Sequence record: OR786310.1
Length of the DNA stretch: 64,000 nucleotides
Reading direction: 5' to 3' (one strand)
Origin: Escherichia phage ETEC-TG
Part shown: positions 1-64,000 of the stretch, in pieces
How positions within the stretch are numbered: position 1 is the stretch's first letter
How the letters are laid out: every line of letters starts with the position of its first letter
Program-made: the position numbers and the translations under genes
Notes under the pieces: model-generated
Told to the model about the DNA's origin: nothing
Database searches by the model: none
Seen by the model: only the letters and a program-made list of their open reading frames with translations

Positions 1-264
1 TATGACATTCGTTTAAGGTGGAACACTAGGGACGAATCTTGGCAATGTCAAATGGGATTATCTGGAGATGATCCGAGTATAAGTTTCAAAGTTACAAATG
101 GTTTAGATCTTCTTAAACCTTATAAATATCTTGAAAGTGTACCAGATGGTCAATTGTATATAGTAGATACAGTTAAGATTAATGGTCGTCCTGGGTATAC
201 AACTACAGGTCGAGATAAACGTTTTGTATTGGTTTATATTGATAACAAACCTAATCAGGCGTAA
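1..264 (+). CDS. 3' end of upstream structural gene (5'-truncated by window edge)
   Basis: Frame 1 is open from nt 1 with no stop before 264; it is followed by an RBS and the next structural gene. Confidence 0.4.
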   Translation, partial: YDIRLRWNTRDESWQCQMGLSGDDPSISFKVTNGLDLLKPYKYLESVPDGQLYIVDTVKINGRPGYTTTGRDKRFVLVYIDNKPNQA

Positions 265-273
265 GGAGATAAT

Positions 274-1284
274 ATGGCAGAAAGAGAGTATACAAAAGCT
301 CCTGCCCCTAATTTAAACAGGGCATACAAATTATTAATTGGTTCTGCCACAAACACAATACAGAAGAGAACTAAGAACTCGGCATTTAAATCTACAGTAG
401 ATTTGGATACCAAGTTAGGGACAACAGAAAAATCCTCTTCTAATTTGTATTTGTTGCAAGACCATCAAATAACCTTCAGTATTAAGAAAGATAATAACAA
501 AGATCCTAACCAAGCAGAGATTGTAGTTTATAACCTTTCAGATGATACTGTTAACTATATAAACCGTGGTATCCGAAATAACTTGGCTGTTGCTTTAGCG
601 GTAGGATACGAAGGTGAAGAGTTGGTTATGATCTTCAAAGGAACTATCCAGTGGGTTAGTGATACTTTTGACTCGGTAGACAGGAAAACCACTTTACACT
701 GTTTGGATGGTGGTATTAACATTGCAGAAGCAAGAACAAGCCGCAGTTACCCAAAAGGAACTAAAATCAAACGTGTTGTGACAGATTTGGTAAAGGATTT
801 AGGGACTACAGAAGGTAATATACATGTAGACAATGACCAAACCCTATCTTCAGCAACAGCTATGTGTGGGAACACTTCACATTACCTAGAACATATTTGT
901 AAGAGTATTGATCACAATGTGTCAATACAAGACGGATCTGTTTATGTTACTCCACGTTCCCAAATGTCTAGTGCACGTAGCGCCTACATTAGTCCTGAAA
1001 CTGGTTTAATAGGAAGCCCAGAACCATTCCACAACGATATTAAACCTACTAAAAAAGTTACCAAATCCTCTAAGAAGGCAAAGAAACCTACAGATGGTGT
1101 TAAATTTAAATGCCAAATGAATGGTGCAATCTTACCAGAAAAAACAATCTGGTTAAAAAGCCGAGATTATGATGGTCCATTTAAAGTAGTCTCTGTTTCC
1201 CACAATGGGGATAAAGAAGGTAAAGAGTGGGTTACTGAAGTGGAATGTGTATCCGTGTCTGAAATAATGACTAAGGAGAAATAA
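274..1284 (+). CDS. Putative baseplate hub / tail structural protein
   Basis: 336 aa ORF with AAGGAG RBS; sits immediately upstream of the spike gene with an ATGA start/stop overlap; product inferred from position only. Confidence 0.4.
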   Translation: MAEREYTKAPAPNLNRAYKLLIGSATNTIQKRTKNSAFKSTVDLDTKLGTTEKSSSNLYLLQDHQITFSIKKDNNKDPNQAEIVVYNLSDDTVNYINRGIRNNLAVALAVGYEGEELVMIFKGTIQWVSDTFDSVDRKTTLHCLDGGINIAEARTSRSYPKGTKIKRVVTDLVKDLGTTEGNIHVDNDQTLSSATAMCGNTSHYLEHICKSIDHNVSIQDGSVYVTPRSQMSSARSAYISPETGLIGSPEPFHNDIKPTKKVTKSSKKAKKPTDGVKFKCQMNGAILPEKTIWLKSRDYDGPFKVVSVSHNGDKEGKEWVTEVECVSVSEIMTKEK

Positions 1285-2018
1285 TGGACGCATTAAATTT
1301 TGTCACAGCAATGCGTGGCTTAATGACAGAACAATTGGCAGAAGTCCATACAGCCCTGCCAGTCCGTGTGACTGGCGTTAATTATGGTGCTAAAACTGTC
1401 ACTTTAGAATCTATTGTTAAAAACACACGATCTAGTGAAGATGAAATAGATTACCCTACTTTTGAAGATGTTCCTTTTATGGTTAATGGGGGTGGGACAG
1501 GAAGAATCTCATTCCCTATTAAAGCTGGCGATTTAGGAACTGTTATATTTTCTGAAAGAGATCCTTCTAATGCACTGCAAACTAGTGGAGAAACCTCTTC
1601 ATCATCCACTTTTATGCAGCCTTGTGGATTATACCCTATTTGTTTTATTCCCAAAATAGCTACAGGAACAGATTCAACAGAAGCTGTAGATTCTGAAAAG
1701 GTAGTTATTTCTAATAACAAAAACACGTACGCTTCTTTCGACCCTACAGGTAATATTTCAATATGGAATAGTCAAGGGATGAAAATAGATATTACTACCT
1801 CCGGTATTACTATTACAGATGGCACAGGAACTTTGGATCTAAAAGGTGGTAATTTAACTTTCAAAGGCGGCGTGGCAGATATCAATGGTCTTAAAATAGA
1901 TCAGAACGGTTTGATGACAGATGGTAATGGCATCGGATTCCATACTCACACGCACACGGTTCGTAACATTCAGAGCGGTAACTCAAGTGCCGAGTCCTTA
2001 AAACCAACAGGAGCCTAA
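1284..2018 (+). CDS. Baseplate central spike protein (gpV/gp138-like) with H-x-H apex motif
   Basis: 244 aa; C-terminal HTHTHTV motif typical of metal-binding spike tips; position between hub-like gene and gp25-like gene. Confidence 0.6.
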   Translation: MDALNFVTAMRGLMTEQLAEVHTALPVRVTGVNYGAKTVTLESIVKNTRSSEDEIDYPTFEDVPFMVNGGGTGRISFPIKAGDLGTVIFSERDPSNALQTSGETSSSSTFMQPCGLYPICFIPKIATGTDSTEAVDSEKVVISNNKNTYASFDPTGNISIWNSQGMKIDITTSGITITDGTGTLDLKGGNLTFKGGVADINGLKIDQNGLMTDGNGIGFHTHTHTVRNIQSGNSSAESLKPTGA

Positions 2019-2019
2019 C

Positions 2020-2646
2020 ATGGGAATCCCTTTTGACTTAAAACTTGGACCAAACAACGACCTCATCATGGATGATGGGGATTTGGTCCTCACTACAACC
2101 AGAACAGAAATTGCAGCACAAACTCTTGGGATAACTCTGAACACGTATCGTGGGGAGTGGTTTTTAAATACTAACTTCGGTGTTCCTTACTTACAAGAGA
2201 TTATTGGTGTTGCTAGAAAGAAAGATATTGTAGACAGAATATTTTTAGCAGAGATTGCCAAAAACGTTTACATAGATACAATAAACAGTTATAAATCTGC
2301 TTATGACATGGACCAACGTTATTATTCAATGACAGTTATGGTCACAGTTGGAGCAGATACAGTAACATCTATATTCAATACTCAACCTTCTGAAGAGTTT
2401 ATTTACCCTGAAGCTGGTGAAGACAATGCAGCGATCATTTGTGAAGCTTACAGTATTGTTGAGAATTCGAATAGACTTTATCGCTTTATCAACTTTGTTG
2501 GTTTGCCACGTGATACCTACTCTACTTGGTGGAATGAATGGTCTACAGAGTCAGCAGTGGAAAGAATCATGGTTAACGAAAAAGGTGATGCATTAGCTAC
2601 AAACAATGACTTCGGTATAACAGCTATGACAGGAGTAGAAGAGTAA
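2020..2646 (+). CDS. Baseplate wedge protein, gp25/GPW-like
   Basis: Motif LNTYRGEWFLNTNFG matches the GPW/gp25 signature (T-x-x-GE(W/R)-x-x-P/N-x-FG); 208 aa. Confidence 0.6.
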   Translation: MGIPFDLKLGPNNDLIMDDGDLVLTTTRTEIAAQTLGITLNTYRGEWFLNTNFGVPYLQEIIGVARKKDIVDRIFLAEIAKNVYIDTINSYKSAYDMDQRYYSMTVMVTVGADTVTSIFNTQPSEEFIYPEAGEDNAAIICEAYSIVENSNRLYRFINFVGLPRDTYSTWWNEWSTESAVERIMVNEKGDALATNNDFGITAMTGVEE

Positions 2647-3119
2647 TGGCAGATTTAACTACGATCAAAATTTCTGATCTTACACAAACAACCTCTGTGT
2701 CTGATACAGATTTCTTTGTAACAGATCAGGCTGGAATAACAAAGAAAACTTCTTTGAAAGTGCTGTTGAGTGGTGCAGGGGTAACTAGAAACCGTCTGAA
2801 TGCACGGGGAACAGTAACTAGCACCTTGGCATTAGATATTAGTTCAGCAGAATATTTTTCTGCAACTTTATCTTCTGCAACGTGCACAATTAGTTTTACT
2901 AATATTCCAGTAGCAACAAATGCAGTTTTAAACTTTACTTTAGCTTTGCGTCAAGGAAGTGGTGCAAATAAAGTCGTATGGCCTTCTTCTGTAAAATGGA
3001 GTTTTGGTCGCCCCCCAGTTTTGAGTTATCGTCAAGGTGCAACAGACACTTTTGAGTTTATCAGTTATGATAATGGAGCAACTTGGACAGGTAGCTTAGT
3101 TTTAGCAGGAGTTATTTAA
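2646..3119 (+). CDS. Hypothetical structural protein
   Basis: 157 aa ORF with ATG/stop overlap in the structural operon; no recognisable motif. Confidence 0.45.
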   Translation: MADLTTIKISDLTQTTSVSDTDFFVTDQAGITKKTSLKVLLSGAGVTRNRLNARGTVTSTLALDISSAEYFSATLSSATCTISFTNIPVATNAVLNFTLALRQGSGANKVVWPSSVKWSFGRPPVLSYRQGATDTFEFISYDNGATWTGSLVLAGVI

Positions 3120-5995
3120 TGTCAAGAGTTAAGCACAATATTGACAACACGTTTCAGTTGATTGAAGGGTTGGTTCAGTTTTTGGAAAGAAATACTGGTC
3201 TTACCATAGATCCTACGGTTCAGCACTACATTATCAACCCACAAAACGTATTGGCGAACAACAGACACTTTATTAACTGGACAGCGCAGGAAGGGCAACC
3301 AAACGGTGACGCTACTACCGAAGGTCAATCTGTGCTTATCACTGGTTTTGCTTATGCATATTTGGCTACAGGAGATAAAAAATATCTTGAATCTGCCGAG
3401 AAGTATTGGCAAGCCTATATAGATCACTTCTTCGGGGGCCAACCTATTCCTGATCCTCCAGCTAAGTATCGTCCCAACTGGATCATCAATGGTAAAGAAC
3501 CACGTTTAGCACACTACCCTCTCACAGATGATGGGTATCCTACGCACGGTGGGTTCAAAGGTAGCATGATGACTTGGATTAACGGAAGGACTGTTATTCC
3601 TAAAGGTGCGCCACATTGGGGAGAATACTTAGATAAAGCTTGGTTTGCTTTCAATGGTAATCTTGGTTGGAACTCTGTTAACGCAACAGTGTATGCAACT
3701 AACCCAGATGGTTCAACCAACTGGAAAGAATATGGAGATCAGTGGGACGTTGAATGGATTATAGATCGTCTAGGACGTAAAGTTGATTGGGATGGTAACA
3801 TTTTATCCACTGGGCATAGCTTTGCAGAATATGGAACAGTGCAACTTAAAAACGCTTCTGTGAACGGAGACTATAAATTCAACTACGCTACATGCAATCC
3901 TGTAGAACACGGTGGATATCTGCTTAAGCGTAATGAGATGTGGCATAACCGTCCTGTAAACGTTCCGGTAGAGTTAGGTTATCAAGACAATGCTTCCGAT
4001 GCTGAAACGTGGTGGTGTGATGCAAACTACTTGATGTATCAGATCACAGGAGAGAGAAAATACTGGCTTTGCTGGCAATCTTCTTTATTGTTGTGTCAAG
4101 ACTACTCAAACATCGATATGTTTGATAAATTCTTCCGTAGATCTACGACAGCAATAATTCCTTTTACAGATGGTATCTCGTATGATTACTCATACCCATC
4201 TACAGCAATACCTAAATATTCTCGTGACGAGTTAGGATACACAGTAATTCGCCAAGATGTTGCAGCACAAACAACTCTAGAACAACAGGCAGTTTGGTTC
4301 AGAGTGGATCAGAATTCAAAACTGCGTATTGAGTTTCAAGGCGTAGATGATGCAGGGGAAGGTGTTCTTTTCCGTCCAGAGTTAGAATTAAGCAAGACTA
4401 AGAGTGAAACAGACACAGTGACATATCGTTGTGGCTTACCTCTTGGTGCAGCTAATATGACTAAGATGGATATACCTTTATCCAGTTTTATGCGCACTGA
4501 ACCTCCTGGAGGTGGTGTATATATTATTGCTGAACCTAGAATCATTGTTGACTGGGGAAGCAATACTGTGATACAATATAAATATGCAACTGGTATTGCT
4601 GGGACAAATAGTGATCAGATAGTTTCTGCTAATATGGATTCAGATGGTGGTTTTACTATTGGGTTTTGGTTAACACCAACTAAAACAACCAATTTAAAAT
4701 CTATTACGTATCGTTCATACGCAGATGATTTTAACATCACTATTACGGATTCCGCAGGTTGGAGATGGTGGGCCATGTTAGAAAAAACAAATTCTGCATG
4801 GGTTACTAAAGCTTTAAGTCCTGCTGATTTCAAATTAAGTACTTGGCAACCTAATCACAATGACACAGAGACAAAACCTTCGTCAATAAACCTGACTGCT
4901 GTTGATCAGATGAACATTGCATTGGATTCTGAACCTGCAAATGGCTTGACAGGGGCAATCGACTTTTATTGCGTTAACGATATCCCATCTTTGTATTCTT
5001 CAGCCGCTGGTGATGATTACACAATGTATTTCAGGGTTACAGTTTCATCTGAAAATCCTTATACAGCAAAACTTGGAGATTGTACAATACTGGACTACAA
5101 ACTTGACAGTTTGAATTATACTCCAGGAATCATCCCATTTTCCAATATTAGTGATCCTAATACAGCATTATATGACGGTTGGCGTGGTATTCCTTACCCA
5201 GGTTATCAATACCCATCCTTATATTGTTTTAAAGGGAGAGATATTGACTGGGTTCGTATGAACAACAGTATAGACTTTTTATATGATTCACAAATGTGGT
5301 TTTATAATAAGTTTGCCCCTGTAATGCCTGGGCCAATGGCACAAGCTTATGTTTGGGATCGTTGGGATGCTCATAAATATGGAAACAAAAATGAGTTCAC
5401 AATGTATCATTGGAACGATAAAGCTTGGGATGGTTATGAAGCAAGAGCATTCTTCTGTGCGTGTCATACGGTATACGAACTAAAGCGACGAGGAGCCGAA
5501 GTTCCTGAAAAACTTTTAACAGTTTGTAAAAACTGGATCAACTACCTGAAGTGGTTCCAAGATAACAACGAAGGAAGAACACCAACAATATTTTATCCCA
5601 ACGGAGAAGTGGCTGCGCCTGTAGATGACTTTACAAGTCACATGTCTGCGCTCTTTATGGCGGGATGTGCTATAATGGGGATGGCTGGATATGATTCAGA
5701 AATTCCTAACATTAGAATAGTAGCAGATCGCTGTTTTGAACTTATTCAGGAAAACTATATTGTTCTTGGTCCTAATCACGTCATGAATGGTTGTTGGAGT
5801 GCTGCTCCTAGACCAGACAGTGATAACGGAGTCTTCTTTGGCTTCCACGCTGGAGAGTTGTTACGTGGTTTTGGGTTGTATGCTTTATACAAAAAACTTA
5901 ATCCCCAAAATGCATTACCTGTTTTGGATTCGAGCAATATTCCTGCACTTACTGTTTTGACAATGGCAAACATTAGTGTGGACGTTACCGAGTAA
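3119..5995 (+). CDS. Large structural protein, putative tail fibre / receptor-binding protein
   Basis: 958 aa ORF in baseplate/fibre module; Trp/Tyr-rich composition; function inferred from context. Confidence 0.45.
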   Translation: MSRVKHNIDNTFQLIEGLVQFLERNTGLTIDPTVQHYIINPQNVLANNRHFINWTAQEGQPNGDATTEGQSVLITGFAYAYLATGDKKYLESAEKYWQAYIDHFFGGQPIPDPPAKYRPNWIINGKEPRLAHYPLTDDGYPTHGGFKGSMMTWINGRTVIPKGAPHWGEYLDKAWFAFNGNLGWNSVNATVYATNPDGSTNWKEYGDQWDVEWIIDRLGRKVDWDGNILSTGHSFAEYGTVQLKNASVNGDYKFNYATCNPVEHGGYLLKRNEMWHNRPVNVPVELGYQDNASDAETWWCDANYLMYQITGERKYWLCWQSSLLLCQDYSNIDMFDKFFRRSTTAIIPFTDGISYDYSYPSTAIPKYSRDELGYTVIRQDVAAQTTLEQQAVWFRVDQNSKLRIEFQGVDDAGEGVLFRPELELSKTKSETDTVTYRCGLPLGAANMTKMDIPLSSFMRTEPPGGGVYIIAEPRIIVDWGSNTVIQYKYATGIAGTNSDQIVSANMDSDGGFTIGFWLTPTKTTNLKSITYRSYADDFNITITDSAGWRWWAMLEKTNSAWVTKALSPADFKLSTWQPNHNDTETKPSSINLTAVDQMNIALDSEPANGLTGAIDFYCVNDIPSLYSSAAGDDYTMYFRVTVSSENPYTAKLGDCTILDYKLDSLNYTPGIIPFSNISDPNTALYDGWRGIPYPGYQYPSLYCFKGRDIDWVRMNNSIDFLYDSQMWFYNKFAPVMPGPMAQAYVWDRWDAHKYGNKNEFTMYHWNDKAWDGYEARAFFCACHTVYELKRRGAEVPEKLLTVCKNWINYLKWFQDNNEGRTPTIFYPNGEVAAPVDDFTSHMSALFMAGCAIMGMAGYDSEIPNIRIVADRCFELIQENYIVLGPNHVMNGCWSAAPRPDSDNGVFFGFHAGELLRGFGLYALYKKLNPQNALPVLDSSNIPALTVLTMANISVDVTE

Positions 5996-6003
5996 GGGGT
6001 AAA

Positions 6004-8157
6004 ATGAAACAAGCTATATTTACTGTCACGCGAGACAAGAGAGTAAATGCGAGTTCATTTAACTACACGACTGTTGACGGAACAGCAGTCGCTGGTAGAG
6101 ATTATATTGCAAAATCGGGAACACTTGTGTTCCCTGATGATGCTGATTCTGCTACTATTGTGGTTGAAGTATTTGAACGACCAAAGAACTCAATAGATCT
6201 TAACTTCTCCCTCCAAGTTTCAGGGATTAGTCAAAATAACATGATGGTTGAAACAACCATCAATTGTATTATAACTACTATCCAAGAAAATACTACTCCA
6301 ATAACTTGGACTACAAAAGACGTTAAAATGTTCTCTCCTATGTATTGGACAATAGATTCTCAAGCAACGGAAAGTTGTTCTATTGTATCTCATGGAGACT
6401 CTTTTACTGCAAGATTTGTAAACAGAACAACAGCAGGTTTGGCAGGGGTTATCTGGAGCACAGTTGACAAATATGACCATAAAGGTGTTGGGTATTTGCC
6501 TCACACAGATTTAAGTTCAGAGAAACTTTGGTTTAAAATGGAAATTAGTCAAAACATGCCAGGTTTTAAAGAAGAACCTTTGGTGCCGACTTTGACTGTA
6601 ACTCTCCTGGATAAAAGTGTTCATTATGTCAGTTTAGGATTCTACGCTTCAGATATTTCAGAAGATGGTAAAACAGCCACAATAAAGTTAGATTTTGGTA
6701 ATATCTTTTCTGGCCCTAATAATGATATTCCTTTGGATATGAGTGCTGTAGATAATATTTTCTTCTCTTTGATTACAGCAAGGTATGAAAAAATAGAAGA
6801 GGTTGTACCTATTGACAGTCAAGAGGCTTGGTTTACTTTCACTCTTCTTGAACCTACTTCTGGTTACAGTATGATGAAAGTCAGCAACCTTGTCCAGCCT
6901 GAACATGATATTCGCATGTGCACATCTTATGATGATATGTATAACCTGACTCCAGAGAGAGTTATTTATAATACATATGCACTAGGTTATCGTGGAATGA
7001 TTAACCATTACAACGGAATGTCTCACTATTATGAGTTCTCATGGAACGGAACATCTTGGGCTTTAAATAGATCTGTTTTCCTGAATCCGGCTACAGAAGC
7101 TTGGCTAAATAGTTTCCATTCTATAGCAAACGAGAAGGGCTACACGATAATGAACTCTTTAAGTTTTGAATTGATGAGCACAGTTTGTCCTGTAGAATGG
7201 GTCCAGCATGATTGGAACGATGCTCTTGCAGCAACAGGGTATGAACCTCCTAGTTATGTGTTGTCTCCAACTATTGACGAAGGTATGGAATATTTGCAAA
7301 ATGTTATTAACAAAATAGCATCTATTTCGCAAGCTAATAATATTCCAGTTGTCATTCAAATTGGTGAGCCTTGGTGGTGGTATAATACAGCAAGTAAAAT
7401 GCCTTGCATATATGATTACACTACCAAACTGGCATTCAACACAGAAACAGGCTTATTTGCACAAGATGCAGGAACAATAGATAATTATAAAACAGGAACA
7501 CCGTTTGACGAATACTATGCATTTTTGTCTCGTAAACTAGGGTTAAGAGTTACAAAGTTTGCAACAGACACTAGAGCAACTTATCCAGGAGCTAAAGTAA
7601 CATTGCTGCCATTCTTACCATCAATTATCGGCAATGGTTTAATGGAGAAAGTTAACTTTCCGTCTGATTACTACATTCCTGAAGCTTTTGATTTTTATTG
7701 TTCAGAGTGTTACGACTGGCTTCTGGAAGGTAAAATGATGAAAGCATTTGATGCAATTACCATACCACATGAAAAATTAGGTTTTGAATATTCTGATATT
7801 CACTATCTTGCAGGTTTTGTTCCAGATGCTACTCTTGCACCTTTGTATGGCTTTGATCCTGAATCAAACTACCGCACGTATCTTTGGAAAATGATTATAG
7901 GTAACATAGTGTTGAACGCCAATAAGTTCAATGGACTTACACAATATATATGGGCCTATCCTCAAATAATGCACGATTCTATCACGGTAGTTAATTCTCA
8001 ATCCCAAGTTTTCTATATGGGTAACGTGCCTTTGAACGCTTATTTACAGGATATCACTCTTAAACAGGTAAATGTTGAGATTGCCACCATAAGTGGAATT
8101 ACATTAGCCACTAAATCTGGAGAAGATTTAGTAACAACACAAAAATTTTATATATAG
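6004..8157 (+). CDS. Structural protein with N-terminal Calx-beta-like domain
   Basis: N-terminus FTVTRDKRVNASSFNYTTVDGTAVAGRDYIAKSGTLVFPDDADSATIVVEVFE matches the Calx-beta consensus (T.DGTA.AG.DY...G.L.F); 717 aa. Confidence 0.5.
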   Translation: MKQAIFTVTRDKRVNASSFNYTTVDGTAVAGRDYIAKSGTLVFPDDADSATIVVEVFERPKNSIDLNFSLQVSGISQNNMMVETTINCIITTIQENTTPITWTTKDVKMFSPMYWTIDSQATESCSIVSHGDSFTARFVNRTTAGLAGVIWSTVDKYDHKGVGYLPHTDLSSEKLWFKMEISQNMPGFKEEPLVPTLTVTLLDKSVHYVSLGFYASDISEDGKTATIKLDFGNIFSGPNNDIPLDMSAVDNIFFSLITARYEKIEEVVPIDSQEAWFTFTLLEPTSGYSMMKVSNLVQPEHDIRMCTSYDDMYNLTPERVIYNTYALGYRGMINHYNGMSHYYEFSWNGTSWALNRSVFLNPATEAWLNSFHSIANEKGYTIMNSLSFELMSTVCPVEWVQHDWNDALAATGYEPPSYVLSPTIDEGMEYLQNVINKIASISQANNIPVVIQIGEPWWWYNTASKMPCIYDYTTKLAFNTETGLFAQDAGTIDNYKTGTPFDEYYAFLSRKLGLRVTKFATDTRATYPGAKVTLLPFLPSIIGNGLMEKVNFPSDYYIPEAFDFYCSECYDWLLEGKMMKAFDAITIPHEKLGFEYSDIHYLAGFVPDATLAPLYGFDPESNYRTYLWKMIIGNIVLNANKFNGLTQYIWAYPQIMHDSITVVNSQSQVFYMGNVPLNAYLQDITLKQVNVEIATISGITLATKSGEDLVTTQKFYI

Positions 8158-8165
8158 GAGTAAAA

Positions 8166-10418
8166 ATGTCAACTACAATTACTAATTTACCCGAAACATC
8201 AAAAGTTAATGGTTCTGATTACCTGGTTTTAGACCAACCTGATAAGACTGTTAAAAGCACAGTTTCCAACTTTCTTACTGACACTGGGGTGGTTTTAGCC
8301 ACCCAGTTGAAAGATACAGATGGAGCTACCAAGTATCCAGAACTTCAGATTGCACGCTGGCGAGACGAGGGAGATATCAGAGGGTGGGGCACGGAAACAA
8401 ACGGTGATGTTACCGAAGCAATCATTGAGGCGGTAGCGGCGACAAGCGGCACTATCATTGTGCCACCTGGTGACTATGTTGCCACACCTACGCTGGCCGA
8501 AGTTCCGGCTGTGCTGAAATTGCTGTCCCGCGCTGATTTTCGTGGCAGGTTGACCATTAATCTGCCAGCTGGGACGGTCAATCTGAACGAGCAGACAGTC
8601 ATAAATTCTAACAGGAGTAATCTGTGCAAGGTCATTGGCGTAGCGCTAAACACGAGCGTTACAGGGCTTGTTTCTGTAGCTGGGTCAAGCAAGCAATATT
8701 CGATAACTCTGTCCCTGGCAGATGCCTCGCAGGTGTCAGTCGGTGACTATGCCATCTTCAGGCACGATCTGACGGGAACTGGTTTTTTCCACATACACTG
8801 CGGGGGCTGGCGGGTAACGGCTGTGTCCGGCAATAACGTGACCGTGCTCAACACATGCGTCTTGGATTCATTCCCTTCGTCAACCGTTACCGGTGGATCA
8901 GTCTCCATTATCAAGTCCGTTCTGAAATACACCGGCTGTGATGGGATTAGACCGGAGGGCGGCGACTGTATCGGAATTATTGATAATGTCGCCATCGTGG
9001 GTGATTACAACCTTGCTACCGGCGCAGGGACAATCGGTGCTCACGGCGTAATATCCTCAACACCCGTAGTAGTCACCGACGCCGCCAACGCATCCAACAA
9101 CGTAGCGAATATGGCGGCAGCGCTGGCCCTGGGACGAAATATTGCAATCAGTGCCTGGGGTGAGCAAGGGCTGGCAGTGTCGGGTCGCTCTGCGCTTGTG
9201 TGTAACTTCATCGCATCCTGTGCCAACCGTAAGCGTGGTATTTATGCGGAAGGTGCTCATATACGCGGGAAATTTATGATCGCCTCCGGAAACGGAGAGG
9301 ACGGCATTATTTCAGATACCACTGGATTTGTGCAGGCTGCATATGCCGTTTGCTCGGGTAACGGATTAAACGGGTTCTGGTCAACAAACCTCTCTCTTAT
9401 TGCGGCGGCAAGGGGAGTGGCTTGCTGTAACAAAACAAATGGTGTGGAGGCAAGGGGGCAGACAAGGCTCGCATTTGATCTCGGCCTTTCCTACGGAAAC
9501 GTTCTAAACGGTGTCAGCGCCTCTGATGGGGGCATGATTGACTTTGATGGCGGCATGTCAAGAGACAATCTCGTTGACGGGATCGCAGCGACATACAATG
9601 CAGTAGTTGACGCGAACAACGCCTCCAGTACCACCAATGGTCGTTACGGTACTAACGTGACCTCCGCGTGCATTATCATTTCAGGGACTGGTACTATATC
9701 TGGGAATACAGGGGCGGATGTTCGTGATAACGGCAATGGGATGGTTGTCCGACCAGACGGCACGATCTACCCATTCACTGGGGTCGCACAGGGTAATCTG
9801 TCGCTAAGAAACACCGTCAGCGGCGCGGGGGTTGACATTGTTCCTACAAGTATAGGTGACTTAATTCTGAGCTTTAAAAACTCAGCAGGCGGAACGCTTA
9901 ACCCGTTATACAACTTCAAAGCCGACGGTACTCAGTACCCTCAAAATGACGCGACGCAAAGCCTTGGGCGTGCCGCTAACCGATACAATGTCGGTTTCTT
10001 CGCTGGCGGAACACAGTCAACTTCAGATGCCACACTTAAAGACCCTATCCGGGAGTTCAATCAGGCCGAACTTAATGCAGCAATGCGAATCGCAAAAATG
10101 CTGGGTTTCTGGACATGGCTGGATGATGCCGGAAAACGGCTTCATGCAGGGACAACAGTGCAAGCGGTACTGGAGGTGCTGGAAGAAGAGGGACTCGACT
10201 GGCGTAACTATGGTTTCATCGGATTTGATGAGTGGGATGATGAATATATCCCAGTAACCATTGAGGTAGATGGCGAAGTCGTTGAAACAGGGGAAACGAA
10301 ATTAGTGCGTGAGGCTGGTTCTGTCTGGCAACTGCGCGATCAGGAATTTGACCGTTTCGTTATGCGTGGACTTTCTGAAAGGCTGAGTATTATAGAAAGT
10401 AAGCTGGATTTACTGTAA
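8166..10418 (+). CDS. Tailspike protein with beta-helix-like receptor-binding domain (GC-rich, mosaic)
   Basis: 750 aa; AT-rich conserved N-terminus followed by a markedly GC-richer body with Gly/Asn/Ser/Thr-rich repeats typical of pectate-lyase-type beta-helices. Confidence 0.55.
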   Translation: MSTTITNLPETSKVNGSDYLVLDQPDKTVKSTVSNFLTDTGVVLATQLKDTDGATKYPELQIARWRDEGDIRGWGTETNGDVTEAIIEAVAATSGTIIVPPGDYVATPTLAEVPAVLKLLSRADFRGRLTINLPAGTVNLNEQTVINSNRSNLCKVIGVALNTSVTGLVSVAGSSKQYSITLSLADASQVSVGDYAIFRHDLTGTGFFHIHCGGWRVTAVSGNNVTVLNTCVLDSFPSSTVTGGSVSIIKSVLKYTGCDGIRPEGGDCIGIIDNVAIVGDYNLATGAGTIGAHGVISSTPVVVTDAANASNNVANMAAALALGRNIAISAWGEQGLAVSGRSALVCNFIASCANRKRGIYAEGAHIRGKFMIASGNGEDGIISDTTGFVQAAYAVCSGNGLNGFWSTNLSLIAAARGVACCNKTNGVEARGQTRLAFDLGLSYGNVLNGVSASDGGMIDFDGGMSRDNLVDGIAATYNAVVDANNASSTTNGRYGTNVTSACIIISGTGTISGNTGADVRDNGNGMVVRPDGTIYPFTGVAQGNLSLRNTVSGAGVDIVPTSIGDLILSFKNSAGGTLNPLYNFKADGTQYPQNDATQSLGRAANRYNVGFFAGGTQSTSDATLKDPIREFNQAELNAAMRIAKMLGFWTWLDDAGKRLHAGTTVQAVLEVLEEEGLDWRNYGFIGFDEWDDEYIPVTIEVDGEVVETGETKLVREAGSVWQLRDQEFDRFVMRGLSERLSIIESKLDLL

Positions 10419-10484
10419 TTAAGAGCCGCTATCTCCTACTATGATGGCGGCAACCTTAAAATATTTACGTGGGGGAGCCACCTA

Positions 10485-10727
10485 ATGAGAAAATTTTTAA
10501 TAGGTATGTTTTGTACATATCCTGATAATAAAGTCAGTTCTACGAAAGTCTGGAACGCTGTAGGTATGTCGGTTATGACAGGCATGTTTATCTTTTTAGG
10601 AATAGAAAAAGAAATTCCTGAATGGATGGGTTGGGCTTTTGTTTTCATGATAACTCCTTCTCGCCTCATGAAAAATCTTATTGATTTACGCTGGGGCAGA
10701 TCACAATCTACCAAAGAGGATGACTAA
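10485..10727 (+). CDS. Small membrane protein (two predicted TM helices; holin-like)
   Basis: 80 aa, GGGGAG RBS, two hydrophobic stretches, charged C-terminus. Confidence 0.4.
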   Translation: MRKFLIGMFCTYPDNKVSSTKVWNAVGMSVMTGMFIFLGIEKEIPEWMGWAFVFMITPSRLMKNLIDLRWGRSQSTKEDD

Positions 10728-12214
10728 TGGACGAATATGGTTTGACAGATGCGGGATTTGTAATCCCGACTTTTGACGATGTTTTAAACAACTACATGAC
10801 AGCAGTAAAAAACACATTTGGTGCAGATGCAGCCACTTCGGAAGATACTGTGATCGGACAACTGTTTAGAATAATTGCATACACAGATTACACATTGTGG
10901 GAAGGTATGCAAGGTGTTTATAATACTCAAACACTAGATGGTGCAGAAGGTATTTATCTTGACGAAATCTTTTCTAAACGCGGTTTCTATCGAGCAGGGG
11001 CAGCAGCAAGTACAGGGTATGCCTATGTTAAGAGTAATAACAAAGCAGCTTGGACTTATGAGTTAGGCACAGATATTTACTTCAACTCTGATAGTGATAT
11101 GAACTACTATGTTAGCACACCAACTATGTTGAATGCTAAGATTGCAGCTTATCAAATCTCCCGTGCTAATGCAACAGCTACAGGTGTTCCAAATATTACT
11201 TTTTATGCACAAAGTGCGGTAGATGGAGGATTAAACAGTAAAACACTTGCACCTGGTTCTTCTACATTTATAACCGATCTTGAAACTTTTATCAAGGCGA
11301 ATTTAACAGAAGCTGATCGTAGTCTTGTATTTTCTGATTCAGGTAACTTGTCAATTGGTTTTACTTCTTTAACCAGTGATACTCCAGTGGGACTAGTAAC
11401 TCCTATCAAATTTTATGCCAGTGTTCCAGTTGGAACCAAATGGAGTGAAATTCCAGTAGTTGCAGCAGAGAAAGGATACAATCCTGTTGGTGTGGAGTCT
11501 ATTACAGGGATATCTTCTACCTTTACAGGTTATCTTGACAGTGGTAACTTTTATTCGTTTTCTCCTGGTCGGGATGTTGAGACAGACGCAGAATTCCGCT
11601 CTCGTTTCAATGACAACGTTGATGAAGCTAACGCAGGGACACGAGCAGCTATTGTGAAAGCTCTGTTACTTACAGATGGTGTCACTAAGGTGAAGATTTA
11701 TGATAACCCTACGTTACATGATCAAGAACACGCTCCGGCTATGACTTTCCAGACTATAGTGTATGGTGGCAGTGCAGAAGAAATTGCAAATGTTATCTAT
11801 AAAACCAAACCAATCAACACTTTGACACACGGAACAACTAACATAACAGTTACAACAGAAGATGGAGGACAAGAAATTATTCGCTTCTCTCCTGGTGCTT
11901 CTGCTATGTATTCCGTAAAACTTGTTTATCAAACTGTCAACGGAACAACTTTAAGTGGAACAGAAAAACAAAACATCGTAGAAGCTTTACAAAACCTGCA
12001 AGCTTACTTTGAGTTAGGTTCTTCAGTAACAAACGATCAAATCAAAGGTGTTATTTATGCAGCACTTGCTTTTGGACGCTTGACTTCTCTTCGTGTTTAT
12101 GTTAAACTTAATACTGAGGATGACAGTAAATATACAGAGAATAATATAGTTCCTGCTTATAATGTTGTCCCTTCTTTTGACCTTGATAACATTTCTTACG
12201 AGTATGGAGTGTAA
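10727..12214 (+). CDS. Baseplate J-like protein (gp6/gpJ family)
   Basis: 495 aa; N-terminal region (FVIPTFDDVL...LDGAEGIYLDEIFSKRGFYRAGAAASTGY) resembles the Baseplate_J family; context. Confidence 0.55.
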   Translation: MDEYGLTDAGFVIPTFDDVLNNYMTAVKNTFGADAATSEDTVIGQLFRIIAYTDYTLWEGMQGVYNTQTLDGAEGIYLDEIFSKRGFYRAGAAASTGYAYVKSNNKAAWTYELGTDIYFNSDSDMNYYVSTPTMLNAKIAAYQISRANATATGVPNITFYAQSAVDGGLNSKTLAPGSSTFITDLETFIKANLTEADRSLVFSDSGNLSIGFTSLTSDTPVGLVTPIKFYASVPVGTKWSEIPVVAAEKGYNPVGVESITGISSTFTGYLDSGNFYSFSPGRDVETDAEFRSRFNDNVDEANAGTRAAIVKALLLTDGVTKVKIYDNPTLHDQEHAPAMTFQTIVYGGSAEEIANVIYKTKPINTLTHGTTNITVTTEDGGQEIIRFSPGASAMYSVKLVYQTVNGTTLSGTEKQNIVEALQNLQAYFELGSSVTNDQIKGVIYAALAFGRLTSLRVYVKLNTEDDSKYTENNIVPAYNVVPSFDLDNISYEYGV

Positions 12215-12216
12215 AA

Positions 12217-12846
12217 ATGGCAGTGAGTGTTGACCATGTAACAACTTGGGCCAGTATCAATGAAGATGTTAAAAACCTTCTGATTGAAGATTTTAAATCT
12301 TCTCCTAACATTGTCAAGCTCCTCTACATCGTATCCAGTGAAAAGCAAAAGATAGATCAGGCAATGATCTATCTTGCTAAACACCGCTTGATCTCTACAG
12401 CCACAGGCAAATACCTAGATATTCTAGGGGAAGAAATGGGGATCGAACGTAATGGCTCTGATGATGAAGAGTATAGAACAATATTAAAAATCAGGGCTTA
12501 CCGCGTAGCCTCATCGGGGACTCGTGGTGACATAATTGATATCTTCGCCCGTTTCACAGGAACAGAGCGTGAAACGCTTAATACTTACGTAGGTTTGAAT
12601 AAAACCTTTGATGTGTTTTTCTACAACCTGTGTCTTCAATCTGATCAAGCTTTAGAGCAGTTGCTAAGTGTTTTCCCTATTATTAGTAGCTACCGTCTTG
12701 GAGCAAAAGCAGGATCAGCTTTTGGTTTTAGTTCTTATTATGCTACCAAACCGCCTCATGGTATTGGTGGTTTAGGTTCCCTGTACATGGAATCTACTGG
12801 GGATGAAACAGGACGCATGTGTACGCTTCTCAAGCAAATAGATTAA
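12217..12846 (+). CDS. Baseplate/tail protein, gpI-like
   Basis: 209 aa ORF directly after J-like gene, as in P2-type baseplate operons. Confidence 0.4.
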   Translation: MAVSVDHVTTWASINEDVKNLLIEDFKSSPNIVKLLYIVSSEKQKIDQAMIYLAKHRLISTATGKYLDILGEEMGIERNGSDDEEYRTILKIRAYRVASSGTRGDIIDIFARFTGTERETLNTYVGLNKTFDVFFYNLCLQSDQALEQLLSVFPIISSYRLGAKAGSAFGFSSYYATKPPHGIGGLGSLYMESTGDETGRMCTLLKQID

Positions 12847-12855
12847 GGAGTTTAA

Positions 12856-13917
12856 ATGGCGAAGCCAATATATTATCCTGACTGGGCTACACAAACTGTA
12901 ACGCTCCCAGGAACTTTAAACACAAACAAAATTAGACCTAAAGAAACGATCCGCACAGTTGGTATGGATTATGGTCAAATCATGACTTGCGAAGAAATGA
13001 ACTGGATTCTTAATAATATCGGTTTATGGATTCGCTATTTGGTGGATGACTTTCTTCCAACTTTACCTAATACCTACTTGCCTTTAGTGGGAACTAAGAT
13101 TACAATGGCAGGTGATGCTACTGGTGAGGCTACTTGGAACGGTAACAAAGAAGTTACTTTATCTATCCAGGTTCAAGATAACAGTCATAATCACTTGTCG
13201 GCAAACATTACAGATGCCACTAGTTCAACAGTAACACCAAACGTGCTGGTAAAACGTGATGCGGGTGGTGCTATTTATGGTGGCGATGTTTATGTTAACG
13301 GTACTTCCACAACAGATCCTGCAACACTGTTCTTCAAAAACTTTGCAGGACAAACAAATGGTGAGATTTCTGCCGAGTATCAAAGCGGAGGTCAGCTTTA
13401 TATTTATCGTAGAAATCCTAGCACAGGTAGTGTATCGGCAGGTGTTCGTTTATATGATGCAGGTTATGTTCTAATAGATAATCCAAGATCAAACAGTGGA
13501 CAAGATACTTCTAACGGAAATGCTTTAGTTCGTTTAGATTATCTGAACTCTCGTTTGACTTCCCTTCAGAACACATTGCAGACGAATATTAACACTGTTC
13601 AAAACAACTTGAATAATGTTAACAACAACCTCTCTTCTCGTATAAACAATGTAGAAAGTAATCATCAAAGTCAGATTACAAATAACTACAACTATGCTAA
13701 CGGAACCTTTGTAAGAGATATTCGTTATACTAGCCAAGGTGTGTATTATCCACCAGGGAACGAGGTTTCTTGGACTTATATCTGTTCTTCTGGTTATGTT
13801 CTTTCTGGTATTATCGTACAGGAAACAGGACGTAGCTCTGCGGATAACATCGGTGGGGTTTACTTCAAACGCCTCCAGCGCAACGTTAACGGAAACTGGT
13901 ACGATATTGGAGGCTAA
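12856..13917 (+). CDS. Tail fibre protein with coiled-coil shaft
   Basis: 353 aa; Asn/Gln-rich heptad region LNSRLTSLQNTLQTNINTVQNNLNNVNNNLSSRINNVESN; followed by a tail-fibre assembly gene. Confidence 0.55.
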   Translation: MAKPIYYPDWATQTVTLPGTLNTNKIRPKETIRTVGMDYGQIMTCEEMNWILNNIGLWIRYLVDDFLPTLPNTYLPLVGTKITMAGDATGEATWNGNKEVTLSIQVQDNSHNHLSANITDATSSTVTPNVLVKRDAGGAIYGGDVYVNGTSTTDPATLFFKNFAGQTNGEISAEYQSGGQLYIYRRNPSTGSVSAGVRLYDAGYVLIDNPRSNSGQDTSNGNALVRLDYLNSRLTSLQNTLQTNINTVQNNLNNVNNNLSSRINNVESNHQSQITNNYNYANGTFVRDIRYTSQGVYYPPGNEVSWTYICSSGYVLSGIIVQETGRSSADNIGGVYFKRLQRNVNGNWYDIGG

Positions 13918-14463
13918 ATGATATTTACAAACTTTAAAAAATATATTCCTGAAGACCCTGAACTAAAAGAATTGGTAGAAGCAGAGAACATTCTTTTTCT
14001 TCGTTGCGATCAAGGTTACGATTGGTATGATTTACGTAGCACAGAATTCAATAACGATAAAATGAAAGTCGTTTTTGATGATCAAAATCGTATTGTGTTT
14101 TGGAATACTGATCCTACACTACTTTGCCCTGAAGATCTTTCTATAGCACAAGTAGATTTTAATATAGATACTTTTGAGGATATTAGGAACAAGGTTCTGG
14201 ATTTAGAAACCTTAACTCTTAAGGATAAAGAGTATTCCCGTGAAGAGTTGATGACACAAGCTAGTGCAAAAATTCGCTCTTTACAAGAAACAGCGGTAGC
14301 ACTTATAACACCTTTACAGTATGCTAAAGATTTAGAAATGGCTACTGAAGACGAATTAGCTTATCTTAAAAATCTTCAAGTTTATGTAGTTAAACTAAAT
14401 CGTGTTCCGCTTCAAAAAGACTATCCTTACGCTATAGATTGGCCTACATTACCGACAGAATAA
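13918..14463 (+). CDS. Tail fibre assembly chaperone (Caudo_TAP-like)
   Basis: 181 aa; C-terminal DYPYAIDWPTLP resembles the tail-fibre assembly protein family C-terminus; located after a fibre gene. Confidence 0.55.
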   Translation: MIFTNFKKYIPEDPELKELVEAENILFLRCDQGYDWYDLRSTEFNNDKMKVVFDDQNRIVFWNTDPTLLCPEDLSIAQVDFNIDTFEDIRNKVLDLETLTLKDKEYSREELMTQASAKIRSLQETAVALITPLQYAKDLEMATEDELAYLKNLQVYVVKLNRVPLQKDYPYAIDWPTLPTE

Positions 14464-14472
14464 GGGATCACT

Positions 14473-14808
14473 ATGGAATTTCAAGAAGCATGGGGACTTG
14501 CAAAGGATGCAATAATCCCTTTAATCGGAGTCATCTGGTTCTTTTTCAAACAAAAAATGGATAAATTCGGCTCTGATCTTGAGGAAATGGAGGAGAAAAG
14601 TCGAGAGCTAGAGAAGAAGTTGGTCTTTGTTGAATCAACTTACGCAACTAAAGCCGAACTTACCCAGATGCTAAATCAAATTAACTCTACATTAATGGCA
14701 AATAACAACACCCTTGAGCAAAAAATTGAAAAGATTATGGACCTCAAGAATGCGACTATCCAAATGATGCTAGATGACATAGTTAAACGTACACAGAATA
14801 AGGGGTAA
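14473..14808 (+). CDS. Small membrane-anchored coiled-coil protein
   Basis: 111 aa; N-terminal hydrophobic helix (IIPLIGVIWFFF) followed by charged coiled-coil. Confidence 0.4.
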   Translation: MEFQEAWGLAKDAIIPLIGVIWFFFKQKMDKFGSDLEEMEEKSRELEKKLVFVESTYATKAELTQMLNQINSTLMANNNTLEQKIEKIMDLKNATIQMMLDDIVKRTQNKG

Positions 14809-14811
14809 TTA

Positions 14812-17800
14812 ATGGCAACATTCCCAACATATCCAGCAACGTCTCTCGAACAGGGCGTAGACCTGGTTATTTTCTCATCTAACCAACTCCATGATGTTAT
14901 TAATGGAAGTGCTACAGAGAGTATTGAAACAGAATCAGGGTTGATACCAACCCTGAGAAAAGCCCTTGTTGACAACTTTTTCTTTAAAAGCCCATTGGAT
15001 TGGGCGCAAGGCACAAACGAAACAGTTTTTAACCAACTTCGTTATTTCCAGAATGGAGTATTGAGCGGTTATTACTATGCTCCTAACGCTACATTGGTTA
15101 ACCCAATCCCTATGCAAGGGACTCCAGTAGGAGATAACAACTGGGTATTGTGGGGACTGAAAACAGAACAATTAGCAACAGAAGTCACCCCGTGGGTATA
15201 CTCTGGTGCAACTGGTTATGAAACAGTAATTAGTCCTCCTTACATCTTTGATAGTGCTATTGTTACGATCAATGGTGTTATTCAGGTTCTGGGGGAAGCT
15301 TTCCGTATAGAAGACAGTAAGATCATCTTATCTGAACCTTTGGGACACGATCCTGCAACAGGACTGCCAAACAAGCTTTTTGCTTATATTGGTAAAATCG
15401 TAGCTTCAGCAGATACAGATCCTAATCTAGAGAACCGTCTTGTTAGTTTAGAAACAAAAACGGAAGAACTAACAGAAAGCATGGATAAAGTCCCTCTGCA
15501 AGCTATTGCTCGTAAGTATGGTTTGTTAGATGATGAGGTGGCTTACGCAACAGCAGGTCAATCGTTAACAGGGATTAAAGCTCTGTATGATCCGGTAGCA
15601 CAGTCTTCCTACACATTACCTCCTAACATCACAGGAACTTTAACATCCTTATCTGTTTCTGGAGTAATGACTTATTCTGGAGGATCTGTAGACCTTTCTG
15701 CACTGGCTGTTGAGCGTGGACAGTTTGTTCATTTGCCTACAAGCTTTGGTAATAACGTAACTCTGACAGCTAAAAATCAGACGATTGGACGTGGTGCTGG
15801 TCGTTATCGTTGGGCTGGAAGTTTACCAAAAAGTATTTTGGCCTCTGATACATTGGAGACAAGCGGAGGATTAGGTCCAAATGCATGGGTTCTGACTAAT
15901 ACAGAAGGACTGTTAACCCCTCGTGGTGGAACATACAACGATCTATTCGATGTTGTCTACTTGTCAGAATTTGCTAACAATACAACTACCTATACCACAC
16001 CAGAAGCAGCTTTCCAGGCGGCACTGTTAGCAGCAAAAGCTTCGAAAAGCAAGATTCTCGATGCTTACGGTTGCGACATGACTTTCACGACAAGCTCTTT
16101 TGATATTCAAGATATCACTTTGCGTGGTGGTGTGTTCCGTGGTCAACGCGACTATCGTGTGCAGAATGCTACAGTAGAAGGCACAACTTTCCGTAACTCT
16201 CGTGTTATGTATTGGGGTGGTGCTGTGCGCATGTTCGATTGTTTGTGGGACGGTGCTCCTCGCGCAGGTCAAGTTGGTAGCTTGGTATTCCAAGGCAACC
16301 CAATATCAGGTACTTTTGAAATTGATAATTGTACTTTTAAAAACGGGTTATATGGCATTCTTCAACAAGGAACAGGGGAACCAGTAACACGCGGTGTCTT
16401 CCGTAACCTTACCTTCATGGACATGCAAGGTGATGCAATAGAACTGAACGTCATCAATAAACATTATGACGATGGTTGTGTGATTGAGAATATTTACCTG
16501 TCTAATATCGATGGGACTAACGCTCCTATTCCTCTGTCCAACTGGGGTATCGGTATCGGTGTAGCTGGTAAAGGACCATATGGTTACGGAATCCCTGATG
16601 ATCAATATTGTAAGAACATTACAATTCGTAACGTTTTTGCAAAACGTTGTCGTCAGATTGTCCACGTAGAAGTTGGTCGTAATATCTCTATCGAAAACAT
16701 TCATGGCGATCCAGATCAAACCGTATCTGTTGGGACAGGTTTGGCAACTGGCGCAGTTGTAATGTATGGAAGTAAAGACTTTACGATTGATGGTGTTTAT
16801 GGAGAGCCTAAAACAGACGGTAGCACACTTGCAAGTAATATCCGTATGATTTACTTGGAGTGGGGAACTAACGCAGTTCTGGATGAAGAGGGTAATCCGG
16901 TAGTTCCGGCACAAGGCAGACCTTCAAACCCATGCTTTAACTATTCTGTTCGTAACATTCACACCAAAACTGGGCGTGTTTTTGCGGGAGTTTCCGCTGG
17001 GCCAGGTTATGAAAACAGAGTTAGCTTTGAAAATATTCGTTGCGCTGCCTTGCAGTTGTTCGGTATAGCTTCTTGGCTTTCAATGTCTAACATCACCTGT
17101 AATATCTTCGATTGTGTTGGTCAACCTGAATCTGGTCCAGGGACATTTTATGATGGATTCTTCCGTAGAGAAAAATCTGTTCTTGAAATGGTTAACGTAA
17201 ACTGTTACCCAGATGGCAAGACGATGGTTACTGGTCGTCCACAGTGGAGCCGTTGCCGTTACTCGGATATTCATCGTGTCAACTGTAATGTTGAAGCTAA
17301 TATGTATACCAATATCGCAGGTGGTATTGGAGCTATTGTAGGGACAACGGGCAAAGTTTATTACTTAGAGCCTAATCCTAGTCGAAACATTGATGGAATG
17401 CATTTCCCAACAGGGAAAGAGTTTGACAAAGGGGATATGATAGTCAAGGCGGATAATACGTTCTTCCTTGTAACAACAAGTGGGGCATATATTCCAGATA
17501 TCCCAGCTTTCGGTATTCGAGCTACACAGGCAGGAGATACCTTCCTGACACAGAACTTGACTCCTAACGGGACAGCAACAAATGCTTCTTGGTTGTATCA
17601 TTACCCTCTGTCAGCAGGGACACGTATCCGTATTCCTGGCGCTGGTGTAGGTGGAGCAGATTTGGACACAGTTATTACTCGTGCACCTTATCAAGATAAT
17701 GATACGTGGACTAACCCAGTTAAAATAGACATTGCAGATCCAATTGTAACGCCTACAAGTGCTGGAGTTAGAATTAAAACCATACCTAATGATTCCAGTA

Positions 17801-17865
17801 ATGTTTCTGTAGGTAATACTGCGGTTATTCGCCCAACGCCAGTAGTAGATGTGCCAACAACCTAA
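14812..17865 (+). CDS. Tailspike protein (second, beta-helix-type; putative depolymerase)
   Basis: 1017 aa; elevated GC; repetitive Gly/Asn-rich body; many overlapping antisense ORFs typical of GC-rich insert. Confidence 0.5.
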   Translation: MATFPTYPATSLEQGVDLVIFSSNQLHDVINGSATESIETESGLIPTLRKALVDNFFFKSPLDWAQGTNETVFNQLRYFQNGVLSGYYYAPNATLVNPIPMQGTPVGDNNWVLWGLKTEQLATEVTPWVYSGATGYETVISPPYIFDSAIVTINGVIQVLGEAFRIEDSKIILSEPLGHDPATGLPNKLFAYIGKIVASADTDPNLENRLVSLETKTEELTESMDKVPLQAIARKYGLLDDEVAYATAGQSLTGIKALYDPVAQSSYTLPPNITGTLTSLSVSGVMTYSGGSVDLSALAVERGQFVHLPTSFGNNVTLTAKNQTIGRGAGRYRWAGSLPKSILASDTLETSGGLGPNAWVLTNTEGLLTPRGGTYNDLFDVVYLSEFANNTTTYTTPEAAFQAALLAAKASKSKILDAYGCDMTFTTSSFDIQDITLRGGVFRGQRDYRVQNATVEGTTFRNSRVMYWGGAVRMFDCLWDGAPRAGQVGSLVFQGNPISGTFEIDNCTFKNGLYGILQQGTGEPVTRGVFRNLTFMDMQGDAIELNVINKHYDDGCVIENIYLSNIDGTNAPIPLSNWGIGIGVAGKGPYGYGIPDDQYCKNITIRNVFAKRCRQIVHVEVGRNISIENIHGDPDQTVSVGTGLATGAVVMYGSKDFTIDGVYGEPKTDGSTLASNIRMIYLEWGTNAVLDEEGNPVVPAQGRPSNPCFNYSVRNIHTKTGRVFAGVSAGPGYENRVSFENIRCAALQLFGIASWLSMSNITCNIFDCVGQPESGPGTFYDGFFRREKSVLEMVNVNCYPDGKTMVTGRPQWSRCRYSDIHRVNCNVEANMYTNIAGGIGAIVGTTGKVYYLEPNPSRNIDGMHFPTGKEFDKGDMIVKADNTFFLVTTSGAYIPDIPAFGIRATQAGDTFLTQNLTPNGTATNASWLYHYPLSAGTRIRIPGAGVGGADLDTVITRAPYQDNDTWTNPVKIDIADPIVTPTSAGVRIKTIPNDSSNVSVGNTAVIRPTPVVDVPTT

Positions 17866-17871
17866 TGGAAT

Positions 17872-17890
17872 AGAGGGGGATTCCCCCTCT
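17872..17890 (+). terminator. Stem-loop AGAGGGGGA-TT-CCCCCTCT after tailspike gene
   Basis: Perfect 8-bp G/C-rich inverted repeat 7 nt after stop; weak T-tract. Confidence 0.4.
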
Positions 17891-17926
17891 TCTTCCAATA
17901 GAATGGTCTAATGATAGGAGAGATAA

Positions 17927-19951
17927 ATGAATTTAACAAGACCTAATAGTGCGATAGCCGATCTGGTAGAAGCTACTTATCGAAAACGTCGCAGCTTTGA
18001 GGCAGGTTTTACATTACGTAATTCCCGTGAAGTTTTGCTGTTAGCAGCAGAAGGGAATTATTACCAATGGAAAGGAACTTTTCCTAAAGTTGTTCCAGCA
18101 AACTCTACGCCAGCCACCACAGGTGGTATTTCTTCCCTTGCATGGCAAAGTGTTGGGACTGCTGATGATATAGCAATTATCAATGCCAAGTTTACGGCAA
18201 TGCAGCAACAGATTGATGATCTGTCGGAAACAATACCTGAAGCTGGTAAATCGGCTTATCAGATCGCACTTGATAATGGTTTTGTTGGAACAGAAGCACA
18301 ATGGCTTGCTTCTTTGAAAGGGGATACTGGTGCTCAACTTAATATTAAAGGATCATTAGCAAACACTAGTGAACTACCATCCACAGGTAACGTTGCAGGG
18401 GATGGTTATATCGTAGGTGATGTAATCTACGCTTGGGATGGTTCTGTTTGGAAACTTATTTCTTCTCTTGGGCCAGAAGGTAAATCAGCTTACGAGGTAT
18501 GGTTGGCAGATGGTAATACAGGATCTGTTTATGATTTTCTTACCTCTATAAAAGGTGATAAAGGTGATGTTGGTCCTACAGGGCCACAGGGAGCACCTGG
18601 TGTTAACGCCAACGGTTTTGATTATCGTGGGGATTTGCCTTCTACAAGTAACTTACCACAACCAAACTCTGAAAACGTAAGTCAAGCTTATTCTATCAAT
18701 GGTAATCTTTATGTCTCTAATGGGACAGCTTGGGTCAACATGGGTAATATTGTTGGTCCTCAAGGTCCACAAGGTGAGGCAGGTAAAGACGGTCTTGATG
18801 GAACAGATGGAGATGAAGGGAAATCTGCATATCAAAGTTGGCTGGATGCTGGTAATGAAGGGACAGAAGTAGATTTTATTGCCTCACTTAAAGGTCCAAA
18901 AGGAGACAAAGGTGATCAAGGAGAGCGAGGTCCACAAGGTGAACTAGGTCCACAAGGACCAGTGGGTGCAACAGGATCAGGCTTAGATATTATCGGGGTT
19001 CTGAACAGTGAAGCTGAACTTCCTCCTACCGGAGAAGTAGGTGATGCATATAAAATTAATAATGATTTATATGTTTGGGTTCAAGATGCTACGGAATGGA
19101 TGAATGTTGGCAGTCTTGGAGGAACATCAATTACAGCTAAAGGTCATGTTCCGAACAGTGAAGCTCTCCCTGTTTATAATAACTATGGCGATGCCTACTT
19201 AACTGAAGACACTAGTAATCTTTACATCTATACCTACGATCAAGACACCAATTCCGCATCTTTTGTTGACATGGGAAGTATTAAAGGCGACAAAGGTGAA
19301 AAAGGGGATAAAGGAGATAAGGGTGATCCTGGAACAAACGGAACCAACGGTACTGATGGGACCAACGGTAAGGACGGCGCACAGTGGTTTGTAGCAACAA
19401 CTAATCCAGTTGCAGGAGACGGTGTTATCAATGATTACGCCTTCAATACTACCACTGGAGCAGTGTTTAAGAAAACAGATTCTTCTACGTGGACGCTTAT
19501 AGGCACTCTTCCTAGTATACCAGAAGCCCCTCAAGACGGCTTGACGTATGGTCGGTCTGATGGAAACTGGATCGAAATATCAGGATCAGATCCTACGGAA
19601 GCTATAACACCAACTAGAGTTACAGCAGGTTTCATGGAACTTGAAACAACTGCTGCCAACTCTGGAGCATCTTGGACTCCTTCTGGAACTTCCAATATGT
19701 ATGTTGTTACAGTAACTGATGCTCTGACAGTTGGAGCATGGCCTGGTGTCACTGGCTCTACAAAACCTAAAGCGTTTTCAGCAATGATTTATTTGATTCA
19801 AGATACAACGGGACACACGGTTACACTAGATGCGTCTTATGGAGCACTAAATGATACAGAAATAGCAACTGCTGCTAACGCAGTAACAATTTTGCAATTA
19901 ACGTATCCTGGTGTGGGTGATATCGTGGACATGGTTGTTGTAACACGATAA
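17927..19951 (+). CDS. Tail fibre protein with collagen-like G-X-Y repeats
   Basis: 674 aa; several G-X-Y runs (GPQGPQGEAGKDGLDGTDGDEG; GDKGEKGDKGDKGDPGTNGTNGTDGTNGKDG) alternating with two recurring sequence modules. Confidence 0.6.
   Translation: MNLTRPNSAIADLVEATYRKRRSFEAGFTLRNSREVLLLAAEGNYYQWKGTFPKVVPANSTPATTGGISSLAWQSVGTADDIAIINAKFTAMQQQIDDLSETIPEAGKSAYQIALDNGFVGTEAQWLASLKGDTGAQLNIKGSLANTSELPSTGNVAGDGYIVGDVIYAWDGSVWKLISSLGPEGKSAYEVWLADGNTGSVYDFLTSIKGDKGDVGPTGPQGAPGVNANGFDYRGDLPSTSNLPQPNSENVSQAYSINGNLYVSNGTAWVNMGNIVGPQGPQGEAGKDGLDGTDGDEGKSAYQSWLDAGNEGTEVDFIASLKGPKGDKGDQGERGPQGELGPQGPVGATGSGLDIIGVLNSEAELPPTGEVGDAYKINNDLYVWVQDATEWMNVGSLGGTSITAKGHVPNSEALPVYNNYGDAYLTEDTSNLYIYTYDQDTNSASFVDMGSIKGDKGEKGDKGDKGDPGTNGTNGTDGTNGKDGAQWFVATTNPVAGDGVINDYAFNTTTGAVFKKTDSSTWTLIGTLPSIPEAPQDGLTYGRSDGNWIEISGSDPTEAITPTRVTAGFMELETTAANSGASWTPSGTSNMYVVTVTDALTVGAWPGVTGSTKPKAFSAMIYLIQDTTGHTVTLDASYGALNDTEIATAANAVTILQLTYPGVGDIVDMVVVTR
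19285..19378 (+). repeat. Triplet-periodic GGN-NNN-NNN coding repeat (collagen-like tract)
   Basis: ggcgacaaaggtgaaaaaggggataaaggagataagggtgatcctggaacaaacggaaccaacggt... Confidence 0.6.
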
Positions 19952-19955
19952 CAGA

Positions 19956-19979
19956 AGCCCCGAAAGGGGCTTTCTTTTT
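19956..19979 (+). terminator. Rho-independent terminator (GCCCC-GAAA-GGGGC + T-tract)
   Basis: Hairpin with GAAA tetraloop followed by TTTCTTTTT directly after stop of fibre gene. Confidence 0.7.
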
Positions 19980-19992
19980 ATGGAGGGTTTAA

Positions 19993-22665
19993 ATGTTTCC
20001 AATTCCAATATTTACTATTATGACCAGCACTGGTGTCGTTCCTCTGCCAGCGGGTATTGTTAAAAAAGTAATCACTTTAGATTACCCAGATAATGCTGGT
20101 AATTCTAACAGCAGTTTAGCAATTTTGCTTAATGATGGTAGATTGTTTACTCAAGGCGCAAACCTTTTTGGTGAGATTGCAGATGGAACTCGTAGTGCAC
20201 GATTCAATAATTTCCACTTAGCTTCTACTGTAGTAGCGGATGTGTTTACCGCAGATCGTTGTTTTGTTATTAAAACTAACAGCGGGGGATGGCAATATTC
20301 AGGATTGACAGCAGGGTTGGTAGGATCTATAGCAGCAGGTGGTACGGATGCATGTGTAACTACTTGGACCAGCTTTCCATCTGTAATAACAGGGACTATC
20401 TCTTTAGCCAATCTTAAAGAGGTTAAAGGAGGGTATAACAATACTCTTTGGTTAATGAATAGCGGTGTTCTTTATGGATCGGGTCAAAACACAGTAGGCA
20501 GTTTAGGTGCAAGCACTACTAACGAAGTTTCTACTCCCCGTCAGATAACAAGTTCAGCAGTTGCTTTTGATGCAGGTTATAACCAATGCTCTTATGTCAA
20601 CAATGCGGGAACCTTGCGTGTTTGTGGAGCTAGTAAAGGTTTAGCAGGTAATAATAACACAACAACCGCTTTTGTCAATGCCACGATATCCACTACTGAA
20701 ACAGTGTATGTCAAAGATTACATCAATACAGTTTCCCAGACAATAGTTGTAGGAGATACCTCCGGTGGCGCGGGTACAGTAAACTACTTATATGTTAGAT
20801 CTAATACAGAAACAACCTACACTAAACTGGACACCTTTGCAGCAGGTTTCTCAACATGGAAATTTCCACCAAGCCGCCACTCTTTTTTCGTTGGGATCAA
20901 TAATTCCTTGTGGGCTATTGGTAAGAACTACACTGCAAACTTAGGTTTGGGATATGATTCTGCGAGCGGAGATCCACTCCAAGTGGGAAAACCAGTTAAA
21001 CCTGAAGGAGTGGGTTCCTGGGATATAAACAAGCTCACAAGCGTTCATACGTTGAATATGGATATTACTAACCAATTAGGTTATCAAGGAACCTTTTTCG
21101 TTTATAACGGGGATATGTATTATTCCGGTATTTGGAAAGATGGGAAAGCCTCGTATCTGTTCAATAGTGGTCTAAACTATAATAAATTCACACCAATAGC
21201 AAGCTCCGTGATTACGGGGGATGTTCTGGCAACTGGCTTAACTACAGATTCTTTAGGAATTTGTATTGTAGGTGGAACTAAACAGTTGACACATTCTGTT
21301 AGCCCGGAAGGAGGTAAACTTTTCAATATTAAATACACTTCTTCTGTCCCTGCAAACATGACAATATCATCTACTGGTTTAATGACTTTCCATGCAGAAG
21401 GTGGTTTTGATGCAGGTATGACAGCCTTAAACGCTGAAGGAACAACTTTATCAGATACCTCTGGAGGATATGCTTCAACATTGAGTGTTTACACCCCTAG
21501 CTTATCTGCGATGGATGTAGGAACAACACAAACAATGGTAGCAGAAATAACGCCAACAGGAGCAGCAAGCTTACCTGGTATGGTTGTTGAGTATACAACT
21601 ACAGATCCTAATGTTGCTACAGTAGATCCTACAACTGGTGTAATAACTGGTGTTGGTGATGGTGGTTGTAGAATTGGTTGCACAGCTACATATCAAGGTG
21701 TTGTTACCGCTTCTGATAGTTCTTATTTAACGGTGAACGCTGTTGCGGGAAAGGAGTTAGCTCCATCTCCGAGTAGTAGTTTAACGGTTCTAAACGGATA
21801 TTTCAACCACTCGGCAGATGGGGCAATTACGTTCCCAATTTTATCGGGTACTGTCACACCAGCTAACTTTGTAGTTAAGGTGGATGACGTTGTAATACCT
21901 TCAAATAAAGTAATATTTAGAAATAAAGCTTTCTCTACAGTGGATAGTTATCCAGCAGGAGAATATAGACTGGCTATTGAATTTGCAAGTGCTTCAGTAG
22001 TGAATAGTGTTGATGTGTCTATGGAAGCAAATCCAGATCTTTTAGAATTATGGGGCGGCAACAGAATTGGTTATTCTACAAGCCCAGCCTCACAATTCTT
22101 AAAAGGTTGTGCTAACTTAAGACGAATAACTTCTGATTGTTTTAGTAACACATCTTACACCGGAACATCTATAAGTGGTATCTTCTCTGGCTGTACAAGT
22201 TTGACAGCTATCCCTGAAGGATTATTCAGTGATGCTTTATTTCCTTCAATGACAACAATGTCAAGCACGTTTGAAGGTTGTACATCTTTAACATCTATTC
22301 CTTCAGATTTATTTAAAAATCTATCAAAAGTTACAAGATATTCTTACACCTTTAAAGATTGCACCTCTCTTGCAGAAGTTCCAGCAGGAATGTTTGATAA
22401 TATTCCAACGAAAGTGACCTCTTTAACAGCTACATTCCAAGGTTGTTTAGCACTTACAGATTTTAATAAAATCTTTAATGACAACCCAGGGTTAACTGTT
22501 TGTGGTAAACGTGGAGCATTATCTTCTTTCTTTAGTGGATGCACAAATCTTACAGGAACAGGAACAACATTAACAAATACATTAGGCGGAGTAGCTAATA
22601 GTTACCTATTCAGGTATTGCACAAAACTTTCTGATTATAACAATATTCCTTCGGGTTATAAATAA
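19993..22665 (+). CDS. Receptor-binding/tail fibre protein with Big_2-like Ig domain and C-terminal BspA-type leucine-rich repeats
   Basis: 890 aa; Ig-like segment (VATVDPTTGVITGVGDGGCRIGCTATYQGVVTASDSSYLTVNA); C-terminal repeats FSGCTSLTAIPEGLF / FEGCTSLTSIPSDLF / FKDCTSLAEVPAGMF / FQGCLALTDF / FSGCTNLTG. Confidence 0.55.
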   Translation: MFPIPIFTIMTSTGVVPLPAGIVKKVITLDYPDNAGNSNSSLAILLNDGRLFTQGANLFGEIADGTRSARFNNFHLASTVVADVFTADRCFVIKTNSGGWQYSGLTAGLVGSIAAGGTDACVTTWTSFPSVITGTISLANLKEVKGGYNNTLWLMNSGVLYGSGQNTVGSLGASTTNEVSTPRQITSSAVAFDAGYNQCSYVNNAGTLRVCGASKGLAGNNNTTTAFVNATISTTETVYVKDYINTVSQTIVVGDTSGGAGTVNYLYVRSNTETTYTKLDTFAAGFSTWKFPPSRHSFFVGINNSLWAIGKNYTANLGLGYDSASGDPLQVGKPVKPEGVGSWDINKLTSVHTLNMDITNQLGYQGTFFVYNGDMYYSGIWKDGKASYLFNSGLNYNKFTPIASSVITGDVLATGLTTDSLGICIVGGTKQLTHSVSPEGGKLFNIKYTSSVPANMTISSTGLMTFHAEGGFDAGMTALNAEGTTLSDTSGGYASTLSVYTPSLSAMDVGTTQTMVAEITPTGAASLPGMVVEYTTTDPNVATVDPTTGVITGVGDGGCRIGCTATYQGVVTASDSSYLTVNAVAGKELAPSPSSSLTVLNGYFNHSADGAITFPILSGTVTPANFVVKVDDVVIPSNKVIFRNKAFSTVDSYPAGEYRLAIEFASASVVNSVDVSMEANPDLLELWGGNRIGYSTSPASQFLKGCANLRRITSDCFSNTSYTGTSISGIFSGCTSLTAIPEGLFSDALFPSMTTMSSTFEGCTSLTSIPSDLFKNLSKVTRYSYTFKDCTSLAEVPAGMFDNIPTKVTSLTATFQGCLALTDFNKIFNDNPGLTVCGKRGALSSFFSGCTNLTGTGTTLTNTLGGVANSYLFRYCTKLSDYNNIPSGYK

Positions 22666-22670
22666 GAAAA

Positions 22671-22694
22671 GGAGCCATTTGGCTCCTTTCTTTT
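22671..22694. terminator. Bidirectional terminator between convergent operons (GGAGCC-ATTT-GGCTCC flanked by A/T tracts)
   Basis: Perfect 6-bp stem with T-tract on plus strand and A-tract upstream; lies in 56-bp convergent gap. Confidence 0.65.
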
Positions 22695-22721
22695 ATAAAA
22701 ACTCTTTATAGATCAATAAGA

Positions 22722-23609
22722 TCAGAATGGAATATCATCATCGAAGTCCATTGGAGGTTCTTCTTGATTACTTGGAGTTGGTTCTGGTTGTGGTTCAGGT
22801 TTTTTAACTTCTTTCTTCTCTTCTTTCTTAGGTTGTTCTGCGGAACCACGAATGGCAGCAGCAACTTTATCAGACAAAGCTAGAACTTTACGAGCAGAGT
22901 CAATCAAATCTTCTACAGATACAGTCTTAATGGTATGGTCTTTACAAGCATTGAGGATAGCGTGACCAACAGATGCCCCAAGATCATAATCATTAATGTC
23001 AACGCCACGAGATTCAGCAATTTCCGATTTCAGCGTGACAGTTGCAGATTGAACAACCCCAGCGATATCGAAAGCATCACCTTTAACACCATTACGAATC
23101 AGTTCCAGTGCACCATTTACTGCGTGACCAGTTTCCAGACCTACAGTATCACGTTTTTTATAGGACTGCTTAGGAGCAGCATCGTTGGAACCTTTATTGC
23201 CAGAAGATTTGTTAGACTTCTGAACACCATCGGTAGACAATACTGTAATACGAGATTTTTTAGTATTGTAGTAAGTTTTACCGCCTTTATTATCAACGCG
23301 ATCAATATCAATACTTACTTCTACACCTTTTTCAATAGTGATCCAATTATCACCTTCTTTGACTTGCAGGTTTTCATAACCTTCTTTCAGTTCAATGTCA
23401 CCAAGAGAAATCCAAACACCTTTCTCATCTGGTTTAGCACCTTTCTCTTTCAGAACAAGAGAAGCTCGGTGAGTTGAAACAATCGTTTTTCCTTCCCAAT
23501 GAAAAGTTTTAGGTTCAGCGAATTTATCCAGTTTAACGTAGTCTACGATACCAGTTGCATAAGTTACGGTTTTGCCTTTACGATCAGTTTCAGTATTAAT
23601 TACGGACAT
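22722..23609 (-). CDS. Single-stranded DNA-binding protein (phage gp2.5-like) carrying host SSB C-terminal tip
   Basis: 295 aa; Lys-rich middle, Pro/Glu linker, C-terminal EPPMDFDDDIPF identical to the E. coli SSB acidic tip; GAGGAG RBS. Confidence 0.55.
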   Translation of the reverse strand: MSVINTETDRKGKTVTYATGIVDYVKLDKFAEPKTFHWEGKTIVSTHRASLVLKEKGAKPDEKGVWISLGDIELKEGYENLQVKEGDNWITIEKGVEVSIDIDRVDNKGGKTYYNTKKSRITVLSTDGVQKSNKSSGNKGSNDAAPKQSYKKRDTVGLETGHAVNGALELIRNGVKGDAFDIAGVVQSATVTLKSEIAESRGVDINDYDLGASVGHAILNACKDHTIKTVSVEDLIDSARKVLALSDKVAAAIRGSAEQPKKEEKKEVKKPEPQPEPTPSNQEEPPMDFDDDIPF

Positions 23610-23625
23610 TATTATCTCCTCTACA

Positions 23626-24018
23626 TTACATTAATTTTGCACAGAAAGAGCGGAGTCTTTCCATATCATCTTGCTCTAACAGGTATTTACCTTTACCTAT
23701 TCCAACTCCAATTTCACCATTAGGGAAATGAACTATTTGCACTGGAAAACCTCCGAGTTTAATTGTGGCAGCTTTGCCTTCTTCGTCTATAACGTTTCGG
23801 ATTGTATCTTGCAGTGAAATGAATTCTTTGTTTGTAACAGTGGTTTCAATTATTTCAGATGTTTCAACACGAGCAGTTAGCTTCTTGTTTCCACCTTGAA
23901 TAACCAAAATTTGAAAATAAAAAGAGTTGTCAAGACCTACAACATTTTTCTCAACTAGTGTCAAACTGGTATAGTTTCCATAAACAGTTTCAACAGCTAT
24001 CTTAGAACGTTCAGTCAT
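23626..24018 (-). CDS. Hypothetical protein
   Basis: 130 aa ORF, tightly spaced in operon. Confidence 0.45.
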   Translation of the reverse strand: MTERSKIAVETVYGNYTSLTLVEKNVVGLDNSFYFQILVIQGGNKKLTARVETSEIIETTVTNKEFISLQDTIRNVIDEEGKAATIKLGGFPVQIVHFPNGEIGVGIGKGKYLLEQDDMERLRSFCAKLM

Positions 24019-24063
24019 TGAATGCTATCCTATCATAAAATGTTTAATATTGTCAAGCTTTAA

Positions 24064-24657
24064 TTACCAAGGAATATCCTCTTCTTCCAATCTGGTATCT
24101 ACTTGAGGTGGACGTGGAACCTTAACCTCTTTCACAAAACGAAGATATGGGAAACGTGTAGCAATTTTAATAACGTGTTTGGCATCTTCTCTAACGTCTT
24201 TGTGCAAGAAGCAGATCCCTGTTTCCAAGGTTGTTTCAAAATCTTTAGAATAATAACAATCCTTCCCATCAAATGCAGCCTGGCAGATGGACAGATCGAA
24301 CTCATTTAGAAAGGTTGTCATTACGCTTGGTTCCATAATCATAAGGTTGCAAAGCTGACCATCACGTTCAAACTCAAAAACGTGTTTAAGACCAGTAACA
24401 CCTTCATAATTGTCAGAAGCCTCTTTGTTTCCTAGTTTACGAATATTGGTTCCCATTAAAGCAGATGCAATTAATCCTTGTATTTGTTCTTCAGTCCGAT
24501 GTGCAGGAAGGGATGTATAGAAATCAAGATCACGTCCAGCAATATCAAGAATACGCCAATCACGAACAGCACCGCCAGCCAAGACAGAATTAGGATCAGC
24601 GATCTTTAATACGGTAAGAATTTCTTTGGCAATATTGATTTGTTTTGATTTAGTCAT
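24064..24657 (-). CDS. Minimal nucleotidyltransferase (Pol-beta superfamily, CCA-adding/poly(A) polymerase head-like)
   Basis: 197 aa; motif LAGGAVRDWRILDIAGRDLDF matches GGxVRD...DxD of tRNA nucleotidyltransferase heads; C-terminal EEEDIPW. Confidence 0.5.
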   Translation of the reverse strand: MTKSKQINIAKEILTVLKIADPNSVLAGGAVRDWRILDIAGRDLDFYTSLPAHRTEEQIQGLIASALMGTNIRKLGNKEASDNYEGVTGLKHVFEFERDGQLCNLMIMEPSVMTTFLNEFDLSICQAAFDGKDCYYSKDFETTLETGICFLHKDVREDAKHVIKIATRFPYLRFVKEVKVPRPPQVDTRLEEEDIPW

Positions 24658-24868
24658 TGATACGCTCCACAGTTACTTTTACAACATCATCCATATTAAT
24701 CTCATCCCCCAAGACCTCAATAACACCTTCCTCATAAAGTCGAGCACATTCTTCCCACACTTCAGCTTCCGTCATTCCACCTGCAATCTTATTTGCAAGA
24801 CCTTTAATAACATCTTCATTTTGTTCATCAACAAGAATTGAAACATTAAAGCTCACTAATTTACGCAT
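24650..24868 (-). CDS. Hypothetical protein
   Basis: 72 aa; AAGGAG RBS; overlaps downstream start. Confidence 0.4.
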   Translation of the reverse strand: MRKLVSFNVSILVDEQNEDVIKGLANKIAGGMTEAEVWEECARLYEEGVIEVLGDEINMDDVVKVTVERIND

Positions 24869-24878
24869 TGTTTTCTCC

Positions 24879-25046
24879 TTATACTTCTAAACGGAAAGTT
24901 TCTTTAGATACAAAATCGTATCCACCTTTTTCAAGCCAGTCATTGTAAACCTCATCGGCTTGAGACTCTATCATAAAATACCGAGTGGTAATTTCGTCTC
25001 CGACAATACGCACAATTTTATAGCAAATCATGATACCATTTCCCAT
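24879..25046 (-). CDS. Small hypothetical protein (55 aa; not in ORF track)
   Basis: Hand-translated MGNGIMICYKIVRIVGDEITTRYFMIESQADEVYNDWLEKGGYDFVSKETFRLEV; GGAGGAAG RBS; TAATG overlap with upstream stop. Confidence 0.4.
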   Translation of the reverse strand: MGNGIMICYKIVRIVGDEITTRYFMIESQADEVYNDWLEKGGYDFVSKETFRLEV

Positions 25047-25237
25047 TAATCTTCCTCCAGATCAATTTCATTATAACAATGTATGCAGAAACCATCATTG
25101 TGCATATGTTGTTCATAAGACATATCTTTACCACAAGACCAACAACGGATATCCCCATCATCCCATTCACGTTCTTCTTCACCTTCAAATTCATCTGGTA
25201 GGTAAGGCATACCAAGACAATCTAAATCGTAATGCAT
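25046..25237 (-). CDS. Small zinc-ribbon protein
   Basis: 63 aa with CWSCG ... CIHC pairs; acidic. Confidence 0.4.
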   Translation of the reverse strand: MHYDLDCLGMPYLPDEFEGEEEREWDDGDIRCWSCGKDMSYEQHMHNDGFCIHCYNEIDLEED

Positions 25238-25250
25238 ATCTCCTCCTATA

Positions 25251-25268
25251 AAGGGGCCGAAGCCCCTT
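25251..25268 (-). other. Intergenic stem-loop (RNA UUCG tetraloop) between polymerase gene and downstream gene
   Basis: AAGGGGC-CGAA-GCCCCTT perfect hairpin; no U-tract, so more likely stability/processing element than strong terminator. Confidence 0.4.
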
Positions 25269-25285
25269 ATAAAACAATGAGTTAA

Positions 25286-27883
25286 CTAGTGACAGGACGC
25301 CCAGGAATTACCCACATCGTATCCGGCAGTAAGCTGAACGTTAAGATTGTAAAATTCTCCAGCCTTAGTAACAGCTAAAGCAGCAAGTTCACCTGCCCGA
25401 CTATAGGCTGTAAACCATCCACCTTTGGGAGATTCATGAATGTTAGCCCAAATTTGCCCTGTCTCTTTTTCCTTATTATGCTTCCATTCTTCGACTTTAG
25501 CAAGGCATTCTTTATCAATTTTCTTTTGTTCTTCAGGATCGTCTACTTTCTTCCAACCTAATGATTCGGGTGAAAACCATTTGAATTCTACAAGGTTACG
25601 AGAAACTTCAAGCTGGGCTTCATCGTGGTATGCAATCATTTGTTGCACGAAGTCTTTATTCTTCCAGTCATCTTTAAAGAAGTCAACACTTAGCCCTTCT
25701 TCTTCGATCATGTCGTCATAAATAACCATTGCACGTTTAGCACAAATAACCCCACCACTTTGGAACAGAGAGTTAAGAATCGCGTGAGCAGAACGAGTAG
25801 GAACCTTACGACCGTCAATACCCAAAACATATTGTTTACCAGTCTTAACCCAGAAATCGTTTAAACGTTCTTTAAGACGCGCCAATGGAAATGCAGCTTC
25901 CCAGAAAGCATCGAACACCAATTGACCTGTAAACTTGTCGCTACCAATTGTTTTAGCAACCTTGTCGGCTTGTGCACCATAAGTAATACCATACTTAACA
26001 GATTTAGCAGGACTACGTTCAAATTTACGTCCAATAGTTTCAGTGATACGTTTTGCCATCATTGTGTGAACATCGTTAGGTTTCTCTAACAACAGAGCGT
26101 TACAATATTCGTGTGGCTCCGGCTCGTACCGCCAACAGTAGTGTGATTCAATTTTTGCTTCCAAAGAGTCGAAGTCGTAGCCAATCTGGAAGTACTTAGG
26201 AACCTCTACACCAAACAAGTTACGCATCTCCCATCCAAACAAAGATGTGACACGAGGAATATTAGCTACAGACCTATGCTTCATACGAGAGGTTGCAGCA
26301 TCACATGTAGCTGCTGGGGTAGGAATACGACCATCCGCCCTTACTGCGGCTAAGAAACCTTTATCATATTCTTGATCTTCCTCATCTTCTTCCCAATCAG
26401 CACCACCGCCTAAAATAGAATTCCTACGATGCTTATACGTTAAGTATTCTACAATCTGTGTAGCATAAGGGAATTTCTCACCTAAAGCTTGCAGGTTAGG
26501 ACAGATTTCTTTTTCCTGACCTTTGGTAAAACATGGGTTAGTCAATACTTTAAGACCGCGACCCTTACCTTTTGCTATACGCTCTTGAATCTTCCTCTCC
26601 AAGGTTTCCGGTGTGCACTCCAGATGATCACAACGATCCTGACAAAAATTAGAAGACAGAGTTTGCTCAACGTAAGCTCGAATACCTTTCTGAAGTTCTT
26701 CCTCGCTCTTTTTAATCTTGGTGCCAGATTTAAGAGTCAAGTCTTTATCTTTATATTCAGACGGTACCCAACCTAATCCTACAAGCCAGTTTTTAATATG
26801 GGTAGTATCGTTCAATGTTGCAGGGATATTAGGATCACACAAAGGCTCATCTGCTGCAACTGGTAGTTTCCACTCTTTCCCCAACATAACTAACCACCAA
26901 TCGCCATTCCTCTCTTCCAAATGACCATCATGTTTCTTAGCAAAATTGATCATATGGTTAGTTGGCTCTAAGTTCTTTTTAATTTGCAACTTAGGTGGAA
27001 TAAAAGCCTTAAGATAACCTTTTGTTGCTGGTTTAGGTGGCAAAATAGGCTCAACGAGTAAACGAAGACGCTCCATTTCTGCATCCAAAAAAGCAAGGTT
27101 CTCTTCTGCTTGCTTCATGTTAAAAGCAAACCCACGGTGTTCCTGGCGTGTAATAATGTCTGCTACACGTTGTTCAAGTTCAAATGGACCTTCCCATTTA
27201 TCATAATCACCCCATTCTTCCATAAGGTAATTATATACGCTCGTATTGGCTTTGTTGTCATAGATACAGTAATAAAGCATATCAGCAGCAAAAGTCTTAA
27301 ATCGATCTTCTTCTGGAACCTCTTTACGAAAATCTATTTTTACATCACCCCCTGCCTTTCGAGAAAGTGCTGCCAAGCTATGTCCTGATTTGCCCTCAAT
27401 CTTTCGATCTGGGTTTAACACTTTACTCAAAATCAAGGAGTCAATAAGTTTTACCTTATTTTTACCCCACGTATTATATTTAACACTGTAATCTAAACCA
27501 TAAAACAGTTTTGTAGCCAACCAGTCATAGTTGATACCGTTGTGAGCCACAGCCATTTCAACCAGATATTCAGGCTTATCTTTAAAATAACCTTCATGAT
27601 TAATAAAGTCTGGGAAATCTTTTAGTTGAAAATGTGTGTAATCTTGCGCCACATACTCTTTAAGAACATATGTGTATTTACCATCTGACTCTTCATAAGG
27701 ACGCCCATCAAAGATGTATTTAGGGCCATCGTGGAAAGCTACTATTTCTCCTGTTTCATGGTTCTCTAAGACAATACAGTGCATTTGAAATGTGTCTTTG
27801 AGACGATAAGGACTAGCTAAATAATCGATAGTGTCATTATTCAACAATCCGTTTGCTTCAATATCCCATGTAAACTTACTCAC
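25286..27883 (-). CDS. DNA polymerase, family A, with 3'-5' exonuclease domain
   Basis: 865 aa; exo motif WDIEANGL; Pol A motifs DFDSLEAKI (A), RKFERSPAKSVKYGITYG (B), YHDEAQLE (C); GTG start with AGGAGG RBS. Confidence 0.8.
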   Translation of the reverse strand: MSKFTWDIEANGLLNNDTIDYLASPYRLKDTFQMHCIVLENHETGEIVAFHDGPKYIFDGRPYEESDGKYTYVLKEYVAQDYTHFQLKDFPDFINHEGYFKDKPEYLVEMAVAHNGINYDWLATKLFYGLDYSVKYNTWGKNKVKLIDSLILSKVLNPDRKIEGKSGHSLAALSRKAGGDVKIDFRKEVPEEDRFKTFAADMLYYCIYDNKANTSVYNYLMEEWGDYDKWEGPFELEQRVADIITRQEHRGFAFNMKQAEENLAFLDAEMERLRLLVEPILPPKPATKGYLKAFIPPKLQIKKNLEPTNHMINFAKKHDGHLEERNGDWWLVMLGKEWKLPVAADEPLCDPNIPATLNDTTHIKNWLVGLGWVPSEYKDKDLTLKSGTKIKKSEEELQKGIRAYVEQTLSSNFCQDRCDHLECTPETLERKIQERIAKGKGRGLKVLTNPCFTKGQEKEICPNLQALGEKFPYATQIVEYLTYKHRRNSILGGGADWEEDEEDQEYDKGFLAAVRADGRIPTPAATCDAATSRMKHRSVANIPRVTSLFGWEMRNLFGVEVPKYFQIGYDFDSLEAKIESHYCWRYEPEPHEYCNALLLEKPNDVHTMMAKRITETIGRKFERSPAKSVKYGITYGAQADKVAKTIGSDKFTGQLVFDAFWEAAFPLARLKERLNDFWVKTGKQYVLGIDGRKVPTRSAHAILNSLFQSGGVICAKRAMVIYDDMIEEEGLSVDFFKDDWKNKDFVQQMIAYHDEAQLEVSRNLVEFKWFSPESLGWKKVDDPEEQKKIDKECLAKVEEWKHNKEKETGQIWANIHESPKGGWFTAYSRAGELAALAVTKAGEFYNLNVQLTAGYDVGNSWASCH

Positions 27884-28677
27884 TATTCCTCCTTTCTAAT
27901 GTTCTCCAGAACCCACTGAAGTTCTTTTAAACTTAAACTTCTTACTCCCGCAGTTTTACTAGCTTCAGTTTTAAGTAACGGGTAAGCCTCAATGATACGC
28001 GTTTTAAGATCAGAAGTCAAGGCTTTTAAAAAATAGGTAGATGCTTCAGATAAAGAATCTTCTTCTGATAACACTTTACCTGCACTTGCTCCCGCTCTCC
28101 TAACGGCTATATCGTAGTCTTTACTGTTACCTAATACGAATAGTCGATTCTCTCCTAAAACAACGGGAGAACGCTTCTTGTTGCGTTTAATCCATATCTG
28201 GAATACACAAGGAACATCCCAAGGTTCTCCATGAAGAATAAAAGATCCTTTTGGACATTCTTCTTCGTAAAGAAGATGCATGTGGGGATTTAGTTTGTGT
28301 GCAAAAAAGATTTTTTGAAATGTGCGAGGCAAGATAAAACAAATACCACCTTCGTTATCCAACATTTCAGCACAATGGTTAAAGAACTTAATGGCAAGAC
28401 TGGCATTTTTTCCAAACGGAGGATTACCGACAAAAGCAGTTACACTACCAACAGACTCAACAGATTGAGCTAAAAAATCTGCCTCAATACAATCTTCAAA
28501 CTTAGGGTCAATATCAAAAGAAGTTATGTTTTTAAAACAAGAAGAGAAAGCTCCTTCTCCCGCAGATGGTTCTACGTAGTTAGCTTCCTCTCCAAAAATT
28601 TCTTTGATCTTATCACATAAGAACCCCGCATAAGCGGGGTTAGTGTAATATTGATCAAGTATGTTCAACTTGCTCAA
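27883..28677 (-). CDS. DNA N6-adenine methyltransferase (gamma-type motif order)
   Basis: 264 aa; AdoMet motif EPSAGEGAF followed by catalytic GNPPFG; TTG start with AAGGAGGA RBS. Confidence 0.65.
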   Translation of the reverse strand: MSKLNILDQYYTNPAYAGFLCDKIKEIFGEEANYVEPSAGEGAFSSCFKNITSFDIDPKFEDCIEADFLAQSVESVGSVTAFVGNPPFGKNASLAIKFFNHCAEMLDNEGGICFILPRTFQKIFFAHKLNPHMHLLYEEECPKGSFILHGEPWDVPCVFQIWIKRNKKRSPVVLGENRLFVLGNSKDYDIAVRRAGASAGKVLSEEDSLSEASTYFLKALTSDLKTRIIEAYPLLKTEASKTAGVRSLSLKELQWVLENIRKEE

Positions 28678-28686
28678 TAGTCCTCC

Positions 28687-29118
28687 TTAGTTGTTAGCGA
28701 ACTCAATAGTGAGGTCAACTTTACCATCATCAGAAATAACCATGTTTTTAGTATTTTTAAAGATGATATCTACTTTACCTTCACTTACACGACAGAATGC
28801 AACACCATCTGCAACTTTATCGATATAATATTTGTAAGAAAGAATACCCACTTTACTACGACCAGCACCTTTTGTGAAAGAAGGGCTTACATCGAAACGG
28901 AAACCTTTAGAAGAAACAACACGGTAAGAACGTCCAGTTGGGATATGTTCAATAACAGAAACATTGTTCTCAACAACTTTTACAGCAAACTCTTCAGGAT
29001 GATCCTCAACAATCATATGTGGGATGGCAAATGCCAACGCTTGTTTGTGTTTAATAACACCAGCACCCAGAGCACCAGCAGCTTTAACTTTTGCATTCAG
29101 ATCGATTGTCATACGCAT
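28687..29118 (-). CDS. Hypothetical protein
   Basis: 143 aa ORF between primase-helicase and methyltransferase. Confidence 0.45.
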   Translation of the reverse strand: MRMTIDLNAKVKAAGALGAGVIKHKQALAFAIPHMIVEDHPEEFAVKVVENNVSVIEHIPTGRSYRVVSSKGFRFDVSPSFTKGAGRSKVGILSYKYYIDKVADGVAFCRVSEGKVDIIFKNTKNMVISDDGKVDLTIEFANN

Positions 29119-29196
29119 TTTTACTTCTCCTCTTGTTTGGTTGATGAGACAAGTATAAGTCCCTTCCGCAAAGTTGTCAACAGGTATTTTTAATAA

Positions 29197-29212
29197 AAGG
29201 GCCGAAGCCCTT
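29197..29212 (-). terminator. Stem-loop/terminator with UUCG tetraloop after primase-helicase stop
   Basis: AAGGGC-CGAA-GCCCTT followed on the minus strand by U/A-rich tract. Confidence 0.45.
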
Positions 29213-30989
29213 AATAGTTGCTATCCGTAGGCAAATTAGCAGGATTGTTGAAATACTGCTCTTTGTCATGCAGAGTTGCAGTTCTAATGTCATAGTAAAA
29301 CTGCCCTGCCGGACCAGTTTCCGAGAACTCACGGTTTTTTAGGATAAAGCAATGAGTCGTATTGCGTTCTACAGGGTCTTCAGCGGCTTTATCTCGTTCC
29401 AAAGCCAAGGTAATACCAGCGCCTTTAGCCAAGAAACTACTACCCATTGCATCGTCCTCTGTTAAGTGTTCATTGCCACCATTAGCCGATTTCTTAACGT
29501 GTGAGATGACGATAATAGTTATAGCGTACTCTTTCATGATGCGCTTCAACCATGTTGCTAACTCTTCCTGGGCTTGAACATCCATACCAGAAAGCAAATC
29601 AGAATAAGGGTCGATAACAAGAATTGTTACTCCAAAATAGATGATCATCTCCAAAACTTTTTCTTTGATAGACTCCACATCTGCTCCACGATCATCACAC
29701 ACATAAAAACGTGGTGATCCATCTTCTCTTTCGTAAAAATCTAGGATTTTTTCTTTATTCTCTTCCAAGATTTGAAATTTCTCTTCCGGTGTTTTCCTGT
29801 GTAGAGGAATATGCAGGAACGAGGACAACAGGTTACGAGAATATTTCTTATAAGTTGCTTCCAAGGACAGAATACCCAAGGTATGTTCTGGGTGAGCAAC
29901 AATAATATGTTTGGTGATCTCGTTCACCATCAAAGTTTTACCGATACTGGTCTTTGCCAGGATCACTGTAATCTCTTCCTCTACTAAACCACCACCCAGC
30001 ATATTTGCAGCAACACGCATAAAAGGAGGCAAGGTAATCATCTTGGATTCCAAGCATTCTAATGCAGCTTCATACAAGACATTAGAAGCATAAACACCTG
30101 CTGGGGTGTATAGACGAGCACTCCAAAAAGCTTTTACGAAATCTTTTGCACGACCTTCTTCCAGATACTGATTGGCATCCTTAAGATCCATCTGCATACG
30201 GTAGACTTTGTTACGGGGCAGCACCTTAACAATATTTTCAAATGCCTCATTACCTGCTTTGTCATTATCCATGCAAACAATAATCTTCTTAAATTTTTCA
30301 AAGAAAGGATATTGTGCCTGAACTTGTTTATACATACTGGTTTCACCAGTTGTGCCACTAACTACTGCTGGAAGTTCATATTTGTTGTCCAAGTTTTCAG
30401 ACAACATTTGATAAGCTGCCAGAGCATCGTGTTCACCACCTGTAATTACCACAGTATGAGAACGGTCTGCAAAACGAATTTGTCCAAAAAGATCTACATC
30501 TTTACCTACTTGACCAATAGGTTTACTGAAATCTTTAGGATGAATACGACGCTTAAAACCAACCAATTCTTTACCGATGGTAGTCGGATATAAACAACTT
30601 TCTACTACCATCTGATCCCCTTCCTGACGGTATTCATAACGAACACCATAGAAAGATGAAACTTTTTCTTTAATGCCTCGATAACCACGTGGGTTGGTTG
30701 ATGTTTCTTGAACAATTTTACGATGAATCTGTTTATTAAATTCCGAACCCACAATCTCCTCCTCTTCTTCTAAAACTTCACCATTTTCTCGTAACCATTC
30801 TACGCTAGGAATAGTGTATTCACACGCAAAGCACTTAGCACCTTTATGCTCTCCATTAGAATCTAATCCATAAACCATCAGGTTATTACGAGAGCGATCC
30901 TTGCCATTTTTCATGCAGCGCGGACAACCTGTATGCCCTTCCTTGCTAAGATCAACATCAAATCCATATTTAGTTATAATGTGCGACAC
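29211..30989 (-). CDS. Bifunctional DNA primase/helicase (T7 gp4-like)
   Basis: 592 aa; N-terminal zinc finger (CPRC ... CFAC), TOPRIM-like middle, DnaB-type helicase with Walker A AKTSIGKT. Confidence 0.8.
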   Translation of the reverse strand: MSHIITKYGFDVDLSKEGHTGCPRCMKNGKDRSRNNLMVYGLDSNGEHKGAKCFACEYTIPSVEWLRENGEVLEEEEEIVGSEFNKQIHRKIVQETSTNPRGYRGIKEKVSSFYGVRYEYRQEGDQMVVESCLYPTTIGKELVGFKRRIHPKDFSKPIGQVGKDVDLFGQIRFADRSHTVVITGGEHDALAAYQMLSENLDNKYELPAVVSGTTGETSMYKQVQAQYPFFEKFKKIIVCMDNDKAGNEAFENIVKVLPRNKVYRMQMDLKDANQYLEEGRAKDFVKAFWSARLYTPAGVYASNVLYEAALECLESKMITLPPFMRVAANMLGGGLVEEEITVILAKTSIGKTLMVNEITKHIIVAHPEHTLGILSLEATYKKYSRNLLSSFLHIPLHRKTPEEKFQILEENKEKILDFYEREDGSPRFYVCDDRGADVESIKEKVLEMIIYFGVTILVIDPYSDLLSGMDVQAQEELATWLKRIMKEYAITIIVISHVKKSANGGNEHLTEDDAMGSSFLAKGAGITLALERDKAAEDPVERNTTHCFILKNREFSETGPAGQFYYDIRTATLHDKEQYFNNPANLPTDSNY

Positions 30990-31001
30990 TTTGTTCTCCT
31001 G

Positions 31002-31280
31002 TTAAAATGGTTCGTTAGTCTCCATCATATATTCTGCTTCTAGTTCTTCCATATGCTTTCTAAATTGGAAAGCAATTTCTGCTACAGTTACATTTAAATC
31101 TTTTTCAAAAACTTCTGTAGAGCCTTCATAAAAACGAATACCGTCAATTAAAAGCCCTCCGTGGTAATCCCAATCACTTTCACGAGAAAGCGGGTTAGGC
31201 TCTTCATAATAGTAATCCACCTCCACAACTAAGGCTTTCCCGTTACAAGTGGTGTATTCAAAATCAAAAGTGTTAATCAT
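31002..31280 (-). CDS. Hypothetical protein
   Basis: 92 aa, acidic; ATGA overlap with upstream gene. Confidence 0.4.
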   Translation of the reverse strand: MINTFDFEYTTCNGKALVVEVDYYYEEPNPLSRESDWDYHGGLLIDGIRFYEGSTEVFEKDLNVTVAEIAFQFRKHMEELEAEYMMETNEPF

Positions 31281-32224
31281 TATAGCTCCTCAAATAAAAG
31301 TCTACGACGCTCATTCAACACATCAATGTGATAATGAGTCCTGACATACTTAGCTAATGCTAATCCTTTCTCCATGCAAACATCGGGAGCACTTAATAAG
31401 TATTCCGTAATATCTTTCCACTCGGAAGGTGTTTCAGCAAAGAATAACAAATCTTTAAACTCTTGCGTATGATAATTCTCACGAGGAGAACAGATCAAAG
31501 GTAAACCCTTAGCACCTGCCTCAAGAATTTTAAGATTGCTTTTTGCATTATTAAACACGTTATCAATCAATGGCGCAAGACTGATTTGATGACCATCGTA
31601 AGATTCCATGTAGTTGGCATATGGTCTTACACCTTCATAAACACAAGTTGGTGCTACATTTTCTCTGATTACAGACCATTCACGACTACTTAAAACTTCA
31701 GAATCCCTACGAAAACCACATATTGTAAGATCTTTACCAAAATCGGGCAAGATAGCCAAGTCTTGTTTATGTGTTTCACTTCCAGCCCAGACTAATGGAG
31801 TTTTGGAGTAGCGATCACGGGTCAACACAAATTGACCTTCATCGTAAGGAAGTCCATTAGGGATTATGTGCACATTATCATTGTATTGTGAAAGTTCAAC
31901 TTGCAAAGCAGGTGTCGTAGTTGTAACAAGATCGCTGTGCTCTAAAAACCATTTTAAATGTTCACGAATACCTGATTCAAAAATACCTTCTAACATGTGT
32001 CCTTTTGGAATAACTAAAGAGTCATCCAAATCCATAACCATTTTAAAGCCTAGGTTTTTAAGGGCTAAAAAGCCCTGTTTACCTTTTGTTGGCACCCCGT
32101 TAAAAACGAAAACGTTGTGTTTAGGTTGTGAAGAGAACTGCCTTGAGTAAGGCAGCACTACCCTATGGAAATCGCAAACACTATAATTGATTCCGTTACG
32201 ATTGTCAAGAATTATTTGTCCCAT
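31280..32224 (-). CDS. Glycosyltransferase, GT-B fold (paralog 1)
   Basis: 314 aa; C-terminal KSNLKILEAGAKGLPLICS resembles GT1/GT4 nucleotide-sugar binding region; paralog of adjacent gene. Confidence 0.5.
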   Translation of the reverse strand: MGQIILDNRNGINYSVCDFHRVVLPYSRQFSSQPKHNVFVFNGVPTKGKQGFLALKNLGFKMVMDLDDSLVIPKGHMLEGIFESGIREHLKWFLEHSDLVTTTTPALQVELSQYNDNVHIIPNGLPYDEGQFVLTRDRYSKTPLVWAGSETHKQDLAILPDFGKDLTICGFRRDSEVLSSREWSVIRENVAPTCVYEGVRPYANYMESYDGHQISLAPLIDNVFNNAKSNLKILEAGAKGLPLICSPRENYHTQEFKDLLFFAETPSEWKDITEYLLSAPDVCMEKGLALAKYVRTHYHIDVLNERRRLLFEEL

Positions 32225-32231
32225 ACTTCAC

Positions 32232-33179
32232 CTACAAACTTTCAATAACCTGGCGTCGCAACTCATTTGCATCTGCCAGATTATAATGTGTTCGAACATG
32301 TTCAGCCAAGAACAAGCCACGATCTTCCCGATAGTTTGGATTGCGAAGAAGCTTAACAATTTCGTAATGCCATTCTGCTTTGTTCTCTGCGTAAGCAACA
32401 GCACGAGCATCTACAGGGTTAAAATAAGGTAATACTTTAGAACAAACAATCGGAATACCTTTTGCTCCAGCTTCCAGGATTTTGAGATTACTTTTACAAT
32501 TATTAAAATCATTATCTACCAAAGGAGCTATAGCAATAGCATGACTTTCGTAAACACTCATGTAATTATCTAAATCTTTTACAGCGGCTTTATATTTGGC
32601 ATTTGGTAAATTTCTGCGAATCTTAATCCATTCTTGTCCCGTGATGCTCTGTGATGCTTCATATCCCGCAATAGTAAGAAGTTCATCATCGAAAGTATTA
32701 GAGACTAGTCGTAAATCTGGTTCGTGACTAGCACCGCCAGCCCATACAACAGGGGTACCGGATGAACGATCATTTGACAAAGTGAATTGTCCACTATCAA
32801 AAGGAAGTGCATTTCGGATCACAACAACATTCCTATTTAAGTGACGGATCTTATATGCCAAATATTCTGTAGTCACAATAACCACATCAGCAAGCTTAAC
32901 CATAGCTACAATAGCATGAGTGTTTGACTCGTATAGATTTGCTAAATAATGTTCTGGATTAAGTTGGTAGAAATCATCTAAATCTACAACAATCTTAACA
33001 CCTTGACGTTTCAAAGATAAAACGTATTCTGCACCTTTAGAGTGGATACGGTTAAACACAACAACATCTTTCTTAGGTTGAAGATTATGGTTGTTAAATG
33101 GCATAACAATACGATGATAGTCACAACCGCTGTGAGGTTTTGCATCAATTTTTAGTTTAGACCATTTTTTATTTGACAT
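32232..33179 (-). CDS. Glycosyltransferase, GT-B fold (paralog 2)
   Basis: 315 aa; KSNLKILEAGAKGIPIVCS; collinear similarity to 31280-32224 product. Confidence 0.5.
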   Translation of the reverse strand: MSNKKWSKLKIDAKPHSGCDYHRIVMPFNNHNLQPKKDVVVFNRIHSKGAEYVLSLKRQGVKIVVDLDDFYQLNPEHYLANLYESNTHAIVAMVKLADVVIVTTEYLAYKIRHLNRNVVVIRNALPFDSGQFTLSNDRSSGTPVVWAGGASHEPDLRLVSNTFDDELLTIAGYEASQSITGQEWIKIRRNLPNAKYKAAVKDLDNYMSVYESHAIAIAPLVDNDFNNCKSNLKILEAGAKGIPIVCSKVLPYFNPVDARAVAYAENKAEWHYEIVKLLRNPNYREDRGLFLAEHVRTHYNLADANELRRQVIESL

Positions 33180-33852
33180 GTGCTAGTGCCTCCTCATAGG
33201 AAATTCGGATTTTCCCATTTTTAATATCCTCTAAAGATGCTTTATATTCTTCCCAGTTAATCCCGATAGCAGCTTCTTTCTCTTCTTTTGTCAGATTAGC
33301 AAAAGGCATAGGATTGTTTCCAAAAACATCGTCTGGGTGGATATAAGCCATGATACGAAGTGGACAAGGTGTTGCCTGAATACCATGATTCAAACCAGCA
33401 GCTTGTAAACGGTGTCCCCATTCAGCATCTTCAAAACCATAACCATGAGTGTAAGGACGGAAATAACCCATCTTCTCAACAACGGCACGAGAATACATTG
33501 CAAATTGACACATTGCAAGTTCCCAGAGAATAACTTCTCCTTTGCTTCCAACAACTTTATCTTTGAAGTACTCCGGCATACCAAAGAAATCCCATCCTCC
33601 AGAAACAGCTTGATCTACAAAGTATGTTTCCCATCCTTCCATGACTGGGTAGCAATCGTCGTCAAAAATAAACCAATAATCATAACCTTCTTCATAAAAC
33701 TGGTGCATAAGTTCATTCCTGGCATAAGCTACACCTTTACGATCTGGATCGTTGAATACTCGAAAATCTGCACGTGGATCTGTTACAAGGTAGTCTTTAA
33801 GTGGACGGACACCTACAGTGATAACACCCACTCCGATTTTAATATTTTCCAT
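33169..33852 (-). CDS. Glycosyltransferase, GT-A fold (DxD)
   Basis: 227 aa; FIFDDDCYP DxD-type motif; Rossmann-like N-terminus IGVGVITVG. Confidence 0.5.
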   Translation of the reverse strand: MENIKIGVGVITVGVRPLKDYLVTDPRADFRVFNDPDRKGVAYARNELMHQFYEEGYDYWFIFDDDCYPVMEGWETYFVDQAVSGGWDFFGMPEYFKDKVVGSKGEVILWELAMCQFAMYSRAVVEKMGYFRPYTHGYGFEDAEWGHRLQAAGLNHGIQATPCPLRIMAYIHPDDVFGNNPMPFANLTKEEKEAAIGINWEEYKASLEDIKNGKIRISYEEALAHVK

Positions 33853-33860
33853 TTTCTCTC

Positions 33861-34424
33861 CTAAATAGTTTTACTGTGATCGTGACAGTGTAATAAATGA
33901 TGTATAGACCGTTGAGGATTTGTTTGACCTAATCTGTAAATGTGAAACAGATACATTCCCCGCATCAATCCTAACCTCTTTCCTTTTTCATGTAAAGTGT
34001 GAGAGAAAATTAAGTCGAATTGGATAGATTTTTCTTCGAAAGGAATTTCATTCCACAATGATTTTCTAAAAAGCAAAAAGAAACCTGCCAGAGGTGTTCC
34101 GAAAGGAACTTCTTCAACACTCACTTTATGATATTCTCTTGCAATCTTAGCATATTCTATATGGTTTAGAATATCTGGATCATCGTTAATTTGGTTAGAG
34201 AAAAGCTGATAACCACTGCCTAACCTGTTACAAGTTGCACCTATTACATCAAAAGGCGGGTTTGACATAACAAGCTCTTCAAGCATAGATGGTTGATCAG
34301 GTAGGAGGAACATTGTATCGGTATCTCTTAAACACACCCAACTATCATCTGGAAGAACGGCAATGGCTTCATTGATAGCCTTGCCGATATTTCCTGTCAG
34401 ATAGGGAGTAATATAATAAATCAT
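33861..34424 (-). CDS. Putative glycosyltransferase-like protein
   Basis: 187 aa; CLRDTDTMF DxD-like motif; in glycosyltransferase cluster. Confidence 0.4.
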   Translation of the reverse strand: MIYYITPYLTGNIGKAINEAIAVLPDDSWVCLRDTDTMFLLPDQPSMLEELVMSNPPFDVIGATCNRLGSGYQLFSNQINDDPDILNHIEYAKIAREYHKVSVEEVPFGTPLAGFFLLFRKSLWNEIPFEEKSIQFDLIFSHTLHEKGKRLGLMRGMYLFHIYRLGQTNPQRSIHHLLHCHDHSKTI

Positions 34425-34441
34425 TCTCCCCCTCCGTTATA

Positions 34442-34633
34442 TTAACTGTCGGCTACAATCCCGCGTTTAATCATTTCCTGTTGGATTTGGATGACACGAT
34501 CTCGTGCTTCCATGTATTCTTTAAAAGATTCTTGAAGATGGTCACGAGCTACGTCTCGTAGCTTAATCAGTTTGTCGTTTGTCACTTCTTGAAGAGAGAT
34601 TTCGCCAGTTTCATTGGTCCCAAGCGTTTTCAT
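34442..34633 (-). CDS. Small hypothetical protein
   Basis: 63 aa. Confidence 0.35.
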   Translation of the reverse strand: MKTLGTNETGEISLQEVTNDKLIKLRDVARDHLQESFKEYMEARDRVIQIQQEMIKRGIVADS

Positions 34634-34889
34634 TTACAACCTCCTTAATAGCTACTGCACAGTTCTTACAAATACATTGACCTTTGTTCTTAGAAATTTC
34701 AATGTAAGGTTCATTTTCGTTTTCTCCGCGTCGTGAGTCGTATATTACTGTATTGAAGCAGACAACGCAAATGTTTTTAATAACGACATATTTTTGCACT
34801 TTCTGTTTAGTGCGAAAATTGACTTCAATGACTTCTCCCATCAGTGAATCTCCCCTAAAATGTTGTTTTGAGACATTACTGCGGAGCAT
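34611..34889 (-). CDS. Small Cys-containing protein
   Basis: 92 aa; CVVC ... CICKNC. Confidence 0.35.
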   Translation of the reverse strand: MLRSNVSKQHFRGDSLMGEVIEVNFRTKQKVQKYVVIKNICVVCFNTVIYDSRRGENENEPYIEISKNKGQCICKNCAVAIKEVVNENAWDQ

Positions 34890-35125
34890 TCTACAGCATC
34901 ATGAGTCCTTGCAAAACGCTCCCACAATACAGCATCTACTTTAAGAACCATACAAGGATAAATACTGTCGTTGATCATGTCAATGCTATATTTATCTACA
35001 TCCTTTTCATCTTCCATAAACAAAGTAGCATATGCTTCTAAATGCTTACGGGTGTAGTATACATCCTCTTCAGTAAGACCGACAACCAGGTAACTTGCTA
35101 CAACAACAGTATTATCTTCTTGCAT
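34841..35125 (-). CDS. Hypothetical protein (start moved to internal ATG with AAAGGGGAG RBS)
   Basis: MQEDNTVVVASYLVVG...; RBS-supported start at 35125. Confidence 0.4.
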   Translation of the reverse strand: MQEDNTVVVASYLVVGLTEEDVYYTRKHLEAYATLFMEDEKDVDKYSIDMINDSIYPCMVLKVDAVLWERFARTHDAVECSAVMSQNNILGEIH

Positions 35126-35126
35126 T

Positions 35127-35648
35127 TTAACTCCCCTTTGGTAGATAGAAACCATGCACTTTATCTCGATAAACAAGACGCATATCACGTTCCCAGTGTG
35201 TCCTTATATTCCGTTTCTTGAAGTATAGAGCACCTTTAGTAACATCTAAAACAGACCGCAATTCAGGAAAATGTTTCTCTAAATAAAGTAAACGCTCCGC
35301 TATTGCTTTTGCTTCTTGCCACTTATCTTTCTCTGTTACGTTAAAAGTTTTCGCATATGAGAATTGCCCTTTCTGGAACAAGACTCCTCTGACTGTGTTA
35401 GGGAAGTAGGTATCATTTCTTCTGTTGATTACCACATTCCCAACGGCATTCATTCCTTTTTTACCCAGACCTCGACCTTCTGCGTAAATTGCACAAGCTA
35501 ATAGAATTTTATCATTATATTGCTTTGTACATTTGTGAACTACTTTAGCGGTTTTTACGTTTGCAGCTTCGGCTTTCGCCACAACAGGTGTAAATGTAAA
35601 AGCAGTTAAGGATAGTAACGCAACTGTTACAAAGTTTTTTATCAGCAA
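35127..35648 (-). CDS. Secreted cell-wall hydrolase, SleB/CwlJ-like (candidate endolysin)
   Basis: 173 aa; signal peptide (LSLTAFTFTPVVAKA); AVGNVVINRRNDTYFPNTVRGVLFQKGQFS matches SleB-type Hydrolase_2 motif; TTG start with AAGGAGG RBS. Confidence 0.6.
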   Translation of the reverse strand: MLIKNFVTVALLSLTAFTFTPVVAKAEAANVKTAKVVHKCTKQYNDKILLACAIYAEGRGLGKKGMNAVGNVVINRRNDTYFPNTVRGVLFQKGQFSYAKTFNVTEKDKWQEAKAIAERLLYLEKHFPELRSVLDVTKGALYFKKRNIRTHWERDMRLVYRDKVHGFYLPKGS

Positions 35649-35710
35649 ATTTTGCCTCCTTTTTAAGTTAACGAATTTCTAGTATAACACGATAGAGGCT
35701 TTATTGCAAG

Positions 35711-35733
35711 AGGGGGATTTCTCCCCCTCAAAA
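35711..35733 (-). other. Palindromic stem-loop GAGGGGGA-TTTCT-CCCCCTC between TerD gene and hydrolase gene
   Basis: Perfect G/C-rich inverted repeat; near-identical copy at 17872-17890. Confidence 0.45.
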
Positions 35734-35747
35734 TCATTTGTTAATTA

Positions 35748-36350
35748 TTATGGACATTCATACCATTCTTTTTTACCACCGAAGGCCATCACCACATCGC
35801 AAATATCCAGACCAGCTTTACCTACACCATATGCTTTCAGCTTCCATTCCCCATCTTCACGAACCAAGGAAGCCACGTGGCAGATTGTGTTACCAGCTAC
35901 TTCAGGAGCCAGGAAGTCAAAATCCAGAATTTCCACATTGCGTTCGGAGTCAAAGATTTTAAGCATACCTTCAGAAGCATGACCAAAACGTTTCAGACCT
36001 GTATCATCATCAATGGTCAGAACAAAGGCAATCTCTTGTGCATCAGGAGAGATTTTAGCCAGAGTAATATCAATCTGCTCCATGCTGCCAGTCCCATCAC
36101 GAACATCGTCACCAGCGAAGGTAGAACGTTCAGGATCAAACTTGTTAGCGTAGCAAACCAGATGACGTGCAGACAGCATTTCAGGATTGCCAGCGGCATT
36201 ATGACGACAAACCAGTGCACTTACATCCAGATCCAGTTTAGAATCAGATTTCCAAGAGAATTCCAGGCGCAGTTCTTTCAGAGCCGGAGCAACTTTCTTC
36301 AGGGAAATTTTTTCGCTAGAGCCTTTTTTCAGGGAAATTTTATCAGTCAT
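35748..36350 (-). CDS. terD: TerD-family stress-response protein
   Basis: 200 aa; duplicated N-terminal EKISLKK strand; length and composition typical of TerD/TerE/TerZ family; GAGGAGA RBS. Confidence 0.65.
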   Translation of the reverse strand: MTDKISLKKGSSEKISLKKVAPALKELRLEFSWKSDSKLDLDVSALVCRHNAAGNPEMLSARHLVCYANKFDPERSTFAGDDVRDGTGSMEQIDITLAKISPDAQEIAFVLTIDDDTGLKRFGHASEGMLKIFDSERNVEILDFDFLAPEVAGNTICHVASLVREDGEWKLKAYGVGKAGLDICDVVMAFGGKKEWYECP

Positions 36351-36365
36351 CTTTTGTCTCCTCTA

Positions 36366-36635
36366 TTATTTAAGTGTAATACCAGTTACAGTCAATTCTA
36401 CTTCCAAAAGCTTAGATGTGTTTTGGATTGATACTAATTGTGCATGATGGTTTAGTTCTACAGCGGAATAATCATTCTCCCCATCGTCTACTTTTAAATA
36501 AACAATGATTTCACTAAGGTCTAAACCATTTTCGTCAAATGCATTTTCATAGACGAAAGTATCTCCTACATCCAAATCTTTAATGGTAAGGCATCGTTTA
36601 TTTACTTTTTGCTCATCAATTTCGAAGTTTAACAC
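36366..36635 (-). CDS. Small protein, paralog A of the DLDVG family
   Basis: 89 aa; DLDVGDTFVYENAFDENGLD ... EVELTVTGITLK; paralogous to 37657-37935. Confidence 0.5.
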   Translation of the reverse strand: MLNFEIDEQKVNKRCLTIKDLDVGDTFVYENAFDENGLDLSEIIVYLKVDDGENDYSAVELNHHAQLVSIQNTSKLLEVELTVTGITLK

Positions 36636-36864
36636 TTCTTCCTCCTAATGTTATCTCCGGTTTGTATATACGAAGAATTATAGCATTTTCATTTTCTTTG
36701 TCAACCCATTCTTCATAATCGGGCCATACATGAATCTCTACTCTACTTACAATATCTTCCATTCGCACAGTCCCAATGAAATACTCTTTGAGACTGCGCA
36801 TAATGAAAGCTTCTCTCTCGCGCCAATAATTTTCTACGACTTGAGAGGCAAGCTCGTCGATCAT
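36616..36864 (-). CDS. Hypothetical protein
   Basis: 82 aa. Confidence 0.4.
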   Translation of the reverse strand: MIDELASQVVENYWREREAFIMRSLKEYFIGTVRMEDIVSRVEIHVWPDYEEWVDKENENAIILRIYKPEITLGGRSVKLRN

Positions 36865-37655
36865 TTTTTAGCACCTACTTTAACAACCCACTCTCCGAAC
36901 TCTTCAGATAAAAGTTTGTCATAAAGCTCTGAATCTGTCAAGTCTAAATCTTTAATGCCAATAAAACCAACATTATCATAAGCATTTGCCAGTTCTTTCA
37001 GGAAGCCAAACTTCTCATTACCAACGCCAACCATGAACCAATAAATAGGTTTATTCTTATTCTCTTCAATAAGACGACGAACAGCACTAGGATCACCATT
37101 CTCACCATCCGTCTGGAAGAATACAACACCAGGGGTAACGTCAGCACCTGGTTCAGATACAGCTACAACTTTTTCACGCTCTACAGACACTGTTTCAGTT
37201 TTACCAAGCAGACGATTAAAGAAGCCTTTCTTTGGAGCCTCCTCTTGTACCACTTGTTTAGTGGTAATATATTTGGTAACAGTGCCAAAATACTCATCGT
37301 AGATATCTGCCATTACAGGGGCGTAATTTGTTCCACCTCCGATACGAACATTGCGCATACATTTACCAACATAGTCATCGTAAACGTCTGCTGTTGCTGG
37401 AGTAAGCTCTTGGGAACTCGTATTAAAGGCCCACATATCAATTTGTTGATTATCGTCGAACAGCATACCAAAAGGAAGCAGTTTACCTACAAAATCACTC
37501 ACTACCCCACTAGAATATAGACCATGCATACTACCAGAAATATCTAGAGCACATGCTACACGAAGAACAATCTTACCTTCATTCAGGTTCTTATTCTTTT
37601 TCAGAGAGAAAGCAAGGTTTTCTTGACGTTTTTTCAGGCTGATTTTCTCGGACAT
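36861..37655 (-). CDS. von Willebrand factor A (vWA) domain protein, TerY-like
   Basis: 264 aa; MIDAS DISGSM plus GGTN; N-terminal MSEKISLKK shared with TerD; AAGGAG RBS. Confidence 0.6.
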   Translation of the reverse strand: MSEKISLKKRQENLAFSLKKNKNLNEGKIVLRVACALDISGSMHGLYSSGVVSDFVGKLLPFGMLFDDNQQIDMWAFNTSSQELTPATADVYDDYVGKCMRNVRIGGGTNYAPVMADIYDEYFGTVTKYITTKQVVQEEAPKKGFFNRLLGKTETVSVEREKVVAVSEPGADVTPGVVFFQTDGENGDPSAVRRLIEENKNKPIYWFMVGVGNEKFGFLKELANAYDNVGFIGIKDLDLTDSELYDKLLSEEFGEWVVKVGAKK

Positions 37656-37656
37656 A

Positions 37657-37935
37657 TTATTTCTCCTTCTTAAGTGTAATATTGGTAACTTCTAAATCTA
37701 CTTCCACCATATTTGTATCTGGTGGGATGCAATGAGTATAGCCTCGTTGTGCTAGTGATCCATTAATACAAATCGCACTGTTTGTGGAATTTTTAATGAA
37801 CACCAAGTTATGGTAGGTATCCAACCCTGCGTCTTTATAGGCATCATAATACATGAATGTGGCCCCTACGTCAAGATCTTCGAAAGCAATAGGTAAATCC
37901 TGACTTTTTTCTTCTTGAATATTGAATCTAAACAT
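37657..37935 (-). CDS. Small protein, paralog B of the DLDVG family
   Basis: Start moved to ATG with GAGGAGG RBS; DLDVGATFMYYDAYKDAGLD ... EVDLEVTNITLK. Confidence 0.5.
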   Translation of the reverse strand: MFRFNIQEEKSQDLPIAFEDLDVGATFMYYDAYKDAGLDTYHNLVFIKNSTNSAICINGSLAQRGYTHCIPPDTNMVEVDLEVTNITLKKEK

Positions 37936-38491
37936 GCATACCTCCTCTACCAATTTTGAAGCCCAAATCGTAAGCTTCCTTAGTGATCTTTTGTAACTCA
38001 CTTATAGGAAGTGTTACAAGAGGATCATCTTCTTCAATTTCCATCTTGTCATCTTCTGTTTCAATGAGAGTATTATGCACTTTGTGATAAGGGTTGTCAA
38101 CACGTTTAAACTTATTCTTTTCTGTGCTGAAAAAACAATCTGGATCTTCTTCACCATCACCCCAACCTTGGTTAGGATCTCCGTCAGATTGTTCTGTAGG
38201 GATTTCACCTGTAAAGTACTCTTCCAGCACCATAGCAATACCGTCCCTTGGATTTGAGGAATGCATTAAATCACAAACCTTACCCCAATCCATAGCCCAT
38301 TCGAACCGTTCACGAACGCCATTTTCATCCTCCTTTCCAGAGAAAACACAACCATAACTATCATAGTTGCCATACATCTCTTCAATAACAACACCGTCCT
38401 TCAAAAGAAAGAGATAACAAGGTGATCCGTCGAAAGAAGTAGAAAGGGCAGCTTTGCCCGATTCTTTGCACAAAAAGCTAAAACAACCCAT
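37928..38491 (-). CDS. Hypothetical protein
   Basis: 187 aa, Cys- and acidic-rich. Confidence 0.4.
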   Translation of the reverse strand: MGCFSFLCKESGKAALSTSFDGSPCYLFLLKDGVVIEEMYGNYDSYGCVFSGKEDENGVRERFEWAMDWGKVCDLMHSSNPRDGIAMVLEEYFTGEIPTEQSDGDPNQGWGDGEEDPDCFFSTEKNKFKRVDNPYHKVHNTLIETEDDKMEIEEDDPLVTLPISELQKITKEAYDLGFKIGRGGMHV

Positions 38492-38889
38492 TACAAACCC
38501 TCCTTCAGATTATCAAGAGCTACAGTGGTTTCACAAAATTCTCCATAAGCTTTATGATGTTCCAGAAAAGCTTCGGGTCCACCCCAGTCATTATCTTGTG
38601 TATTCCAGCCATCTATAAAAGCATCTTCAATGATTGTGATCAGTTCCTGTCGAGTCAACGTAATGGTATCAGGTTTCTGCGTAGTTTCCACACGGAACCC
38701 TGGTTCTTCATAAAAACCTTTAGTTATAATGGATTCTAACTCTTCTGCATCACAGAGGAAGTAGCCACAAAGATAACACCAACCGTCATCATCTTTCATT
38801 ACTTCATAAACTTCACCACTTGCCAAATTAGTGAAAAGAGTAGGGTTTGTTACTGTAAGTTTTAAAAGAATACCTGTTGGATTATACAT
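38491..38889 (-). CDS. Hypothetical protein
   Basis: 132 aa; start overlaps stop of upstream micro-gene. Confidence 0.4.
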   Translation of the reverse strand: MYNPTGILLKLTVTNPTLFTNLASGEVYEVMKDDDGWCYLCGYFLCDAEELESIITKGFYEEPGFRVETTQKPDTITLTRQELITIIEDAFIDGWNTQDNDWGGPEAFLEHHKAYGEFCETTVALDNLKEGL

Positions 38890-39055
38890 CTTCTTCCTCC
38901 TCTAAAATATGGAACCCGTAATTACAATAATCCTGAAAGGTTTCGTGTGCAAGATCTTCTATATCCTCTTGAGACATATCATCTTCAATTTCGATATCCA
39001 CAACCTCATTGCATCCACACCAAGCAGTTTCAATATTCACTCGTAATATTTTCAT
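38882..39055 (-). CDS. Small acidic Cys-containing protein (57 aa; not in ORF track)
   Basis: Hand-translated MKILRVNIETAWCGCNEVVDIEIEDDMSQEDIEDLAHETFQDYCNYGFHILEEEEDV; GAGGAGGAGGAG RBS; TAATG overlap. Confidence 0.35.
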   Translation of the reverse strand: MKILRVNIETAWCGCNEVVDIEIEDDMSQEDIEDLAHETFQDYCNYGFHILEEEEDV

Positions 39056-39252
39056 TACTCCTCCTCCTCATTGAAGTCAATATCTGCAAGGAGTTCGAAT
39101 TTACGGAAGTTACGACAACCTTCATAAATATAACAATCACGACAAACTGCTAGAACACTTGGGGGATATATGCCTCCCATCGGTGCGAATCGTTTTTCGT
39201 CATCATAACGGACACCAATGTCTTCATCAATTATATAGATACGGATTCTCAT
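39055..39252 (-). CDS. Small Cys-containing protein
   Basis: 65 aa; CRDC ... C; acidic C-terminus. Confidence 0.35.
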   Translation of the reverse strand: MRIRIYIIDEDIGVRYDDEKRFAPMGGIYPPSVLAVCRDCYIYEGCRNFRKFELLADIDFNEEEE

Positions 39253-40361
39253 TTACCAAGCCCTCGTTTCACAGCAGCTACCATCCCGTCTTCCAGAGAT
39301 TGAACTTCATTAATATAATCAACACGAGCAGCACGGGCTTCCGTATTGATGCGGTTAGTTTCTTCCAGCATCTTAACCAAGTTTTCCTGATCGTGACGCA
39401 GAGTTTCAATATCCAACACTTGACGGTTAGCCAGTGCTGCTGCTTCGATCTGATTCTGTGTGGCAAGATCGCTACCCAGTTTAATTGCCAGGTTAAATTC
39501 ATCAAGAACGTTATTCTGCGTCTCTGCTGCTTTCATTTGACGTAAGCTCTCGATATACATTGAGAAGTTAGCAGAGTAAGCAGGAATAACATTATTTACT
39601 ATGTTACGCGCAGATCGCATTAAGCTTGCAGAAACTTTTTGCATACCTTGTACACGCGGTCCCATTTGGACACACAGTAGGCGCAATGCTTTTAAATCTG
39701 CAATACGAATCTCCAGAAGATCCAAAGTATCTCGGATCACTTGTCGCTGTTCTACTGCATCTTCTGGAAGAGCAGCCAAAGCTTGTTCTTCTTTTTCATA
39801 GGTTGCTGTTAGAAGCTGCATATCTCGGTTCAAACTTGCAGCATATTGTCCAATAGCTTGATGTAGCTTTTCAAGATATACCAAGGAATCTTCTTCTTTG
39901 CGAATATCCATTTGAAGGTTCTTTACCAACTCTTCAATACGGTTATTAACATTATCAAACTCCCCGAACAGGTCTTCTTTCATACCCATAACTTTTTTAA
40001 TGAGTTTAGTAATACCCTTGCTTTGTTTAATAGAGTTTGGATCAAGTTGTTTTGCCTGTTTAATCAAAGCTGTAAGTCGTTCACTCATCTGATCGCCTTG
40101 ATTACTACGTTGATGTTTTAACACCTCGGCATTCAAGGAACGCAAGGTTGTTCCTGCCTCTGCCCCAATCTCTTCAATCTCTTGTCGGGTCATAGAAGGC
40201 AAAACTGGAACTTCTTGCGGTGCCGCTGGTGCATAAACAGGACTGGCATCTAACACGCTTGGAGCGAATACAGATTTACTTGCATCTGTTGTTGCAGCGA
40301 ATACACTCATTTCAGACTTCTTCTGACCACCAGTAGCTGCTTTTAAAAATGGACTTGTCAT
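39249..40361 (-). CDS. TelA-like (toxic anion resistance family) coiled-coil protein
   Basis: 370 aa, predominantly alpha-helical/coiled-coil with TelA-like length and composition; located with TerC/TerD/vWA genes. Assignment by resemblance and context only. Confidence 0.45.
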   Translation of the reverse strand: MTSPFLKAATGGQKKSEMSVFAATTDASKSVFAPSVLDASPVYAPAAPQEVPVLPSMTRQEIEEIGAEAGTTLRSLNAEVLKHQRSNQGDQMSERLTALIKQAKQLDPNSIKQSKGITKLIKKVMGMKEDLFGEFDNVNNRIEELVKNLQMDIRKEEDSLVYLEKLHQAIGQYAASLNRDMQLLTATYEKEEQALAALPEDAVEQRQVIRDTLDLLEIRIADLKALRLLCVQMGPRVQGMQKVSASLMRSARNIVNNVIPAYSANFSMYIESLRQMKAAETQNNVLDEFNLAIKLGSDLATQNQIEAAALANRQVLDIETLRHDQENLVKMLEETNRINTEARAARVDYINEVQSLEDGMVAAVKRGLGK

Positions 40362-40948
40362 TCTTCATTCTCCTCTTCTGCATCTCTTATATATGGTGAA
40401 ACACCGTACTCTTTAGCTACTTTAACCCAATCATCCCATTTATACAACCATAATTTTCCTTCAGTTCCTTCTTTATCTGATTTCAACCACATGTTAGGTT
40501 GCTTGCCTGGGTACATGCGATTAGGTTTACGATTATAACCTCTAACACATCTTGTCGCAAACCTATCTACCAGAACAAGAACATATTTATACTCGTGGTT
40601 CAACGGCTCTTTGGAAGTGGCTTTAGGATTAGCCCCTAACTCTGCTGCCAGTTTTTGCCAATGAGCACCGTGCCTACTAAACTTACCCATACAACCATCA
40701 ATAGCGTGAGCAATTTCGTGCTTCATTGTATCCACGATCATATCTCTTGTAGAGTTCTTATGCAAGTGCCAATTTACAACAACAATTTTATCTCGGTAGT
40801 TGCACCAACCGAAAGAGTTATTCACTTTGTTTCTAACACAAGCTTTATATCCTGCTTCACGTAACATGTTGTAGTAAACAGGAAAATCTTCTTTTATTTC
40901 CTGCATCACTTCCCACCACAAGAGTTGCAAGTCTCTCTCGGTATGCAT
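40358..40948 (-). CDS. SprT-like zinc metallopeptidase domain protein
   Basis: 196 aa; HEIAH (HExxH) preceded by FGWCNY region typical of SprT-like domains. Confidence 0.55.
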   Translation of the reverse strand: MHTERDLQLLWWEVMQEIKEDFPVYYNMLREAGYKACVRNKVNNSFGWCNYRDKIVVVNWHLHKNSTRDMIVDTMKHEIAHAIDGCMGKFSRHGAHWQKLAAELGANPKATSKEPLNHEYKYVLVLVDRFATRCVRGYNRKPNRMYPGKQPNMWLKSDKEGTEGKLWLYKWDDWVKVAKEYGVSPYIRDAEEENEE

Positions 40949-40950
40949 AC

Positions 40951-41544
40951 TTACACCTTAAAAGCGAAATGCGTGGTCGTGGCTTCAAAATCAGGGCCAG
41001 ATAAACTTGCACTGAAATCTGAAATATTTGTAATTAAAAAGCTTTTATGCATACCTAACACAGCCACGCTTTCAATATCTTCTACTAACATTTCAATCAT
41101 GTTAGAAACATGGCTGAACGTATAGTTTTGTTTTTTGATGGTGTAGAAAGAAAGATTCCCACCTGCTGTATAAGATACTTCTTCAAAATCTTTAATCGTA
41201 TACTGTGTCCCATCAGTAAAGAAAATGGTAGCTTTATTAGTAGCACGTTTCTTGTTTTTTGGTCCTTTTTTACGCTTATTGCGAGTAGGAAAACCATTTG
41301 GAAATACCGTAGCTACAAATTCTTCAGGAGAAACCTCCTTACCGAAATCATAACCATAAGAAACAGCATCTATAAACTCGTCGTCTTCATTTTTAAAATA
41401 ATGAAAATAGGGCCAATTTGAGAGATTATCGAGCATCTTATGCTCATCCACAGCAGAGAACGTATCCCTCAAAGCGCGTGTAATTTGCAAAGCATTAGGC
41501 AAACTTTTAACACCTGTAATGGAAGTACGGATAGAAATTGTCAT
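40951..41544 (-). CDS. Hypothetical protein
   Basis: 197 aa; Lys-rich stretch. Confidence 0.4.
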   Translation of the reverse strand: MTISIRTSITGVKSLPNALQITRALRDTFSAVDEHKMLDNLSNWPYFHYFKNEDDEFIDAVSYGYDFGKEVSPEEFVATVFPNGFPTRNKRKKGPKNKKRATNKATIFFTDGTQYTIKDFEEVSYTAGGNLSFYTIKKQNYTFSHVSNMIEMLVEDIESVAVLGMHKSFLITNISDFSASLSGPDFEATTTHFAFKV

Positions 41545-41558
41545 TGTTTTTCTCCTTA

Positions 41559-41996
41559 TTAACGTCGCTTGCTACGAGATGAACTCTTTTTACTTAAAGG
41601 GCTATTGTAAGATTTACGAGTTGTATAGCTACTATTTGTTTTAAAAGTTTGTCTCGGCTTTTCATAAGTTTTTATCTCTTGTTTAGGCTTACCATAAAAA
41701 TTAGTTTTCGGTTTAGGTGTATTATAATGCTTATTAATAATCGTTCTGTTATCGTTATAATCCCCACTGCTACGATTACTACCGCCACTCATCATATGCC
41801 CTAACAACATACCTGTAGCAAACTCACCAACACCGCTACTACTAGAACCGCCACCATTGTTGATAATAGTTGTATCTCCGTCAGATCCTTGTTGAGCGTA
41901 TTGTTGAGGAGGTTGTTGGTATTGTGCAGGATTTGTTTCATCCTCGCAAGCTGTTAAAAAGATACAACCAATTAAAATCAGGGCTAGTTTTTTCAT
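41559..41996 (-). CDS. Lipoprotein (lipobox LTAC), Gly/Ser-rich
   Basis: Start moved to MKKLALILIGCIFLTAC with GAGGAAA RBS; signal peptide plus lipobox; basic C-terminus. Confidence 0.5.
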   Translation of the reverse strand: MKKLALILIGCIFLTACEDETNPAQYQQPPQQYAQQGSDGDTTIINNGGGSSSSGVGEFATGMLLGHMMSGGSNRSSGDYNDNRTIINKHYNTPKPKTNFYGKPKQEIKTYEKPRQTFKTNSSYTTRKSYNSPLSKKSSSRSKRR

Positions 41997-42179
41997 ATTT
42001 GCTTTCCTCGTTTTGGCTATTAATACATCTGTGTTTGAAATCTCCAGAGAAGCAATAAAGTTGCTCTCCATCTCGGTATAAACTCACTTTACTGCCGTTG
42101 ATTACGCTTGTCAATACAAAAATTACAACAAACAACCCTATTGCAAAACAGATATTTTCAAACACAACCAACAAGTATT

Positions 42180-42530
42180 TCATTTTAAAAATACCTCATC
42201 ATCAGTTTCATTATCCCAGAAGAACAAATCCCAACCATTCGGATCATTCCATTTGGCTGCTGGAGAAGTCCATATTTGTTCGATATCAATATTCAAAACT
42301 TCACCGTTTCGTTTTGAAACAGCTTTAGTTAATTCCCAACGAGATACAGGCTCTACTTCCCCTGAACCACTCCCACAACAAGCTACCACGTTAGGAGGCA
42401 AATTAATTGGATCTTTGGTCACAATCATAACGCTTACCCCAGGGTAAACTTTTGAAAGATAATCTAAAACGTAATCCACATCACCAGATAAATCCCAAAC
42501 AAGTTCTTGAATCTCATCAAAATTATTCAT
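42180..42530 (-). CDS. Hypothetical protein
   Basis: 116 aa; preceded by terminator-like hairpin and GGAGAGA RBS. Confidence 0.45.
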   Translation of the reverse strand: MNNFDEIQELVWDLSGDVDYVLDYLSKVYPGVSVMIVTKDPINLPPNVVACCGSGSGEVEPVSRWELTKAVSKRNGEVLNIDIEQIWTSPAAKWNDPNGWDLFFWDNETDDEVFLK

Positions 42531-42549
42531 AAGTCTCTCCTATAAAATA

Positions 42550-42565
42550 GCCTCCCGAAGGAGGC
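42550..42565 (-). terminator. Rho-independent terminator after TerC gene (UUCG tetraloop)
   Basis: GCCTCC-CGAA-GGAGGC followed on the minus strand by AUUUUAUA. Confidence 0.55.
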
Positions 42566-42572
42566 TCATCTA

Positions 42573-43547
42573 TTAAACAGCAGCTTCTTCTTTTTCAGGG
42601 AAGATAAAGCTTGCAATAACACCAAGAGCTAATGTGCCTAGAACAATCATCAGACTTACGTTAGGGGAAATATCATGCGGGAAGAATGACCACTTGGCAT
42701 GAAGTGTTTCACCGAACGGGTGATACATAAGTTTAGCACCAACAAACACCAGAACCACAGCAACAGCTTTCTCTAAGTGAACCAGATATTTCACAGCTAC
42801 ACTCAACACAAAGAAAAGTGCACGTAAACCAAGAACAGCCATCAGCATTGCAGAATAAACTAGCAGAGGTTCTTGTGTCACACCGATCACAGCCGGAACT
42901 GAATCAAAAGAGAAGACAATATCTGTAAGCTCAATAACAAACACACAAAGAAGAGCAGGAGTTGCATATTTAATACCATTCTTAATGGTGATGAACTTTT
43001 CACCATCCAGTGCATTGTGCACAGGCAGAACTTTACCTACTAAACGAACAGCCCAATGCTTAGAGTAATCAATATCCTCTTCTTCGTCACCACCTTTGAT
43101 GATAGCCACGGCAGACCAAGCTACAATCAAACCGAACAACACTTGGACCGACCAATGAAGGTTAAACAAAGCGGTCCCTGCTGCAACAAAAATACCTCGG
43201 AAGACAATGGCTCCTGCAATCCCCCAAAGTAGAATCTTATGTTGGAGATGTGTGCTCTTAATTCCAAAGCTTGCAAAAATCGCCATGAACACCATCAGGT
43301 TATCTACAGAAAGACTCTTTTCCAACACATAGCCACTTAGGAAAAGCGCGGCAAACTCTTTACCATGTTCTACCCAAATGAATGCGTAATATCCTAAAGC
43401 TAAAGCAATCCAAAAAACAGACCAAAGCAAAGCAGATTTAATTCCAATTTCTTTATTCTCTTTATGACCAAAGAAATCGATACCAATAGACAATGCCAAA
43501 ATACCAACTAAAACAACTACATCAATAATTGGGAAACCGAGTTGCAT
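42573..43547 (-). CDS. terC: TerC-family integral membrane protein
   Basis: 324 aa; multiple TM helices; signature EKSLSVDNLMVF; GAGGAGA RBS. Confidence 0.7.
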   Translation of the reverse strand: MQLGFPIIDVVVLVGILALSIGIDFFGHKENKEIGIKSALLWSVFWIALALGYYAFIWVEHGKEFAALFLSGYVLEKSLSVDNLMVFMAIFASFGIKSTHLQHKILLWGIAGAIVFRGIFVAAGTALFNLHWSVQVLFGLIVAWSAVAIIKGGDEEEDIDYSKHWAVRLVGKVLPVHNALDGEKFITIKNGIKYATPALLCVFVIELTDIVFSFDSVPAVIGVTQEPLLVYSAMLMAVLGLRALFFVLSVAVKYLVHLEKAVAVVLVFVGAKLMYHPFGETLHAKWSFFPHDISPNVSLMIVLGTLALGVIASFIFPEKEEAAV

Positions 43548-43595
43548 TCTTTTCTCCTCTCTTTGCGGGGAACTATTCCCCGCTTCATGTGATAT

Positions 43596-43623
43596 ATCTT
43601 ACTCTTTTTAAGAACTGTGTCAA
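43596..43623 (-). promoter_or_regulatory. Sigma70-like promoter (TTGACA-N16-TAAGAT) upstream of TerC gene
   Basis: Minus-strand -35 TTGACA (43618-43623) inside conserved AAGTGTTGACA motif; -10-like TAAGAT 16 nt downstream. Confidence 0.4.
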
Positions 43624-43626
43624 CAC

Positions 43627-43848
43627 TTATTTTGTTGAATGAGAGGAAAAGATTCCTCGTAATACCGCCAGAATAAACGAAACACAAACCACGGTCCAGA
43701 AGGTTACTGGGACAGTGATATCTGCATGACCCATAACTTCAGCAACATAGTTGTAAGCCAGCAACAGTAACCAAGCTGGAATCAAACTAAGCATAAAAGC
43801 AATAACAAAAAAGCTTACCACTGCAACAATACCTGCAAAAACACCCAT
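43627..43848 (-). CDS. Small membrane protein (two TM helices)
   Basis: 73 aa, hydrophobic. Confidence 0.45.
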   Translation of the reverse strand: MGVFAGIVAVVSFFVIAFMLSLIPAWLLLLAYNYVAEVMGHADITVPVTFWTVVCVSFILAVLRGIFSSHSTK

Positions 43849-43860
43849 ACTAATCTCCTC

Positions 43861-44334
43861 TTAAAGTTTATAAATAGTCACATCGTGACCTGTTTTTACT
43901 AAAGTTTCTTCAATCATCACTTGGATGATAGCCCAATTACCTCCAGCATATCCAGCGCCAATCATAGGTAAGCCGATCTTACATTTTTGGTCACGGAGAA
44001 GCAAATCATTAGCCATAGCTATTAGTGCATCGTAAAGTGCATCATAGTCCAACTGACGACCTTTAGCATTGTATCCGTAACGGTATTGCCCGTATAGATT
44101 ATATACCAAAGGGTCTGATTGTTCGTCTGGCACCCCTAAACTAAAACAACCTAGTTTACTTTGATCACCAGCCATTGTGTCTAAGTCTGCTGCATATGCG
44201 TAAGGAAATGCTTGTTTGATTTGTGGGGCAATACCTGCCCCCATATTACACATACAGTTGCAACAATGAGCAATAACAGTTACTTCACCTGCTTTAGCGG
44301 CATCAATAAGATTACCTCTTTTCATTTTAAGCAT
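43861..44334 (-). CDS. Macro domain protein (ADP-ribose binding/processing)
   Basis: Start moved to ATG with TAAGGAG RBS; motifs GNLIDAAKAGEVTVIAHCCNCMCNMGAGIA and IGLPMIGAGYAGG resemble macro-domain signatures. Confidence 0.5.
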   Translation of the reverse strand: MLKMKRGNLIDAAKAGEVTVIAHCCNCMCNMGAGIAPQIKQAFPYAYAADLDTMAGDQSKLGCFSLGVPDEQSDPLVYNLYGQYRYGYNAKGRQLDYDALYDALIAMANDLLLRDQKCKIGLPMIGAGYAGGNWAIIQVMIEETLVKTGHDVTIYKL

Positions 44335-44347
44335 TTTTAGCTCCTTA

Positions 44348-45175
44348 TTACAGAATGTGTTGTTTTGTGTAACGATCCAAGAATTCAAAGTTTTCAGCAT
44401 ACTTTGAAATTCGGTTGTAACCTTCTCCCAAACATCCAAAGAAAAGTTGCTCTACATAGTAATGTGGCAATTGGCTAAGAATGATTTTGAAGTCTTCATG
44501 ATTTTGGCCCATAAGATACTTAATAGGACGAACAAGACACTGTGCATCACGTTCTTCATTAATCATTTTAACAAACGCTTCTGGTGTATTAATGTAGTTA
44601 AAATTCAGTTTAGCTTCGGTATCTGCTTGATTACCTTCGTATTTTGCAAAATACAAGAAGTAAACATCATTTTTAACTTGATTTTCATCAAGGATCTCAA
44701 TCAGTTTGTCTTCATGCGTTCCAGTGATATTTACATCATCAATGAATACAAGCTTCTTATCACCCCAGAATTCTTTGTTGCAGTAGAATGTATCCCCATC
44801 AATAAGTTTCTTACGACTAGCTTTATCCAAGAAACCATAATCGTTGATATAGCTAACTTTACGATGAATAATGTCCAGTTCTGCTGAACGACCTTGATCA
44901 TATTGTGATTGCAACATATTAAAGTAATTAATAAAATGATCTGTCATCATTGTTGCAGCATTATGCACATGGTTGTAAGGAGAAGGGATGATAACAAATT
45001 GTTCCCCAATATGTTTCATTGCCACTTGAGCAAAAAACTGAAGTGCCAATTCTTTACCCATACGACGCGCAGCCTGGTTACTACCAAATTTCAATTTTGA
45101 ATAATCTTTAATATCAAAAGTAGCAGTTTCCAGGTCATCAAATTTATTTGCAAAAATTTGAGTTTGATTACGCAT
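44348..45175 (-). CDS. Phosphoribosyltransferase-fold (PRTase) protein
   Basis: 275 aa; PRPP-binding-loop-like motif KLVFIDDVNITGT; GAGGAGA RBS. Confidence 0.55.
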   Translation of the reverse strand: MRNQTQIFANKFDDLETATFDIKDYSKLKFGSNQAARRMGKELALQFFAQVAMKHIGEQFVIIPSPYNHVHNAATMMTDHFINYFNMLQSQYDQGRSAELDIIHRKVSYINDYGFLDKASRKKLIDGDTFYCNKEFWGDKKLVFIDDVNITGTHEDKLIEILDENQVKNDVYFLYFAKYEGNQADTEAKLNFNYINTPEAFVKMINEERDAQCLVRPIKYLMGQNHEDFKIILSQLPHYYVEQLFFGCLGEGYNRISKYAENFEFLDRYTKQHIL

Positions 45176-45824
45176 TTACAATTTCTCCTCTTTTAAGTTT
45201 CTCTAGTAAGTCGTTAGGGTTCTTAATATGACAGAAGTTAAATCCTAAGTCAACACATTTTCCATCATATTCTTCACTATCGCCTACGTGCAATACTTCG
45301 TGCCCTAACAGAGGGATCGGAGAATACGTGAGCGTGCGAGCAAAGAATCGCGGATCTGGTTTACAAAGTAAAGCTTCATCCGAGAAATGGGTGAACTCAA
45401 AACAATTCCAACTATCAAACTTACAAGCACGACGCAGGATATCCCCTGATATGAAGTTGGTATTGCTCTTAATACTCAAATCATAACGCCCCGAAAGATA
45501 CAGCAAGTACATCGGCAGATCCACGGCTACGTGTGGTGGAAACTTAAGGAACCACTGTTCACACTCGAAACGAAGCTTTGCAGACTTCCAAGGCGTTATC
45601 CCAAGTTCAGAACCAAGTTTTTCCCAGGCGTATGCTGCACACTCGGCTTTGCCTTGAAGTGCTGCATTATCCAGTTCCTTTTTGATCTTCTTATAAGCTG
45701 CTCTTGCTTCCACTTCCGTAATATCTCCATATTTTGCGATAGTCCAGGCTCGCATATCTGCGTAATTGGAGTTTGCTGTGATCAGTGTGTTCCATACATC
45801 AAAAGAGATATGTTTAATAGTCAT
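45168..45824 (-). CDS. HAD-superfamily hydrolase (subfamily IA-like)
   Basis: 218 aa; motif I FDVWNTL, motif II SIKSNT, motif III CKPDPRFF, motif IV HVGDSEEYD. Confidence 0.6.
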   Translation of the reverse strand: MTIKHISFDVWNTLITANSNYADMRAWTIAKYGDITEVEARAAYKKIKKELDNAALQGKAECAAYAWEKLGSELGITPWKSAKLRFECEQWFLKFPPHVAVDLPMYLLYLSGRYDLSIKSNTNFISGDILRRACKFDSWNCFEFTHFSDEALLCKPDPRFFARTLTYSPIPLLGHEVLHVGDSEEYDGKCVDLGFNFCHIKNPNDLLEKLKRGEIVNA

Positions 45825-45825
45825 A

Positions 45826-46431
45826 TTAAGCCCACCATGCGTCTAAGTTAAGATTACTGTCCACTACCACTTGTTCTATGTGGTAGCCTTTTATCTGTAT
45901 CCCACTGTTCAAGAGCATATCATACGCTTCATTGAAACGCAACTTATCTTCTGCGGAATATAAGCGAGCATTATAAAATCGGTAATCAATTTCTTCAGCA
46001 TTAGAAGAAATACGGAAGAAGTTTGTTTCTACTTCGGGATCACTTGCTGAAGTCTTAATGTGAACTTCTCCGTAATTTTCTTTACTTAGATCCATGAAAA
46101 GAACACAGGCAACATGTTTAAACATTCGTTCCAGTTTGTAACGAACAACATTGAAACCTGCATTCTCAAGTTTTTCTACACACTGCAACATTAAAGTAGT
46201 GTCGAGATCGCTTTGATACTTTGTTAACATACGATCACGTTGAGACTTTGTATCCCGATGTAAATCAATTGTTGTGCATTTGGCACCAATAATCTTAGCT
46301 GCTTTCATCAACTCTTCAGAACTAACGTTAGATAAAGTAAGATGAAAATGGGCTTTCCACACTTTTTTAGCAGGGACACCAAAAGATTTATCCCCACTAT
46401 TCGGCATGTTGACTACTACACTATGTTGCAT
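45826..46431 (-). CDS. Hypothetical protein
   Basis: 201 aa; contains one HLTL motif but no convincing second 2H motif. Confidence 0.4.
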   Translation of the reverse strand: MQHSVVVNMPNSGDKSFGVPAKKVWKAHFHLTLSNVSSEELMKAAKIIGAKCTTIDLHRDTKSQRDRMLTKYQSDLDTTLMLQCVEKLENAGFNVVRYKLERMFKHVACVLFMDLSKENYGEVHIKTSASDPEVETNFFRISSNAEEIDYRFYNARLYSAEDKLRFNEAYDMLLNSGIQIKGYHIEQVVVDSNLNLDAWWA

Positions 46432-46446
46432 TACTTATCTCCTCAC

Positions 46447-46671
46447 TTAAAATGGAAGTCTTTGAAGTTCATCTCCTCCGATATCAAGTAATTTAGCAAC
46501 ATCTCGATCAGAAAGCAACTCTTTTCTTTGTAAAATATCCACAAGGGTTGCAAGAATGTCCTTAACGTCCCGATCACTGTTCTTCAAAAGTTCTCCTGCC
46601 GTCCCTACTCTATCTCCTACAGCAAAATATGTAACCATGAAACCTCCTAAGTTAATCTGATTGCCAACCAC
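46447..46671 (-). CDS. Hypothetical protein
   Basis: 74 aa. Confidence 0.35.
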   Translation of the reverse strand: MVGNQINLGGFMVTYFAVGDRVGTAGELLKNSDRDVKDILATLVDILQRKELLSDRDVAKLLDIGGDELQRLPF

Positions 46672-47122
46672 TTGCCGTTTTGGTCCATAATCTTTGATTA
46701 TCTGACCCTCTGAAAGGTTTTGTAGTTGGATTGTTTATTTCATACTTTCCGTCTACAATGATGTCAACAAGATTTTTAATATACAAAGGCACTTCCTCAA
46801 AAGTATATCCTGTATACACCATTATATCTTTGCTTGACCCATAAACGTCTCTAACCTTTTCTATAAGGTTTTTAACATTGTAAATATTCTGCGGATCTAA
46901 TGGTTCTCCTCCTAAAATTGTTAAACCTTTTACAAACGGTCTTGACAAATCTTTTAAAACTTGCTCTACATTTTCGTGAGTAAACGGTTTCCCATAAGAA
47001 TAAGACCAGGCTTTTTGGTTAAAACAGCCACGACAACCGTGGCTACAACCACTAACCCAGAGGGAGCACCTAACTCCCTCGCCATTAATAAGATCTACAG
47101 GTTCATATCCTGCAAAATTCAA
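46652..47122 (-). CDS. nrdG: Anaerobic ribonucleotide reductase activating protein (radical SAM)
   Basis: 156 aa; CSHGCRGC (CX3CX2C) cluster; ATGA overlap with nrdD. Confidence 0.7.
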   Translation of the reverse strand: MNFAGYEPVDLINGEGVRCSLWVSGCSHGCRGCFNQKAWSYSYGKPFTHENVEQVLKDLSRPFVKGLTILGGEPLDPQNIYNVKNLIEKVRDVYGSSKDIMVYTGYTFEEVPLYIKNLVDIIVDGKYEINNPTTKPFRGSDNQRLWTKTASGWQSD

Positions 47123-48933
47123 AGATGTTTCTCCCTTTGCAAAACTTCCTGCATTTTACCTTTGTTGTAAGGGCGTGAATTAGGGGCAGAAAGATACCCT
47201 GACACACGCCTAACTACAGAAATAGTTTCTTCTTCATGGTTGCCACAATCAGGACACTCAAACCCTTTAGCCGTTGCCTTAAATTCTCCATGAAAACCAC
47301 ACTTAAAACATTGATCCACGGGCTGATTAATACCAAAATAGTGAATATGTTCATAAGCGTAGTCTACTAAAGTCTCCAAAGCTTCTAAGTTATTCTTTAA
47401 GTTTGGTGTTTCGATATAACTTATGTTACCACCATTGCTAATCTGTGCAAAACCTGCTTCATAATCCCATTTTTCAAAAGGATTTGTTACCAACCATACA
47501 GGTTGGTGAAAAGAGTTGGTAAGATAATCTCTTTCTACCAAACCTGGGTATTTTTCATTTAAAGCTGTTGCAAACTTATAGCACAAGGATTCTGCTGGGG
47601 TTCCATAGAGACTAAACGCCAACTTAGATCGTTCTTTAAACACAGCACACACATCTTTCATATGTTGCAGAATGCTTTTACCAAGTTCCTTTTTATCTTT
47701 TTCTTCTGGATAAAGGATTTCCAAAGCTTCGGCAAGACCTACATAACCAATACTAATAGAAGCATAACCACCTTCAAACAAAACACCAATTTCATCATTG
47801 GCATTTAAACGCGCTAAAGCCCCTTCCATGAAAAGAATAGGGTTTTCAGATGCTTTGGTATGTCTAATACGGTTTACACGTAACATGTGAGCATCGTAAG
47901 CTATCTCCATATGTTTATTAAGGAGGTCGGTGAAAGATTCTCCTTTACTTCTCGCTTCCGCAGCAATCAGAGGCAAGTTGATAGAAACTACTCCAAGGTT
48001 GAATCGTCCATCATATTTTTCTCCTTGTTCGGTGGCATAGTACGACAAAAAGGAACGACAACCCATACTCGTAACAGTACCATCTGCTGATCCCGTAACT
48101 TCTTTGTTCAAAGGAACAGAAATAAAATCTGGATAAATACGATCAGCACAACATGCCAAAGCTTGTTGTTTAAGGTCATAGTTAGGATCACTAGGTTTCA
48201 TGTTAACACCTTCTTGTAAAAAGAAAATAACTTTAGGGAATACAGGTGTTACATGATCTTTGCCTAGACCGTTACTATGCACTTTAAGATAGTTAGCTGT
48301 GATCATTCTGCCAAAAACAGAGGTATCCAGACCCATGCTGATTGTAATAAAAGGAGATTGTCCATTTACACTCATTAAAGTATTAACCTGATACAAGAGA
48401 GTTTGCATAGCATCATATACATCTTGTTCGGTCATTTCTAGTGCTTCTTTCCTTGCATAACAACCGTAGCGACGTTTGGTTATCTCCATGTTTTTAAGGA
48501 AACTAGCTTCAACATAAGGACTAAGACCTTTATCAATGTGCGCACACGTCTGACCTCCATACTGACTGGAGGCAACAGCTTGGATGATTTGAGTTAGCAC
48601 TGTGGTAGCTACCCCAACAGATTTTGGTTTTTCTATCTGTGCGGCTCCGATCTTAAAGCCATTCTCTAACATATCTTGATAATTAACAAGACAACAGTTT
48701 GTAAGAGGAGAGAGTAGATAATCTAAGTCGTGAATATGTCCAAAACCTTCTGTATGCCATTCTGACAAGTTTTTTGGCAGTATCTGTGTCATTGCCATAT
48801 GTTTGCTTAAAATCCCCGCCAAGAGATCCCTGTGCGTGTTAACGAGGTGGGAAGGTTTGTTTGCATTCTCTCTAGTGTATGTTTCTGAAGTGCGATCTAA
48901 AAAAGAAAAAACATCTTGGTACAAATCTTTCAT
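47119..48933 (-). CDS. nrdD: Anaerobic ribonucleoside-triphosphate reductase
   Basis: 604 aa; C-terminal zinc ribbon CFKCG ... CPDCG followed by glycyl-radical motif RRVSGYL. Confidence 0.8.
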   Translation of the reverse strand: MKDLYQDVFSFLDRTSETYTRENANKPSHLVNTHRDLLAGILSKHMAMTQILPKNLSEWHTEGFGHIHDLDYLLSPLTNCCLVNYQDMLENGFKIGAAQIEKPKSVGVATTVLTQIIQAVASSQYGGQTCAHIDKGLSPYVEASFLKNMEITKRRYGCYARKEALEMTEQDVYDAMQTLLYQVNTLMSVNGQSPFITISMGLDTSVFGRMITANYLKVHSNGLGKDHVTPVFPKVIFFLQEGVNMKPSDPNYDLKQQALACCADRIYPDFISVPLNKEVTGSADGTVTSMGCRSFLSYYATEQGEKYDGRFNLGVVSINLPLIAAEARSKGESFTDLLNKHMEIAYDAHMLRVNRIRHTKASENPILFMEGALARLNANDEIGVLFEGGYASISIGYVGLAEALEILYPEEKDKKELGKSILQHMKDVCAVFKERSKLAFSLYGTPAESLCYKFATALNEKYPGLVERDYLTNSFHQPVWLVTNPFEKWDYEAGFAQISNGGNISYIETPNLKNNLEALETLVDYAYEHIHYFGINQPVDQCFKCGFHGEFKATAKGFECPDCGNHEEETISVVRRVSGYLSAPNSRPYNKGKMQEVLQREKHL

Positions 48934-48998
48934 TATTAATCCTTATTTTGTGAGTAGAACTATTATTCTACCTCTTCCAACCGAAAAAAGCTTTGAGG

Positions 48999-49028
48999 AA
49001 AATCAAAAAAGGCGCAAAGTGCGCCTTT
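48999..49028 (-). terminator. Rho-independent terminator upstream of nrdD
   Basis: AAAGGCGCA-AAGT-GCGCCTTT with U-tract on the minus-strand transcript. Confidence 0.55.
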
Positions 49029-49033
49029 AAGTT

Positions 49034-50380
49034 TTATCGTTTGGAGAGGAATTGTCTTCCCATGATCTTACCGTTCTTTACAGCGGTCCCATCGTGTCCA
49101 TTATAATCCCAAGTTCCATCAATGTTACGCAAGAAGCTATCACGAACAGTGTAGGCTTTACCGTTCTCTACTTTACTTTCTTCCACAATGATTGCCATAA
49201 CAAGCTTATTTTCAATTTCGGTAGTAACCGATTCTTTAATACCTTCTGTAACTTCACGATCATATTGGATATAAACTCGCTCCTCGGTCACTTGCACGTC
49301 TACCACATTTTTAAATGTGTATGTCTGCTGTGTAGTGTAAAGGACACGAACGACACTCTTCTTACCTACTGGAGGCTTCTGACGACGCTTGCGGTAACGG
49401 GGAGACGGGTTAAGTTTAATATAACCTACAATATCTGATCCATCTCCAGAGTGGCTCCAATAAAACGTCTCTGCCAAACCTTTTCCTTGGTCCCCATTTC
49501 GAAAAAGAACATTAACAGGACCATCACAAGGGCGTCTACCTCCGATGTGGGCTTGGTATTTTGCTGTTCTTGGGAGAACAAAATATTCTTCAATCTGCCA
49601 TTCACTGTCGTATTTCTCCCATTCGAAGTGGTTGGCTTTGCATACTTCTAAAACACCATTTTTGTAACGGACTTGAACAAAGTCCTCACAAGGTTGAATA
49701 CCTGTATTAGGAATATAGGTAGGCTCTGTGTCTTCTGGTTCAAAAGTCTCTTTTTGTTGTTCCACATCTTCCACTTTTCTTACATGCTTAGTATAAAACA
49801 TATCTTTAAACTCCTGTGCTTCAACCTCAACTGCAAATTCATGTTCTCTAACAGCCGGAGGCACAAGGCTTCCACACTCAAGATGTAGAGCATCCAGACC
49901 TGCCGTTTTATCGTAAAAGATAACTTTTCGATACTTCTTACCGTCTTCTGGAATAGCAGGATCTACTCGTTTAAGACGGGAAGCATCGCTTTTAGTCCAA
50001 AAACTCTTCCCTGTTGTATTATTGAAAGTAGTAATCATTTCTCCAATTTCTTCTTCAGAAAGGTTACTAGTGTCTGTGTAAACATCTTCAATTTTTAGCA
50101 TTTTAGTTTTCTTAAAAATTAAATCTAGCATTGCATCTCCTGTAAAACGTAGTTCATTATCTCCTACTGTCGGCTCTCCAGTAAATTCATCGGTCCCGAC
50201 TGTGTGACAGATGTATGGAAAATTTGTGCAACCGTGTAAAAGAGCATATTGTCCTGTAAGTTTAGGATCTGTCTCTTTAGTCCAACCATATGCAATCTCA
50301 ATAGCTTTGCAAAGCCTATCGAACAAGCCCCGATTGTTTGCCGCTGTTACCAAATCTTGCTTATGTGCATATACATTCAT
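49034..50380 (-). CDS. Hypothetical protein (448 aa)
   Basis: Long ORF, no recognisable motif by eye. Confidence 0.5.
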   Translation of the reverse strand: MNVYAHKQDLVTAANNRGLFDRLCKAIEIAYGWTKETDPKLTGQYALLHGCTNFPYICHTVGTDEFTGEPTVGDNELRFTGDAMLDLIFKKTKMLKIEDVYTDTSNLSEEEIGEMITTFNNTTGKSFWTKSDASRLKRVDPAIPEDGKKYRKVIFYDKTAGLDALHLECGSLVPPAVREHEFAVEVEAQEFKDMFYTKHVRKVEDVEQQKETFEPEDTEPTYIPNTGIQPCEDFVQVRYKNGVLEVCKANHFEWEKYDSEWQIEEYFVLPRTAKYQAHIGGRRPCDGPVNVLFRNGDQGKGLAETFYWSHSGDGSDIVGYIKLNPSPRYRKRRQKPPVGKKSVVRVLYTTQQTYTFKNVVDVQVTEERVYIQYDREVTEGIKESVTTEIENKLVMAIIVEESKVENGKAYTVRDSFLRNIDGTWDYNGHDGTAVKNGKIMGRQFLSKR

Positions 50381-50931
50381 AATAACCCTCCTCGTTTTAT
50401 TGCAATAGATGCCCTAGGCTCTGCGATACCAGTGGCGTATAAATATGGATGACCTTGTGGAGAAGTTCTCATCCCAAACGAACCTAATTCTAACCCATAC
50501 ATATCTTCCACGTCAAGACCAATATCTGTCTCTATGATTTGAGTTTGAACTTTGTAATACGTCCAAAAGAAATAGCGCATAGTTTCGGCATATTCTTTGA
50601 CGGACGCTCCTGGATAAAACTCAATAATTTCCAACTTTAAGAAAATGTTAAAATGAGCATCATCCAACTCTTCTTCTGTTCGGTAGCAAGGTGTTAGAGC
50701 CATATAAGGATGATCTGTTGAAAATTCAAACCCATCTTTCTCCATCTGGAGGAAAGACTGCTCTGCACTGGCTACGTAGAACTTACCATTAGGATGCCCC
50801 AAGGGGCGATCCTCTTTACCTTCTGGTAATGTATATGCAAGGATATCTGCATCTACAAGATAAGGGACTTCCAACATCTCCGCAAATCGCCCATAGTAAT
50901 CAATAGCTTGAGCAATAACAGCTACGTTCAT
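50377..50931 (-). CDS. Hypothetical protein
   Basis: 184 aa; ATGA overlap downstream. Confidence 0.45.
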   Translation of the reverse strand: MNVAVIAQAIDYYGRFAEMLEVPYLVDADILAYTLPEGKEDRPLGHPNGKFYVASAEQSFLQMEKDGFEFSTDHPYMALTPCYRTEEELDDAHFNIFLKLEIIEFYPGASVKEYAETMRYFFWTYYKVQTQIIETDIGLDVEDMYGLELGSFGMRTSPQGHPYLYATGIAEPRASIAIKRGGLL

Positions 50932-51179
50932 GATCTTCCTCCTGTGCGGAAAGCGCGTTTAGTAATGTTGGACATAATGATTAAGTCTTGTAAAGTCATA
51001 TCTGGGAACTGTTGTTCTAAAACTCCCTCAACAGCACCTATAATATCTGATAATTCAACAAGTTGCATTATTTTGCAATCCTGCTCGACAGCATCAAAAA
51101 GTTCTTCTACTTCCTCTTTAATCTTTTCTATGCTGCCATAAGGTTGTTTCTTAATGTCTGTTATGTGATACCCTGCCAT
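50928..51179 (-). CDS. Putative MazG-like nucleotide pyrophosphohydrolase (all-alpha NTP-PPase)
   Basis: 83 aa; EEVEELFDAVEQ ... ELSDIIGAVEGV resembles MazG/HisE-type helices. Confidence 0.35.
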   Translation of the reverse strand: MAGYHITDIKKQPYGSIEKIKEEVEELFDAVEQDCKIMQLVELSDIIGAVEGVLEQQFPDMTLQDLIIMSNITKRAFRTGGRS

Positions 51180-52772
51180 TTAACGATCCTCTCTGATTTG
51201 ATTAATCTTACGAGCAAGGGCAGCTATAAGCTTATCTTCTTCAGATACAGGAGCCGTGCTCTTACCTAAACGATGCATGTCTAAAATCTCTTGAACAGTC
51301 CGGTTCCATTGCAGACATTTAATACAACGTGTATGTGCAACATACAGAAGATTTCGTTCTGATTCTTCAAGACCTACCCACTCACCCTTCTTATCATAAT
51401 TGGAAGGGAAGTCATTTGCAACAATAACCTGATCCCACTCCAAACCTTTTGATTTGTGGGCTGTAGTTAAAGTAACTTTAGCCGTTGGAGAGTTACGGTG
51501 CATACGTAAAGTGTATGCAATATTATTAGCTTTACCAGAAACAACAATGTTTAAAAGTCGTTTTGCATCAGGATCTGATTCTGCACACTCTACAAATTCT
51601 TCCCAAGAAGTGTAAGGGAGAACTGTCTCATGCTTAACTTTGTCCAAATCACCTCTACGTAAAGCATTAACACTATCAACCATAGAAATGAAATCTTTGG
51701 TATCTACGTTAATAATAATCTCTTCTCCGTTAGCGATTCGGTCCATAGCTTCGAGCAACAGAGTCAAATTTTTACGGAAAATAATGGTGTAAGGTTTACT
51801 ATAATCTACCACATCAGAATGAAAACTTCCAGTGACAGTATCATAACCTTTGCCTACCAGCGGATGCTTCAGAGGTGAGCGATCAGAAAGGATCGCATTA
51901 GCAATGTCCGCAACTTTAGGACCAAAGCGAAAACAAGCTGTCAGAGGCAACTCAACCCCATATGTAGCCGTTTGCTTCATCATGTTCTGGCTTCCACGGA
52001 ACTGATAAATACTCTGAAATTCATCACCCACAACAACAATACGTTTAGCTGATTTAGCATTGCGAAGGATAGACAGGAATGCAGGGTTAACATCCTGGAA
52101 TTCATCTCCAAAAATAATATCGTATCCTAAGTCTTCTTTGCTCAATTCAAAGAGTTTCACATAGGTGTCATGAGTCATAATGGTTTCTGATTTAGGATCA
52201 ATACGCTCACGCCAAAGTTGCTTCGCATATTTAACAACTTCGTTAATAAGTTTTTGTTCGTTGATGTTCTTACGTTTAAGATCTGACATATGCACTTTAG
52301 GAAAATGTTTATGTCCGATATGTTCATCGTCAGAAAACTCATATTTAGCTAAAGTTTGTTTTACCATTAACCCGATCATTGCACGAGTCAGTAGCACTTT
52401 ACCATTCTTATCAATCAAGTTCTGAATCTTGAATTTTTTGGCAATCTCACTACCAGTTCCAGCTACGTTAACATATTGACCTTCTGGACGAGACAATTTG
52501 TGTCGAAGGTTTTGTGGAAGACGCTGGTAACAGATTGAATGTAGCGTTCGGCACATAACGTTAGGCGGCATTTTACGTCGAGCTTCCTCTGCCATACTCT
52601 TGTTAAAGGCCAAGTATAGAATACTATCATTTGTGCCATTAGCCAACATATACAGTGTTGACGTTTTACCTGATCCAGATTTAGCTTGAATTGTAACGAA
52701 ACGATTTTCTTTATACCCGCTTTCAATAGCGTATTGTTCCTCGGTAGGTGTAAAACTCAATTGTGTAGACAC
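51180..52772 (-). CDS. UvrD/Rep-family (SF1) DNA helicase
   Basis: 530 aa; Walker A QAKSGSGKTST; motif II GDEFQDVNP; motif V/VI TAHKSKGLEWDQVIV. Confidence 0.65.
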   Translation of the reverse strand: MSTQLSFTPTEEQYAIESGYKENRFVTIQAKSGSGKTSTLYMLANGTNDSILYLAFNKSMAEEARRKMPPNVMCRTLHSICYQRLPQNLRHKLSRPEGQYVNVAGTGSEIAKKFKIQNLIDKNGKVLLTRAMIGLMVKQTLAKYEFSDDEHIGHKHFPKVHMSDLKRKNINEQKLINEVVKYAKQLWRERIDPKSETIMTHDTYVKLFELSKEDLGYDIIFGDEFQDVNPAFLSILRNAKSAKRIVVVGDEFQSIYQFRGSQNMMKQTATYGVELPLTACFRFGPKVADIANAILSDRSPLKHPLVGKGYDTVTGSFHSDVVDYSKPYTIIFRKNLTLLLEAMDRIANGEEIIINVDTKDFISMVDSVNALRRGDLDKVKHETVLPYTSWEEFVECAESDPDAKRLLNIVVSGKANNIAYTLRMHRNSPTAKVTLTTAHKSKGLEWDQVIVANDFPSNYDKKGEWVGLEESERNLLYVAHTRCIKCLQWNRTVQEILDMHRLGKSTAPVSEEDKLIAALARKINQIREDR

Positions 52773-52786
52773 GTATTTCTCCTCTC

Positions 52787-53302
52787 TTAATAAAAACTCT
52801 TGACAATCCTCATCATTTCCTTAACTCTGCTGGCATAAGGTTCTTTTAGATTAGGTGGCAAATGTGCATTAATGTACCCCATTTGTTTTTCCCATGTCCA
52901 CTTATCTTTAAATCTTGGCATGGTGTCTCCTGCTAAACTGTTTTCTTTTCGTGTTTGAATAATCCAATTACATGGAAAATGCACACCACCTTTACGGAAG
53001 GGAATATAATGTCCCAATGTGAATGCCTTATTATTCTTTAAACGTCCAGCTAAATTAAGATTAACAATAAGACTACGAAACACGTAGTATTGATAAAGAT
53101 TGTCAACAGTATATACAGAGTAGTATGCTCTAAGTGCATTATCTCTACTAAGATTACCAACATCCAAACTGCACCAGTTTAAATTACTTGGATCGTAGTT
53201 GTGATTATCAATCCATTCTTCTCTTTCCTCAAATTCTGCATTAACAGCAGACTGCCCTGCTGTAGATACAAAAAGAGAATTTGCATCAAAGAACATACTC
53301 AC
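52787..53302 (-). CDS. Hypothetical protein
   Basis: 171 aa. Confidence 0.45.
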   Translation of the reverse strand: MSMFFDANSLFVSTAGQSAVNAEFEEREEWIDNHNYDPSNLNWCSLDVGNLSRDNALRAYYSVYTVDNLYQYYVFRSLIVNLNLAGRLKNNKAFTLGHYIPFRKGGVHFPCNWIIQTRKENSLAGDTMPRFKDKWTWEKQMGYINAHLPPNLKEPYASRVKEMMRIVKSFY

Positions 53303-53309
53303 TCCCCCT

Positions 53310-53720
53310 TTAGTTTACATCGTTTAGAGCATTACCAATCTTTAAGATAATAACATCATTAAGAGCGTCTTCTCCATTAAGGCCAGAGAAAGCAGGAGTA
53401 ACGAAAGTTACCATATAATAATGGTCTTCTTGTAGGATTGCGATAACGCCGTCTAGTTTAACATCTCCTGTGAAACGAAAAACTTTCAACTTTTGTTCTA
53501 AAGGAAGATCTCCTTCAACATTTAAAACCATATCTCCGACACCAAACTTTTCTGCCCCGATGTAGATGTAAGCTTGGTCCTCTTTTTTATGGTAATACAA
53601 TGTTGCTTGTTTGTCTTGTAGTGTTGTGATACCAAACACATCCACATCAATAATATTTTTCAAAAATTCTCCTCCCAAATCCAATAATTGTCTACATAAG
53701 TAGGATGCCTTTTGTCCCAC
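53310..53720 (-). CDS. Hypothetical protein (5' end uncertain; overlaps upstream gene)
   Basis: 136 aa ORF; 61-nt overlap with 53660-54028 suggests the true start is downstream. Confidence 0.35.
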   Translation of the reverse strand: MGQKASYLCRQLLDLGGEFLKNIIDVDVFGITTLQDKQATLYYHKKEDQAYIYIGAEKFGVGDMVLNVEGDLPLEQKLKVFRFTGDVKLDGVIAILQEDHYYMVTFVTPAFSGLNGEDALNDVIILKIGNALNDVN

Positions 53721-54028
53721 TCTTTTCTAGCCCAAGCTACGGCTGCTACCAATACATCTCCATGACAAGGTTGAGGTGAGCAGAAGCAAACTAAATCTTT
53801 CCCTTCTAACTCTAATAAATCTTCAAGAGTGATCTTACCACAACGAATTTGCTCCCACAACCACTCTTTATACCTTTGTATAGTTGATCCTCGTGGCTCA
53901 TCATCTTTTAACTTAAAAGGGTTTGCAAACTTAGAGGCTTTTAGTCCCATGTGTGGCATTGCTCTACCAATATAAACAGCACCTTCTGGGATTGTTTTGC
54001 CTAAATGGTAAAAGTTTAATACCTTCAT
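53660..54028 (-). CDS. Conserved phage protein with NPF ... CFCSPQPCHGD motif (DUF4326-like)
   Basis: 122 aa; YIGR ... NPF ... CFCSPQPCHGDVL pattern recalled as DUF4326-type; unverified. Confidence 0.4.
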   Translation of the reverse strand: MKVLNFYHLGKTIPEGAVYIGRAMPHMGLKASKFANPFKLKDDEPRGSTIQRYKEWLWEQIRCGKITLEDLLELEGKDLVCFCSPQPCHGDVLVAAVAWARKEWDKRHPTYVDNYWIWEENF

Positions 54029-54029
54029 A

Positions 54030-54392
54030 TTAACCTAAACACATACGTGCGATCAGACCCTGGATGAGTTTATCTGCTTCTTCCCGATCATAGTCGGTAT
54101 CTTCTATACCACCATCTTCGTCACGATAAACTTTACCTTCCAGGTACCCAGCATCGATCAAACCAATAATCAAATCGAACTGCCAGCAAGAGTTACCGAA
54201 AGGGCGTTTTCCACTGAAACTATCTTCTTCTTCCCAAAGCGTAGAGAGCAGTCGTCTGAAATATTCACGCACAGTAACAGTGCCAAGATCATCGTCTTCA
54301 AAAACAACATCTAAAGCATCTGGTTCAGCTTTCTCTACAACAGGCACATAACGTTGACCATTAATAACAACATCTACGATTGTTTCTCTCAT
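54030..54392 (-). CDS. Hypothetical acidic protein
   Basis: 120 aa. Confidence 0.4.
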   Translation of the reverse strand: MRETIVDVVINGQRYVPVVEKAEPDALDVVFEDDDLGTVTVREYFRRLLSTLWEEEDSFSGKRPFGNSCWQFDLIIGLIDAGYLEGKVYRDEDGGIEDTDYDREEADKLIQGLIARMCLG

Positions 54393-54751
54393 TTTTCCTC
54401 CTTTTTGTATTCAATGAACATATCTGCATAGTAAGCTTTACGTTCTTCAAATTTAGCAGGGTTTACCACAATGAACAACACCTTTCTGTTGTCTTGTGGT
54501 TCTTTGACTGTAATATATAACTCTTTTGTGCAATAGAAACCTGTGGCTTTGTAAGCGTCACCCCAATTATCCACTCCACGATCTATACGATCAAACTTGC
54601 AGTTATACTTTTTATCATCCACCTGGTAGACAGCTTCACCACCATACCAAGTGAAGAATTGGCTACCTTCCACCCCAATCTTGAAACCATCACGGGCGGC
54701 TGTAGCATTGGTGGCAATCATCAACATCAGGATACAAAGTAGCCTTTTCAT
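54389..54751 (-). CDS. Secreted protein (signal peptide)
   Basis: 120 aa; N-terminal MKRLLCILMLMIATNATAA. Confidence 0.45.
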   Translation of the reverse strand: MKRLLCILMLMIATNATAARDGFKIGVEGSQFFTWYGGEAVYQVDDKKYNCKFDRIDRGVDNWGDAYKATGFYCTKELYITVKEPQDNRKVLFIVVNPAKFEERKAYYADMFIEYKKEEK

Positions 54752-55057
54752 TTAGAATTCCTCTTCAGTCTTCTGTCGGTTTTTGAAGAATACTACGTCA
54801 TACACCTCTCCGTAACCATCATTTACACAGAACATAATAAAACGATCATCTTCTGCTGTTGGTGCGCGATGTTCAAGTTCAAAACTTTCAATAAAACCGC
54901 GTGAATTTACGTAGTAGATTTCATCCTCACCAGAGAACATCCAATCCCTGTCTATCAGATAGAAAGCTAAACTCACAGGCGACAACTCATCCTTCACAGA
55001 ATCATTGTACAGCATGTGGGCTGCAACTGCCAAACTTAAAGTCGTATTGTGCCGCAT
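54752..55057 (-). CDS. Hypothetical protein, tandem paralog 1
   Basis: 101 aa; LSLAVAAH ... RAPTAEDDRFIMFCVNDGYGEVYDVVFFK; paralog of upstream gene. Confidence 0.45.
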   Translation of the reverse strand: MRHNTTLSLAVAAHMLYNDSVKDELSPVSLAFYLIDRDWMFSGEDEIYYVNSRGFIESFELEHRAPTAEDDRFIMFCVNDGYGEVYDVVFFKNRQKTEEEF

Positions 55058-55365
55058 TACATCTCCTCGTCGGACTTCAAGGCTTTAGAGAATACTACAT
55101 TAAACGTTTCACCGCAACCATTATTAACATAATACATGATGTAATTGTCATCTTCGTCTACAGGCGCACGATACTCCAGTTCATAACTATACAAATTAGA
55201 ATTACTTGTGCAACCTTGTGGATACCAAAAGTAGAGTTCATCCCCAGATTCTACCCATTTAAGACCAGTCCGATCTTCAAACACTAATGTAGATGGGTTT
55301 TCTGAATCTTTTACAGCTTCTTCGTAATACTGATGCACCGTAACTGCTAATGATAATGTACTCAT
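55057..55365 (-). CDS. Hypothetical protein, tandem paralog 2
   Basis: LSLAVTVH ... RAPVDEDDNYIMYYVNNGCGETFNVVFSK; ATG at 55365 preferred over the GTG start at 55368 used by the ORF track. Confidence 0.45.
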   Translation of the reverse strand: MSTLSLAVTVHQYYEEAVKDSENPSTLVFEDRTGLKWVESGDELYFWYPQGCTSNSNLYSYELEYRAPVDEDDNYIMYYVNNGCGETFNVVFSKALKSDEEM

Positions 55366-55538
55366 CACGCCTCCAAATAGTGTTTACAAATGACAAAACG
55401 CCATGTTTGTTTATAATAGTCTCTTTTTTCAAGAGCCTCTTTGTAAGAGGGTATACGTTGCGACAGAAGCATCCATTCACAGTCTGCACCCATTCTTCCA
55501 TAAAGCGCGTAACGGATGTTACTTTGTTTATCTCCCAT
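55365..55538 (-). CDS. Small hypothetical protein (57 aa; not in ORF track)
   Basis: Hand-translated MGDKQSNIRYALYGRMGADCEWMLLSQRIPSYKEALEKRDYYKQTWRFVICKHYLEA; AAGGAGG RBS 5 nt upstream; stop overlaps next start. Confidence 0.4.
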   Translation of the reverse strand: MGDKQSNIRYALYGRMGADCEWMLLSQRIPSYKEALEKRDYYKQTWRFVICKHYLEA

Positions 55539-55581
55539 AAATGCCTCCTTAATCTTGTTTACAAGTATACCCTCTAATTAG

Positions 55582-55779
55582 TTACACTTTTTCCCAAGTA
55601 CCAAAAGCACAGGAAGGGTAGATTCCAACTTGAGGGTTTCCGTTATCATCTTTGAAAGTAAAACTGTTGTTGTCTTTATCAAGAACTGTAGAATAAATCT
55701 TACCAACAGTAACGCAGTTGGAAGCTTGACCCAGTTCAGTGAGAGTAAGACATTTCATTTTCTGTTTCTTTGTAGCCAT
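55582..55779 (-). CDS. Small hypothetical protein
   Basis: 65 aa. Confidence 0.35.
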   Translation of the reverse strand: MATKKQKMKCLTLTELGQASNCVTVGKIYSTVLDKDNNSFTFKDDNGNPQVGIYPSCAFGTWEKV

Positions 55780-55861
55780 TTATAAAATCTCCTTAGTAAG
55801 TGAATCTTTATTCTACACAAAGAGCTTTGCACATGTCAAGTAACTCTTTGTCAGATTAGTC

Positions 55862-56131
55862 TTAATGATTAATGATGTTGATGACAATCTTAGTTTCAAC
55901 CTTAGCCCAACAGTAATCTGCTTCATTAAAACGACTAGTCACAATGTATTCTCCTGCACGAGAACCTGTTAAGCACACTGCACCTGTATCTGTAGCTAAG
56001 TAGTAGTCCCGTTCTTGTTCACTTACTTCTGAATCGTAGTAGTAGAAAACAGACATAGGTTCAATTTCAGATAAACGGTATAACTTTGGAACAGGGGATT
56101 TCTCGATAAACTCAACAGAAGTTTTACTCAT
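55862..56131 (-). CDS. Hypothetical protein
   Basis: 89 aa; ATGA overlap. Confidence 0.4.
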   Translation of the reverse strand: MSKTSVEFIEKSPVPKLYRLSEIEPMSVFYYYDSEVSEQERDYYLATDTGAVCLTGSRAGEYIVTSRFNEADYCWAKVETKIVINIINH

Positions 56132-56364
56132 TTGTTTTCTCCTAGATCTAAACTAATTAAGAAGTCACGAAGGATGATCATTTGTTCTGTAGACAATGAT
56201 AATACACCTTCTCCATAAATATCACCAGACCATTCAGCAGTTAGATCTAGTGTACCAGTACCAGGAAACCAATCAACAGTGATCTGATTACCATTAGAGT
56301 CAGGTAGTATTTCACTGACTAACATAACACACTCTCCTATTATTGTTCTTGATCTTACGATCAT
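56128..56364 (-). CDS. Hypothetical protein
   Basis: 78 aa. Confidence 0.4.
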   Translation of the reverse strand: MIVRSRTIIGECVMLVSEILPDSNGNQITVDWFPGTGTLDLTAEWSGDIYGEGVLSLSTEQMIILRDFLISLDLGENK

Positions 56365-56501
56365 CTACCGATAAGAACAAGTACTTAAATCTCTGTTCTT
56401 CGAACATCTAACGATAGAGATTAATCTATTACATAATCTATACTCGCTATCGCTCGACCCTTCGGGGTTAGGGTAGCATATTTTTTGAAAAAAGTCAACA
56501 C

Positions 56502-56819
56502 TTATTTTTTGGTAAGTAGATAAATCAATTGTTCACCTGCTTCTGGTGCATATAGTGCTTTAGTATCGAAGTCAAAGAAGTGAGTGACTCCTGTTACTTT
56601 GGATGCATGAATAGATAATCGTGCAAGCTTAAGCAGATTATCCATTTCCGCAATCTTTGCACGAAATACTGCACGTGTAGCGTCAAAAGCTGCATGTGGC
56701 ATGTATTTACGATTTAGACTACTACGTTTAAATTTACGATAATCTGCAATGATCCTGTTACGTTCTTTGTTCAAGTGCTTTACCAGTGCAGTATATACAT
56801 GTGGTTCTTTGTTAGCCAT
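56502..56819 (-). CDS. Hypothetical basic protein
   Basis: Start moved to MANKEPH with GAGGAGA RBS. Confidence 0.4.
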   Translation of the reverse strand: MANKEPHVYTALVKHLNKERNRIIADYRKFKRSSLNRKYMPHAAFDATRAVFRAKIAEMDNLLKLARLSIHASKVTGVTHFFDFDTKALYAPEAGEQLIYLLTKK

Positions 56820-57024
56820 TGTTAATCTCCTCTTCATATGTTGGTAGTGCATGGTATGCGATCACAGGTGCCAAGTCAAAATAAAAATGACCATTGATAA
56901 CAGCTATCGTGCCATTGCGTGTTTTGTTAACTTCACAGAATCCCTTCTTGCCGTTTGCCATGATTACAAGCCACTCTCCGATAGGAACATCCTCGGTACC
57001 AGATACTTTAATCCATCCACTCAC
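56812..57024 (-). CDS. Hypothetical protein
   Basis: 70 aa. Confidence 0.35.
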   Translation of the reverse strand: MSGWIKVSGTEDVPIGEWLVIMANGKKGFCEVNKTRNGTIAVINGHFYFDLAPVIAYHALPTYEEEINNG

Positions 57025-57281
57025 TTTACTTCCCCTTTGTAATCGGACACTATACCAGGTCTTACTTTTGCCTTAAGATGTTTCAACTCTGCCATAGGAG
57101 TTGCCACTTGTATAAGGTTAATAATTTCAACCTCGTAGATAGTATACTCATAACCCGCATACTTCCCGATGGAATGCAGGTATTTGATAGCATGTTCAGG
57201 TGAATCTGCTTCAACATACCCCAAATCTTTTGTAGTGCGGCCTTCACAGTCGCCTTCTGTAGTTACGTGATAAAGTGTCAT
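57021..57281 (-). CDS. Hypothetical protein
   Basis: 86 aa; GAGGAGG RBS. Confidence 0.4.
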   Translation of the reverse strand: MTLYHVTTEGDCEGRTTKDLGYVEADSPEHAIKYLHSIGKYAGYEYTIYEVEIINLIQVATPMAELKHLKAKVRPGIVSDYKGEVK

Positions 57282-57427
57282 AAAACCTCCTCATAGTAAG
57301 GTAAAGCCTTGATCAGTTGTTCTGAAGTGCCATTTTGCACCCACGTAACACCCTTGTCAAGAGAAACATACCCTTTCTTATTGATAAATTTACGGAGACA
57401 ACCAGTGAACTTGTTTTTGTAGATCAT
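57278..57427 (-). CDS. Small hypothetical protein (49 aa; not in ORF track)
   Basis: Hand-translated MIYKNKFTGCLRKFINKKGYVSLDKGVTWVQNGTSEQLIKALPYYEEVL; ATGA overlaps at both ends. Confidence 0.3.
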   Translation of the reverse strand: MIYKNKFTGCLRKFINKKGYVSLDKGVTWVQNGTSEQLIKALPYYEEVL

Positions 57428-57852
57428 TTCTTCTTTCCTTTCTTTAATTTGTTGTGACCTTTACCCTTATAAAGCTTGTGATTACGAGCAGACGGGTTAT
57501 TTTGGTTCTCCAGTCGGCTAACAGGTGTATTCCAAAGGTTTCCTGCTACAAAAGATGCTGCCACAAGTTCTTCCAGGTATACAAAATCCAAAGCAGGTAT
57601 CTTTGTTTCCCTCATCTCGCGTTCTACATTAGACAACACGCCTTCTTCCTTACTGTCTTCTTTTTCAATTACAAACCAACCCTGTTCCTGCCAAGCTTCC
57701 CCTCGGAACCAGTTTGACATATTGTAGCCATGCTCATCCAGAATAACACCGTATTGCATCTCAAACCACTCATCACTACAGAAGTATTCGTGCTTCACAC
57801 GTTTGCCATTCTGCATCGCTTCTTTAGCTTCGGTCCAAGTCATGTTTTGCAT
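57424..57852 (-). CDS. Hypothetical protein (first gene of minus-strand block)
   Basis: 142 aa; Trp/Glu-rich; basic C-terminus. Confidence 0.45.
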   Translation of the reverse strand: MQNMTWTEAKEAMQNGKRVKHEYFCSDEWFEMQYGVILDEHGYNMSNWFRGEAWQEQGWFVIEKEDSKEEGVLSNVEREMRETKIPALDFVYLEELVAASFVAGNLWNTPVSRLENQNNPSARNHKLYKGKGHNKLKKGKKK

Positions 57853-57882
57853 TTGTTTTCTCCTCTCGTTTTGTATGAGTTG

Positions 57883-57910
57883 ATTTTAACAGGACTAAAA
57901 AGCATGTCAA
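57883..57910 (-). promoter_or_regulatory. Sigma70-type promoter TTGACA-N16-TAAAAT driving minus-strand block
   Basis: Minus-strand -35 TTGACA (57905-57910) within AAGTGTTGACA motif and -10 TAAAAT (57883-57888). Confidence 0.55.
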
Positions 57911-57913
57911 CAC

Positions 57914-57941
57914 TTGATCTGAAATTATTTTCAGGTATCAT
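57914..57941 (+). promoter_or_regulatory. Sigma70-type promoter TTGATC-N16-TATCAT driving plus-strand block
   Basis: Divergent partner of the minus-strand promoter; about 25 nt upstream of RBS/ATG at 57967. Confidence 0.45.
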
Positions 57942-57966
57942 GTATGAACATTAACAAGAGAGGTAG

Positions 57967-58260
57967 ATGATGAACATTACTTTAGCAACTAAGAATATTT
58001 CTGAAACAATTAACGGTTTTGGTGTGATTGTAGCCTTGCACGGTAACAATGAGAAATGGTTGGCTTCTTTTGAAGAGGATCGTCAACACAACATTATTTT
58101 AGATGCCCCTATAAAAGTTATGCATATCGTTGGTGAAAGCAAAGTGCTCACTTCCTCCCGTTCAAAAGAACAAATTACAAATGAATTAGTAAAACTGCTT
58201 GACAATGTTCTTAACATGTTTGATAATGCACCCATCGATACAAAACGTGTCTTAATGTGA
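57967..58260 (+). CDS. Hypothetical protein
   Basis: 97 aa; RBS GAGAGG. Confidence 0.45.
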   Translation: MMNITLATKNISETINGFGVIVALHGNNEKWLASFEEDRQHNIILDAPIKVMHIVGESKVLTSSRSKEQITNELVKLLDNVLNMFDNAPIDTKRVLM

Positions 58261-58272
58261 GAGGAGAACAAA

Positions 58273-58560
58273 ATGTACTATTCACAAGACGAAGTAGCAA
58301 ACATTAAACTGGCAGTGGGAGATCTTATTGTGTCACCTAACTACTATTGGGATAACAGAGATTTGGTTGAAGTAGTAACCCATGTTGGAGTTGAAGGTAT
58401 TGTGCTCTACACACTAGGTGGAGGTGTTGTTGGGGAAATGGAACGTTATACGACAACGAAGAAACTGGTAAGCTCTTATCACATGTTTTTACACCAAGGT
58501 TCGGAAGAGTATACAGCTTTCTTGTTGAAATTAGATGCAGATCGGGAGAAGGCACGATGA
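58273..58560 (+). CDS. Hypothetical protein
   Basis: 95 aa; GAGGAGAA RBS. Confidence 0.45.
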   Translation: MYYSQDEVANIKLAVGDLIVSPNYYWDNRDLVEVVTHVGVEGIVLYTLGGGVVGEMERYTTTKKLVSSYHMFLHQGSEEYTAFLLKLDADREKAR

Positions 58561-58913
58561 AAATTGTACACGATGAAATTCAAATAGAAGAAAGTGACCT
58601 GATGGATTTGGATGCAGCTTTGGGGAAGGTAATCTATGCAGGAATTAAAGCCTTCCGTGAGAAGGCAAACAATAGCACGTTTGTCATGATCCCCACTAAA
58701 CTGATGCGTGTTTTGTATCCAAATAGAAGTGCGCCGTATACAGATGAAGAAGAGGAGACAGGTAGAAGAGAGTGGTTAAATATTTTAGAAAAGATGGAGA
58801 ATGCTTTTATTGATAGTGGTAATCCAGAAATCGTGTATGCTGAAGATCAAAGGAAGGCACGGTTAGAGGGCCGTCTTTTATTCGCTAGTTATTTTGATAA
58901 TCTTTGGAGCTAA
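58557..58913 (+). CDS. Hypothetical protein
   Basis: 118 aa; ATGA overlap. Confidence 0.45.
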   Translation: MKIVHDEIQIEESDLMDLDAALGKVIYAGIKAFREKANNSTFVMIPTKLMRVLYPNRSAPYTDEEEETGRREWLNILEKMENAFIDSGNPEIVYAEDQRKARLEGRLLFASYFDNLWS

Positions 58914-58915
58914 AT

Positions 58916-59092
58916 ATGTCTGAATTCTTCACAATGGCTTTCTTAGGGATCTATCTGATTATTAGTGCTGTTGGCTTAATCATGTCTCTAATAGAGGAAA
59001 TGGGAATTAAGTGGAATTGTGCATTCGGTATAGCTCTTATGCTCACTCCAGTTTGGATTTACATTTGCAAATCGGTTGAACTAATTGGTTAA
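58916..59092 (+). CDS. Small membrane protein
   Basis: MSEFFTMAFLGIYLIISAVGLIMSLIEEMGIKWNCAFGIALMLTPVWIYICK...; ATG start preferred over upstream TTG. Confidence 0.4.
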   Translation: MSEFFTMAFLGIYLIISAVGLIMSLIEEMGIKWNCAFGIALMLTPVWIYICKSVELIG

Positions 59093-59102
59093 TGGAGGTA
59101 AT

Positions 59103-59441
59103 ATGTTTAGTAAAGAAATGAGAGAGGTAATCGCTACTCTGGTAGTTGATCATGGTGTTGAAGTTGAGCGTCACGTTTGGAAAGATGAGCCTCCTTTCTT
59201 TGATTTGGCATCACGGGCTAAAAGTCACATGTATCTCCTTGAAGATGATAAGGATTTTATTCTGCGTATGCGTTATGATCGAGAGTTTAGAATTCCTCTT
59301 GACACAGATCCTGATGATGTAGTATTGTGGTTGGCAGAGCATTTCGCATTTAACGCTCTACATGGAAGAAGTTTTGGTAATGAACGTTGGGATACCATTT
59401 GTCGTAAACATAATATTGAACCAGAATACGGGAGTATGTAA
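59103..59441 (+). CDS. Hypothetical protein
   Basis: ATG at 59103 preceded by GGAGGT; ORF track start at TTG 59085. Confidence 0.4.
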   Translation: MFSKEMREVIATLVVDHGVEVERHVWKDEPPFFDLASRAKSHMYLLEDDKDFILRMRYDREFRIPLDTDPDDVVLWLAEHFAFNALHGRSFGNERWDTICRKHNIEPEYGSM

Positions 59442-59692
59442 TGTTAAGCGTTAAGCCTAAGATGATCAGTGAAGACCAGAAAGATTTCATTTACAAGTGT
59501 GGACGAATCTGGAGAGAGTATACCAAGGGTAACGAGGTCGTGGTGGTTACTGAACACCAGATTGAAATATCTAATCTTTTCGGTGATTATTTGCAAGTGA
59601 TCAAATTAGGCATTGACAGAGGTTTGGTGCAGGTGTTAACATTATCCCAAGTTGAAGCAGAACACTTAGACAAAATCATTGTCGAGTTCTAA
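59441..59692 (+). CDS. Hypothetical protein
   Basis: 83 aa. Confidence 0.4.
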   Translation: MLSVKPKMISEDQKDFIYKCGRIWREYTKGNEVVVVTEHQIEISNLFGDYLQVIKLGIDRGLVQVLTLSQVEAEHLDKIIVEF

Positions 59693-59705
59693 GAGGAGAA
59701 AGAAT

Positions 59706-59870
59706 ATGATCTCTTTAGAATCAATAGCTTTTAAGAAAGGGTATACCGCAGGGTTCAAGTTTGGTATGTTTAATAAAGTAAATCCATACTGTCCAATGAC
59801 ACACAAAAAGGAATTCGAAGAATGGGAAGATGGATTTTCTAAAGGCTACCAGGCAAAGGGTTGGTTGTAA
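59706..59870 (+). CDS. Small hypothetical protein
   Basis: ATG with AAGAGGAGAAAG RBS; ORF-track start at TTG 59679. Confidence 0.35.
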   Translation: MISLESIAFKKGYTAGFKFGMFNKVNPYCPMTHKKEFEEWEDGFSKGYQAKGWL

Positions 59871-59879
59871 GGAGAGAAT

Positions 59880-60044
59880 ATGATTTTAAACTTCATCATC
59901 AACTTGTGTTTGACATTGGGACTACTCTGTGCAATAGTATCCCCTCTGGTTGGTGAATATTGTTCTGAACTGGCGATGTTTATAGTTCTTGGTGCAGCTA
60001 TTGCTAATATGTTTGTCGCTGCGATTTGTATGTTGTGGGAATAG
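59880..60044 (+). CDS. Small membrane protein (54 aa; not in ORF track)
   Basis: MILNFIINLCLTLGLLCAIVSPLVGEYCSELAMFIVLGAAIANMFVAAICMLWE; GGAGAGA RBS. Confidence 0.35.
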   Translation: MILNFIINLCLTLGLLCAIVSPLVGEYCSELAMFIVLGAAIANMFVAAICMLWE

Positions 60045-60055
60045 GAGGGAAGTTT

Positions 60056-60412
60056 ATGAAAAAATTAATCTTAGCCACATTGCTGGCTACCGTAAGCTTC
60101 ACCACTTACGCTCAAAAATTTGTAGCAGTTAAAACAGATATTGGTAAAGATGTTGTGATCACAGGCAACAAATTTTACTATACACCTGGAAATGGTGTTC
60201 TAGAAGAGTGCCAAGATGTTGAGGCATATACAGGAAAAGAAGATAACACGGAACGTCCTTTTTATTCGATTATAGCTACTTGCAAAAATGAAATAGTAGC
60301 TATTAAACAATACAAAGATGCCCCTGGAGGAGAGTACTTATTAATCAAGAATATTAAGAGTGAAAAAACTGCAAAGTTTACAGTAATTATTTTAAAAGGA
60401 GAAACGTTCTAA
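60056..60412 (+). CDS. Secreted protein (signal peptide)
   Basis: MKKLILATLLATVSFTTYAQ signal peptide; AGGAGGG RBS. Confidence 0.45.
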   Translation: MKKLILATLLATVSFTTYAQKFVAVKTDIGKDVVITGNKFYYTPGNGVLEECQDVEAYTGKEDNTERPFYSIIATCKNEIVAIKQYKDAPGGEYLLIKNIKSEKTAKFTVIILKGETF

Positions 60413-61551
60413 TGAAATACACTATTTTTGGAGATGTGGCTGTTGTAAATAAGGAATATGGTGTTGAAGCTAATAAACTTCCTGCTGGAGTTTGGGTTGT
60501 CAACTGCGATCCGCACGGTAACTACTCTTTAGTGCGTGGCGAAAGTTTCTCTCTTCCGAACACTCTTTATGGGGAAACTAAAAATCGCGCCGCACATGTT
60601 ATTAAAACATTTGCTCGTCGTAGTAAAGAAGGTAAAAATACTGGGGTGTTACTGACAGGGACAAAAGGCAGTGGTAAGACGATGTTAGCTAAACTGATTA
60701 GCATGTCTCTAATGTCCACAGAAGGTTTAGGTATTCCAACCATTTTGGTTACACAGCCTTACACAGATGCTGGCTTCTTAGAATTTATGAGTAAAATTAC
60801 AGATCGTGCTGTTGTTTTATTTGACGAATTTGATAAAGTGTACGCTAAGAAAGAAGATCAGGAAGCACTGTTGACCTTGTTGGATGGAACAGGAAGTGGG
60901 AATAAACTTTACATCCTCACTAAAAATAGTGGCTATATCTCGGAATATTTTGTAAACCGTCCTAGTCGTATCTACTACAGTTTCAATTACGATAAACTGT
61001 CTAGTGAAACTATGTTAGATTACTTGGATAAGAACTTGGTAAATAAAAAACACGTAGATAACTTCCAACGTTTATGGGATGTTAGCACAGAGTTGTCTTT
61101 CGATGTTATTCAAGGCATTGTAGAAGAATTGAATTTCTATCCAAAAATGACTTTTAAAGAATGTCTTGAAATGATGGGTATTTCTTTAGGCAATGATGCT
61201 AAATGGAATGTGGCTTCTATTGTAGCTAATGGCAAAACCTTGAAGGTGAATTGGATCAATAACTGGCACGACTTTACCCCTACTAAGTTTTTGTCGGGTG
61301 CTTGTTCCTTGAACATCTATCTACAAAGCTTGAAAGATGATGAAGTGGAAGCAATGGAAACCAATAGTTATGTTATCCTAGACGAAGATGGCGACCCACA
61401 TATTGATCTATGTGCAACTGCTGATGGTCTAACTTGTGATCTGATTGAAGGTGGTAAGATCCTGGTGATGAGCACTACACCAGGAAACACTCTGCGAGTG
61501 GTGCTGGAGCCTGTAACGCAGCGATCTACCACACTGGGTAGCGTATTCTGA
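60412..61551 (+). CDS. P-loop ATPase (AAA-like)
   Basis: 379 aa; Walker A GTKGSGKT, Walker B VVLFDEFD. Confidence 0.55.
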   Translation: MKYTIFGDVAVVNKEYGVEANKLPAGVWVVNCDPHGNYSLVRGESFSLPNTLYGETKNRAAHVIKTFARRSKEGKNTGVLLTGTKGSGKTMLAKLISMSLMSTEGLGIPTILVTQPYTDAGFLEFMSKITDRAVVLFDEFDKVYAKKEDQEALLTLLDGTGSGNKLYILTKNSGYISEYFVNRPSRIYYSFNYDKLSSETMLDYLDKNLVNKKHVDNFQRLWDVSTELSFDVIQGIVEELNFYPKMTFKECLEMMGISLGNDAKWNVASIVANGKTLKVNWINNWHDFTPTKFLSGACSLNIYLQSLKDDEVEAMETNSYVILDEDGDPHIDLCATADGLTCDLIEGGKILVMSTTPGNTLRVVLEPVTQRSTTLGSVF

Positions 61552-61567
61552 TACAGCACAAATAGCT

Positions 61568-61595
61568 AAACCCGCTTCGGCGGGTTTTGTTATAT
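61568..61595 (+). terminator. Rho-independent terminator (UUCG tetraloop + T-tract)
   Basis: AAACCCGC-TTCG-GCGGGTTT followed by TGTTATATT. Confidence 0.7.
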
Positions 61596-61629
61596 TGATT
61601 TCAGTTTAATAGGAAGAGAATTGTTAGAT

Positions 61630-62628
61630 ATGCCAGTAAAGAAGAGTATTGAAACATATATGGAAGAATGTAAGCCGATAGCTGAGGCTAAAGGGATTAC
61701 CATTCTCGGCACGTATGGAGAAGATAAAGGTGTGCATACGAAGATGATCAATCGTTGTGAGCATGGTCATGAATGGAATACTACAACGTTTCACAGTTTT
61801 AAAGATGGTCGAGGTTGTCCTAAGTGCGCCTACAGGGAACGTTCGAAAAAGAGAAGCAAAGCTATCACTATTCCAGACCAGCAACACATACAAGATTTTA
61901 TGAAGGTAGGTAAATTTAAGGAAGGCACTATTTTCACCAATACAGGGGAACGTAAAGGGTGTGATATAGTATGGATGGTTGAATGTCCTGTTTGCTCTCA
62001 TGATGAATATGTGGAAGCTGGGGTGTGTGATGGTAAATTCTATGCTACCGGAAGTCATCTTAAACGTGGGTGTCTCCCTTGCCGCTGTTCTACAAGTTAC
62101 AAATACACAGAGGATCAGACCACCTATAGAACAAGAAAGGAAGTAGAAAGGAGAGGATATATATGGGTAGGATGGATCGGTAAACCTTCAACAATGGGTA
62201 AGTTTAAATATGGATGTAAGGAGCACGGGGAACAGATAGGGCGTGCAGATGGTTTGCTACATAAGGGGAGTGGGTGTCCGCAGTGCGGGGGCCAAAACCA
62301 ACAACAATGTTACATTAATCATATTTATGATGAAGATGGTATTCTTTGTGCACTGAAGTTTGGTATTGCCAATAGTAGTGATCGCCGTATCAAAGAACAG
62401 AATAGCCGCAATGTGTTTACTATGAGACAAGTTCAAGTGTGGCAGTTCCCCACTGTGAAGCAGTGCAAAAATTCAGAAAAGTATTGCAAAAAGGTGTTAG
62501 ACACAGAAGCAGTGAGCAAATATGCTATGCCAGACGGCTACACAGAAACAGTGGAGCTATCTTGTCTGGCATCAATACAAAACATTTATAAACTTTATGG
62601 TGGAATATTACAGGAGGAAACATGTTAG
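61630..62628 (+). CDS. Cys/His-rich protein with three zinc-ribbon-like modules and C-terminal T5orf172/GIY-YIG-like region
   Basis: Modules RCEHGHEW...GCPKC, CPVCSHDEY...CLPC, GCKEHGEQ...GCPQCG; C-terminal ALKFGIANSSDRRIKEQNS. Confidence 0.4.
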   Translation: MPVKKSIETYMEECKPIAEAKGITILGTYGEDKGVHTKMINRCEHGHEWNTTTFHSFKDGRGCPKCAYRERSKKRSKAITIPDQQHIQDFMKVGKFKEGTIFTNTGERKGCDIVWMVECPVCSHDEYVEAGVCDGKFYATGSHLKRGCLPCRCSTSYKYTEDQTTYRTRKEVERRGYIWVGWIGKPSTMGKFKYGCKEHGEQIGRADGLLHKGSGCPQCGGQNQQQCYINHIYDEDGILCALKFGIANSSDRRIKEQNSRNVFTMRQVQVWQFPTVKQCKNSEKYCKKVLDTEAVSKYAMPDGYTETVELSCLASIQNIYKLYGGILQEETC

Positions 62629-62987
62629 TTGACGTTCAAATTATGCGCAACGAAAGAATGGACTTCTTTGAAGCAGTAGAGAAACATCTGATCAGATGGG
62701 ACTATGAATTTGTTCCTGCTGGATGTGGACCAGTAGAGCATTTAGCGGAAGACGACGATGTATACATGATCATTCGTCAAGTGTACCAGACAGACCAGTG
62801 TGAAGAAACTCCCGAACTGATTTTGTTTGAGTGTAAAGATCTTGCAAAATATTTTGACTATGGCGGAAAAGAGGGTCATAATCTCTCCAGATACAATAAA
62901 CGTCTACTTATCTTAGACTACATGCGAAACAACAAACACAAACTCATCGACGCAGACGCAGTTTATGGCTACTGGTGGATGGATTAA
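62622..62987 (+). CDS. Hypothetical protein
   Basis: 121 aa. Confidence 0.4.
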   Translation: MLVDVQIMRNERMDFFEAVEKHLIRWDYEFVPAGCGPVEHLAEDDDVYMIIRQVYQTDQCEETPELILFECKDLAKYFDYGGKEGHNLSRYNKRLLILDYMRNNKHKLIDADAVYGYWWMD

Positions 62988-63000
62988 CAAAGGAGAAACT

Positions 63001-63189
63001 ATGGCACGTTTAGCAGATAACCCTGTATTCTACCCCGTTCTTGATCTTTATGATGAATTGACATATGTTGTGGAGCGGTATAACTACAATGAAGATCTTT
63101 TGGAGACAAACCTTAAAGTGGTCCTGATGAAAGCCTATCAGCAAGGGCAACGTGAAATTTTGGAGAGTATGAAAAATGCGAATAACTGA
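63001..63189 (+). CDS. Small hypothetical protein
   Basis: ATG with AAAGGAGAAACT RBS. Confidence 0.35.
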   Translation: MARLADNPVFYPVLDLYDELTYVVERYNYNEDLLETNLKVVLMKAYQQGQREILESMKNANN

Positions 63190-63718
63190 TGATTATGTAT
63201 TCTTCTTTTCACATAAAGATGTGTTTAGTAATTGGTATATTGCACCATTCACAGAGATGGAACCAGGGTACAGTGAGACTTTCTGTTGTGTAGAGCAATA
63301 CATGATGTGGCGTAAGGCTTTGCTGTTCAAGGATCAGGTAATCGCAGCAGCTATCCTTGATCACTCAATGAAGCGAGACGACGAGAAGGGACAGGCATAC
63401 TACAAGCGTATGGGTCGAGCGGTGTCTGGTTTTAATAATGACATGTGGGAAGAGTACCGAGAGCGTATCGTAATGCGAGGCTTATGCTTGAAGTATACAC
63501 AGAACCCTGATCTTTACTCTGACTTGCGACTGTACCAATTCAAAACGTTCGTTGAGGCGAGTCCTTATGATAAGGTTTACGGAATTGGAATGGGTATGTA
63601 CGAACCAGGGGTGCTTAATCCTGCCAACTGGAAAGGGCAGAATCTTTTAGGTAAATATCATAATAAACTGATCGAAATACTTTTCCCAGACAAAATACCG
63701 CAAAGACGATATTTGTGA
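63176..63718 (+). CDS. NADAR-domain (YbiA-like) protein
   Basis: 180 aa; N-terminal YVFFFSHKDVFSNWY ... FCCVEQYMMWRKALLFKD ... AAAILDH matches NADAR/DUF1768 pattern. Confidence 0.55.
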   Translation: MRITDDYVFFFSHKDVFSNWYIAPFTEMEPGYSETFCCVEQYMMWRKALLFKDQVIAAAILDHSMKRDDEKGQAYYKRMGRAVSGFNNDMWEEYRERIVMRGLCLKYTQNPDLYSDLRLYQFKTFVEASPYDKVYGIGMGMYEPGVLNPANWKGQNLLGKYHNKLIEILFPDKIPQRRYL

Positions 63719-63774
63719 TATTTTAACTTTTTTCATTTTTAGAACAAAGGTGTCACTTTGTAGCACAGAAATAA

Positions 63775-63808
63775 GGCTCCTACAGCACCGTAGAGAGCCT
63801 GTTATTTT
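63775..63808 (+). terminator. Rho-independent terminator after NADAR gene
   Basis: Nested hairpin GGCTCC-TACAGCACCGTAGA-GAGCC followed by TGTTATTTTGT. Confidence 0.55.
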
Positions 63809-64000
63809 GTCCTATACAAACCCTTATCTTTTTCAGTTTGCATCGCTAGGATTCGATCTAAGTGGGTTCCTGAAGGTCTACTAATAAGATTAAAGGTTAT
63901 ATCAAATTCCCACTATCCATTATCTCAAAAATCCTTCAAATTATTTAAACTTTTTAAGAATTTACAAAAGTGAAAGTTGAAAACCAAAATTTAAAGTTTA

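Follow-up and report, generated by a model that had tools for sequence, protein, structure and literature searches.

The DNA analysed here (the window) is a stretch of 64,000 nucleotides from Escherichia phage ETEC-TG (OR786310.1). It belongs to the genus Phapecoctavirus (Stephanstirmvirinae) and is 97-99% identical in DNA to more than 60 deposited Phapecoctavirus genomes; its first 24 kb match other members of the genus (phAPEC8, ESCO5, 536_P1, tuntematon, dw-ec and others) at 97-99% identity with 87-94% coverage. This part of the window holds a structural module with the features below, whose genes are named in the text by their first nucleotide.

274-1284, plus strand: baseplate hub, homologue of phi92 gp137 (83% identical; Pfam E217_GP41, E=1.5e-9)
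1284-2018, plus strand: central membrane-piercing spike, homologue of phi92 gp138 (73% identical)
2020-2646, plus strand: sheath initiator, homologue of phi92 gp139 (about 72-73% identical)
2646-3119, plus strand: small fibre-like protein, 157 aa, homologue of phi92 gp140, 'TfpS3' (83% identical; phrog_9017, tail fiber)
3119-5995, plus strand: conserved tail protein, 958 aa, homologue of phi92 gp141 and rV5 gp42, 'TfpL'
6004-8157, plus strand: Calx-beta, NCTSP_N and TIM-barrel protein, 717 aa, homologue of phi92 gp142, rV5 gp34 and N4 gp64 (Pfam, PDB)
8166-10418, plus strand: exchangeable tailspike in the slot of phi92 gp143 (endosialidase), 750 aa (AF2, Foldseek, Pfam S74)
10485-10727, plus strand: small membrane protein, homologue of phi92 gp144 (about 80% identical)
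10727-12214, plus strand: baseplate wedge subunit, homologue of phi92 gp145 (80% identical; Pfam Baseplate_J)
12217-12846, plus strand: second wedge subunit, homologue of phi92 gp146 (87% identical; Pfam DUF2612)
12856-13917, plus strand: short tail fibre, 353 aa, homologue of phi92 gp147 ('fibre III'), Mu GpS-like (phrog_4465)
13918-14463, plus strand: tail-fibre assembly chaperone, 181 aa, Mu GpU / lambda Tfa type (phrog_136, E=7e-42; Caudo_TAP, E=3e-13)
14473-14808, plus strand: small lipoprotein-like protein, homologue of phi92 gp149 (76% identical; phrog_15210)
14812-17865, plus strand: predicted colanic-acid-degrading tailspike, homologue of phi92 gp150, 1017 aa (PDB, Pfam, PHROG)
17927-19951, plus strand: collagen-like tail fibre, homologue of phi92 gp151, 'TfpM2', 674 aa (Pfam)
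19954-19973, plus strand: terminator-like hairpin between 17927 and 19993 (consensus match only)
19993-22665, plus strand: RCC1 propeller, two Big_2 Ig domains and a variable LRR-like C-terminal domain, 'TfpM1', 890 aa (Pfam RCC1/WD40_RLD, Big_2)
22668-22689, found on both strands: bidirectional terminator-like hairpin that closes the structural module against convergent minus-strand genes

The six large open reading frames lie exactly where the first-pass annotation had placed them, all on the plus strand, and their sizes (958, 717, 750, 1017, 674 and 890 aa) agree with the 670-1020 aa it gave; the smaller fibre and its chaperone that it reported are both present. Strong homologues exist for all eight of these proteins, and since every listed frame has them, none is a chance open reading frame. 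The sign of the GC skew reverses at the hairpin of 22668-22689.

When every window protein was compared with the phi92 locus (tblastn), the module proved collinear with phi92 gp137-gp151 at 60-87% amino acid identity, in the order hub, spike, gp139, gp140, gp141, gp142, tailspike slot, gp144, wedge gp145 and gp146, short fibre with chaperone, lipoprotein, colanidase and gp151. This directly observed orthology has two exceptions, the body of the slot protein and the 13918 chaperone, which has no phi92 match at E<=1e-5. The 1284 spike carries the Pfam N-terminal and beta-helical trimerisation domains of its family (E=8e-11 and 8.5e-32). Cryo-EM of phi92 assigned gp139 as the sheath initiator, gp143 as fibre I and gp147 as fibre III, and identified wedge protein gp145 as the docking site of fibres I and III, carrying three fibre sets (PMC13450770). 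It is thus highly probable that this region encodes the baseplate and the host-adsorption apparatus of a Phapecoctavirus, with several distinct host-interaction proteins on one baseplate wedge (10727 and 12217). The N-terminal ~38 residues of the 2646 protein have a motif in common with the N-terminus of 8166 (z=7.2).

The 8166 protein (GenBank WPK30732.1, phage ETEC-TG) consists of an N-terminal anchor (about aa 1-80), a beta-helix body (about aa 95-530), a T5 pb1-like stem and a Peptidase_S74 chaperone starting at S620. Its AF2 monomer model (pLDDT 83.8) displays, over aa 95-530, the regular short strands of a right-handed parallel beta-helix, one of the features proposed for the group of six genes, and Foldseek aligns it at probability 1.00 with LKA1 gp49, AP22 gp54, CBA120 TSP2 and TSP3, HK620 TSP and a K1 lyase. 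The model also matches 4uw8, the T5 pb1 C-terminus with its chaperone, which the sequence matches at E=2.4e-25. In the S74 domain match (PF13884, E=1.3e-8) residue 620 aligns with the first profile position; the domain has a Ser-x4-Lys dyad, and conservation of S620, D621 and K625 reaches 90% or more among 40 homologues.

What 8166 has in common with most relatives is limited to aa 1-54 or 1-99, the anchor being conserved throughout the genus. The gene has a GC content of 0.508 and a GC3 of 0.497, compared with 0.39 and 0.29 in its neighbours. Over residues 81-748 the protein shares 93% identity with P0001, a tailspike from an E. coli prophage of siphovirus type, where its gene adjoins a GpJ-like gene and cadC/cadB-like genes lie alongside; the nearest full-length allele in the genus (536_P1, VEcB, alia) is 70% identical and diverges mostly within the beta-helix body (aa 120-600). 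On the 3' side the exchanged cassette ends at the 10485 gene, at whose start codon DNA identity to relatives returns, a mosaic junction seen directly in the alignments. Elsewhere in Phapecoctavirus the slot holds an endosialidase (ESCO5, phAPEC8) or Tail_spike_N-type spikes of 450-800 aa, and several relatives carry a tailspike remnant frame of ~102 aa that the window lacks.

A beta-helix is likewise supported for 14812, which matches the crystal structure of phi92 gp150 (6e0v) over aa 426-1000 (E=1.1e-78), the catalytic domain being just 33% identical to gp150. Residues 226-399 correspond to the N-terminal domains of CBA120 TSP1, TSP3 and TSP4 (E=1e-26 to 1e-30), and the protein also matches Tail_spike_N (PF18668, E=2.4e-9) and phrog_6117 (E=1.7e-282). 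In 60 deposited phages its identity is 99% or higher. The collagen feature listed for the group was borne out in 17927 by a Pfam Collagen match (E=4e-12) and four Gly-X-Y runs of 6-11 triplets each; the protein opens with Tail_spike_N (PF18668, E=1.3e-19), is 60% identical to phi92 gp151 and has its C-terminus in common with rV5 gp28. The 12856 short fibre matches a short tail fiber in the PDB (9cuy_c, E=5e-23) and is 76% identical to phi92 gp147 over aa 1-267. Its tip differs from that of phi92 and is allelic in tuntematon, and the 13918 chaperone varies together with it.

The Ig feature listed for the group is real in 19993 (Big_2, E=4e-8), whereas the LRR label has behind it an LRR_5 match at the C-terminus of that protein that stays below threshold (E=0.0065; 16.8 bits, cut-off 27.7). 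Residues 1-195 match the N-terminus of rV5 gp27. Only aa 411-584 match a phi92 protein, gp152, and the full protein is absent from phi92, as is the gene from Justusliebigvirus. Different alleles of the C-terminal ~300 aa occur within the genus. We regard 19993 as a probable additional host-contact protein whose tip varies.

All six large proteins had been described as fibres or tailspikes. The description fits 8166, 14812 and 17927 and fails for 3119 and 6004, which have enzyme-like globular folds. The 3119 protein has an (alpha/alpha)6-barrel glycosidase-like core, complete in its six hairpins, with CBM-like beta-sandwich inserts; it is not a fibre and has none of the features (fibre, beta-helix, collagen, Ig or LRR) listed for the group. 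It has no Pfam match at E<=0.01 and no PDB sequence match, and is 8-14% identical to its structural neighbours; many acidic and aromatic residues are invariant, and homologues from phages that infect unrelated hosts retain 43-55% identity. The 6004 protein contains TIM-barrel_NCTSP (E=4.4e-79), NCTSP_N (E=3.2e-16) and Calx-beta (E=8e-11) domains. It is 77% identical to phi92 gp142 and 44% to rV5 gp34, and matches N4 gp64 (PDB 9lc0_M, E=3e-30), a virion tail component. Homologues of 3119 and 6004 are fused in a single polypeptide of another phage (P0229). The database label 'non-contractile tail sheath', frequently given to 6004, is a misnomer: the phi92-related phage studied here is a myovirus, and because its tail is contractile 6004 cannot be a non-contractile sheath.

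Taken together, the genes describe an apparatus whose virion positions, ligands and enzymatic activities we infer from homology and fold. The 14812 depolymerase would clear the colanic-acid slime layer, and 17927 would form a collagen-like fibre on the same baseplate. The trimeric 8166 tailspike would dock through its genus-conserved anchor, its folding aided by the C-terminal S74 chaperone, which the sequence predicts to cleave itself off at S620, and would bind or degrade a strain-specific O- or K-polysaccharide. The 3119 and 6004 proteins may function jointly, as a single unit, on a conserved glycan that is probably NGR of the N4 type. Finally, the 12856 short fibre, made with the 13918 chaperone, is predicted to bind the LPS core and trigger sheath contraction. 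Host range would evolve mainly by recombinational swapping of the 8166 cassette, the present allele having presumably been imported from the tailspike of a temperate E. coli phage.

We tentatively propose that 3119 and 6004 are one physical unit, enzymatically active on a conserved glycan such as NGR, that accounts for the unassigned density at the phi92-type baseplate periphery ('fibre II' or the proximal arm of the L-shaped fibre I), although we hold this to be rather doubtful. The 2026 cryo-EM study of phi92 considered as candidates only the fibre-shaped gp15, gp140, gp150 and gp151, fitted none of them, and never considered gp141 and gp142 (PMC13450770). The fold of 3119 and its fusion to 6004 offer a concrete, testable candidate for this density, left unassigned in the latest phi92 structure.

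The conservation pattern bears on how many of these proteins set the host range. Within the genus all module proteins but one are observed to be 98-100% identical, and variation is centred on the 8166 cassette, with further variable parts at the tip of 19993 and in the short-fibre tip and its chaperone. Infection by Vequintavirinae and phi92-like phages needs wecB/nfrB (NGR glycan) and the LPS core, and 77% of resistance to 536_P1 mapped to LPS genes. The genetics of relatives points to the LPS core as terminal receptor, with the other proteins mainly serving to traverse capsule and exopolysaccharide. The apparatus could then be effectively monovalent, the 12856 short fibre and 8166 alone setting the hosts and the other large proteins being scaffolds or accessory enzymes that clear exopolysaccharide. 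We give this reading a substantial chance, short of an even one. It agrees with the near-identity across the genus of the large genes other than 8166 and the 19993 C-terminus, and with the conclusion of the BASEL study that such phages 'would be effectively monovalent on E. coli K-12' (PMC8594841). ESCO5, which has the endosialidase, and ESCO13, which lacks it, both grow on K1-negative strains; 536_P1 is resisted by LPS mutation or by over-production of capsule; and the spread of 3119 among phages of unrelated hosts is atypical for a specificity determinant. The enzyme-like folds and CBM-like domains, on the other hand, indicate contact with glycans rather than pure scaffolding. The multivalent apparatus suggested by the first-pass annotation finds support in homology to characterised systems and in the published model of the phi92 group, yet its host breadth falls below one host class per protein, because the module is mostly invariant in the genus and genetics in relatives points to the LPS core as terminal receptor.

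A place outside the baseplate is improbable for 19993, and possibly for 3119 and 6004, as decoration of head or tail tube or as non-virion enzymes freed at lysis. The Big_2 part of 19993 does match phi92 gp152 (its annotation reads 'lambda protein V like fold') as well as PHROGs for major tail and decoration proteins, a terminator-like hairpin sets the gene apart from the upstream fibre gene, Justusliebigvirus does without it, and gp141 and gp142 go unmentioned in the phi92 cryo-EM study (PMC13450770). However, a conserved N-terminal part joined to an allelic C-terminus is the classic pattern of a receptor-binding protein, 3119 and 6004 sit between baseplate spike genes and wedge genes, the N4 homologue of 6004 belongs to the virion tail, and mass spectrometry of rV5 virions listed gp42, the 3119 homologue, as well as gp43, gp30/33 and gp36. 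Those data are thin, with 19 proteins in total, and gp27 is represented by three weak, mostly non-tryptic peptides. Programmed switching of receptor-binding proteins in a population, by inversion as in the Mu G segment or by a diversity-generating retroelement, has in its favour the earlier suggestion of a 'switchable' host range and the Mu S/U-like pair of fibre and chaperone. This is extremely unlikely: direct and inverted repeats of >=24 nt are absent from positions 2500-23000, the single S/U-like pair has no second inverted copy, and the near-identical genomes of ESCO5 and ESCO13 are not reported to contain lysogeny genes, integrases or specific recombinases. Any switching is the exchange of cassettes over evolutionary time only.

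The preferred reading, a baseplate bearing several host-interaction proteins, describes a real module that is already known. The phrase 'multivalent adsorption apparatus' was coined for phi92, whose 'Swiss-army-knife' set of host-binding proteins was described in 2012, and the published model of the group places several glycan-binding and -degrading proteins on one baseplate (Schwarzer et al. 2012, J Virol, as cited elsewhere; PMC8594841; PMC13450770). Nothing here is conceptually new, the 'nanosized Swiss army knife' of phi92, phAPEC8 and rV5-like phages having been in the literature since 2012, and the genome is near-identical to many deposited phages. Some practical value for phage-therapy engineering lies in the module showing where specificity is located in the genus, and in the mobility of its receptor-binding body.

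The closest known system is phi92 itself, which has the same interleaved wedge genes, tailspike slot, N-terminal anchor of ~99 aa, S74 chaperone and colanidase. The slot there holds an endosialidase, whereas here it holds a beta-helix tailspike, and the colanidase here is 213 aa longer and carries an additional pair of CBA120-type TSP N-terminal domains. The two phages also have unlike short-fibre tips and chaperones, and where the window encodes the 890-aa RCC1/Ig protein 19993, phi92 encodes gp152 (202 aa) and gp153 (295 aa). Cryo-EM of phi92 shows several fibre or spike sets together on each virion, but gp150, gp151 and gp140 could not be placed in its density (PMC13450770), and co-display of all these proteins on one virion is presumptive. 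Ackermannviridae (CBA120, Kuttervirus) likewise carry several depolymerase tailspikes on one myovirus baseplate, and their Tail_spike_N/TSP N-terminal domains are homologous to 14812 aa 226-399 and 17927 aa 12-77. Unlike their tandem TSP1-4 array, the spike genes here are interleaved with baseplate genes, and the apparatus includes non-spike enzyme-like proteins. No clear XD branching platform of TSP2/TSP4 type was found in the module, the sole TSP2 match being weak (14812, 6w4q, E=1e-7, aa 215-315).

With N4, 6004 has in common the NCTSP_N and TIM-barrel domains of gp64, and only its aa 270-344 match gp65. The N4 sheath is a heterodimer with a gp65-type large subunit on a non-contractile podovirus tail, whereas the neighbour and fusion partner of 6004 is the (alpha/alpha)6-barrel 3119 in place of the ten-domain gp65-like protein. 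Both the N4 group and the group of the present phage need the NGR glycan pathway (wecB, nfrB). The 8166 body (aa 81-748) is 59-93% identical to tailspikes of E. coli prophages and Sashavirus, where it is joined to P22-type head-binding (PF09008) or Tail_spike_N anchors, and such swapping of anchor and receptor-binding domain is the classic P22/HK620/Sf6-type pattern. Unlike in those phages, the anchor of 8166 is specific to Stephanstirmvirinae and the same receptor-binding domain sits on a myovirus baseplate; a receptor-binding body can thus pass between siphovirus prophages and a lytic myovirus.

The module encodes six large proteins, named here by the start coordinates of their genes, together with a short fibre and its chaperone. 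The first-pass annotation had placed the six large ORFs exactly; all of them lie on the + strand. Its description of their protein features is largely accurate, except that two of the six (3119 and 6004) are neither fibre nor spike.

Large ORFs, short fibre and chaperone of the module
3119-5995, + strand, ORF of 958 aa (3119)
6004-8157, + strand, ORF of 717 aa (6004)
8166-10418, + strand, ORF of 750 aa (8166)
12856-13917, ORF of 353 aa, short fibre (12856)
13918-14463, ORF of 181 aa, chaperone (13918)
14812-17865, + strand, ORF of 1017 aa (14812)
17927-19951, + strand, ORF of 674 aa (17927)
19993-22665, + strand, ORF of 890 aa (19993)

These ORFs and the baseplate genes are packed head to tail in a single + strand block, which ends at a bidirectional terminator-like hairpin (22668-22689), where the sign of the GC skew flips. 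From 22.7 kb to ~58 kb the genes lie on the minus strand, and the GC skew places the return to the + strand near 58-60 kb. A promoter scan returned 49 sites versus 50.1 expected from shuffled controls, that is, no excess. No tRNA genes were found across positions 1-64000; relatives are reported to have 10-11, so the cluster must be located elsewhere in the genome.

The first 24 kb show 97-99% DNA identity over 87-94% of their length to more than 60 deposited phages, all of them Phapecoctavirus (Stephanstirmvirinae), including phAPEC8, ESCO5, 536_P1, dw-ec and tuntematon. In the phi92 record, the genes run from gp137 (hub), gp138 (spike), gp139, gp140, gp141 and gp142 through gp143, an endosialidase with a cleaved C-terminal chaperone, gp144 and the wedge (gp145/146) to gp147 (fibre), gp148 (chaperone), gp149, gp150 (colanidase) and gp151. 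All window proteins from 274 to 19951 match the corresponding phi92 genes in the same order at 60-87% identity, with four exceptions: the body of 8166, the tip of short fibre 12856, chaperone 13918, and the catalytic part of 14812 (33%). Only aa 411-584 of 19993 match phi92, in gp152, and the 19993 gene is absent from Justusliebigvirus/phi92-like phages.

The only strongly variable gene of the module is 8166, which occupies the slot of phi92 gp143. Most Phapecoctavirus genomes have just aa 1-54 in common with it, and the group of ESCO5, phAPEC8 and phi92 has aa 1-99 and a distant chaperone match. Downstream, DNA identity to relatives returns at 10485, precisely where the next gene begins. GC and GC3 are 0.508 and 0.497 in 8166 versus about 0.39 and 0.29 in its neighbours. 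An AF2 model (pLDDT 83.8) displays a disordered anchor (aa 1-65), a long right-handed beta-helix (~aa 95-530), a stem and a helical C-terminal domain. Foldseek retrieves the tailspikes or depolymerases LKA1 gp49, AP22 gp54, CBA120 TSP2/3, HK620 and a K1 lyase, and 8166 also matches the C-terminus of T5 pb1 with its intramolecular chaperone. We infer self-cleavage at S620, because the Pfam domain Peptidase_S74 begins at residue 620 and conservation among 40 homologues is 90% or higher for S620, D621 and K625.

The nearest full-length alleles of 8166, those of 536_P1, VEcB and alia, are 70% identical, with near-identical ends and a diverged beta-helix body (aa 120-600). Phage 536_P1 infects an O6:K15 host, and resistance to this phage maps to LPS and to capsule over-production. 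A prophage tailspike, P0001, is 93% identical to aa 81-748 of 8166 and carries a different anchor (Tail_spike_N). Its gene directly follows a GpJ-like gene in a siphovirus-type prophage adjoining cadC/cadB-like genes. The same receptor-binding part of 8166 is 59% identical to tailspikes of E. coli prophages that have a P22-type head-binding domain, and 64% identical to that of Sashavirus 536P12. Judged from these alignments, 8166 is a textbook exchange of anchor versus receptor-binding domain, and import from a temperate phage agrees with its host-like GC content. An identical 750-aa protein, from a 149,880-bp contig, is deposited in GenBank (WPK30732.1) under the title 'hypothetical protein ETECTG_CDS0217 [Escherichia phage ETEC-TG]', and is thus un-annotated though clearly a tailspike; this protein was not found in the contig index and is present in NCBI nr.

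The N-termini of 8166 (8166-8300) and of the 157-aa gp140-like protein (2646-2780) have a ~38-aa motif in common, I-[ST]-x-L-x-x-T-x-x-V-x(3)-D-x-x-V-x-D-Q-x(3)-T-x-K (local alignment z=7.2 versus shuffles). The two may fit into one type of socket. BLASTP did not detect the sequence relationship of the 157-aa protein to 17927 that the structural comparison in the phi92 paper had suggested. In several Phapecoctavirus genomes, the slot gene is separated from the gp144-like gene by a ~102-aa 'tail spike' ORF.

The ~102-aa ORF in four loci of relatives
L002, 10770-11078
L005, 11004-11312
L006 (tuntematon), 10371-10679
L007, 10807-11112

The L002 copy is 45% identical to aa 230-302 of the colanidase and seems to be left over from an earlier cassette of the Tail_spike_N type. 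The ORF is absent at 10419-10484 of the window and from ESCO5 and phi92.

Two further spots vary in the genus. Protein 19993 consists of an RCC1 propeller and two Big_2 Ig domains, followed by ~300 C-terminal residues with a sub-threshold LRR_5 match only. Within the genus, its first 584 aa are conserved and its C-terminus (aa 585-890) is allelic: about half of the relatives match only at aa 1-584 and have a different C-terminal domain. By this comparison the C-terminus is the second locus to show alleles within the genus, and such a conserved N-terminal part with an allelic C-terminus is a pattern typical of receptor-binding proteins. Genes 12856 and 13918 encode a Mu GpS/GpU-type short fibre and a Tfa chaperone. 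The former is orthologous to phi92 gp147, 'fibre III', whose rearrangement sets off contraction (PMC13450770). The tip of the short fibre and its chaperone are a third, linked variable spot, as the alignments indicate. In tuntematon (L006 13047-14633 versus window 12856-14463) the two are replaced together and co-vary; the match to the short fibre covers 78% of its length, and identity between the chaperones is 29%.

Across 60 deposited phages, the 14812 protein keeps an identity of 99% or more. Residues 1-215 are 75% identical to phi92 gp150, aa 226-399 match the N-terminal domains of CBA120 TSP1/3/4, and aa 426-1000 match the crystal structure of the gp150 colanidase (E=1e-78). Protein 17927 carries Tail_spike_N (aa 12-77), four Gly-X-Y runs and a C-terminal domain in common with rV5 gp28.

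The gp142-like protein 6004 contains Calx-beta, NCTSP_N and TIM-barrel_NCTSP domains and matches N4 gp64 (E=3e-30), which together with gp65 forms the receptor-binding 'non-contractile sheath' of N4. Relatives annotate the gene as 'non-contractile tail sheath', a label that spread from N4. We reject this name as a misnomer, because the phage is a myovirus with a contractile tail; 6004 is a TIM-barrel protein homologous to N4 gp64. A requirement for wecB and nfrB (NGR glycan) is common to N4, Vequintavirinae and phi92-like phages, as are homologous tail proteins of the glycan-deacetylase type. In another phage, 3119 and 6004 are fused into a single protein of 1557 aa, P0229. Residues 1-960 of P0229 align to 3119 (44% identity), and its residues 968-1543 correspond to aa 108-680 of 6004 (52% identity); the Calx-beta N-terminus of 6004 is missing from the fusion. 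This fusion suggests that 3119 and 6004 work as one physical unit. For the gp141 family, to which 3119 belongs, the (alpha/alpha)6-barrel fold and the link, by fusion, to the gp142/N4-gp64 family are mildly new, as is the idea that the pair could be the baseplate density left unassigned in the phi92 structure.

Our observations concern orthology, folds, mosaic junctions and the conservation pattern; drawing on phi92, N4, CBA120 and BASEL, we propose how the module would act. The wedge (10727 and 12217) would bear several fibre sets simultaneously. The spikes 8166 and 14812, as depolymerases, together with the enzyme-like 3119/6004 pair, would bind and cut the O-antigen or capsule, the colanic acid and a conserved glycan that is probably NGR, and the short fibre would then contact the LPS core, leading to contraction. 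Over evolutionary time, replacement of the 8166 cassette would change host range, with a lesser part for the tips of 19993 and of the short fibre. The 'switchable' host range of the first-pass annotation does not hold in the sense of a programmed switch, since no invertible-segment or DGR-type repeats of at least 24 nt occur in 2500-23000.

Five of the six large genes hardly vary within the genus, so that on any one host the apparatus may be 'effectively monovalent', in line with the suggestion from BASEL (PMC8594841). The 2026 phi92 cryo-EM study (PMC13450770) could not place gp140, gp150 or gp151 in fibre II and never mentions gp141 and gp142; co-display of every protein is therefore putative. 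For virion membership, rV5 mass spectrometry is thin evidence (19 proteins only in the supplement, with weak support for gp27), and the 'Comparative genomics and proteomics' paper on O177 phages contains no mass spectrometry. The multivalent adsorption apparatus that the first-pass annotation proposed is already known, and established, for this phage group (BASEL, phi92). It is the standard reading of the locus, since 'nanosized Swiss army knife' is what BASEL calls these loci in Vequintavirinae, Phapecoctavirus and phi92-like phages (PMC8594841), and a 2025 paper already lists 'tail fiber' proteins of 958, 890, 681, 353, 235 and 157 aa for the subfamily.

What the first reader, a model, noticed from the sequence alone, without database searches (positions are those of the whole stretch)
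6004..8157. Calx-beta-like domain at the N-terminus of a structural protein
Residues about 5-60 match the Calx-beta consensus closely. This calcium-binding beta-sandwich is known from Na/Ca exchangers and bacterial surface proteins and is rare in phage structural proteins. It could be a Ca-dependent adhesion or decoration domain on the baseplate or fibre.
Basis: partly seen in the sequence, partly recalled or inferred. Interest (0 to 1): 0.45.

Follow-up and report, generated by a model that had tools for sequence, protein, structure and literature searches.

The report
Incomplete Calx-beta domain anchoring a phage receptor-binding protein
The Calx-beta domain is real, but it lacks the calcium-binding residues and its first strand, and it most likely works as a plug-in joint that fastens a known sugar-recognising tail protein of a phAPEC8-like E. 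coli phage to the protein encoded just upstream.

Summary
Observation confirmed. ORF 6004-8157 (717 aa) has a Pfam Calx-beta match at aa 4-82 (42.5 bits, cut-off 27), and its modelled N-terminal domain superimposes on solved Calx-beta domains (TM 0.75-0.80).

Five of six mappable NCX1 Ca2+ ligands are replaced. The protein is the ortholog of phi92 gp142 / rV5 gp34, an N4 gp64/gp65-like protein already proposed as the receptor-binding protein for the NGR glycan. Some GenBank records already call it "Calx-beta domain protein".

What is new: the domain starts at strand B, so strand A is missing. In eight lineages the protein encoded directly upstream ends in a related ~17-aa peptide that extends the Calx-beta profile match into the strand-A region. 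Two unrelated carrier proteins bear this peptide, always next to the Calx-beta gene, and their homologs elsewhere lack it. The peptide is under purifying selection. Two "Rosetta-stone" proteins fuse carrier and core covalently, with a short linker replacing peptide plus Calx-beta.

Best reading (about 0.5): a split Calx-beta joint that attaches the receptor-binding protein to its carrier. Strand donation itself is inferred, not shown.

The parts
6004..8157 (+). Whole gene: 717-aa ortholog of phi92 gp142 / rV5 gp34, an N4 gp64/gp65-like lateral-fibre component and candidate receptor-binding protein for the NGR glycan
   Evidence: ORF; Pfam Calx-beta + NCTSP_N + TIM-barrel_NCTSP; phrog_6040 over the full length; synteny with phi92 gp141-gp142-gp143; literature
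6004..6279 (+). N-terminal Calx-beta module, aa 1-92: six strands (B to G), strand A missing, canonical Ca2+ ligands absent
   Evidence: Pfam aa 4-82 to profile 24-104/119; AF2 strands 2-9, 17-25, 38-43, 49-56, 66-73, 85-90; Foldseek top hits all Calx-beta; ligand mapping
5906..5992 (+). C-terminal 29-aa extension of the upstream 958-aa tail protein (phi92 gp141 ortholog). Its last 18 aa, IPALTVLTMANISVDVTE (5939-5992), are the proposed strand A/A' donor for the Calx-beta module
   Evidence: Extension absent from PVP-SE1 gp50 and the rV5-type homolog; related peptide on an unrelated small-wedge carrier in rV5-type lineages; extends the Calx-beta profile match; pN/pS 0.12-0.16
3119..5995 (+). 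Upstream carrier gene: 958-aa tail protein (phi92 gp141 ortholog, phrog_2871)
   Evidence: covalently fused to the NCTSP core in P0121 and P0123
5996..6003 (+). 8-nt intergenic spacer (ggggtaaa) with a Shine-Dalgarno-like G-run; the two genes are in different frames
6313..6885 (+). NCTSP_N beta-domain, aa 104-294
   Evidence: Pfam PF23844 aa 107-292, E 3.2e-16; AF2; matches N4 gp65 residues 51-114
6898..8043 (+). TIM-barrel_NCTSP alpha/beta barrel, aa 299-680, with the NGR-associated GMSHY motif at aa 338-342 (nt 7015-7029)
   Evidence: Pfam PF23845 E 4.4e-79; N4 gp64 E 3e-30; Foldseek 9yf5_SA E 6.6e-21; GMSHY
8044..8154 (+). C-terminal tail, aa 681-717 (aa 695-717 modelled as disordered); co-occurs with the downstream tailspike gene
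   Evidence: pLDDT <50 for aa 695-717; 95% identical to the phi92 type; present only where a tailspike follows
8166..10418 (+). Downstream tailspike (750 aa): conserved N-terminal anchor aa 1-75 (8166-8390), foreign high-GC body, C-terminal Peptidase_S74 chaperone

Best explanation
The gene encodes the Phapecoctavirus ortholog of phi92 gp142 / rV5 gp34. Its core is a beta-domain plus a TIM barrel homologous to the coliphage N4 sheath proteins gp65 and gp64, and this core recognises, and perhaps modifies, the NGR surface glycan. Its N-terminal Calx-beta module is not a calcium sensor or adhesin. It is an incomplete, six-stranded Calx-beta sandwich that serves as the attachment socket of the protein. 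The missing first strand (A/A') is supplied in trans by a conserved ~17-residue C-terminal peptide of the protein encoded immediately upstream, here the 958-aa gp141-type tail protein. The result is a non-covalent joint that fastens the receptor-binding protein to its carrier on the baseplate periphery. Peptide and socket travel together as a cassette between carriers: the small wedge protein in rV5-type phages, gp141 in phi92/phAPEC8-type phages. SHOWN: the fold; the absence of Ca2+ ligands; the absence of strand A in the ORF; the peptide's phyletic linkage to the Calx-beta gene; purifying selection on the peptide; covalent carrier-core fusions in other phages. INFERRED: that peptide and socket bind each other, and that they do so by strand complementation.
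For: (1) Fold and truncation. The Pfam match starts at profile position 24 on residue 4. AF2 gives six strands. In 77 bacterial Calx-beta repeats the phage-type domain leaves 20-25 residues per ~112-aa period for strand A. No in-frame upstream extension is possible.
(2) Eight lineages on two non-homologous carriers end in a related peptide, -1 to 12 nt before the Calx-beta start: window ...IPALTVLTMANISVDVTE*, L009 ...DDILIYVDNISVDATE*, L011 ...MPTLVKVSVLDTTVNFS*, rV5 ...TTTIYCESITVNATRQEG*. One Pro and one Val are invariant.
(3) Reciprocal presence. gp141 homologs in PVP-SE1 (929 aa) and rV5-type phages (865 aa) stop at the globular domain, without the 29-aa extension. The phi92/Ro121 small wedge proteins lack the ~20-aa extension that rV5, L009 and L011 small wedge proteins carry.
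(4) The peptide reads as strand A in register. The bacterial consensus is ...PSLQLSISSVSVVEEGGSATFTVTR and the window junction is ...PALTVLTMANISVDVTE/MKQAIFTVTR. Appending the real peptide moves the Pfam alignment start from profile 24 to 7-14 (window), 24 to 8-20 (phi92) and 39 to 6-8 (rV5), with scores of +1 to +4.7 bits for window and rV5 and +0.1 to +1.5 bits for phi92; 13 of 14 controls do not extend. With a bacterial full-length HMM all eight lineages gain +1.4 to +5.7 bits, and 0-30 of 500 shuffles reach the real score. Two Erwinia phages whose upstream proteins lack the peptide behave like the null.
(5) pN/pS of the extension is 0.12-0.16 at near-saturated pS, like the adjacent globular domain at 0.15-0.23.
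(6) Rosetta stones. P0121 (1557 aa) and P0123 (1795 aa) fuse a gp141 homolog (44% and 39% identity) through a ~25-aa linker directly to NCTSP_N + TIM (52% and 44% identity), with no Calx-beta. P0121 lies in the tail module of an SU10-like podophage.
(7) Calx-beta occupies the N-terminal slot of other phage glycan-active tail proteins, alongside known anchor domains.
Against: Per-lineage score gains are small (1-6 bits). Against natural C-termini the real peptide is exceeded in 0-14 of 44-45 cases, so the strand-A resemblance alone is only suggestive, and the eight peptides are homologous rather than independent trials. A profile of [peptide + domain] did not align the peptide to strand A of solved eukaryotic Calx-beta structures and scored no better than the domain alone (63.9 vs 64.7 bits). 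AF2 models the six-stranded domain confidently on its own within the full-length protein (pLDDT 84-94), so it might be stable without a seventh strand. Erwinia phages Hena1 and Fifi067 also have strand-A-less N-terminal Calx-beta modules but no matching upstream peptide. Acinetobacter prophage homologs have no N-terminal module at all. The N-terminal module is the least conserved part of the protein: 34-40% identity vs 54-69% for the barrel in distant relatives. NGR dependence has been shown for Vequintavirus and Justusliebigvirus, not for Phapecoctavirus.
Confidence: 0.5

Rival explanations
1. One reading: a Ca2+-binding Calx-beta domain that mediates calcium-dependent adhesion to the host surface, or decorates the baseplate or fibre.
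For: Genuine Calx-beta family and fold membership. Calx-beta repeats are common in bacterial surface proteins (P0111-P0120). D33 of the DY motif, equivalent to Ca2+ ligand D421 of NCX1 CBD1, is invariant.
Against: Five of six mappable CBD1 ligand positions are non-acidic or not conserved (E58, R59, P60, S63, L66). The E385 segment and the C-terminal DDD are absent. The acidic DD..E..E cluster of the bacterial consensus is missing. The fold matches the integrin beta4 Calx-beta equally well, and that domain does not bind Ca2+ (recalled from Alonso-Garcia et al. 2009, not checked with a tool). The N-terminal position and the Rosetta-stone junction argue for a proximal role, not a distal one.
Confidence: 0.05
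2. An autonomous six-stranded beta-sandwich that acts only as a spacer or Ig-like accessory glycan-binding module. The conserved upstream C-terminal peptide has a different job, for example binding the NCTSP core or another baseplate protein, or it was simply co-transferred with the gene's 5' region.
For: AF2 folds the domain with high confidence without a seventh strand. Erwinia phages have the same truncated module without a matching upstream peptide, including a free-standing 117-aa version. Ig-like beta-sandwiches are common accessory modules on phage structural proteins (established knowledge, Fraser et al. 2006, recalled). The strand-A similarity is statistically modest and was not seen against PDB structures.
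Against: It does not explain why the peptide tracks the Calx-beta gene across two unrelated carriers and is absent from carrier homologs elsewhere. It does not explain why the peptide is under protein-level purifying selection. It does not explain why peptide + module sit exactly where fused homologs have a linker, or why the peptide extends the Calx-beta profile in the correct register in three lineages.
Confidence: 0.3
3. The two genes are expressed as one polypeptide by stop-codon readthrough or frameshifting, which makes a complete Calx-beta domain in cis.
For: The read-across sequence resembles a complete domain. In three lineages (L009, L011, L013) the two ORFs are in the same frame.
Against: Frame offsets are 0, 1 and 2 in different lineages, and the spacing varies from -1 to 12 nt. 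Each junction has its own stop codon, a Shine-Dalgarno-like sequence and an ATG. In the window a second in-frame stop (TGA) follows within 4 codons. No slippery motif is conserved.
Confidence: 0.03

Closest known systems
[quoted passage not shown]
   Same: Ortholog: 77% identity (P0002 type), the same three-domain architecture including the N-terminal Calx-beta, the same gp141-gp142-tailspike synteny, and the GMSHY motif.
   Different: It belongs to another genus (Phapecoctavirus), for which NGR dependence has not been reported in the papers I could read. None of those papers mentions the Calx-beta module or how the protein is attached. The 2026 phi92 cryo-EM paper does not place gp141 or gp142.
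Coliphage N4 non-contractile sheath proteins gp65 and gp64 (PDB 9lc0, 9yf4, 9yf5)
   Same: NCTSP_N and TIM-barrel_NCTSP domains. gp64 matches at E 3e-30 over aa 361-606, with Foldseek E 6.6e-21, TMt 0.62 and rmsd 2.8 A. gp65 matches aa 101-164 and 270-344. Both are linked to the same glycan receptor pathway.
   Different: N4 splits the functions between two chains that form a heterodimeric sheath round a podophage tail. Here one chain sits on a contractile-tail baseplate, so the name 'non-contractile tail sheath' is a misnomer. N4 gp65 has no Calx-beta module: it has ~50 residues before NCTSP_N.
Calx-beta domains of Na+/Ca2+ exchangers (NCX1 CBD1/CBD2, CALX CBD1) and integrin beta4
   Same: Same Pfam family and fold (TM 0.75-0.80) and the same DGTAxAGxDY signature.
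   Different: Strand A is missing and the Ca2+-coordinating acidic residues are absent. In that respect it resembles the non-Ca2+-binding integrin beta4 domain more than CBD1.
Donor-strand complementation in chaperone-usher pili, and beta-strand 'handshakes' between phage sheath subunits
   Same: This is a works-like comparison. An incomplete Ig-like sandwich would be completed by a strand from another polypeptide, giving a stable non-covalent joint. The phi92 sheath initiator and sheath use inter-subunit beta-sheet augmentation.
   Different: Here the donor would be a C-terminal peptide and the acceptor a Calx-beta domain. No structural proof exists yet. The weak Foldseek matches to pilus chaperones (E ~0.05-0.1) reflect generic Ig-like similarity only.
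Fused carrier-core proteins P0121 (SU10-like podophage) and P0123
   Same: The same two building blocks in the same order: gp141-like domain, then NCTSP_N + TIM.
   Different: They are joined covalently by a ~25-aa linker, with no Calx-beta and no extension peptide.

Membership tests
Calx-beta (Pfam PF03160) | Profile match above the curated gathering score | tested here: met
   42.5 bits (whole protein) and 47.4 bits (isolated domain) vs a cut-off of 27
Calx-beta (Pfam PF03160) | Beta-sandwich fold superimposable on solved Calx-beta domains | tested here: met
   The top 32 PDB hits are all Calx-beta domains; TM 0.75-0.80 and rmsd 2.0-2.3 A for most crystal and cryo-EM entries
Calx-beta (Pfam PF03160) | Complete seven-strand domain including strand A/A' | tested here: not met
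   The alignment starts at profile position 24 of 119 on residue 4; the model has six strands; no upstream in-frame extension is possible
Ca2+-binding Calx-beta (NCX CBD1 type) | Acidic Ca2+ ligands (E385, D421, D446-448, E451, E454, D498-500; numbering recalled from Nicoll et al. 2006 and anchored on the E454K entries 3gin and 3us9) | tested here: not met
   Only D421->D33 is kept. E58, R59, P60, S63 and L66 occupy the other mapped positions, and the rest are absent
NCTSP family (N4 gp65/gp64-like; PF23844 + PF23845) | Both Pfam domains above threshold, and structural similarity to N4 gp64/gp65 | tested here: met
   59.5 and 266.5 bits vs 27; phmmer E 3e-30; Foldseek E 6.6e-21
NCTSP family (N4 gp65/gp64-like; PF23844 + PF23845) | Forms a sheath around a non-contractile tail | tested here: not met
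   The genome is a contractile-tail myophage with baseplate wedge, hub, spike and sheath-initiator genes. The name does not describe the role here.
NGR-targeting receptor-binding proteins (phi92 gp142 type) | Conserved GMSHY motif in the N4 gp65-homologous segment | tested here: met
   G338-M-S-H-Y342; G338 and S340 are invariant across 44 homologs
NGR-targeting receptor-binding proteins (phi92 gp142 type) | Infection depends on nfrA/nfrB/wecB (NGR synthesis) | not testable with these tools
   Shown experimentally for Vequintavirus and Justusliebigvirus. I found no data for Phapecoctavirus.
Glycan deacetylase / PgaB-like enzyme | Catalytic residues: CE4 Asp-His-His metal triad, or GH153-type acid residues | tested here: inconclusive
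   PgaB 4f9j is only a weak fold match (E 4.9e-7, rmsd 6.8 A), ranking behind GH31/GH50/GH2 barrels. Invariant D310, D311, E389, E455, D563 and E568 exist, but no catalytic assignment was made.
Split-domain (strand-complementation) joint | A partner peptide that co-occurs with the incomplete domain and matches the missing strand | tested here: met
   Eight lineages on two carriers, reciprocal absence, and profile extension in register
Split-domain (strand-complementation) joint | Physical insertion of the peptide as a strand of the sandwich | not tested

The most novel reading that the evidence does not exclude
A single Pfam domain is split between two adjacent genes. The carrier's C-terminal ~17-aa peptide is strand A, and the N-terminus of the receptor-binding protein is strands B to G of one Calx-beta sandwich. 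This peptide-plus-socket pair is a portable cassette that evolution has moved between unrelated baseplate proteins (the small wedge protein and the gp141-type protein) and has replaced by a covalent linker in podophages. Together with a second peptide-type joint (the C-terminal tail of this protein and the conserved N-terminal anchor of the downstream tailspike), it defines a chain carrier -> gp142-type protein -> tailspike. That chain would identify the unassigned arm of phi92 'fibre I'.
Probability: 0.4. Interest if true: 0.7.

Novelty: new variant of a known kind. Interest (0 to 1): 0.55.

Why it matters
rV5-, phi92- and phAPEC8-like myophages are broad-host-range therapy candidates. Their 'Swiss-army-knife' adsorption apparatus is still not mapped gene to structure. 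[quoted passage not shown]

The comparative evidence here yields a concrete, testable wiring diagram. The C-terminal peptide of gp141 (or of the small wedge protein in rV5-type phages) docks the Calx-beta socket of the NGR-binding protein, and that protein's C-terminal tail in turn goes with the exchangeable tailspike.

If confirmed, it would be a clear natural example of a domain split across genes to make a modular joint. It would also provide a defined 18-residue tag and ~90-residue socket for swapping receptor-binding modules between phage chassis. Finally, it corrects a tempting mis-annotation: Calx-beta here does not imply calcium binding.

Tried and rejected
(1) Ca2+ binding: rejected by ligand mapping.
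(2) Profile of [peptide + domain] against PDB sequences: the peptide was not aligned to strand A of NCX, CALX or integrin structures and there was no score gain (63.9 vs 64.7 bits). Even strand B is not aligned in most of those hits, so the test is uninformative rather than contrary.
(3) My first guess that DUF2460 was an N-terminal Dit-like anchor was wrong: it is C-terminal in those homologs.
(4) Recoding or fusion of the two ORFs: rejected on variable frames and spacings.
(5) P0132 looked like an internal Calx-beta 'Rosetta stone', but Pfam finds no Calx-beta in it.
(6) BLAST found no small-wedge-to-NCTSP fusions among 24 long homologs. Their N-terminal parts are something else, for example DUF7941 in P0125 and P0126.
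(7) No gp141 homolog lies next to the Calx-beta gene in rV5-type loci. It is encoded elsewhere and lacks the extension.
(8) Schwarzer et al. 2012 (PMC3457257) is not held, so the original gp142 description could not be read.
(9) NCBIfam gives no informative name.
(10) Whether the barrel is a deacetylase, a glycosidase or only a binding module was not resolved.
Full report
WHAT IS THERE. The ORF is exactly as reported: 6004..8157, + strand, 717 aa. The window is a phAPEC8-like Escherichia myophage (Phapecoctavirus, Stephanstirmvirinae). The 9.3-kb region around the gene is 95-99% identical to 64 deposited phage genomes. Pfam gives three domains: Calx-beta at aa 4-82 (E 7.9e-11, 42.5 bits, cut-off 27), NCTSP_N at aa 107-292 (E 3.2e-16) and TIM-barrel_NCTSP at aa 299-658 (E 4.4e-79). 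PHROGs places the whole protein in phrog_6040, 'unknown function'. An AlphaFold2 model built on 44 homologs is confident (pLDDT 91.8, pTM 0.88). It shows a beta-domain at aa 3-90, a second beta-domain at about 104-294, an alpha/beta barrel at about 300-680, and a disordered tail at 695-717.

The isolated N-terminal domain (pLDDT 85.3) has only Calx-beta domains among its top 32 PDB matches: CALX CBD1, NCX1 CBD1/CBD2 and integrin beta4, with TM 0.75-0.80 and rmsd about 2 A for most of the crystal and cryo-EM entries. The domain match is not new information, however. GenBank record PV191315 already names the gene 'Calx-beta domain protein'. The public protein clusters carry PF03160 as a precomputed hit. 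The module is a fixed feature of this phage group, with 263 of 50,697 phage records hit by tblastn. In viral proteins at large it is uncommon: 7 BFVD models match at E<=1e-3, mostly tail proteins with glycan-active domains.

WHAT THE PROTEIN IS. It is the ortholog of phi92 gp142 (719 aa) and rV5 gp34. Its gene order is phi92's gp141 (958-aa tail protein), gp142, gp143 (tailspike with intramolecular chaperone), gp144, gp145 (baseplate wedge). The last two domains are homologous to the two proteins of the coliphage N4 'non-contractile sheath'. N4 gp64 matches at E 3e-30 over aa 361-606 and is the best structural match (Foldseek E 6.6e-21, rmsd 2.8 A). N4 gp65 matches aa 101-164 and 270-344. In N4, gp65 is the receptor-binding protein for NfrA and/or the NGR glycan. 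The BASEL work and Sellner et al. showed that Vequintavirinae and phi92-like phages share this 'glycan deacetylase' fibre component with N4 and depend on wecB/nfrB, that is on NGR. A 2026 preprint names the Gp142-type protein as the NGR receptor-binding protein and reports a perfectly conserved GMSHY k-mer. The window protein has GMSHY at aa 338-342, and G338 and S340 are invariant in 44 homologs. NGR dependence of Phapecoctavirus itself was not reported in the papers I could read. The label 'non-contractile tail sheath' used in several records is inherited from N4 and is a misnomer in a contractile-tail phage. Whether the barrel is an enzyme is unresolved. After N4, the closest folds are GH31/GH50/GH2 barrels, with PgaB further down.

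CALCIUM BINDING IS NOT SUPPORTED. phmmer aligns aa 15-78 without gaps to NCX1 CBD1. The ligand numbering is recalled from Nicoll et al. 2006 and anchored on the E454K entries 3gin and 3us9 seen. With that numbering, D421 maps to D33 and is kept, but it belongs to the structural DY motif. D446 maps to E58, which is Q, T or P in relatives. D447 maps to R59, D448 to P60, E451 to S63 and E454 to L66. E385 lies in a segment this ORF does not have, and there is no C-terminal DDD. The DD..E..E cluster of the bacterial Calx-beta consensus is likewise replaced. The local DDAD at aa 45-48 is not conserved.

THE DOMAIN IS INCOMPLETE. The Pfam alignment starts at profile position 24 of 119 on residue 4, and both models have six strands. 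In ten bacterial multi-repeat proteins the phage-type domain matches 77 repeats with a ~112-residue period. This leaves 20-25 residues per repeat for strand A/A'. The consensus reads ...AAPSLQLSISSVSVVEEGGSATFTVTRSG.... The phage ORF begins at the equivalent of 'ATFTVTR' (MKQAIFTVTR). No in-frame N-terminal extension is possible: the upstream gene stops at 5995, eight nucleotides earlier and in another frame.

THE MISSING STRAND APPEARS TO BE ENCODED AT THE END OF THE UPSTREAM GENE. The upstream 958-aa protein ends ...IPALTVLTMANISVDVTE*. Read across the stop and start codons, the junction matches the bacterial consensus in register, from the Pro to the Arg. Appending the real C-terminus to the domain moves the Pfam alignment start from profile position 24 to 14 (direct fusion) or 7 (two-residue linker) and raises the score from 47.4 to 48.4 or 52.0 bits. 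Nine controls gave 46.4-48.1 bits and eight of them did not extend the alignment.

SAME PEPTIDE, DIFFERENT CARRIER. In rV5-type genomes the gene order differs. There the Calx-beta gene follows the small (225-228 aa) wedge protein, which is the ortholog of phi92 gp146. Those wedge proteins carry a ~20-residue C-terminal extension that phi92 gp146 and its Phapecoctavirus ortholog lack, and the extension is the same kind of peptide. L009 ends ...DDILIYVDNISVDATE*, L011 ...MPTLVKVSVLDTTVNFS* and rV5 ...TTTIYCESITVNATRQEG*. The alignment of all eight has an invariant Pro and Val. For rV5, the real peptide extends the Pfam alignment from profile position 39 to 6, whereas four shuffles and a swapped peptide do not.

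RECIPROCAL ABSENCE. The gp141 homologs of PVP-SE1 (929 aa, 73% identical in the last domain) and of rV5-type phages (865 aa) end at the globular domain (...GLYAMYRNLTR*...GLYAQYRGLYL*) and lack the 29-residue extension. So the peptide follows the Calx-beta gene, not the carrier.

STATISTICS AND SELECTION. With a full-length bacterial Calx-beta HMM, all eight lineages gain +1.4 to +5.7 bits from their own peptide. Between 0 and 30 of 500 shuffles reach the real score, 0-14 of 44-45 other C-termini from the window do, and 0-10% of internal 24-mers do. The upstream C-termini of two Erwinia phages that lack the peptide behave like the null. The extension is under purifying selection equal to the neighbouring globular domain (pN/pS 0.12-0.16 vs 0.15-0.23, with pS 0.69-0.90). 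The stop-to-start spacing falls in all three frame offsets, which excludes a conserved recoding mechanism.

ROSETTA STONES. An exhaustive HMMER search of 1.84 billion representatives found P0121 (1557 aa) and P0123 (1795 aa). P0121 residues 13-960 are 44% identical to the window's 958-aa carrier, covering its residues 9-941, and residues 968-1545 are 52% identical to aa 108-682 of the query. P0123 has the same arrangement. Both have NCTSP_N and the barrel but no Calx-beta. At the junction the carrier's globular end (...GIYLLY) is joined by about 25 residues to 'RQFLPRFWTIDSQPTESCS', the counterpart of query 'KMFSPMYWTIDSQATESCS' at aa 108. P0121 lies in the tail module of an SU10-like podophage. 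Carrier and core are therefore physically linked, C-terminus to N-terminus, and in the split phages [extension peptide + Calx-beta] occupies precisely that link. Other family members carry different N-terminal modules (DUF7941, and unrelated 60-180-aa segments) or none at all. In Erwinia phage depolymerases Calx-beta is listed among N-terminal motifs next to known anchor domains.

MECHANISM PROPOSED. The Calx-beta module is the socket of a non-covalent joint. The carrier's C-terminal peptide supplies strands A/A', completes the sandwich, and fastens the NGR-binding protein to the baseplate periphery. What is shown: the fold, the lack of Ca2+ ligands, the lack of strand A, the phyletic linkage, the selection on the peptide, and the covalent fusions. 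What is inferred: direct peptide-socket binding, and strand complementation as its mode.

WEAKNESSES. The per-lineage score gains are small. The eight peptides are homologous, not independent. A [peptide + domain] profile did not align the peptide onto strand A of eukaryotic structures. AF2 is content with six strands. Erwinia phages have the truncated module without an adjacent donor. I put about 0.5 on the joint model, 0.3 on an autonomous spacer or accessory module with the peptide doing something else, 0.05 on Ca2+-dependent adhesion and 0.03 on recoding.

A SECOND JOINT AT THE OTHER END. The last ~37 residues are 95% identical between this phage and the phi92 type, although the rest of the protein is 66-82% identical. 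They are missing from the 687-691-aa versions. Four genomes with the tail have a tailspike gene immediately downstream: the window, phi92, Ro121c4YLVW and P3322. Six genomes without the tail have none: ESCO32, ESCO13, Schickermooser, AMO3598, L012 and L014. Across the collection, 82 records have the full tail and 78 have the tailspike anchor at >=90% identity. The window tailspike and phi92 endosialidase gp143 share 76% identity over their first 101 residues but have unrelated bodies. The window tailspike body has 52.6% GC against 39.4% for the window. This suggests a chain carrier -> gp142-type protein -> exchangeable tailspike. That fits the L-shaped phi92 'fibre I', whose tip is gp143 and whose arm is unassigned.

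VERDICT. The functional reading (Ca2+-dependent adhesion or decoration) is not supported. The protein as a whole is a known kind, a phi92 gp142-type NGR-binding fibre component. The incomplete Calx-beta and its partner peptide look like a previously undescribed attachment device, which is a new variant of known strand-complementation and N-terminal-anchor principles. It is worth a multimer prediction and a fit into the existing phi92 maps.

Noticed in passing
window 8044-8154 (aa 681-717 of the protein) and 8166-8390 (tailspike aa 1-75): The disordered, highly conserved C-terminal tail of the 717-aa protein is present only in genomes that carry a tailspike gene directly downstream: 4 of 4 with the tail, 0 of 6 without it, and 82 vs 78 records collection-wide. 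The tailspikes share a conserved ~75-aa N-terminal anchor on unrelated bodies. This is probably a second peptide-type docking joint.
   Followed up: yes
window 8391-9935: The tailspike body has 52.6% GC against 39.4% for the window and 43% for its own N-terminal anchor. This looks like a recently acquired foreign receptor-binding cassette, and it is the part of the 9.3-kb query not covered in most related genomes (77% coverage, two pieces).
   Followed up: partly
L019 6691-11364 (P0121); P0123: Single-chain fusions of a gp141-type domain with the NCTSP core, with no Calx-beta. P0121 is in the tail module of an SU10-like podophage. So the carrier + core pair is shared by myophages and podophages.
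   Followed up: yes
L015 3986-4339 (Erwinia phage Hena1); L016 4001-6418 (Erwinia phage Fifi067, N4-like): Hena1 encodes a free-standing 117-aa Calx-beta protein that also lacks strand A. Fifi067 has the same truncated module at the N-terminus of an 805-aa 'glycosyl hydrolase'. Their upstream proteins have no matching C-terminal peptide, so a strand donor, if there is one, is unknown.
   Followed up: partly
phage records MG065650, MG065682, MG065635, MG065674, MG065666 and others: About 20 records titled 'Campylobacter phage', with host C. jejuni, are 98% identical to E. coli Phapecoctavirus or Vequintavirus genomes. The host or organism labels look wrong.
   Followed up: no
annotations of the orthologous gene in public records: The same gene is variously named 'non-contractile tail sheath', 'capsid protein', 'capsid and scaffold protein', 'tail assembly protein', 'adaptator protein', 'baseplate protein with EPS depolymerase activity' and 'Calx-beta domain protein'. 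The Acinetobacter prophage homologs are widely named 'phage capsid protein'. Most of these names are unsupported.
   Followed up: no
homologs P0086-P0110, P0125 and P0126: The NCTSP core is also found with a C-terminal DUF2460 (TIGR02217) domain in alphaproteobacterial elements, and with an N-terminal DUF7941 domain in other proteins. The core is a widely shuffled module.
   Followed up: partly
window 1-64000: GC skew changes sign near 22 kb and again near 58 kb, consistent with switches in transcription direction between the structural module and the flanking blocks.
   Followed up: no
PMC13450770 (phi92 cryo-EM): The text gives inconsistent wedge stoichiometry (gp145 vs gp146 as the duplicated subunit), prints 'xxxxx' for the spike protein name, and never mentions gp141 or gp142 when listing fibre candidates.
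   Followed up: no

Follow-up and report, generated by a model that had tools for sequence, protein, structure and literature searches.

Phages of the phi92 family carry several tailspikes that act in parallel, with gp143 of phi92 making up the distal portion of fibre I (PMC13450770, PMC11984140). Pas et al. 2023 described conserved anchors, swapped receptor-binding domains and conserved flanking motifs for Justusliebigvirus and further genera (PMC10408124). The same study found that the receptor-binding protein of phage VEcB resembles prophage proteins of O6, O11 and O153 strains and treated it as a case of receptor-binding protein exchange with prophages (PMC10408124). For a further relative, 536_P1, a resistance study implicated the LPS core and K15 capsule overproduction and assigned no receptor to the tailspike (PMC11495123).

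Escherichia phage ETEC-TG is a phi92/phAPEC8-like myovirus of the genus Phapecoctavirus. A 64,000-nt stretch of its DNA (OR786310.1), referred to here as the window, was analysed, and the gene at 8166-10418 was found to encode a modular tailspike. The protein is identical to GenBank WPK30732.1, an Escherichia phage ETEC-TG entry named 'hypothetical protein ETECTG_CDS0217'. No contig encoding the 750-aa tailspike came up in an exact-protein look-up, and a literature search for a paper on phage ETEC-TG found none. Synteny with VEcB genes 139-141 and phi92 gp142-gp144 shows that the gene occupies the phi92 gp143 slot. Its anchor and its gp142/gp144-flanked position identify it as a member of the gp143-slot tailspikes, the distal proteins of Stephanstirmvirinae fibre I. 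Taken as a whole, the data are very probably best explained by a modular tailspike in which a prophage-type cassette sits on the anchor of the phage's own lineage. The features on which this reading rests, and those used for comparison, are:

8166-10418, plus strand: complete tailspike gene, 750 aa and stop (ORF list, synteny, exact-sequence look-up)
8166-8326, plus strand: backbone N-terminal anchor, aa 1-54 (backbone homology, AT-rich composition)
8278-10385, no strand: GC-rich block, 52.1% GC inside and 36.6% outside (two-breakpoint maximum-likelihood fit)
8327-8405, plus strand: linker or neck, aa 55-80, with the motif KYPELQIARWRDEGDIRGWG (cross-phage nucleotide and protein matches)
8406-9755, plus strand: right-handed parallel beta-helix body, aa 81 to ~530 (structure model)
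8466-10215, plus strand: inner replaced block (50-nt and 60-nt identity profiles against 536P1 and VEcB)
9756-10022, plus strand: distal beta-strand domain and stalk, aa 531-619 (strands at 545-592 in the model)
10023-10415, plus strand: C-terminal intramolecular chaperone/autoprotease, Peptidase_S74, aa 620-750 (PF13884, PDB matches)
10419-10484, plus strand: cassette-specific intergenic spacer (shared with 536P1 and VEcB at 96-100%)
10485-10727, plus strand: first post-cassette backbone gene, 80 aa, in the phi92 gp144 position (dw-ec homology, synteny)
14812-17865, plus strand: colanic-acid-degradation-type tailspike of the phi92 gp150 type (phrog_6117, E 1.7e-282; Pfam Tail_spike_N)

The first-pass annotation had described a GC-rich body grafted onto an AT-rich tailspike N-terminus, and the sliding-window profile, which is not flat, confirmed a GC step inside the gene. 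In 300-nt windows, GC is 0.34-0.39 before 8250, 0.50-0.56 over 8250-10350 and 0.38-0.43 thereafter. The stretch 8340-10340 has 52.3% GC against 39.0% in the rest of the window (z = 8.7), and the next-highest 2-kb stretch outside it reaches 43.9%. It is the sole GC island in the 64 kb, every other 1-kb bin being at or below 44.4%. The two-breakpoint fit gained 33 nats over a homogeneous model and gave 2-lnL ranges of 8254-8359 and 10203-10452; these ranges include both limits proposed originally, 8340 and 10418. Over its first ~160 nt the gene matches the AT-rich backbone, as the annotation had stated (GC 0.377, GC3 0.30).

Codon-level analysis provides further evidence. The body (computed on 8406-9965) has a GC of 0.526 and a GC3 of 0.537, versus a GC3 of 0.21-0.35 in nine neighbouring genes. 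The codon-usage comparison proposed with the annotation agreed with the GC profile: the RSCU of the body correlates with that of the backbone at r 0.09, against 0.71-0.92 for the neighbours (leave-one-out, nine genes), and with that of prophage genes at r 0.42-0.47. The composition and codon usage of the cassette are those of ~50% GC E. coli prophages, unlike those of the 39% GC phage.

A GC-rich block could also arise without foreign origin, from the residue composition of a beta-helix rich in Gly, Ala and Asn or as a trait intrinsic to the family. This would agree with GC1 (0.54) and GC2 (0.50) of the body, which are also somewhat above those of some neighbours, and it does explain the slight GC excess of 14812-17865. 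It is contradicted by the body's third codon positions and its RSCU correlation with the backbone, and by the coincidence of the homology breakpoints, described below, with the compositional ones. The wider family was examined in 15 genomes that carry the body; an IMG/VR profile scan contributed 11 distant loci, used solely for this composition control. Body GC spans 30-61% across these genomes and in 12 of them lies at most 7 points from that of the flanks, homologous bodies tracking the GC of the resident genome (for instance 29.7/29.5 in L009 and 61.2/63.8 in L008). Because these 12 bodies follow their flanks, the beta-helix body family is not intrinsically GC-rich. The outliers in body-versus-flank GC are the ETEC-TG gene (+13.5), L007 (+11.4) and VEcB (+10.1). 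The third-position and family-wide controls thus refute an amino-acid-make-up origin of the block; the GC shift of the body is not an amino-acid-composition effect, and an origin without foreign DNA is scarcely credible.

Two further compositional claims fared less well. The annotation had seen a similar but weaker shift at 14812-17865, and this is not a graft. Total GC of that gene is slightly raised (43.1%), with the excess in GC1 and GC2, and because its GC3 (0.318) and codon usage (RSCU r 0.83) are backbone-like, it is a native gene. Among the 15 best-matching relatives, identity over the segment 10419-18000, which contains it, is 97.9-99.4%. The annotation had also attributed antisense ORFs in the cassette to a scarcity of stop codons. 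Off-frame stops are indeed fewer (0.050 per codon in the tailspike gene against 0.056-0.071 in seven other large genes of the cluster), but the longest antisense open runs, of 116, 90 and 47 codons, are not longer than those of the AT-rich neighbours, which reach 127-191. The alternative-frame ORFs at 8747-8995 (minus strand) and 9946-10257 (plus strand) were considered as genes and rejected: both are interrupted by stops in homologues and are therefore spurious. A promoter/terminator scan of the cassette borders, including the spacer at 10419-10484, saw no terminator-like site, and promoter-like matches were at chance level only.

Comparison with related phages places the outer junctions precisely. 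Across the first 161 nt of the gene, relatives such as KKE7M, Ro121c4YLVW and ECGD1 show 99-100% identity. This part encodes the anchor, which presumably docks the spike onto the baseplate fibre complex and whose residues 1-45 have a pLDDT below 50 in the monomer model. The nearest backbone relative, dw-ec, is 99.2% identical upstream and 99.4% identical downstream of the cassette; its homology stops at 8326 and restarts at 10485, the exact ATG of the 10485-10727 gene. The spacer at 10419-10484 is absent from dw-ec and most other relatives. The mosaic is nested, and 8327-10484 is its first layer, defined against phages of the dw-ec type, whose slot holds another spike.

GC begins to rise in the linker, which directly follows the anchor. 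The linker motif also occurs at the anchor/body junction of tailspikes of unrelated phages; it is present in the phi92 gp143 and CUS-3 proteins and matches PDB 9vvr, a 'tail spike protein', with an E-value of 1.4e-11. At the nucleotide level, the linker is 81-87% identical to the endosialidase-type gp143 alleles of phAPEC8, REC, ASO2A and SF1-1, and 77-80% identical to the P22-like CUS-3 endosialidase tailspike and to the ~39-kb phages pO2 and Vec13. It is likely to act as the 5' homology arm for exchange. Its conservation across genera bears only indirectly on the conserved-motif hypothesis of Pas et al.

The annotation had pointed to enterobacterial prophage tailspikes as a place to look for relatives of the GC-rich part, and the search found them. 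The best DNA match is P0001 (EKJ4653669.1), from a lambdoid prophage (Minor_tail_Z, TMP, GpJ) that adjoins cadC and toxin-antitoxin genes in an E. coli-type chromosome of ~51% GC; body and chaperone domain are 94% identical in amino acids and 87% in nucleotides. In a second homologue, P0002, from a podovirus-type prophage adjoining ppk/ppx, the corresponding values are 79% and 77%. Both have the GC of the ETEC-TG body. They differ from the ETEC-TG protein in their length (844-886 aa) and in their entirely other N-terminal anchors, of the Tail_spike_N type in P0001, which fit another virion type. Both are also mosaic relative to the ETEC-TG gene: P0001 is close (90-98% nucleotide identity) only over 8406-9425 and P0002 only over ~8646-8885, and the distal third has no relative above ~88% nucleotide identity. 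More widely, the anchors among 81 homologue matches include the P22 head-binding PF09008 (24), PF18668 (6), the T7-type PF03906 (2) and PF27114 (3), and relatives of the body were found behind P22-type, T7-type and Tail_spike_N anchors.

The exact donor was not found: when the body was compared by blastn with 5,426 complete E. coli genomes, the best matches reached 64-69%, with none above ~70% nucleotide identity, a search among plasmids gave no match, and neither two scans of species-representative genomes nor a single-protein scan of IMG/VR found anything. The combined evidence supports a recent import in which a body from E. coli prophages was joined to the anchor that the phage already had. 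The central claim of the first-pass annotation, a horizontally acquired receptor-binding body on a conserved anchor, was upheld by every test run.

The closest described tailspikes reveal the second layer of the mosaic. VEcB QOI68078.1 (vecB_140) and the proteins of Justusliebigvirus alia and Phapecoctavirus 536P1 share with ETEC-TG the slot, anchor, linker, body family, chaperone domain and length (749/750 aa), and the ends of these VEcB-type proteins are ~95-100% identical to those of ETEC-TG. The interior (aa ~101-600) is only ~57% identical in VEcB, and the ETEC-TG gene is more GC-rich (GC3 0.54 versus 0.41) and closer to another prophage lineage. The identity profiles show 94-100% identity to the VEcB/536P1-type allele in the 300 nt up to 8465, ~55% inside the block, patchy values (72-98%) over 9916-10215 and 90-100% beyond. 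The second layer therefore runs from 8466 to ~10215, taking as reference an allele of the VEcB/536P1 type, which belongs to the same body family. The slot already held such an allele, and its interior was then replaced again, with the 5' junction in the linker and beta-helix cap common to several morphotypes and the 3' junction within the chaperone domain.

The ETEC-TG and VEcB/536P1 proteins are colinear (750 versus 749 aa, one gap, 70% identity overall), as they would be if the two alleles were diverged orthologues from one old acquisition and no second recent exchange had taken place. Divergence of this kind is very improbable here, given the abrupt fall in identity at 8466 and its recovery after ~10216, flanking genes that are 96-100% identical to 536P1, an interior that is 90-98% identical to a prophage gene, and a body GC3 of 0.537 in ETEC-TG versus 0.410 in VEcB. 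A technical origin was also weighed, in which phage reads were joined to prophage reads of the propagation host during assembly; the body does resemble E. coli prophage genes, and host DNA occurs in lysates. The reading frame is nevertheless unbroken across both junctions, and the junction sits in a linker that other phages use too. VEcB, alia and 536P1 independently show the same architecture and length, the 750-aa protein occurs at 98% identity in other, independent public assemblies, and the 3' end and intergenic spacer are 96-100% identical to 536P1. An assembly artefact can hardly be entertained, and a nested tailspike mosaic is the reading retained.

The graft is multi-part, comprising linker, beta-helix, distal domain and Peptidase_S74 chaperone, and the chaperone travels with the body. 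Residues 620-677 match PF13884 over profile positions 1-58 of 58 with 35.4 bits (cut-off 22). PDB matches of this domain are 4uw8 (E 2.4e-25), 7y5s (1.2e-19), 6eu4 and 3gud, and 3gw6 was also found by Foldseek. The C-terminal ~130-200 aa are homologous to those of the T5 L-shaped tail fibre pb1 (4uw8) and of EndoNF (3gw6), with the Ser-x4-Lys pattern aligned; this module is all they have in common, and the receptor-binding parts are unrelated. The motif TSDATLK contains Ser620 and Lys625, the lysine lying five residues downstream of the serine as at cleavage sites of this domain type, and aligns with 'TADARLK' of the 4uw8 chain, which is the Ser-to-Ala non-cleaving mutant. Low pLDDT at 613-621 fits an exposed loop at the predicted cleavage site. 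From these residues the domain is predicted to be cleaved off after trimer folding, and its identity as a trimer-assembly chaperone argues, indirectly, for a homotrimeric tailspike. The preceding distal domain ends at the predicted autoproteolysis site, has low pLDDT at 537-543 and 613-621, and aligns with the region of T5 pb1 (4uw8) that precedes the chaperone domain.

Structure prediction, the other check proposed with the annotation, modelled the body as a right-handed parallel beta-helix (AF2 pLDDT 85). In this monomer model the central domain has the parallel beta-helix that characterises tailspike depolymerases, with a regular 23-residue coil repeat and an Asn ladder at positions 399, 422, 445, 468, 491 and 514. 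Searches with aa 81-550 gave no specific family match in Pfam, PHROGs or NCBIfam and no match in a PDB sequence search, in which only the chaperone domain and linker of the protein were matched. The structural neighbours of the body all share at most 17% sequence identity with it and comprise hydrolases, lyases, epimerases and adhesins in about equal measure. Among them, as beta-helix depolymerases or uronate epimerases/lyases, are CBA120 TSP2, 7w1c (Klebsiella K1 lyase), K64-1 S2-4, AP22 gp54, LKA1 gp49, K5 lyase, AlgE4 and AlgG.

Alignment of homologues down to ~30% identity identified (near-)invariant residues D259, D280, H293, E333, Q334, R355-R357, Y360, R367, K369, E378, D379 and D384. 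These charged and aromatic positions are candidate active-site residues. The conserved residues matched no characterised active site, and because no catalytic residues matched, the chemistry of the known beta-helix enzymes is not transferable to this protein. The body is predicted to be a receptor-binding and probably also glycan-cleaving module. The annotation's wording, a receptor-binding or depolymerase domain, holds for an acquired tailspike body with a beta-helix; its depolymerase part stays an inference. The body is 57% identical to the receptor-binding domain of VEcB, above the criterion of at least 30% used for including receptor-binding proteins and below the >75% cited for confirmed serogroup-specific subtypes (Pas et al. 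2023, PMC10408124). It is probably a different specificity variant.

An endosialidase function of the body was considered and rejected. Phi92 gp143 (endosialidase EndoN92) shares with the ETEC-TG gene the genomic slot, anchor and linker, with 90.6% nucleotide identity over gene nt 1-224, and it shares with it, as do the K1F and CUS-3 endosialidases, the layout of an anchor followed by a catalytic body and a self-cleaving chaperone at the C-terminus. Past gene nt 224 there is no similarity to phi92 gp143, and the ETEC-TG body, unlike it, is a beta-helix. No endosialidase domain (GH58: EndoN92, K1F, CUS-3) was found in the tailspike by Pfam, NCBIfam, PDB or structural comparison; the gene shares only slot, anchor, linker and chaperone domain with endosialidase tailspikes. 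With no endosialidase match and a beta-helix body, polysialic acid is therefore unlikely as a substrate.

The sole relative with receptor data is the tail fibre of IMM-002, which is reported to depend on CS3 fibrillae, a protein and not a glycan (PMC6301781). The beta-helix family includes this CS3-dependent ETEC phage and prophage spikes of ETEC reference strains. The body could instead be a non-enzymatic adhesin that binds a protein target, an ETEC colonisation-factor fibrilla for instance, and does not cleave polysaccharide. This is unlikely, as the invariant charged and aromatic residues form the pattern expected of an active-site groove, and glycan-active tailspikes, lyases or epimerases make up most of the structural neighbours. 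Moreover, CS3-positive ETEC belong largely to a few O-serogroups, so the CS3 dependence of IMM-002 may be confounded with O-antigen type; the presence of VEcB-type bodies in prophages of O6:H16 strains supports such a link. More doubtful still is the idea that the beta-helix family recognises an ETEC-lineage-specific structure that is neither O-antigen nor capsule, again for example colonisation-factor fibrillae. If true, ETEC prophages would have supplied a lytic myovirus with a spike that binds a protein receptor, and a protein-targeting beta-helix spike that retains enzyme-like conserved residues would be unusual.

A glycan-directed, prophage-type cassette on a lineage-specific anchor remains the preferred reading, and a mechanism can be proposed for it. 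The cassette of linker, beta-helix, distal domain and chaperone circulates among E. coli phages of different morphotypes and would have been imported through recombination while the phage infected a lysogen. Linker and beta-helix cap, both conserved, would provide the 5' homology arm and the conserved chaperone domain the 3' arm. In the virion, the lineage's own anchor (aa 1-54) would attach the spike to the fibre complex of the baseplate, while the chaperone domain would aid trimerisation and then be cut off before Ser620. The beta-helix would bind, and probably cleave, O-antigen or capsule polysaccharide on the surface of certain E. coli strains, probably ETEC. The tailspike would in this way add another host-specificity 'blade' to a multivalent adsorption apparatus.

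Conceptually, the locus confirms the established principle of host-recognition module swapping and adds no new principle. A protein deposited as 'hypothetical' gains a functional annotation and precise module boundaries. The locus also shows that a virulent phage recently took over a host-recognition module of a temperate one, with the compositional footprint intact and the junctions mapped. The swap points for bodies shown here are useful for predicting or engineering which hosts phi92-like therapeutic phages infect, and the target strains' own prophage tailspikes offer a natural supply of compatible modules.

The gene at 8166-10418 (+) encodes a 750-aa product identical to GenBank WPK30732.1, deposited as "hypothetical protein ETECTG_CDS0217" of Escherichia phage ETEC-TG; a literature search found no paper mentioning this phage. 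Homologues of phi92 gp142 and gp144 flank the gene, which places it in the slot that holds the endosialidase tailspike gp143 in phi92; a 2026 cryo-EM study (PMC13450770) located gp143 at the distal end of fibre I of the baseplate. The flanks match dozens of phi92/phAPEC8-like phages at ~98% identity, and identity to the nearest backbone relative, Escherichia phage dw-ec (Stephanstirmvirinae, Phapecoctavirus), is 99.2% over 1-8165 and 99.4% over 10485-18000.

In 300-nt windows, GC content is 0.34-0.39 until ~8250, 0.50-0.56 over 8250-10350 and 0.38-0.43 thereafter. The GC step that the first-pass annotation had proposed for 8340-10418 is therefore present and sharp, and the profile is not flat. 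The interval 8340-10340 has 52.3% GC versus 39.0% in the rest of the 64-kb window; outside the block, the top 2-kb window reaches 43.9% (the block lies 8.7 SD out) and all 1-kb bins are at or below 44.4%. A two-breakpoint likelihood fit delimited the GC-rich block to 8278-10385 (gain 33 nats), with support ranges of 8254-8359 and 10203-10452 for its edges, indicating that the original coordinates were accurate. The shift is largest at silent sites, with a GC3 of 0.537 in the body versus 0.21-0.35 in nine neighbouring structural genes. Codon usage is shifted as well: relative synonymous codon usage (RSCU) of the body correlates with that of the AT-rich backbone at only r = 0.09, versus 0.71-0.92 for each neighbour (gene left out of the reference set), and with that of prophage genes at r = 0.42-0.47.

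The protein follows the textbook layout of endosialidase tailspikes and many others, namely an anchor, an exchangeable receptor-binding body and a self-cleaving chaperone domain. Besides the beta-helix body, the following parts were delimited, all on the + strand:

Anchor, aa 1-54 (8166-8326): AT-rich; disordered in the monomer model
Linker, aa 55-80 (8327-8405): contains KYPELQIARWRDEGDIRGWG
Distal domain, aa 531-619: small, beta-strand; has the predicted cleavage site at its end
Chaperone domain, aa 620-750: Peptidase_S74 intramolecular chaperone

The chaperone domain matches PF13884 (35.4 bits) and T5 pb1 (4uw8, E 2.4e-25), and carries Ser620 and Lys625 within TSDATLK. The anchor (gene nt 1-161) is 99-100% identical in relatives such as KKE7M, Ro121c4YLVW and ECGD1, and a search with the junction region returned 37 records at ≥99%. 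The linker motif shares 81-87% nucleotide identity with endosialidase-type alleles of the same slot, and 77-80% with the P22-like CUS-3 endosialidase spike and the ~39-kb phages pO2 and Vec13. The linker recurs at the junction of anchor and body in different phage types, and may be equivalent to the 'motif one/two' that Pas et al. 2023 put forward as a recombination hotspot. At the protein level, the motif YPELQ(I/M)ARWRDEGD(I/V)RGWG (8311-8389, aa ~49-75) is near-identical in the tail spike PDB 9vvr (linker motif at residues 214-245), phi92 gp143 and the CUS-3 endosialidase.

When 5.8 billion proteins were searched with the body, 81 relatives were retrieved. The best, P0001 (94% aa identity; gene 87% identical over 8406-10408), comes from a lambdoid siphovirus prophage, where it is the tailspike; the locus (50.7% GC) also codes for Minor_tail_Z, tail_U, tape-measure and GpJ-type proteins and adjoins cadC and toxin-antitoxin genes. 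Members of the 90% cluster of P0001 come from E. coli. The second-best, P0002 (79% aa), lies in a podovirus-type prophage adjoining ppk/ppx. Together with the conserved backbone anchor, the match to P0001 upholds the proposal of a horizontally acquired body. In the hit table, other relatives carry PF09008 (P22 head-binding, 24), PF18668 (Tail_spike_N, 6), PF03906 (T7 fibre, 2) or PF27114 (3) anchors, and most retain the S74 domain. This variety of anchors indicates that body and chaperone domain form a cassette moving among siphoviruses, podoviruses and myoviruses.

Intrinsic GC-richness of the protein family was ruled out by comparing homologous bodies with their flanks in 15 genomes. The bodies span 29.7% to 61.2% GC; in 12 of the 15 genomes they lie within 7 points of their flanks, mostly within 3 (for example, 29.7/29.5 and 61.2/63.8% GC for body/flank). 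Because most bodies follow their own flanks, the family is not GC-rich by nature. Clear departures are limited to three: +13.5 points in the window, +10.1 in VEcB and +11.4 in one IMG/VR contig. The window copy is too recent to have drifted to the composition of its present genome. Body minus flank GC is +1.0 and 0.0 points in the prophages; since body composition fits the flanks there and not in the lytic phage, transfer from prophage to lytic phage is supported. The outlying contig (IMGVR_UViG_3300034682_000034, 4001-5509) encodes a body homologue of 45% aa identity at 51.8% GC versus 40.5% in its flanks, apparently a separate, recent acquisition by a second AT-rich phage.

Homology to dw-ec stops at 8326 and restarts at 10485, the exact ATG of the next gene; the dw-ec slot holds an unrelated 632-aa protein. 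In that locus (OL739525.1, L004 2796-5076), the 632-aa ORF is followed by ~380 nt without an ORF of ≥150 aa, and the stretch is unannotated. VEcB and 536P1, the latter of the same genus, have an allele of this family that is colinear and encodes 749 aa (70% aa identity overall). Identity to these alleles stays at 94-100% for the last 300 nt before 8466, drops to ~55% over 8466-9915 and is uneven (72-98%) across 9916-10215; from 10216 it recovers to 90-100%, a level kept to the end of the intergenic spacer 10419-10484. Identity to the P0001 gene is 90-98% over 8406-9425 and 73-88% beyond. With the P0002 gene (L003 10001-12661), the maximum of 92-98% is confined to ~8646-8885, some 240 nt of the N-terminal beta-helix, with 53-88% elsewhere; this within-body mosaicism indicates that exchange units can be smaller than a whole receptor-binding domain. 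The mosaic is nested, in two layers. In the most economical history, a phi92-like ancestor would first have held a VEcB-type cassette, whose interior would later have been replaced through recombination with at least one prophage tailspike of the same family, and the crossovers would fall within the conserved beta-helix cap (near aa 100) and the chaperone domain. The higher GC3 of the window body (0.537 versus 0.410 in VEcB) is consistent with a later import. The chimera is not an artefact: the reading frame is unbroken across all junctions, the same architecture is seen independently in VEcB, alia and 536P1, and a 98% identical 750-aa protein is present in other public assemblies.

The product is most likely a trimeric spike, with the chaperone domain predicted to be cut off before Ser620 and the beta-helix to bind surface polysaccharide. 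The beta-helix probably also cleaves it: D259, D280, H293, E333, Q334, R355-R357, Y360, R367, K369, E378, D379 and D384 are invariant or near-invariant across relatives down to ~30% identity, and such conservation of charged and aromatic residues gives indirect support for an enzyme. The best viral structural match is ETEC phage IMM-002, whose reported dependence on CS3 fibrillae (PMC6301781) keeps alive a minority alternative in which the receptor is a protein rather than a glycan. Context, this match to IMM-002 included, points to a specificity linked to ETEC. The phage name is one pointer, and the VEcB-type body (L001 9300-10750) has 83-86% nucleotide matches in 16 complete E. coli genomes, two of them labelled O6:H16; nothing above ~70% turned up for the window-type body in that collection of complete genomes. 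VEcB-like spikes occur in prophages of O6, O11 and O153 strains (Pas et al., PMC10408124). Many strain names among the 16 (E8, E66, E143, E1535 and others) resemble ETEC reference strains.

The first-pass annotation had also reported spurious antisense ORFs and a weaker, similar shift at 14812-17865. The GC-rich gene does have slightly fewer off-frame stops (0.050 per codon versus 0.056-0.071 in the seven other large cluster genes), and the ORFs are spurious, but its longest antisense open runs do not exceed those of AT-rich neighbours. Two alternative-frame ORFs were rejected as genes, as stops interrupt both in homologues. The gene at 14812-17865, a colanic-acid-degradation-type tailspike (phrog_6117, E 1.7e-282; Tail_spike_N), is no graft: its 43.1% GC reflects an excess at codon positions one and two, with a GC3 of 0.318 and native codon usage (r = 0.83), and the segment containing it is 97.9-99.4% identical in the best-matching relatives. 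Its product has 1017 aa versus 2415 nt (~804 aa) for the annotated VEcB homologue, and its N-terminal ~200 aa match the separate tail-fibre PHROGs phrog_4549 and phrog_2710; it may have its own modular N-terminus despite native composition.

Upstream of the tailspike, 6004-8157 encodes Calx-beta plus the N-terminal and TIM-barrel domains of a 'non-contractile tail sheath protein' (PF23844, PF23845), an odd set for the receptor-binding cluster of a contractile-tailed phage. Two more receptor-binding-type genes, 17927-19951 and 19993-22665, have native GC3 (0.25-0.26); one combines Tail_spike_N with a collagen triple-helix repeat, the other RCC1-like repeats with a Big_2 Ig domain. GC skew starts out positive (1-22 kb), turns negative (23-57 kb) and is positive again from 58 kb; the sign changes at ~22700 and ~57500 presumably mark changes of transcription direction between gene modules.

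Receptor-binding-domain exchange between lytic phages and prophages, including Justusliebigvirus VEcB and the conserved motifs flanking the exchanged domain, was detailed by Pas et al. 2023 (PMC10408124). The exchange principle is already known and will not surprise the specialist. Particular to this case are an allele that had not been described and is filed as a hypothetical protein, a compositional footprint of unusual cleanness, and a mosaic of two layers whose junctions are mapped. These are useful for the annotation and host-range engineering of phi92-like phages.
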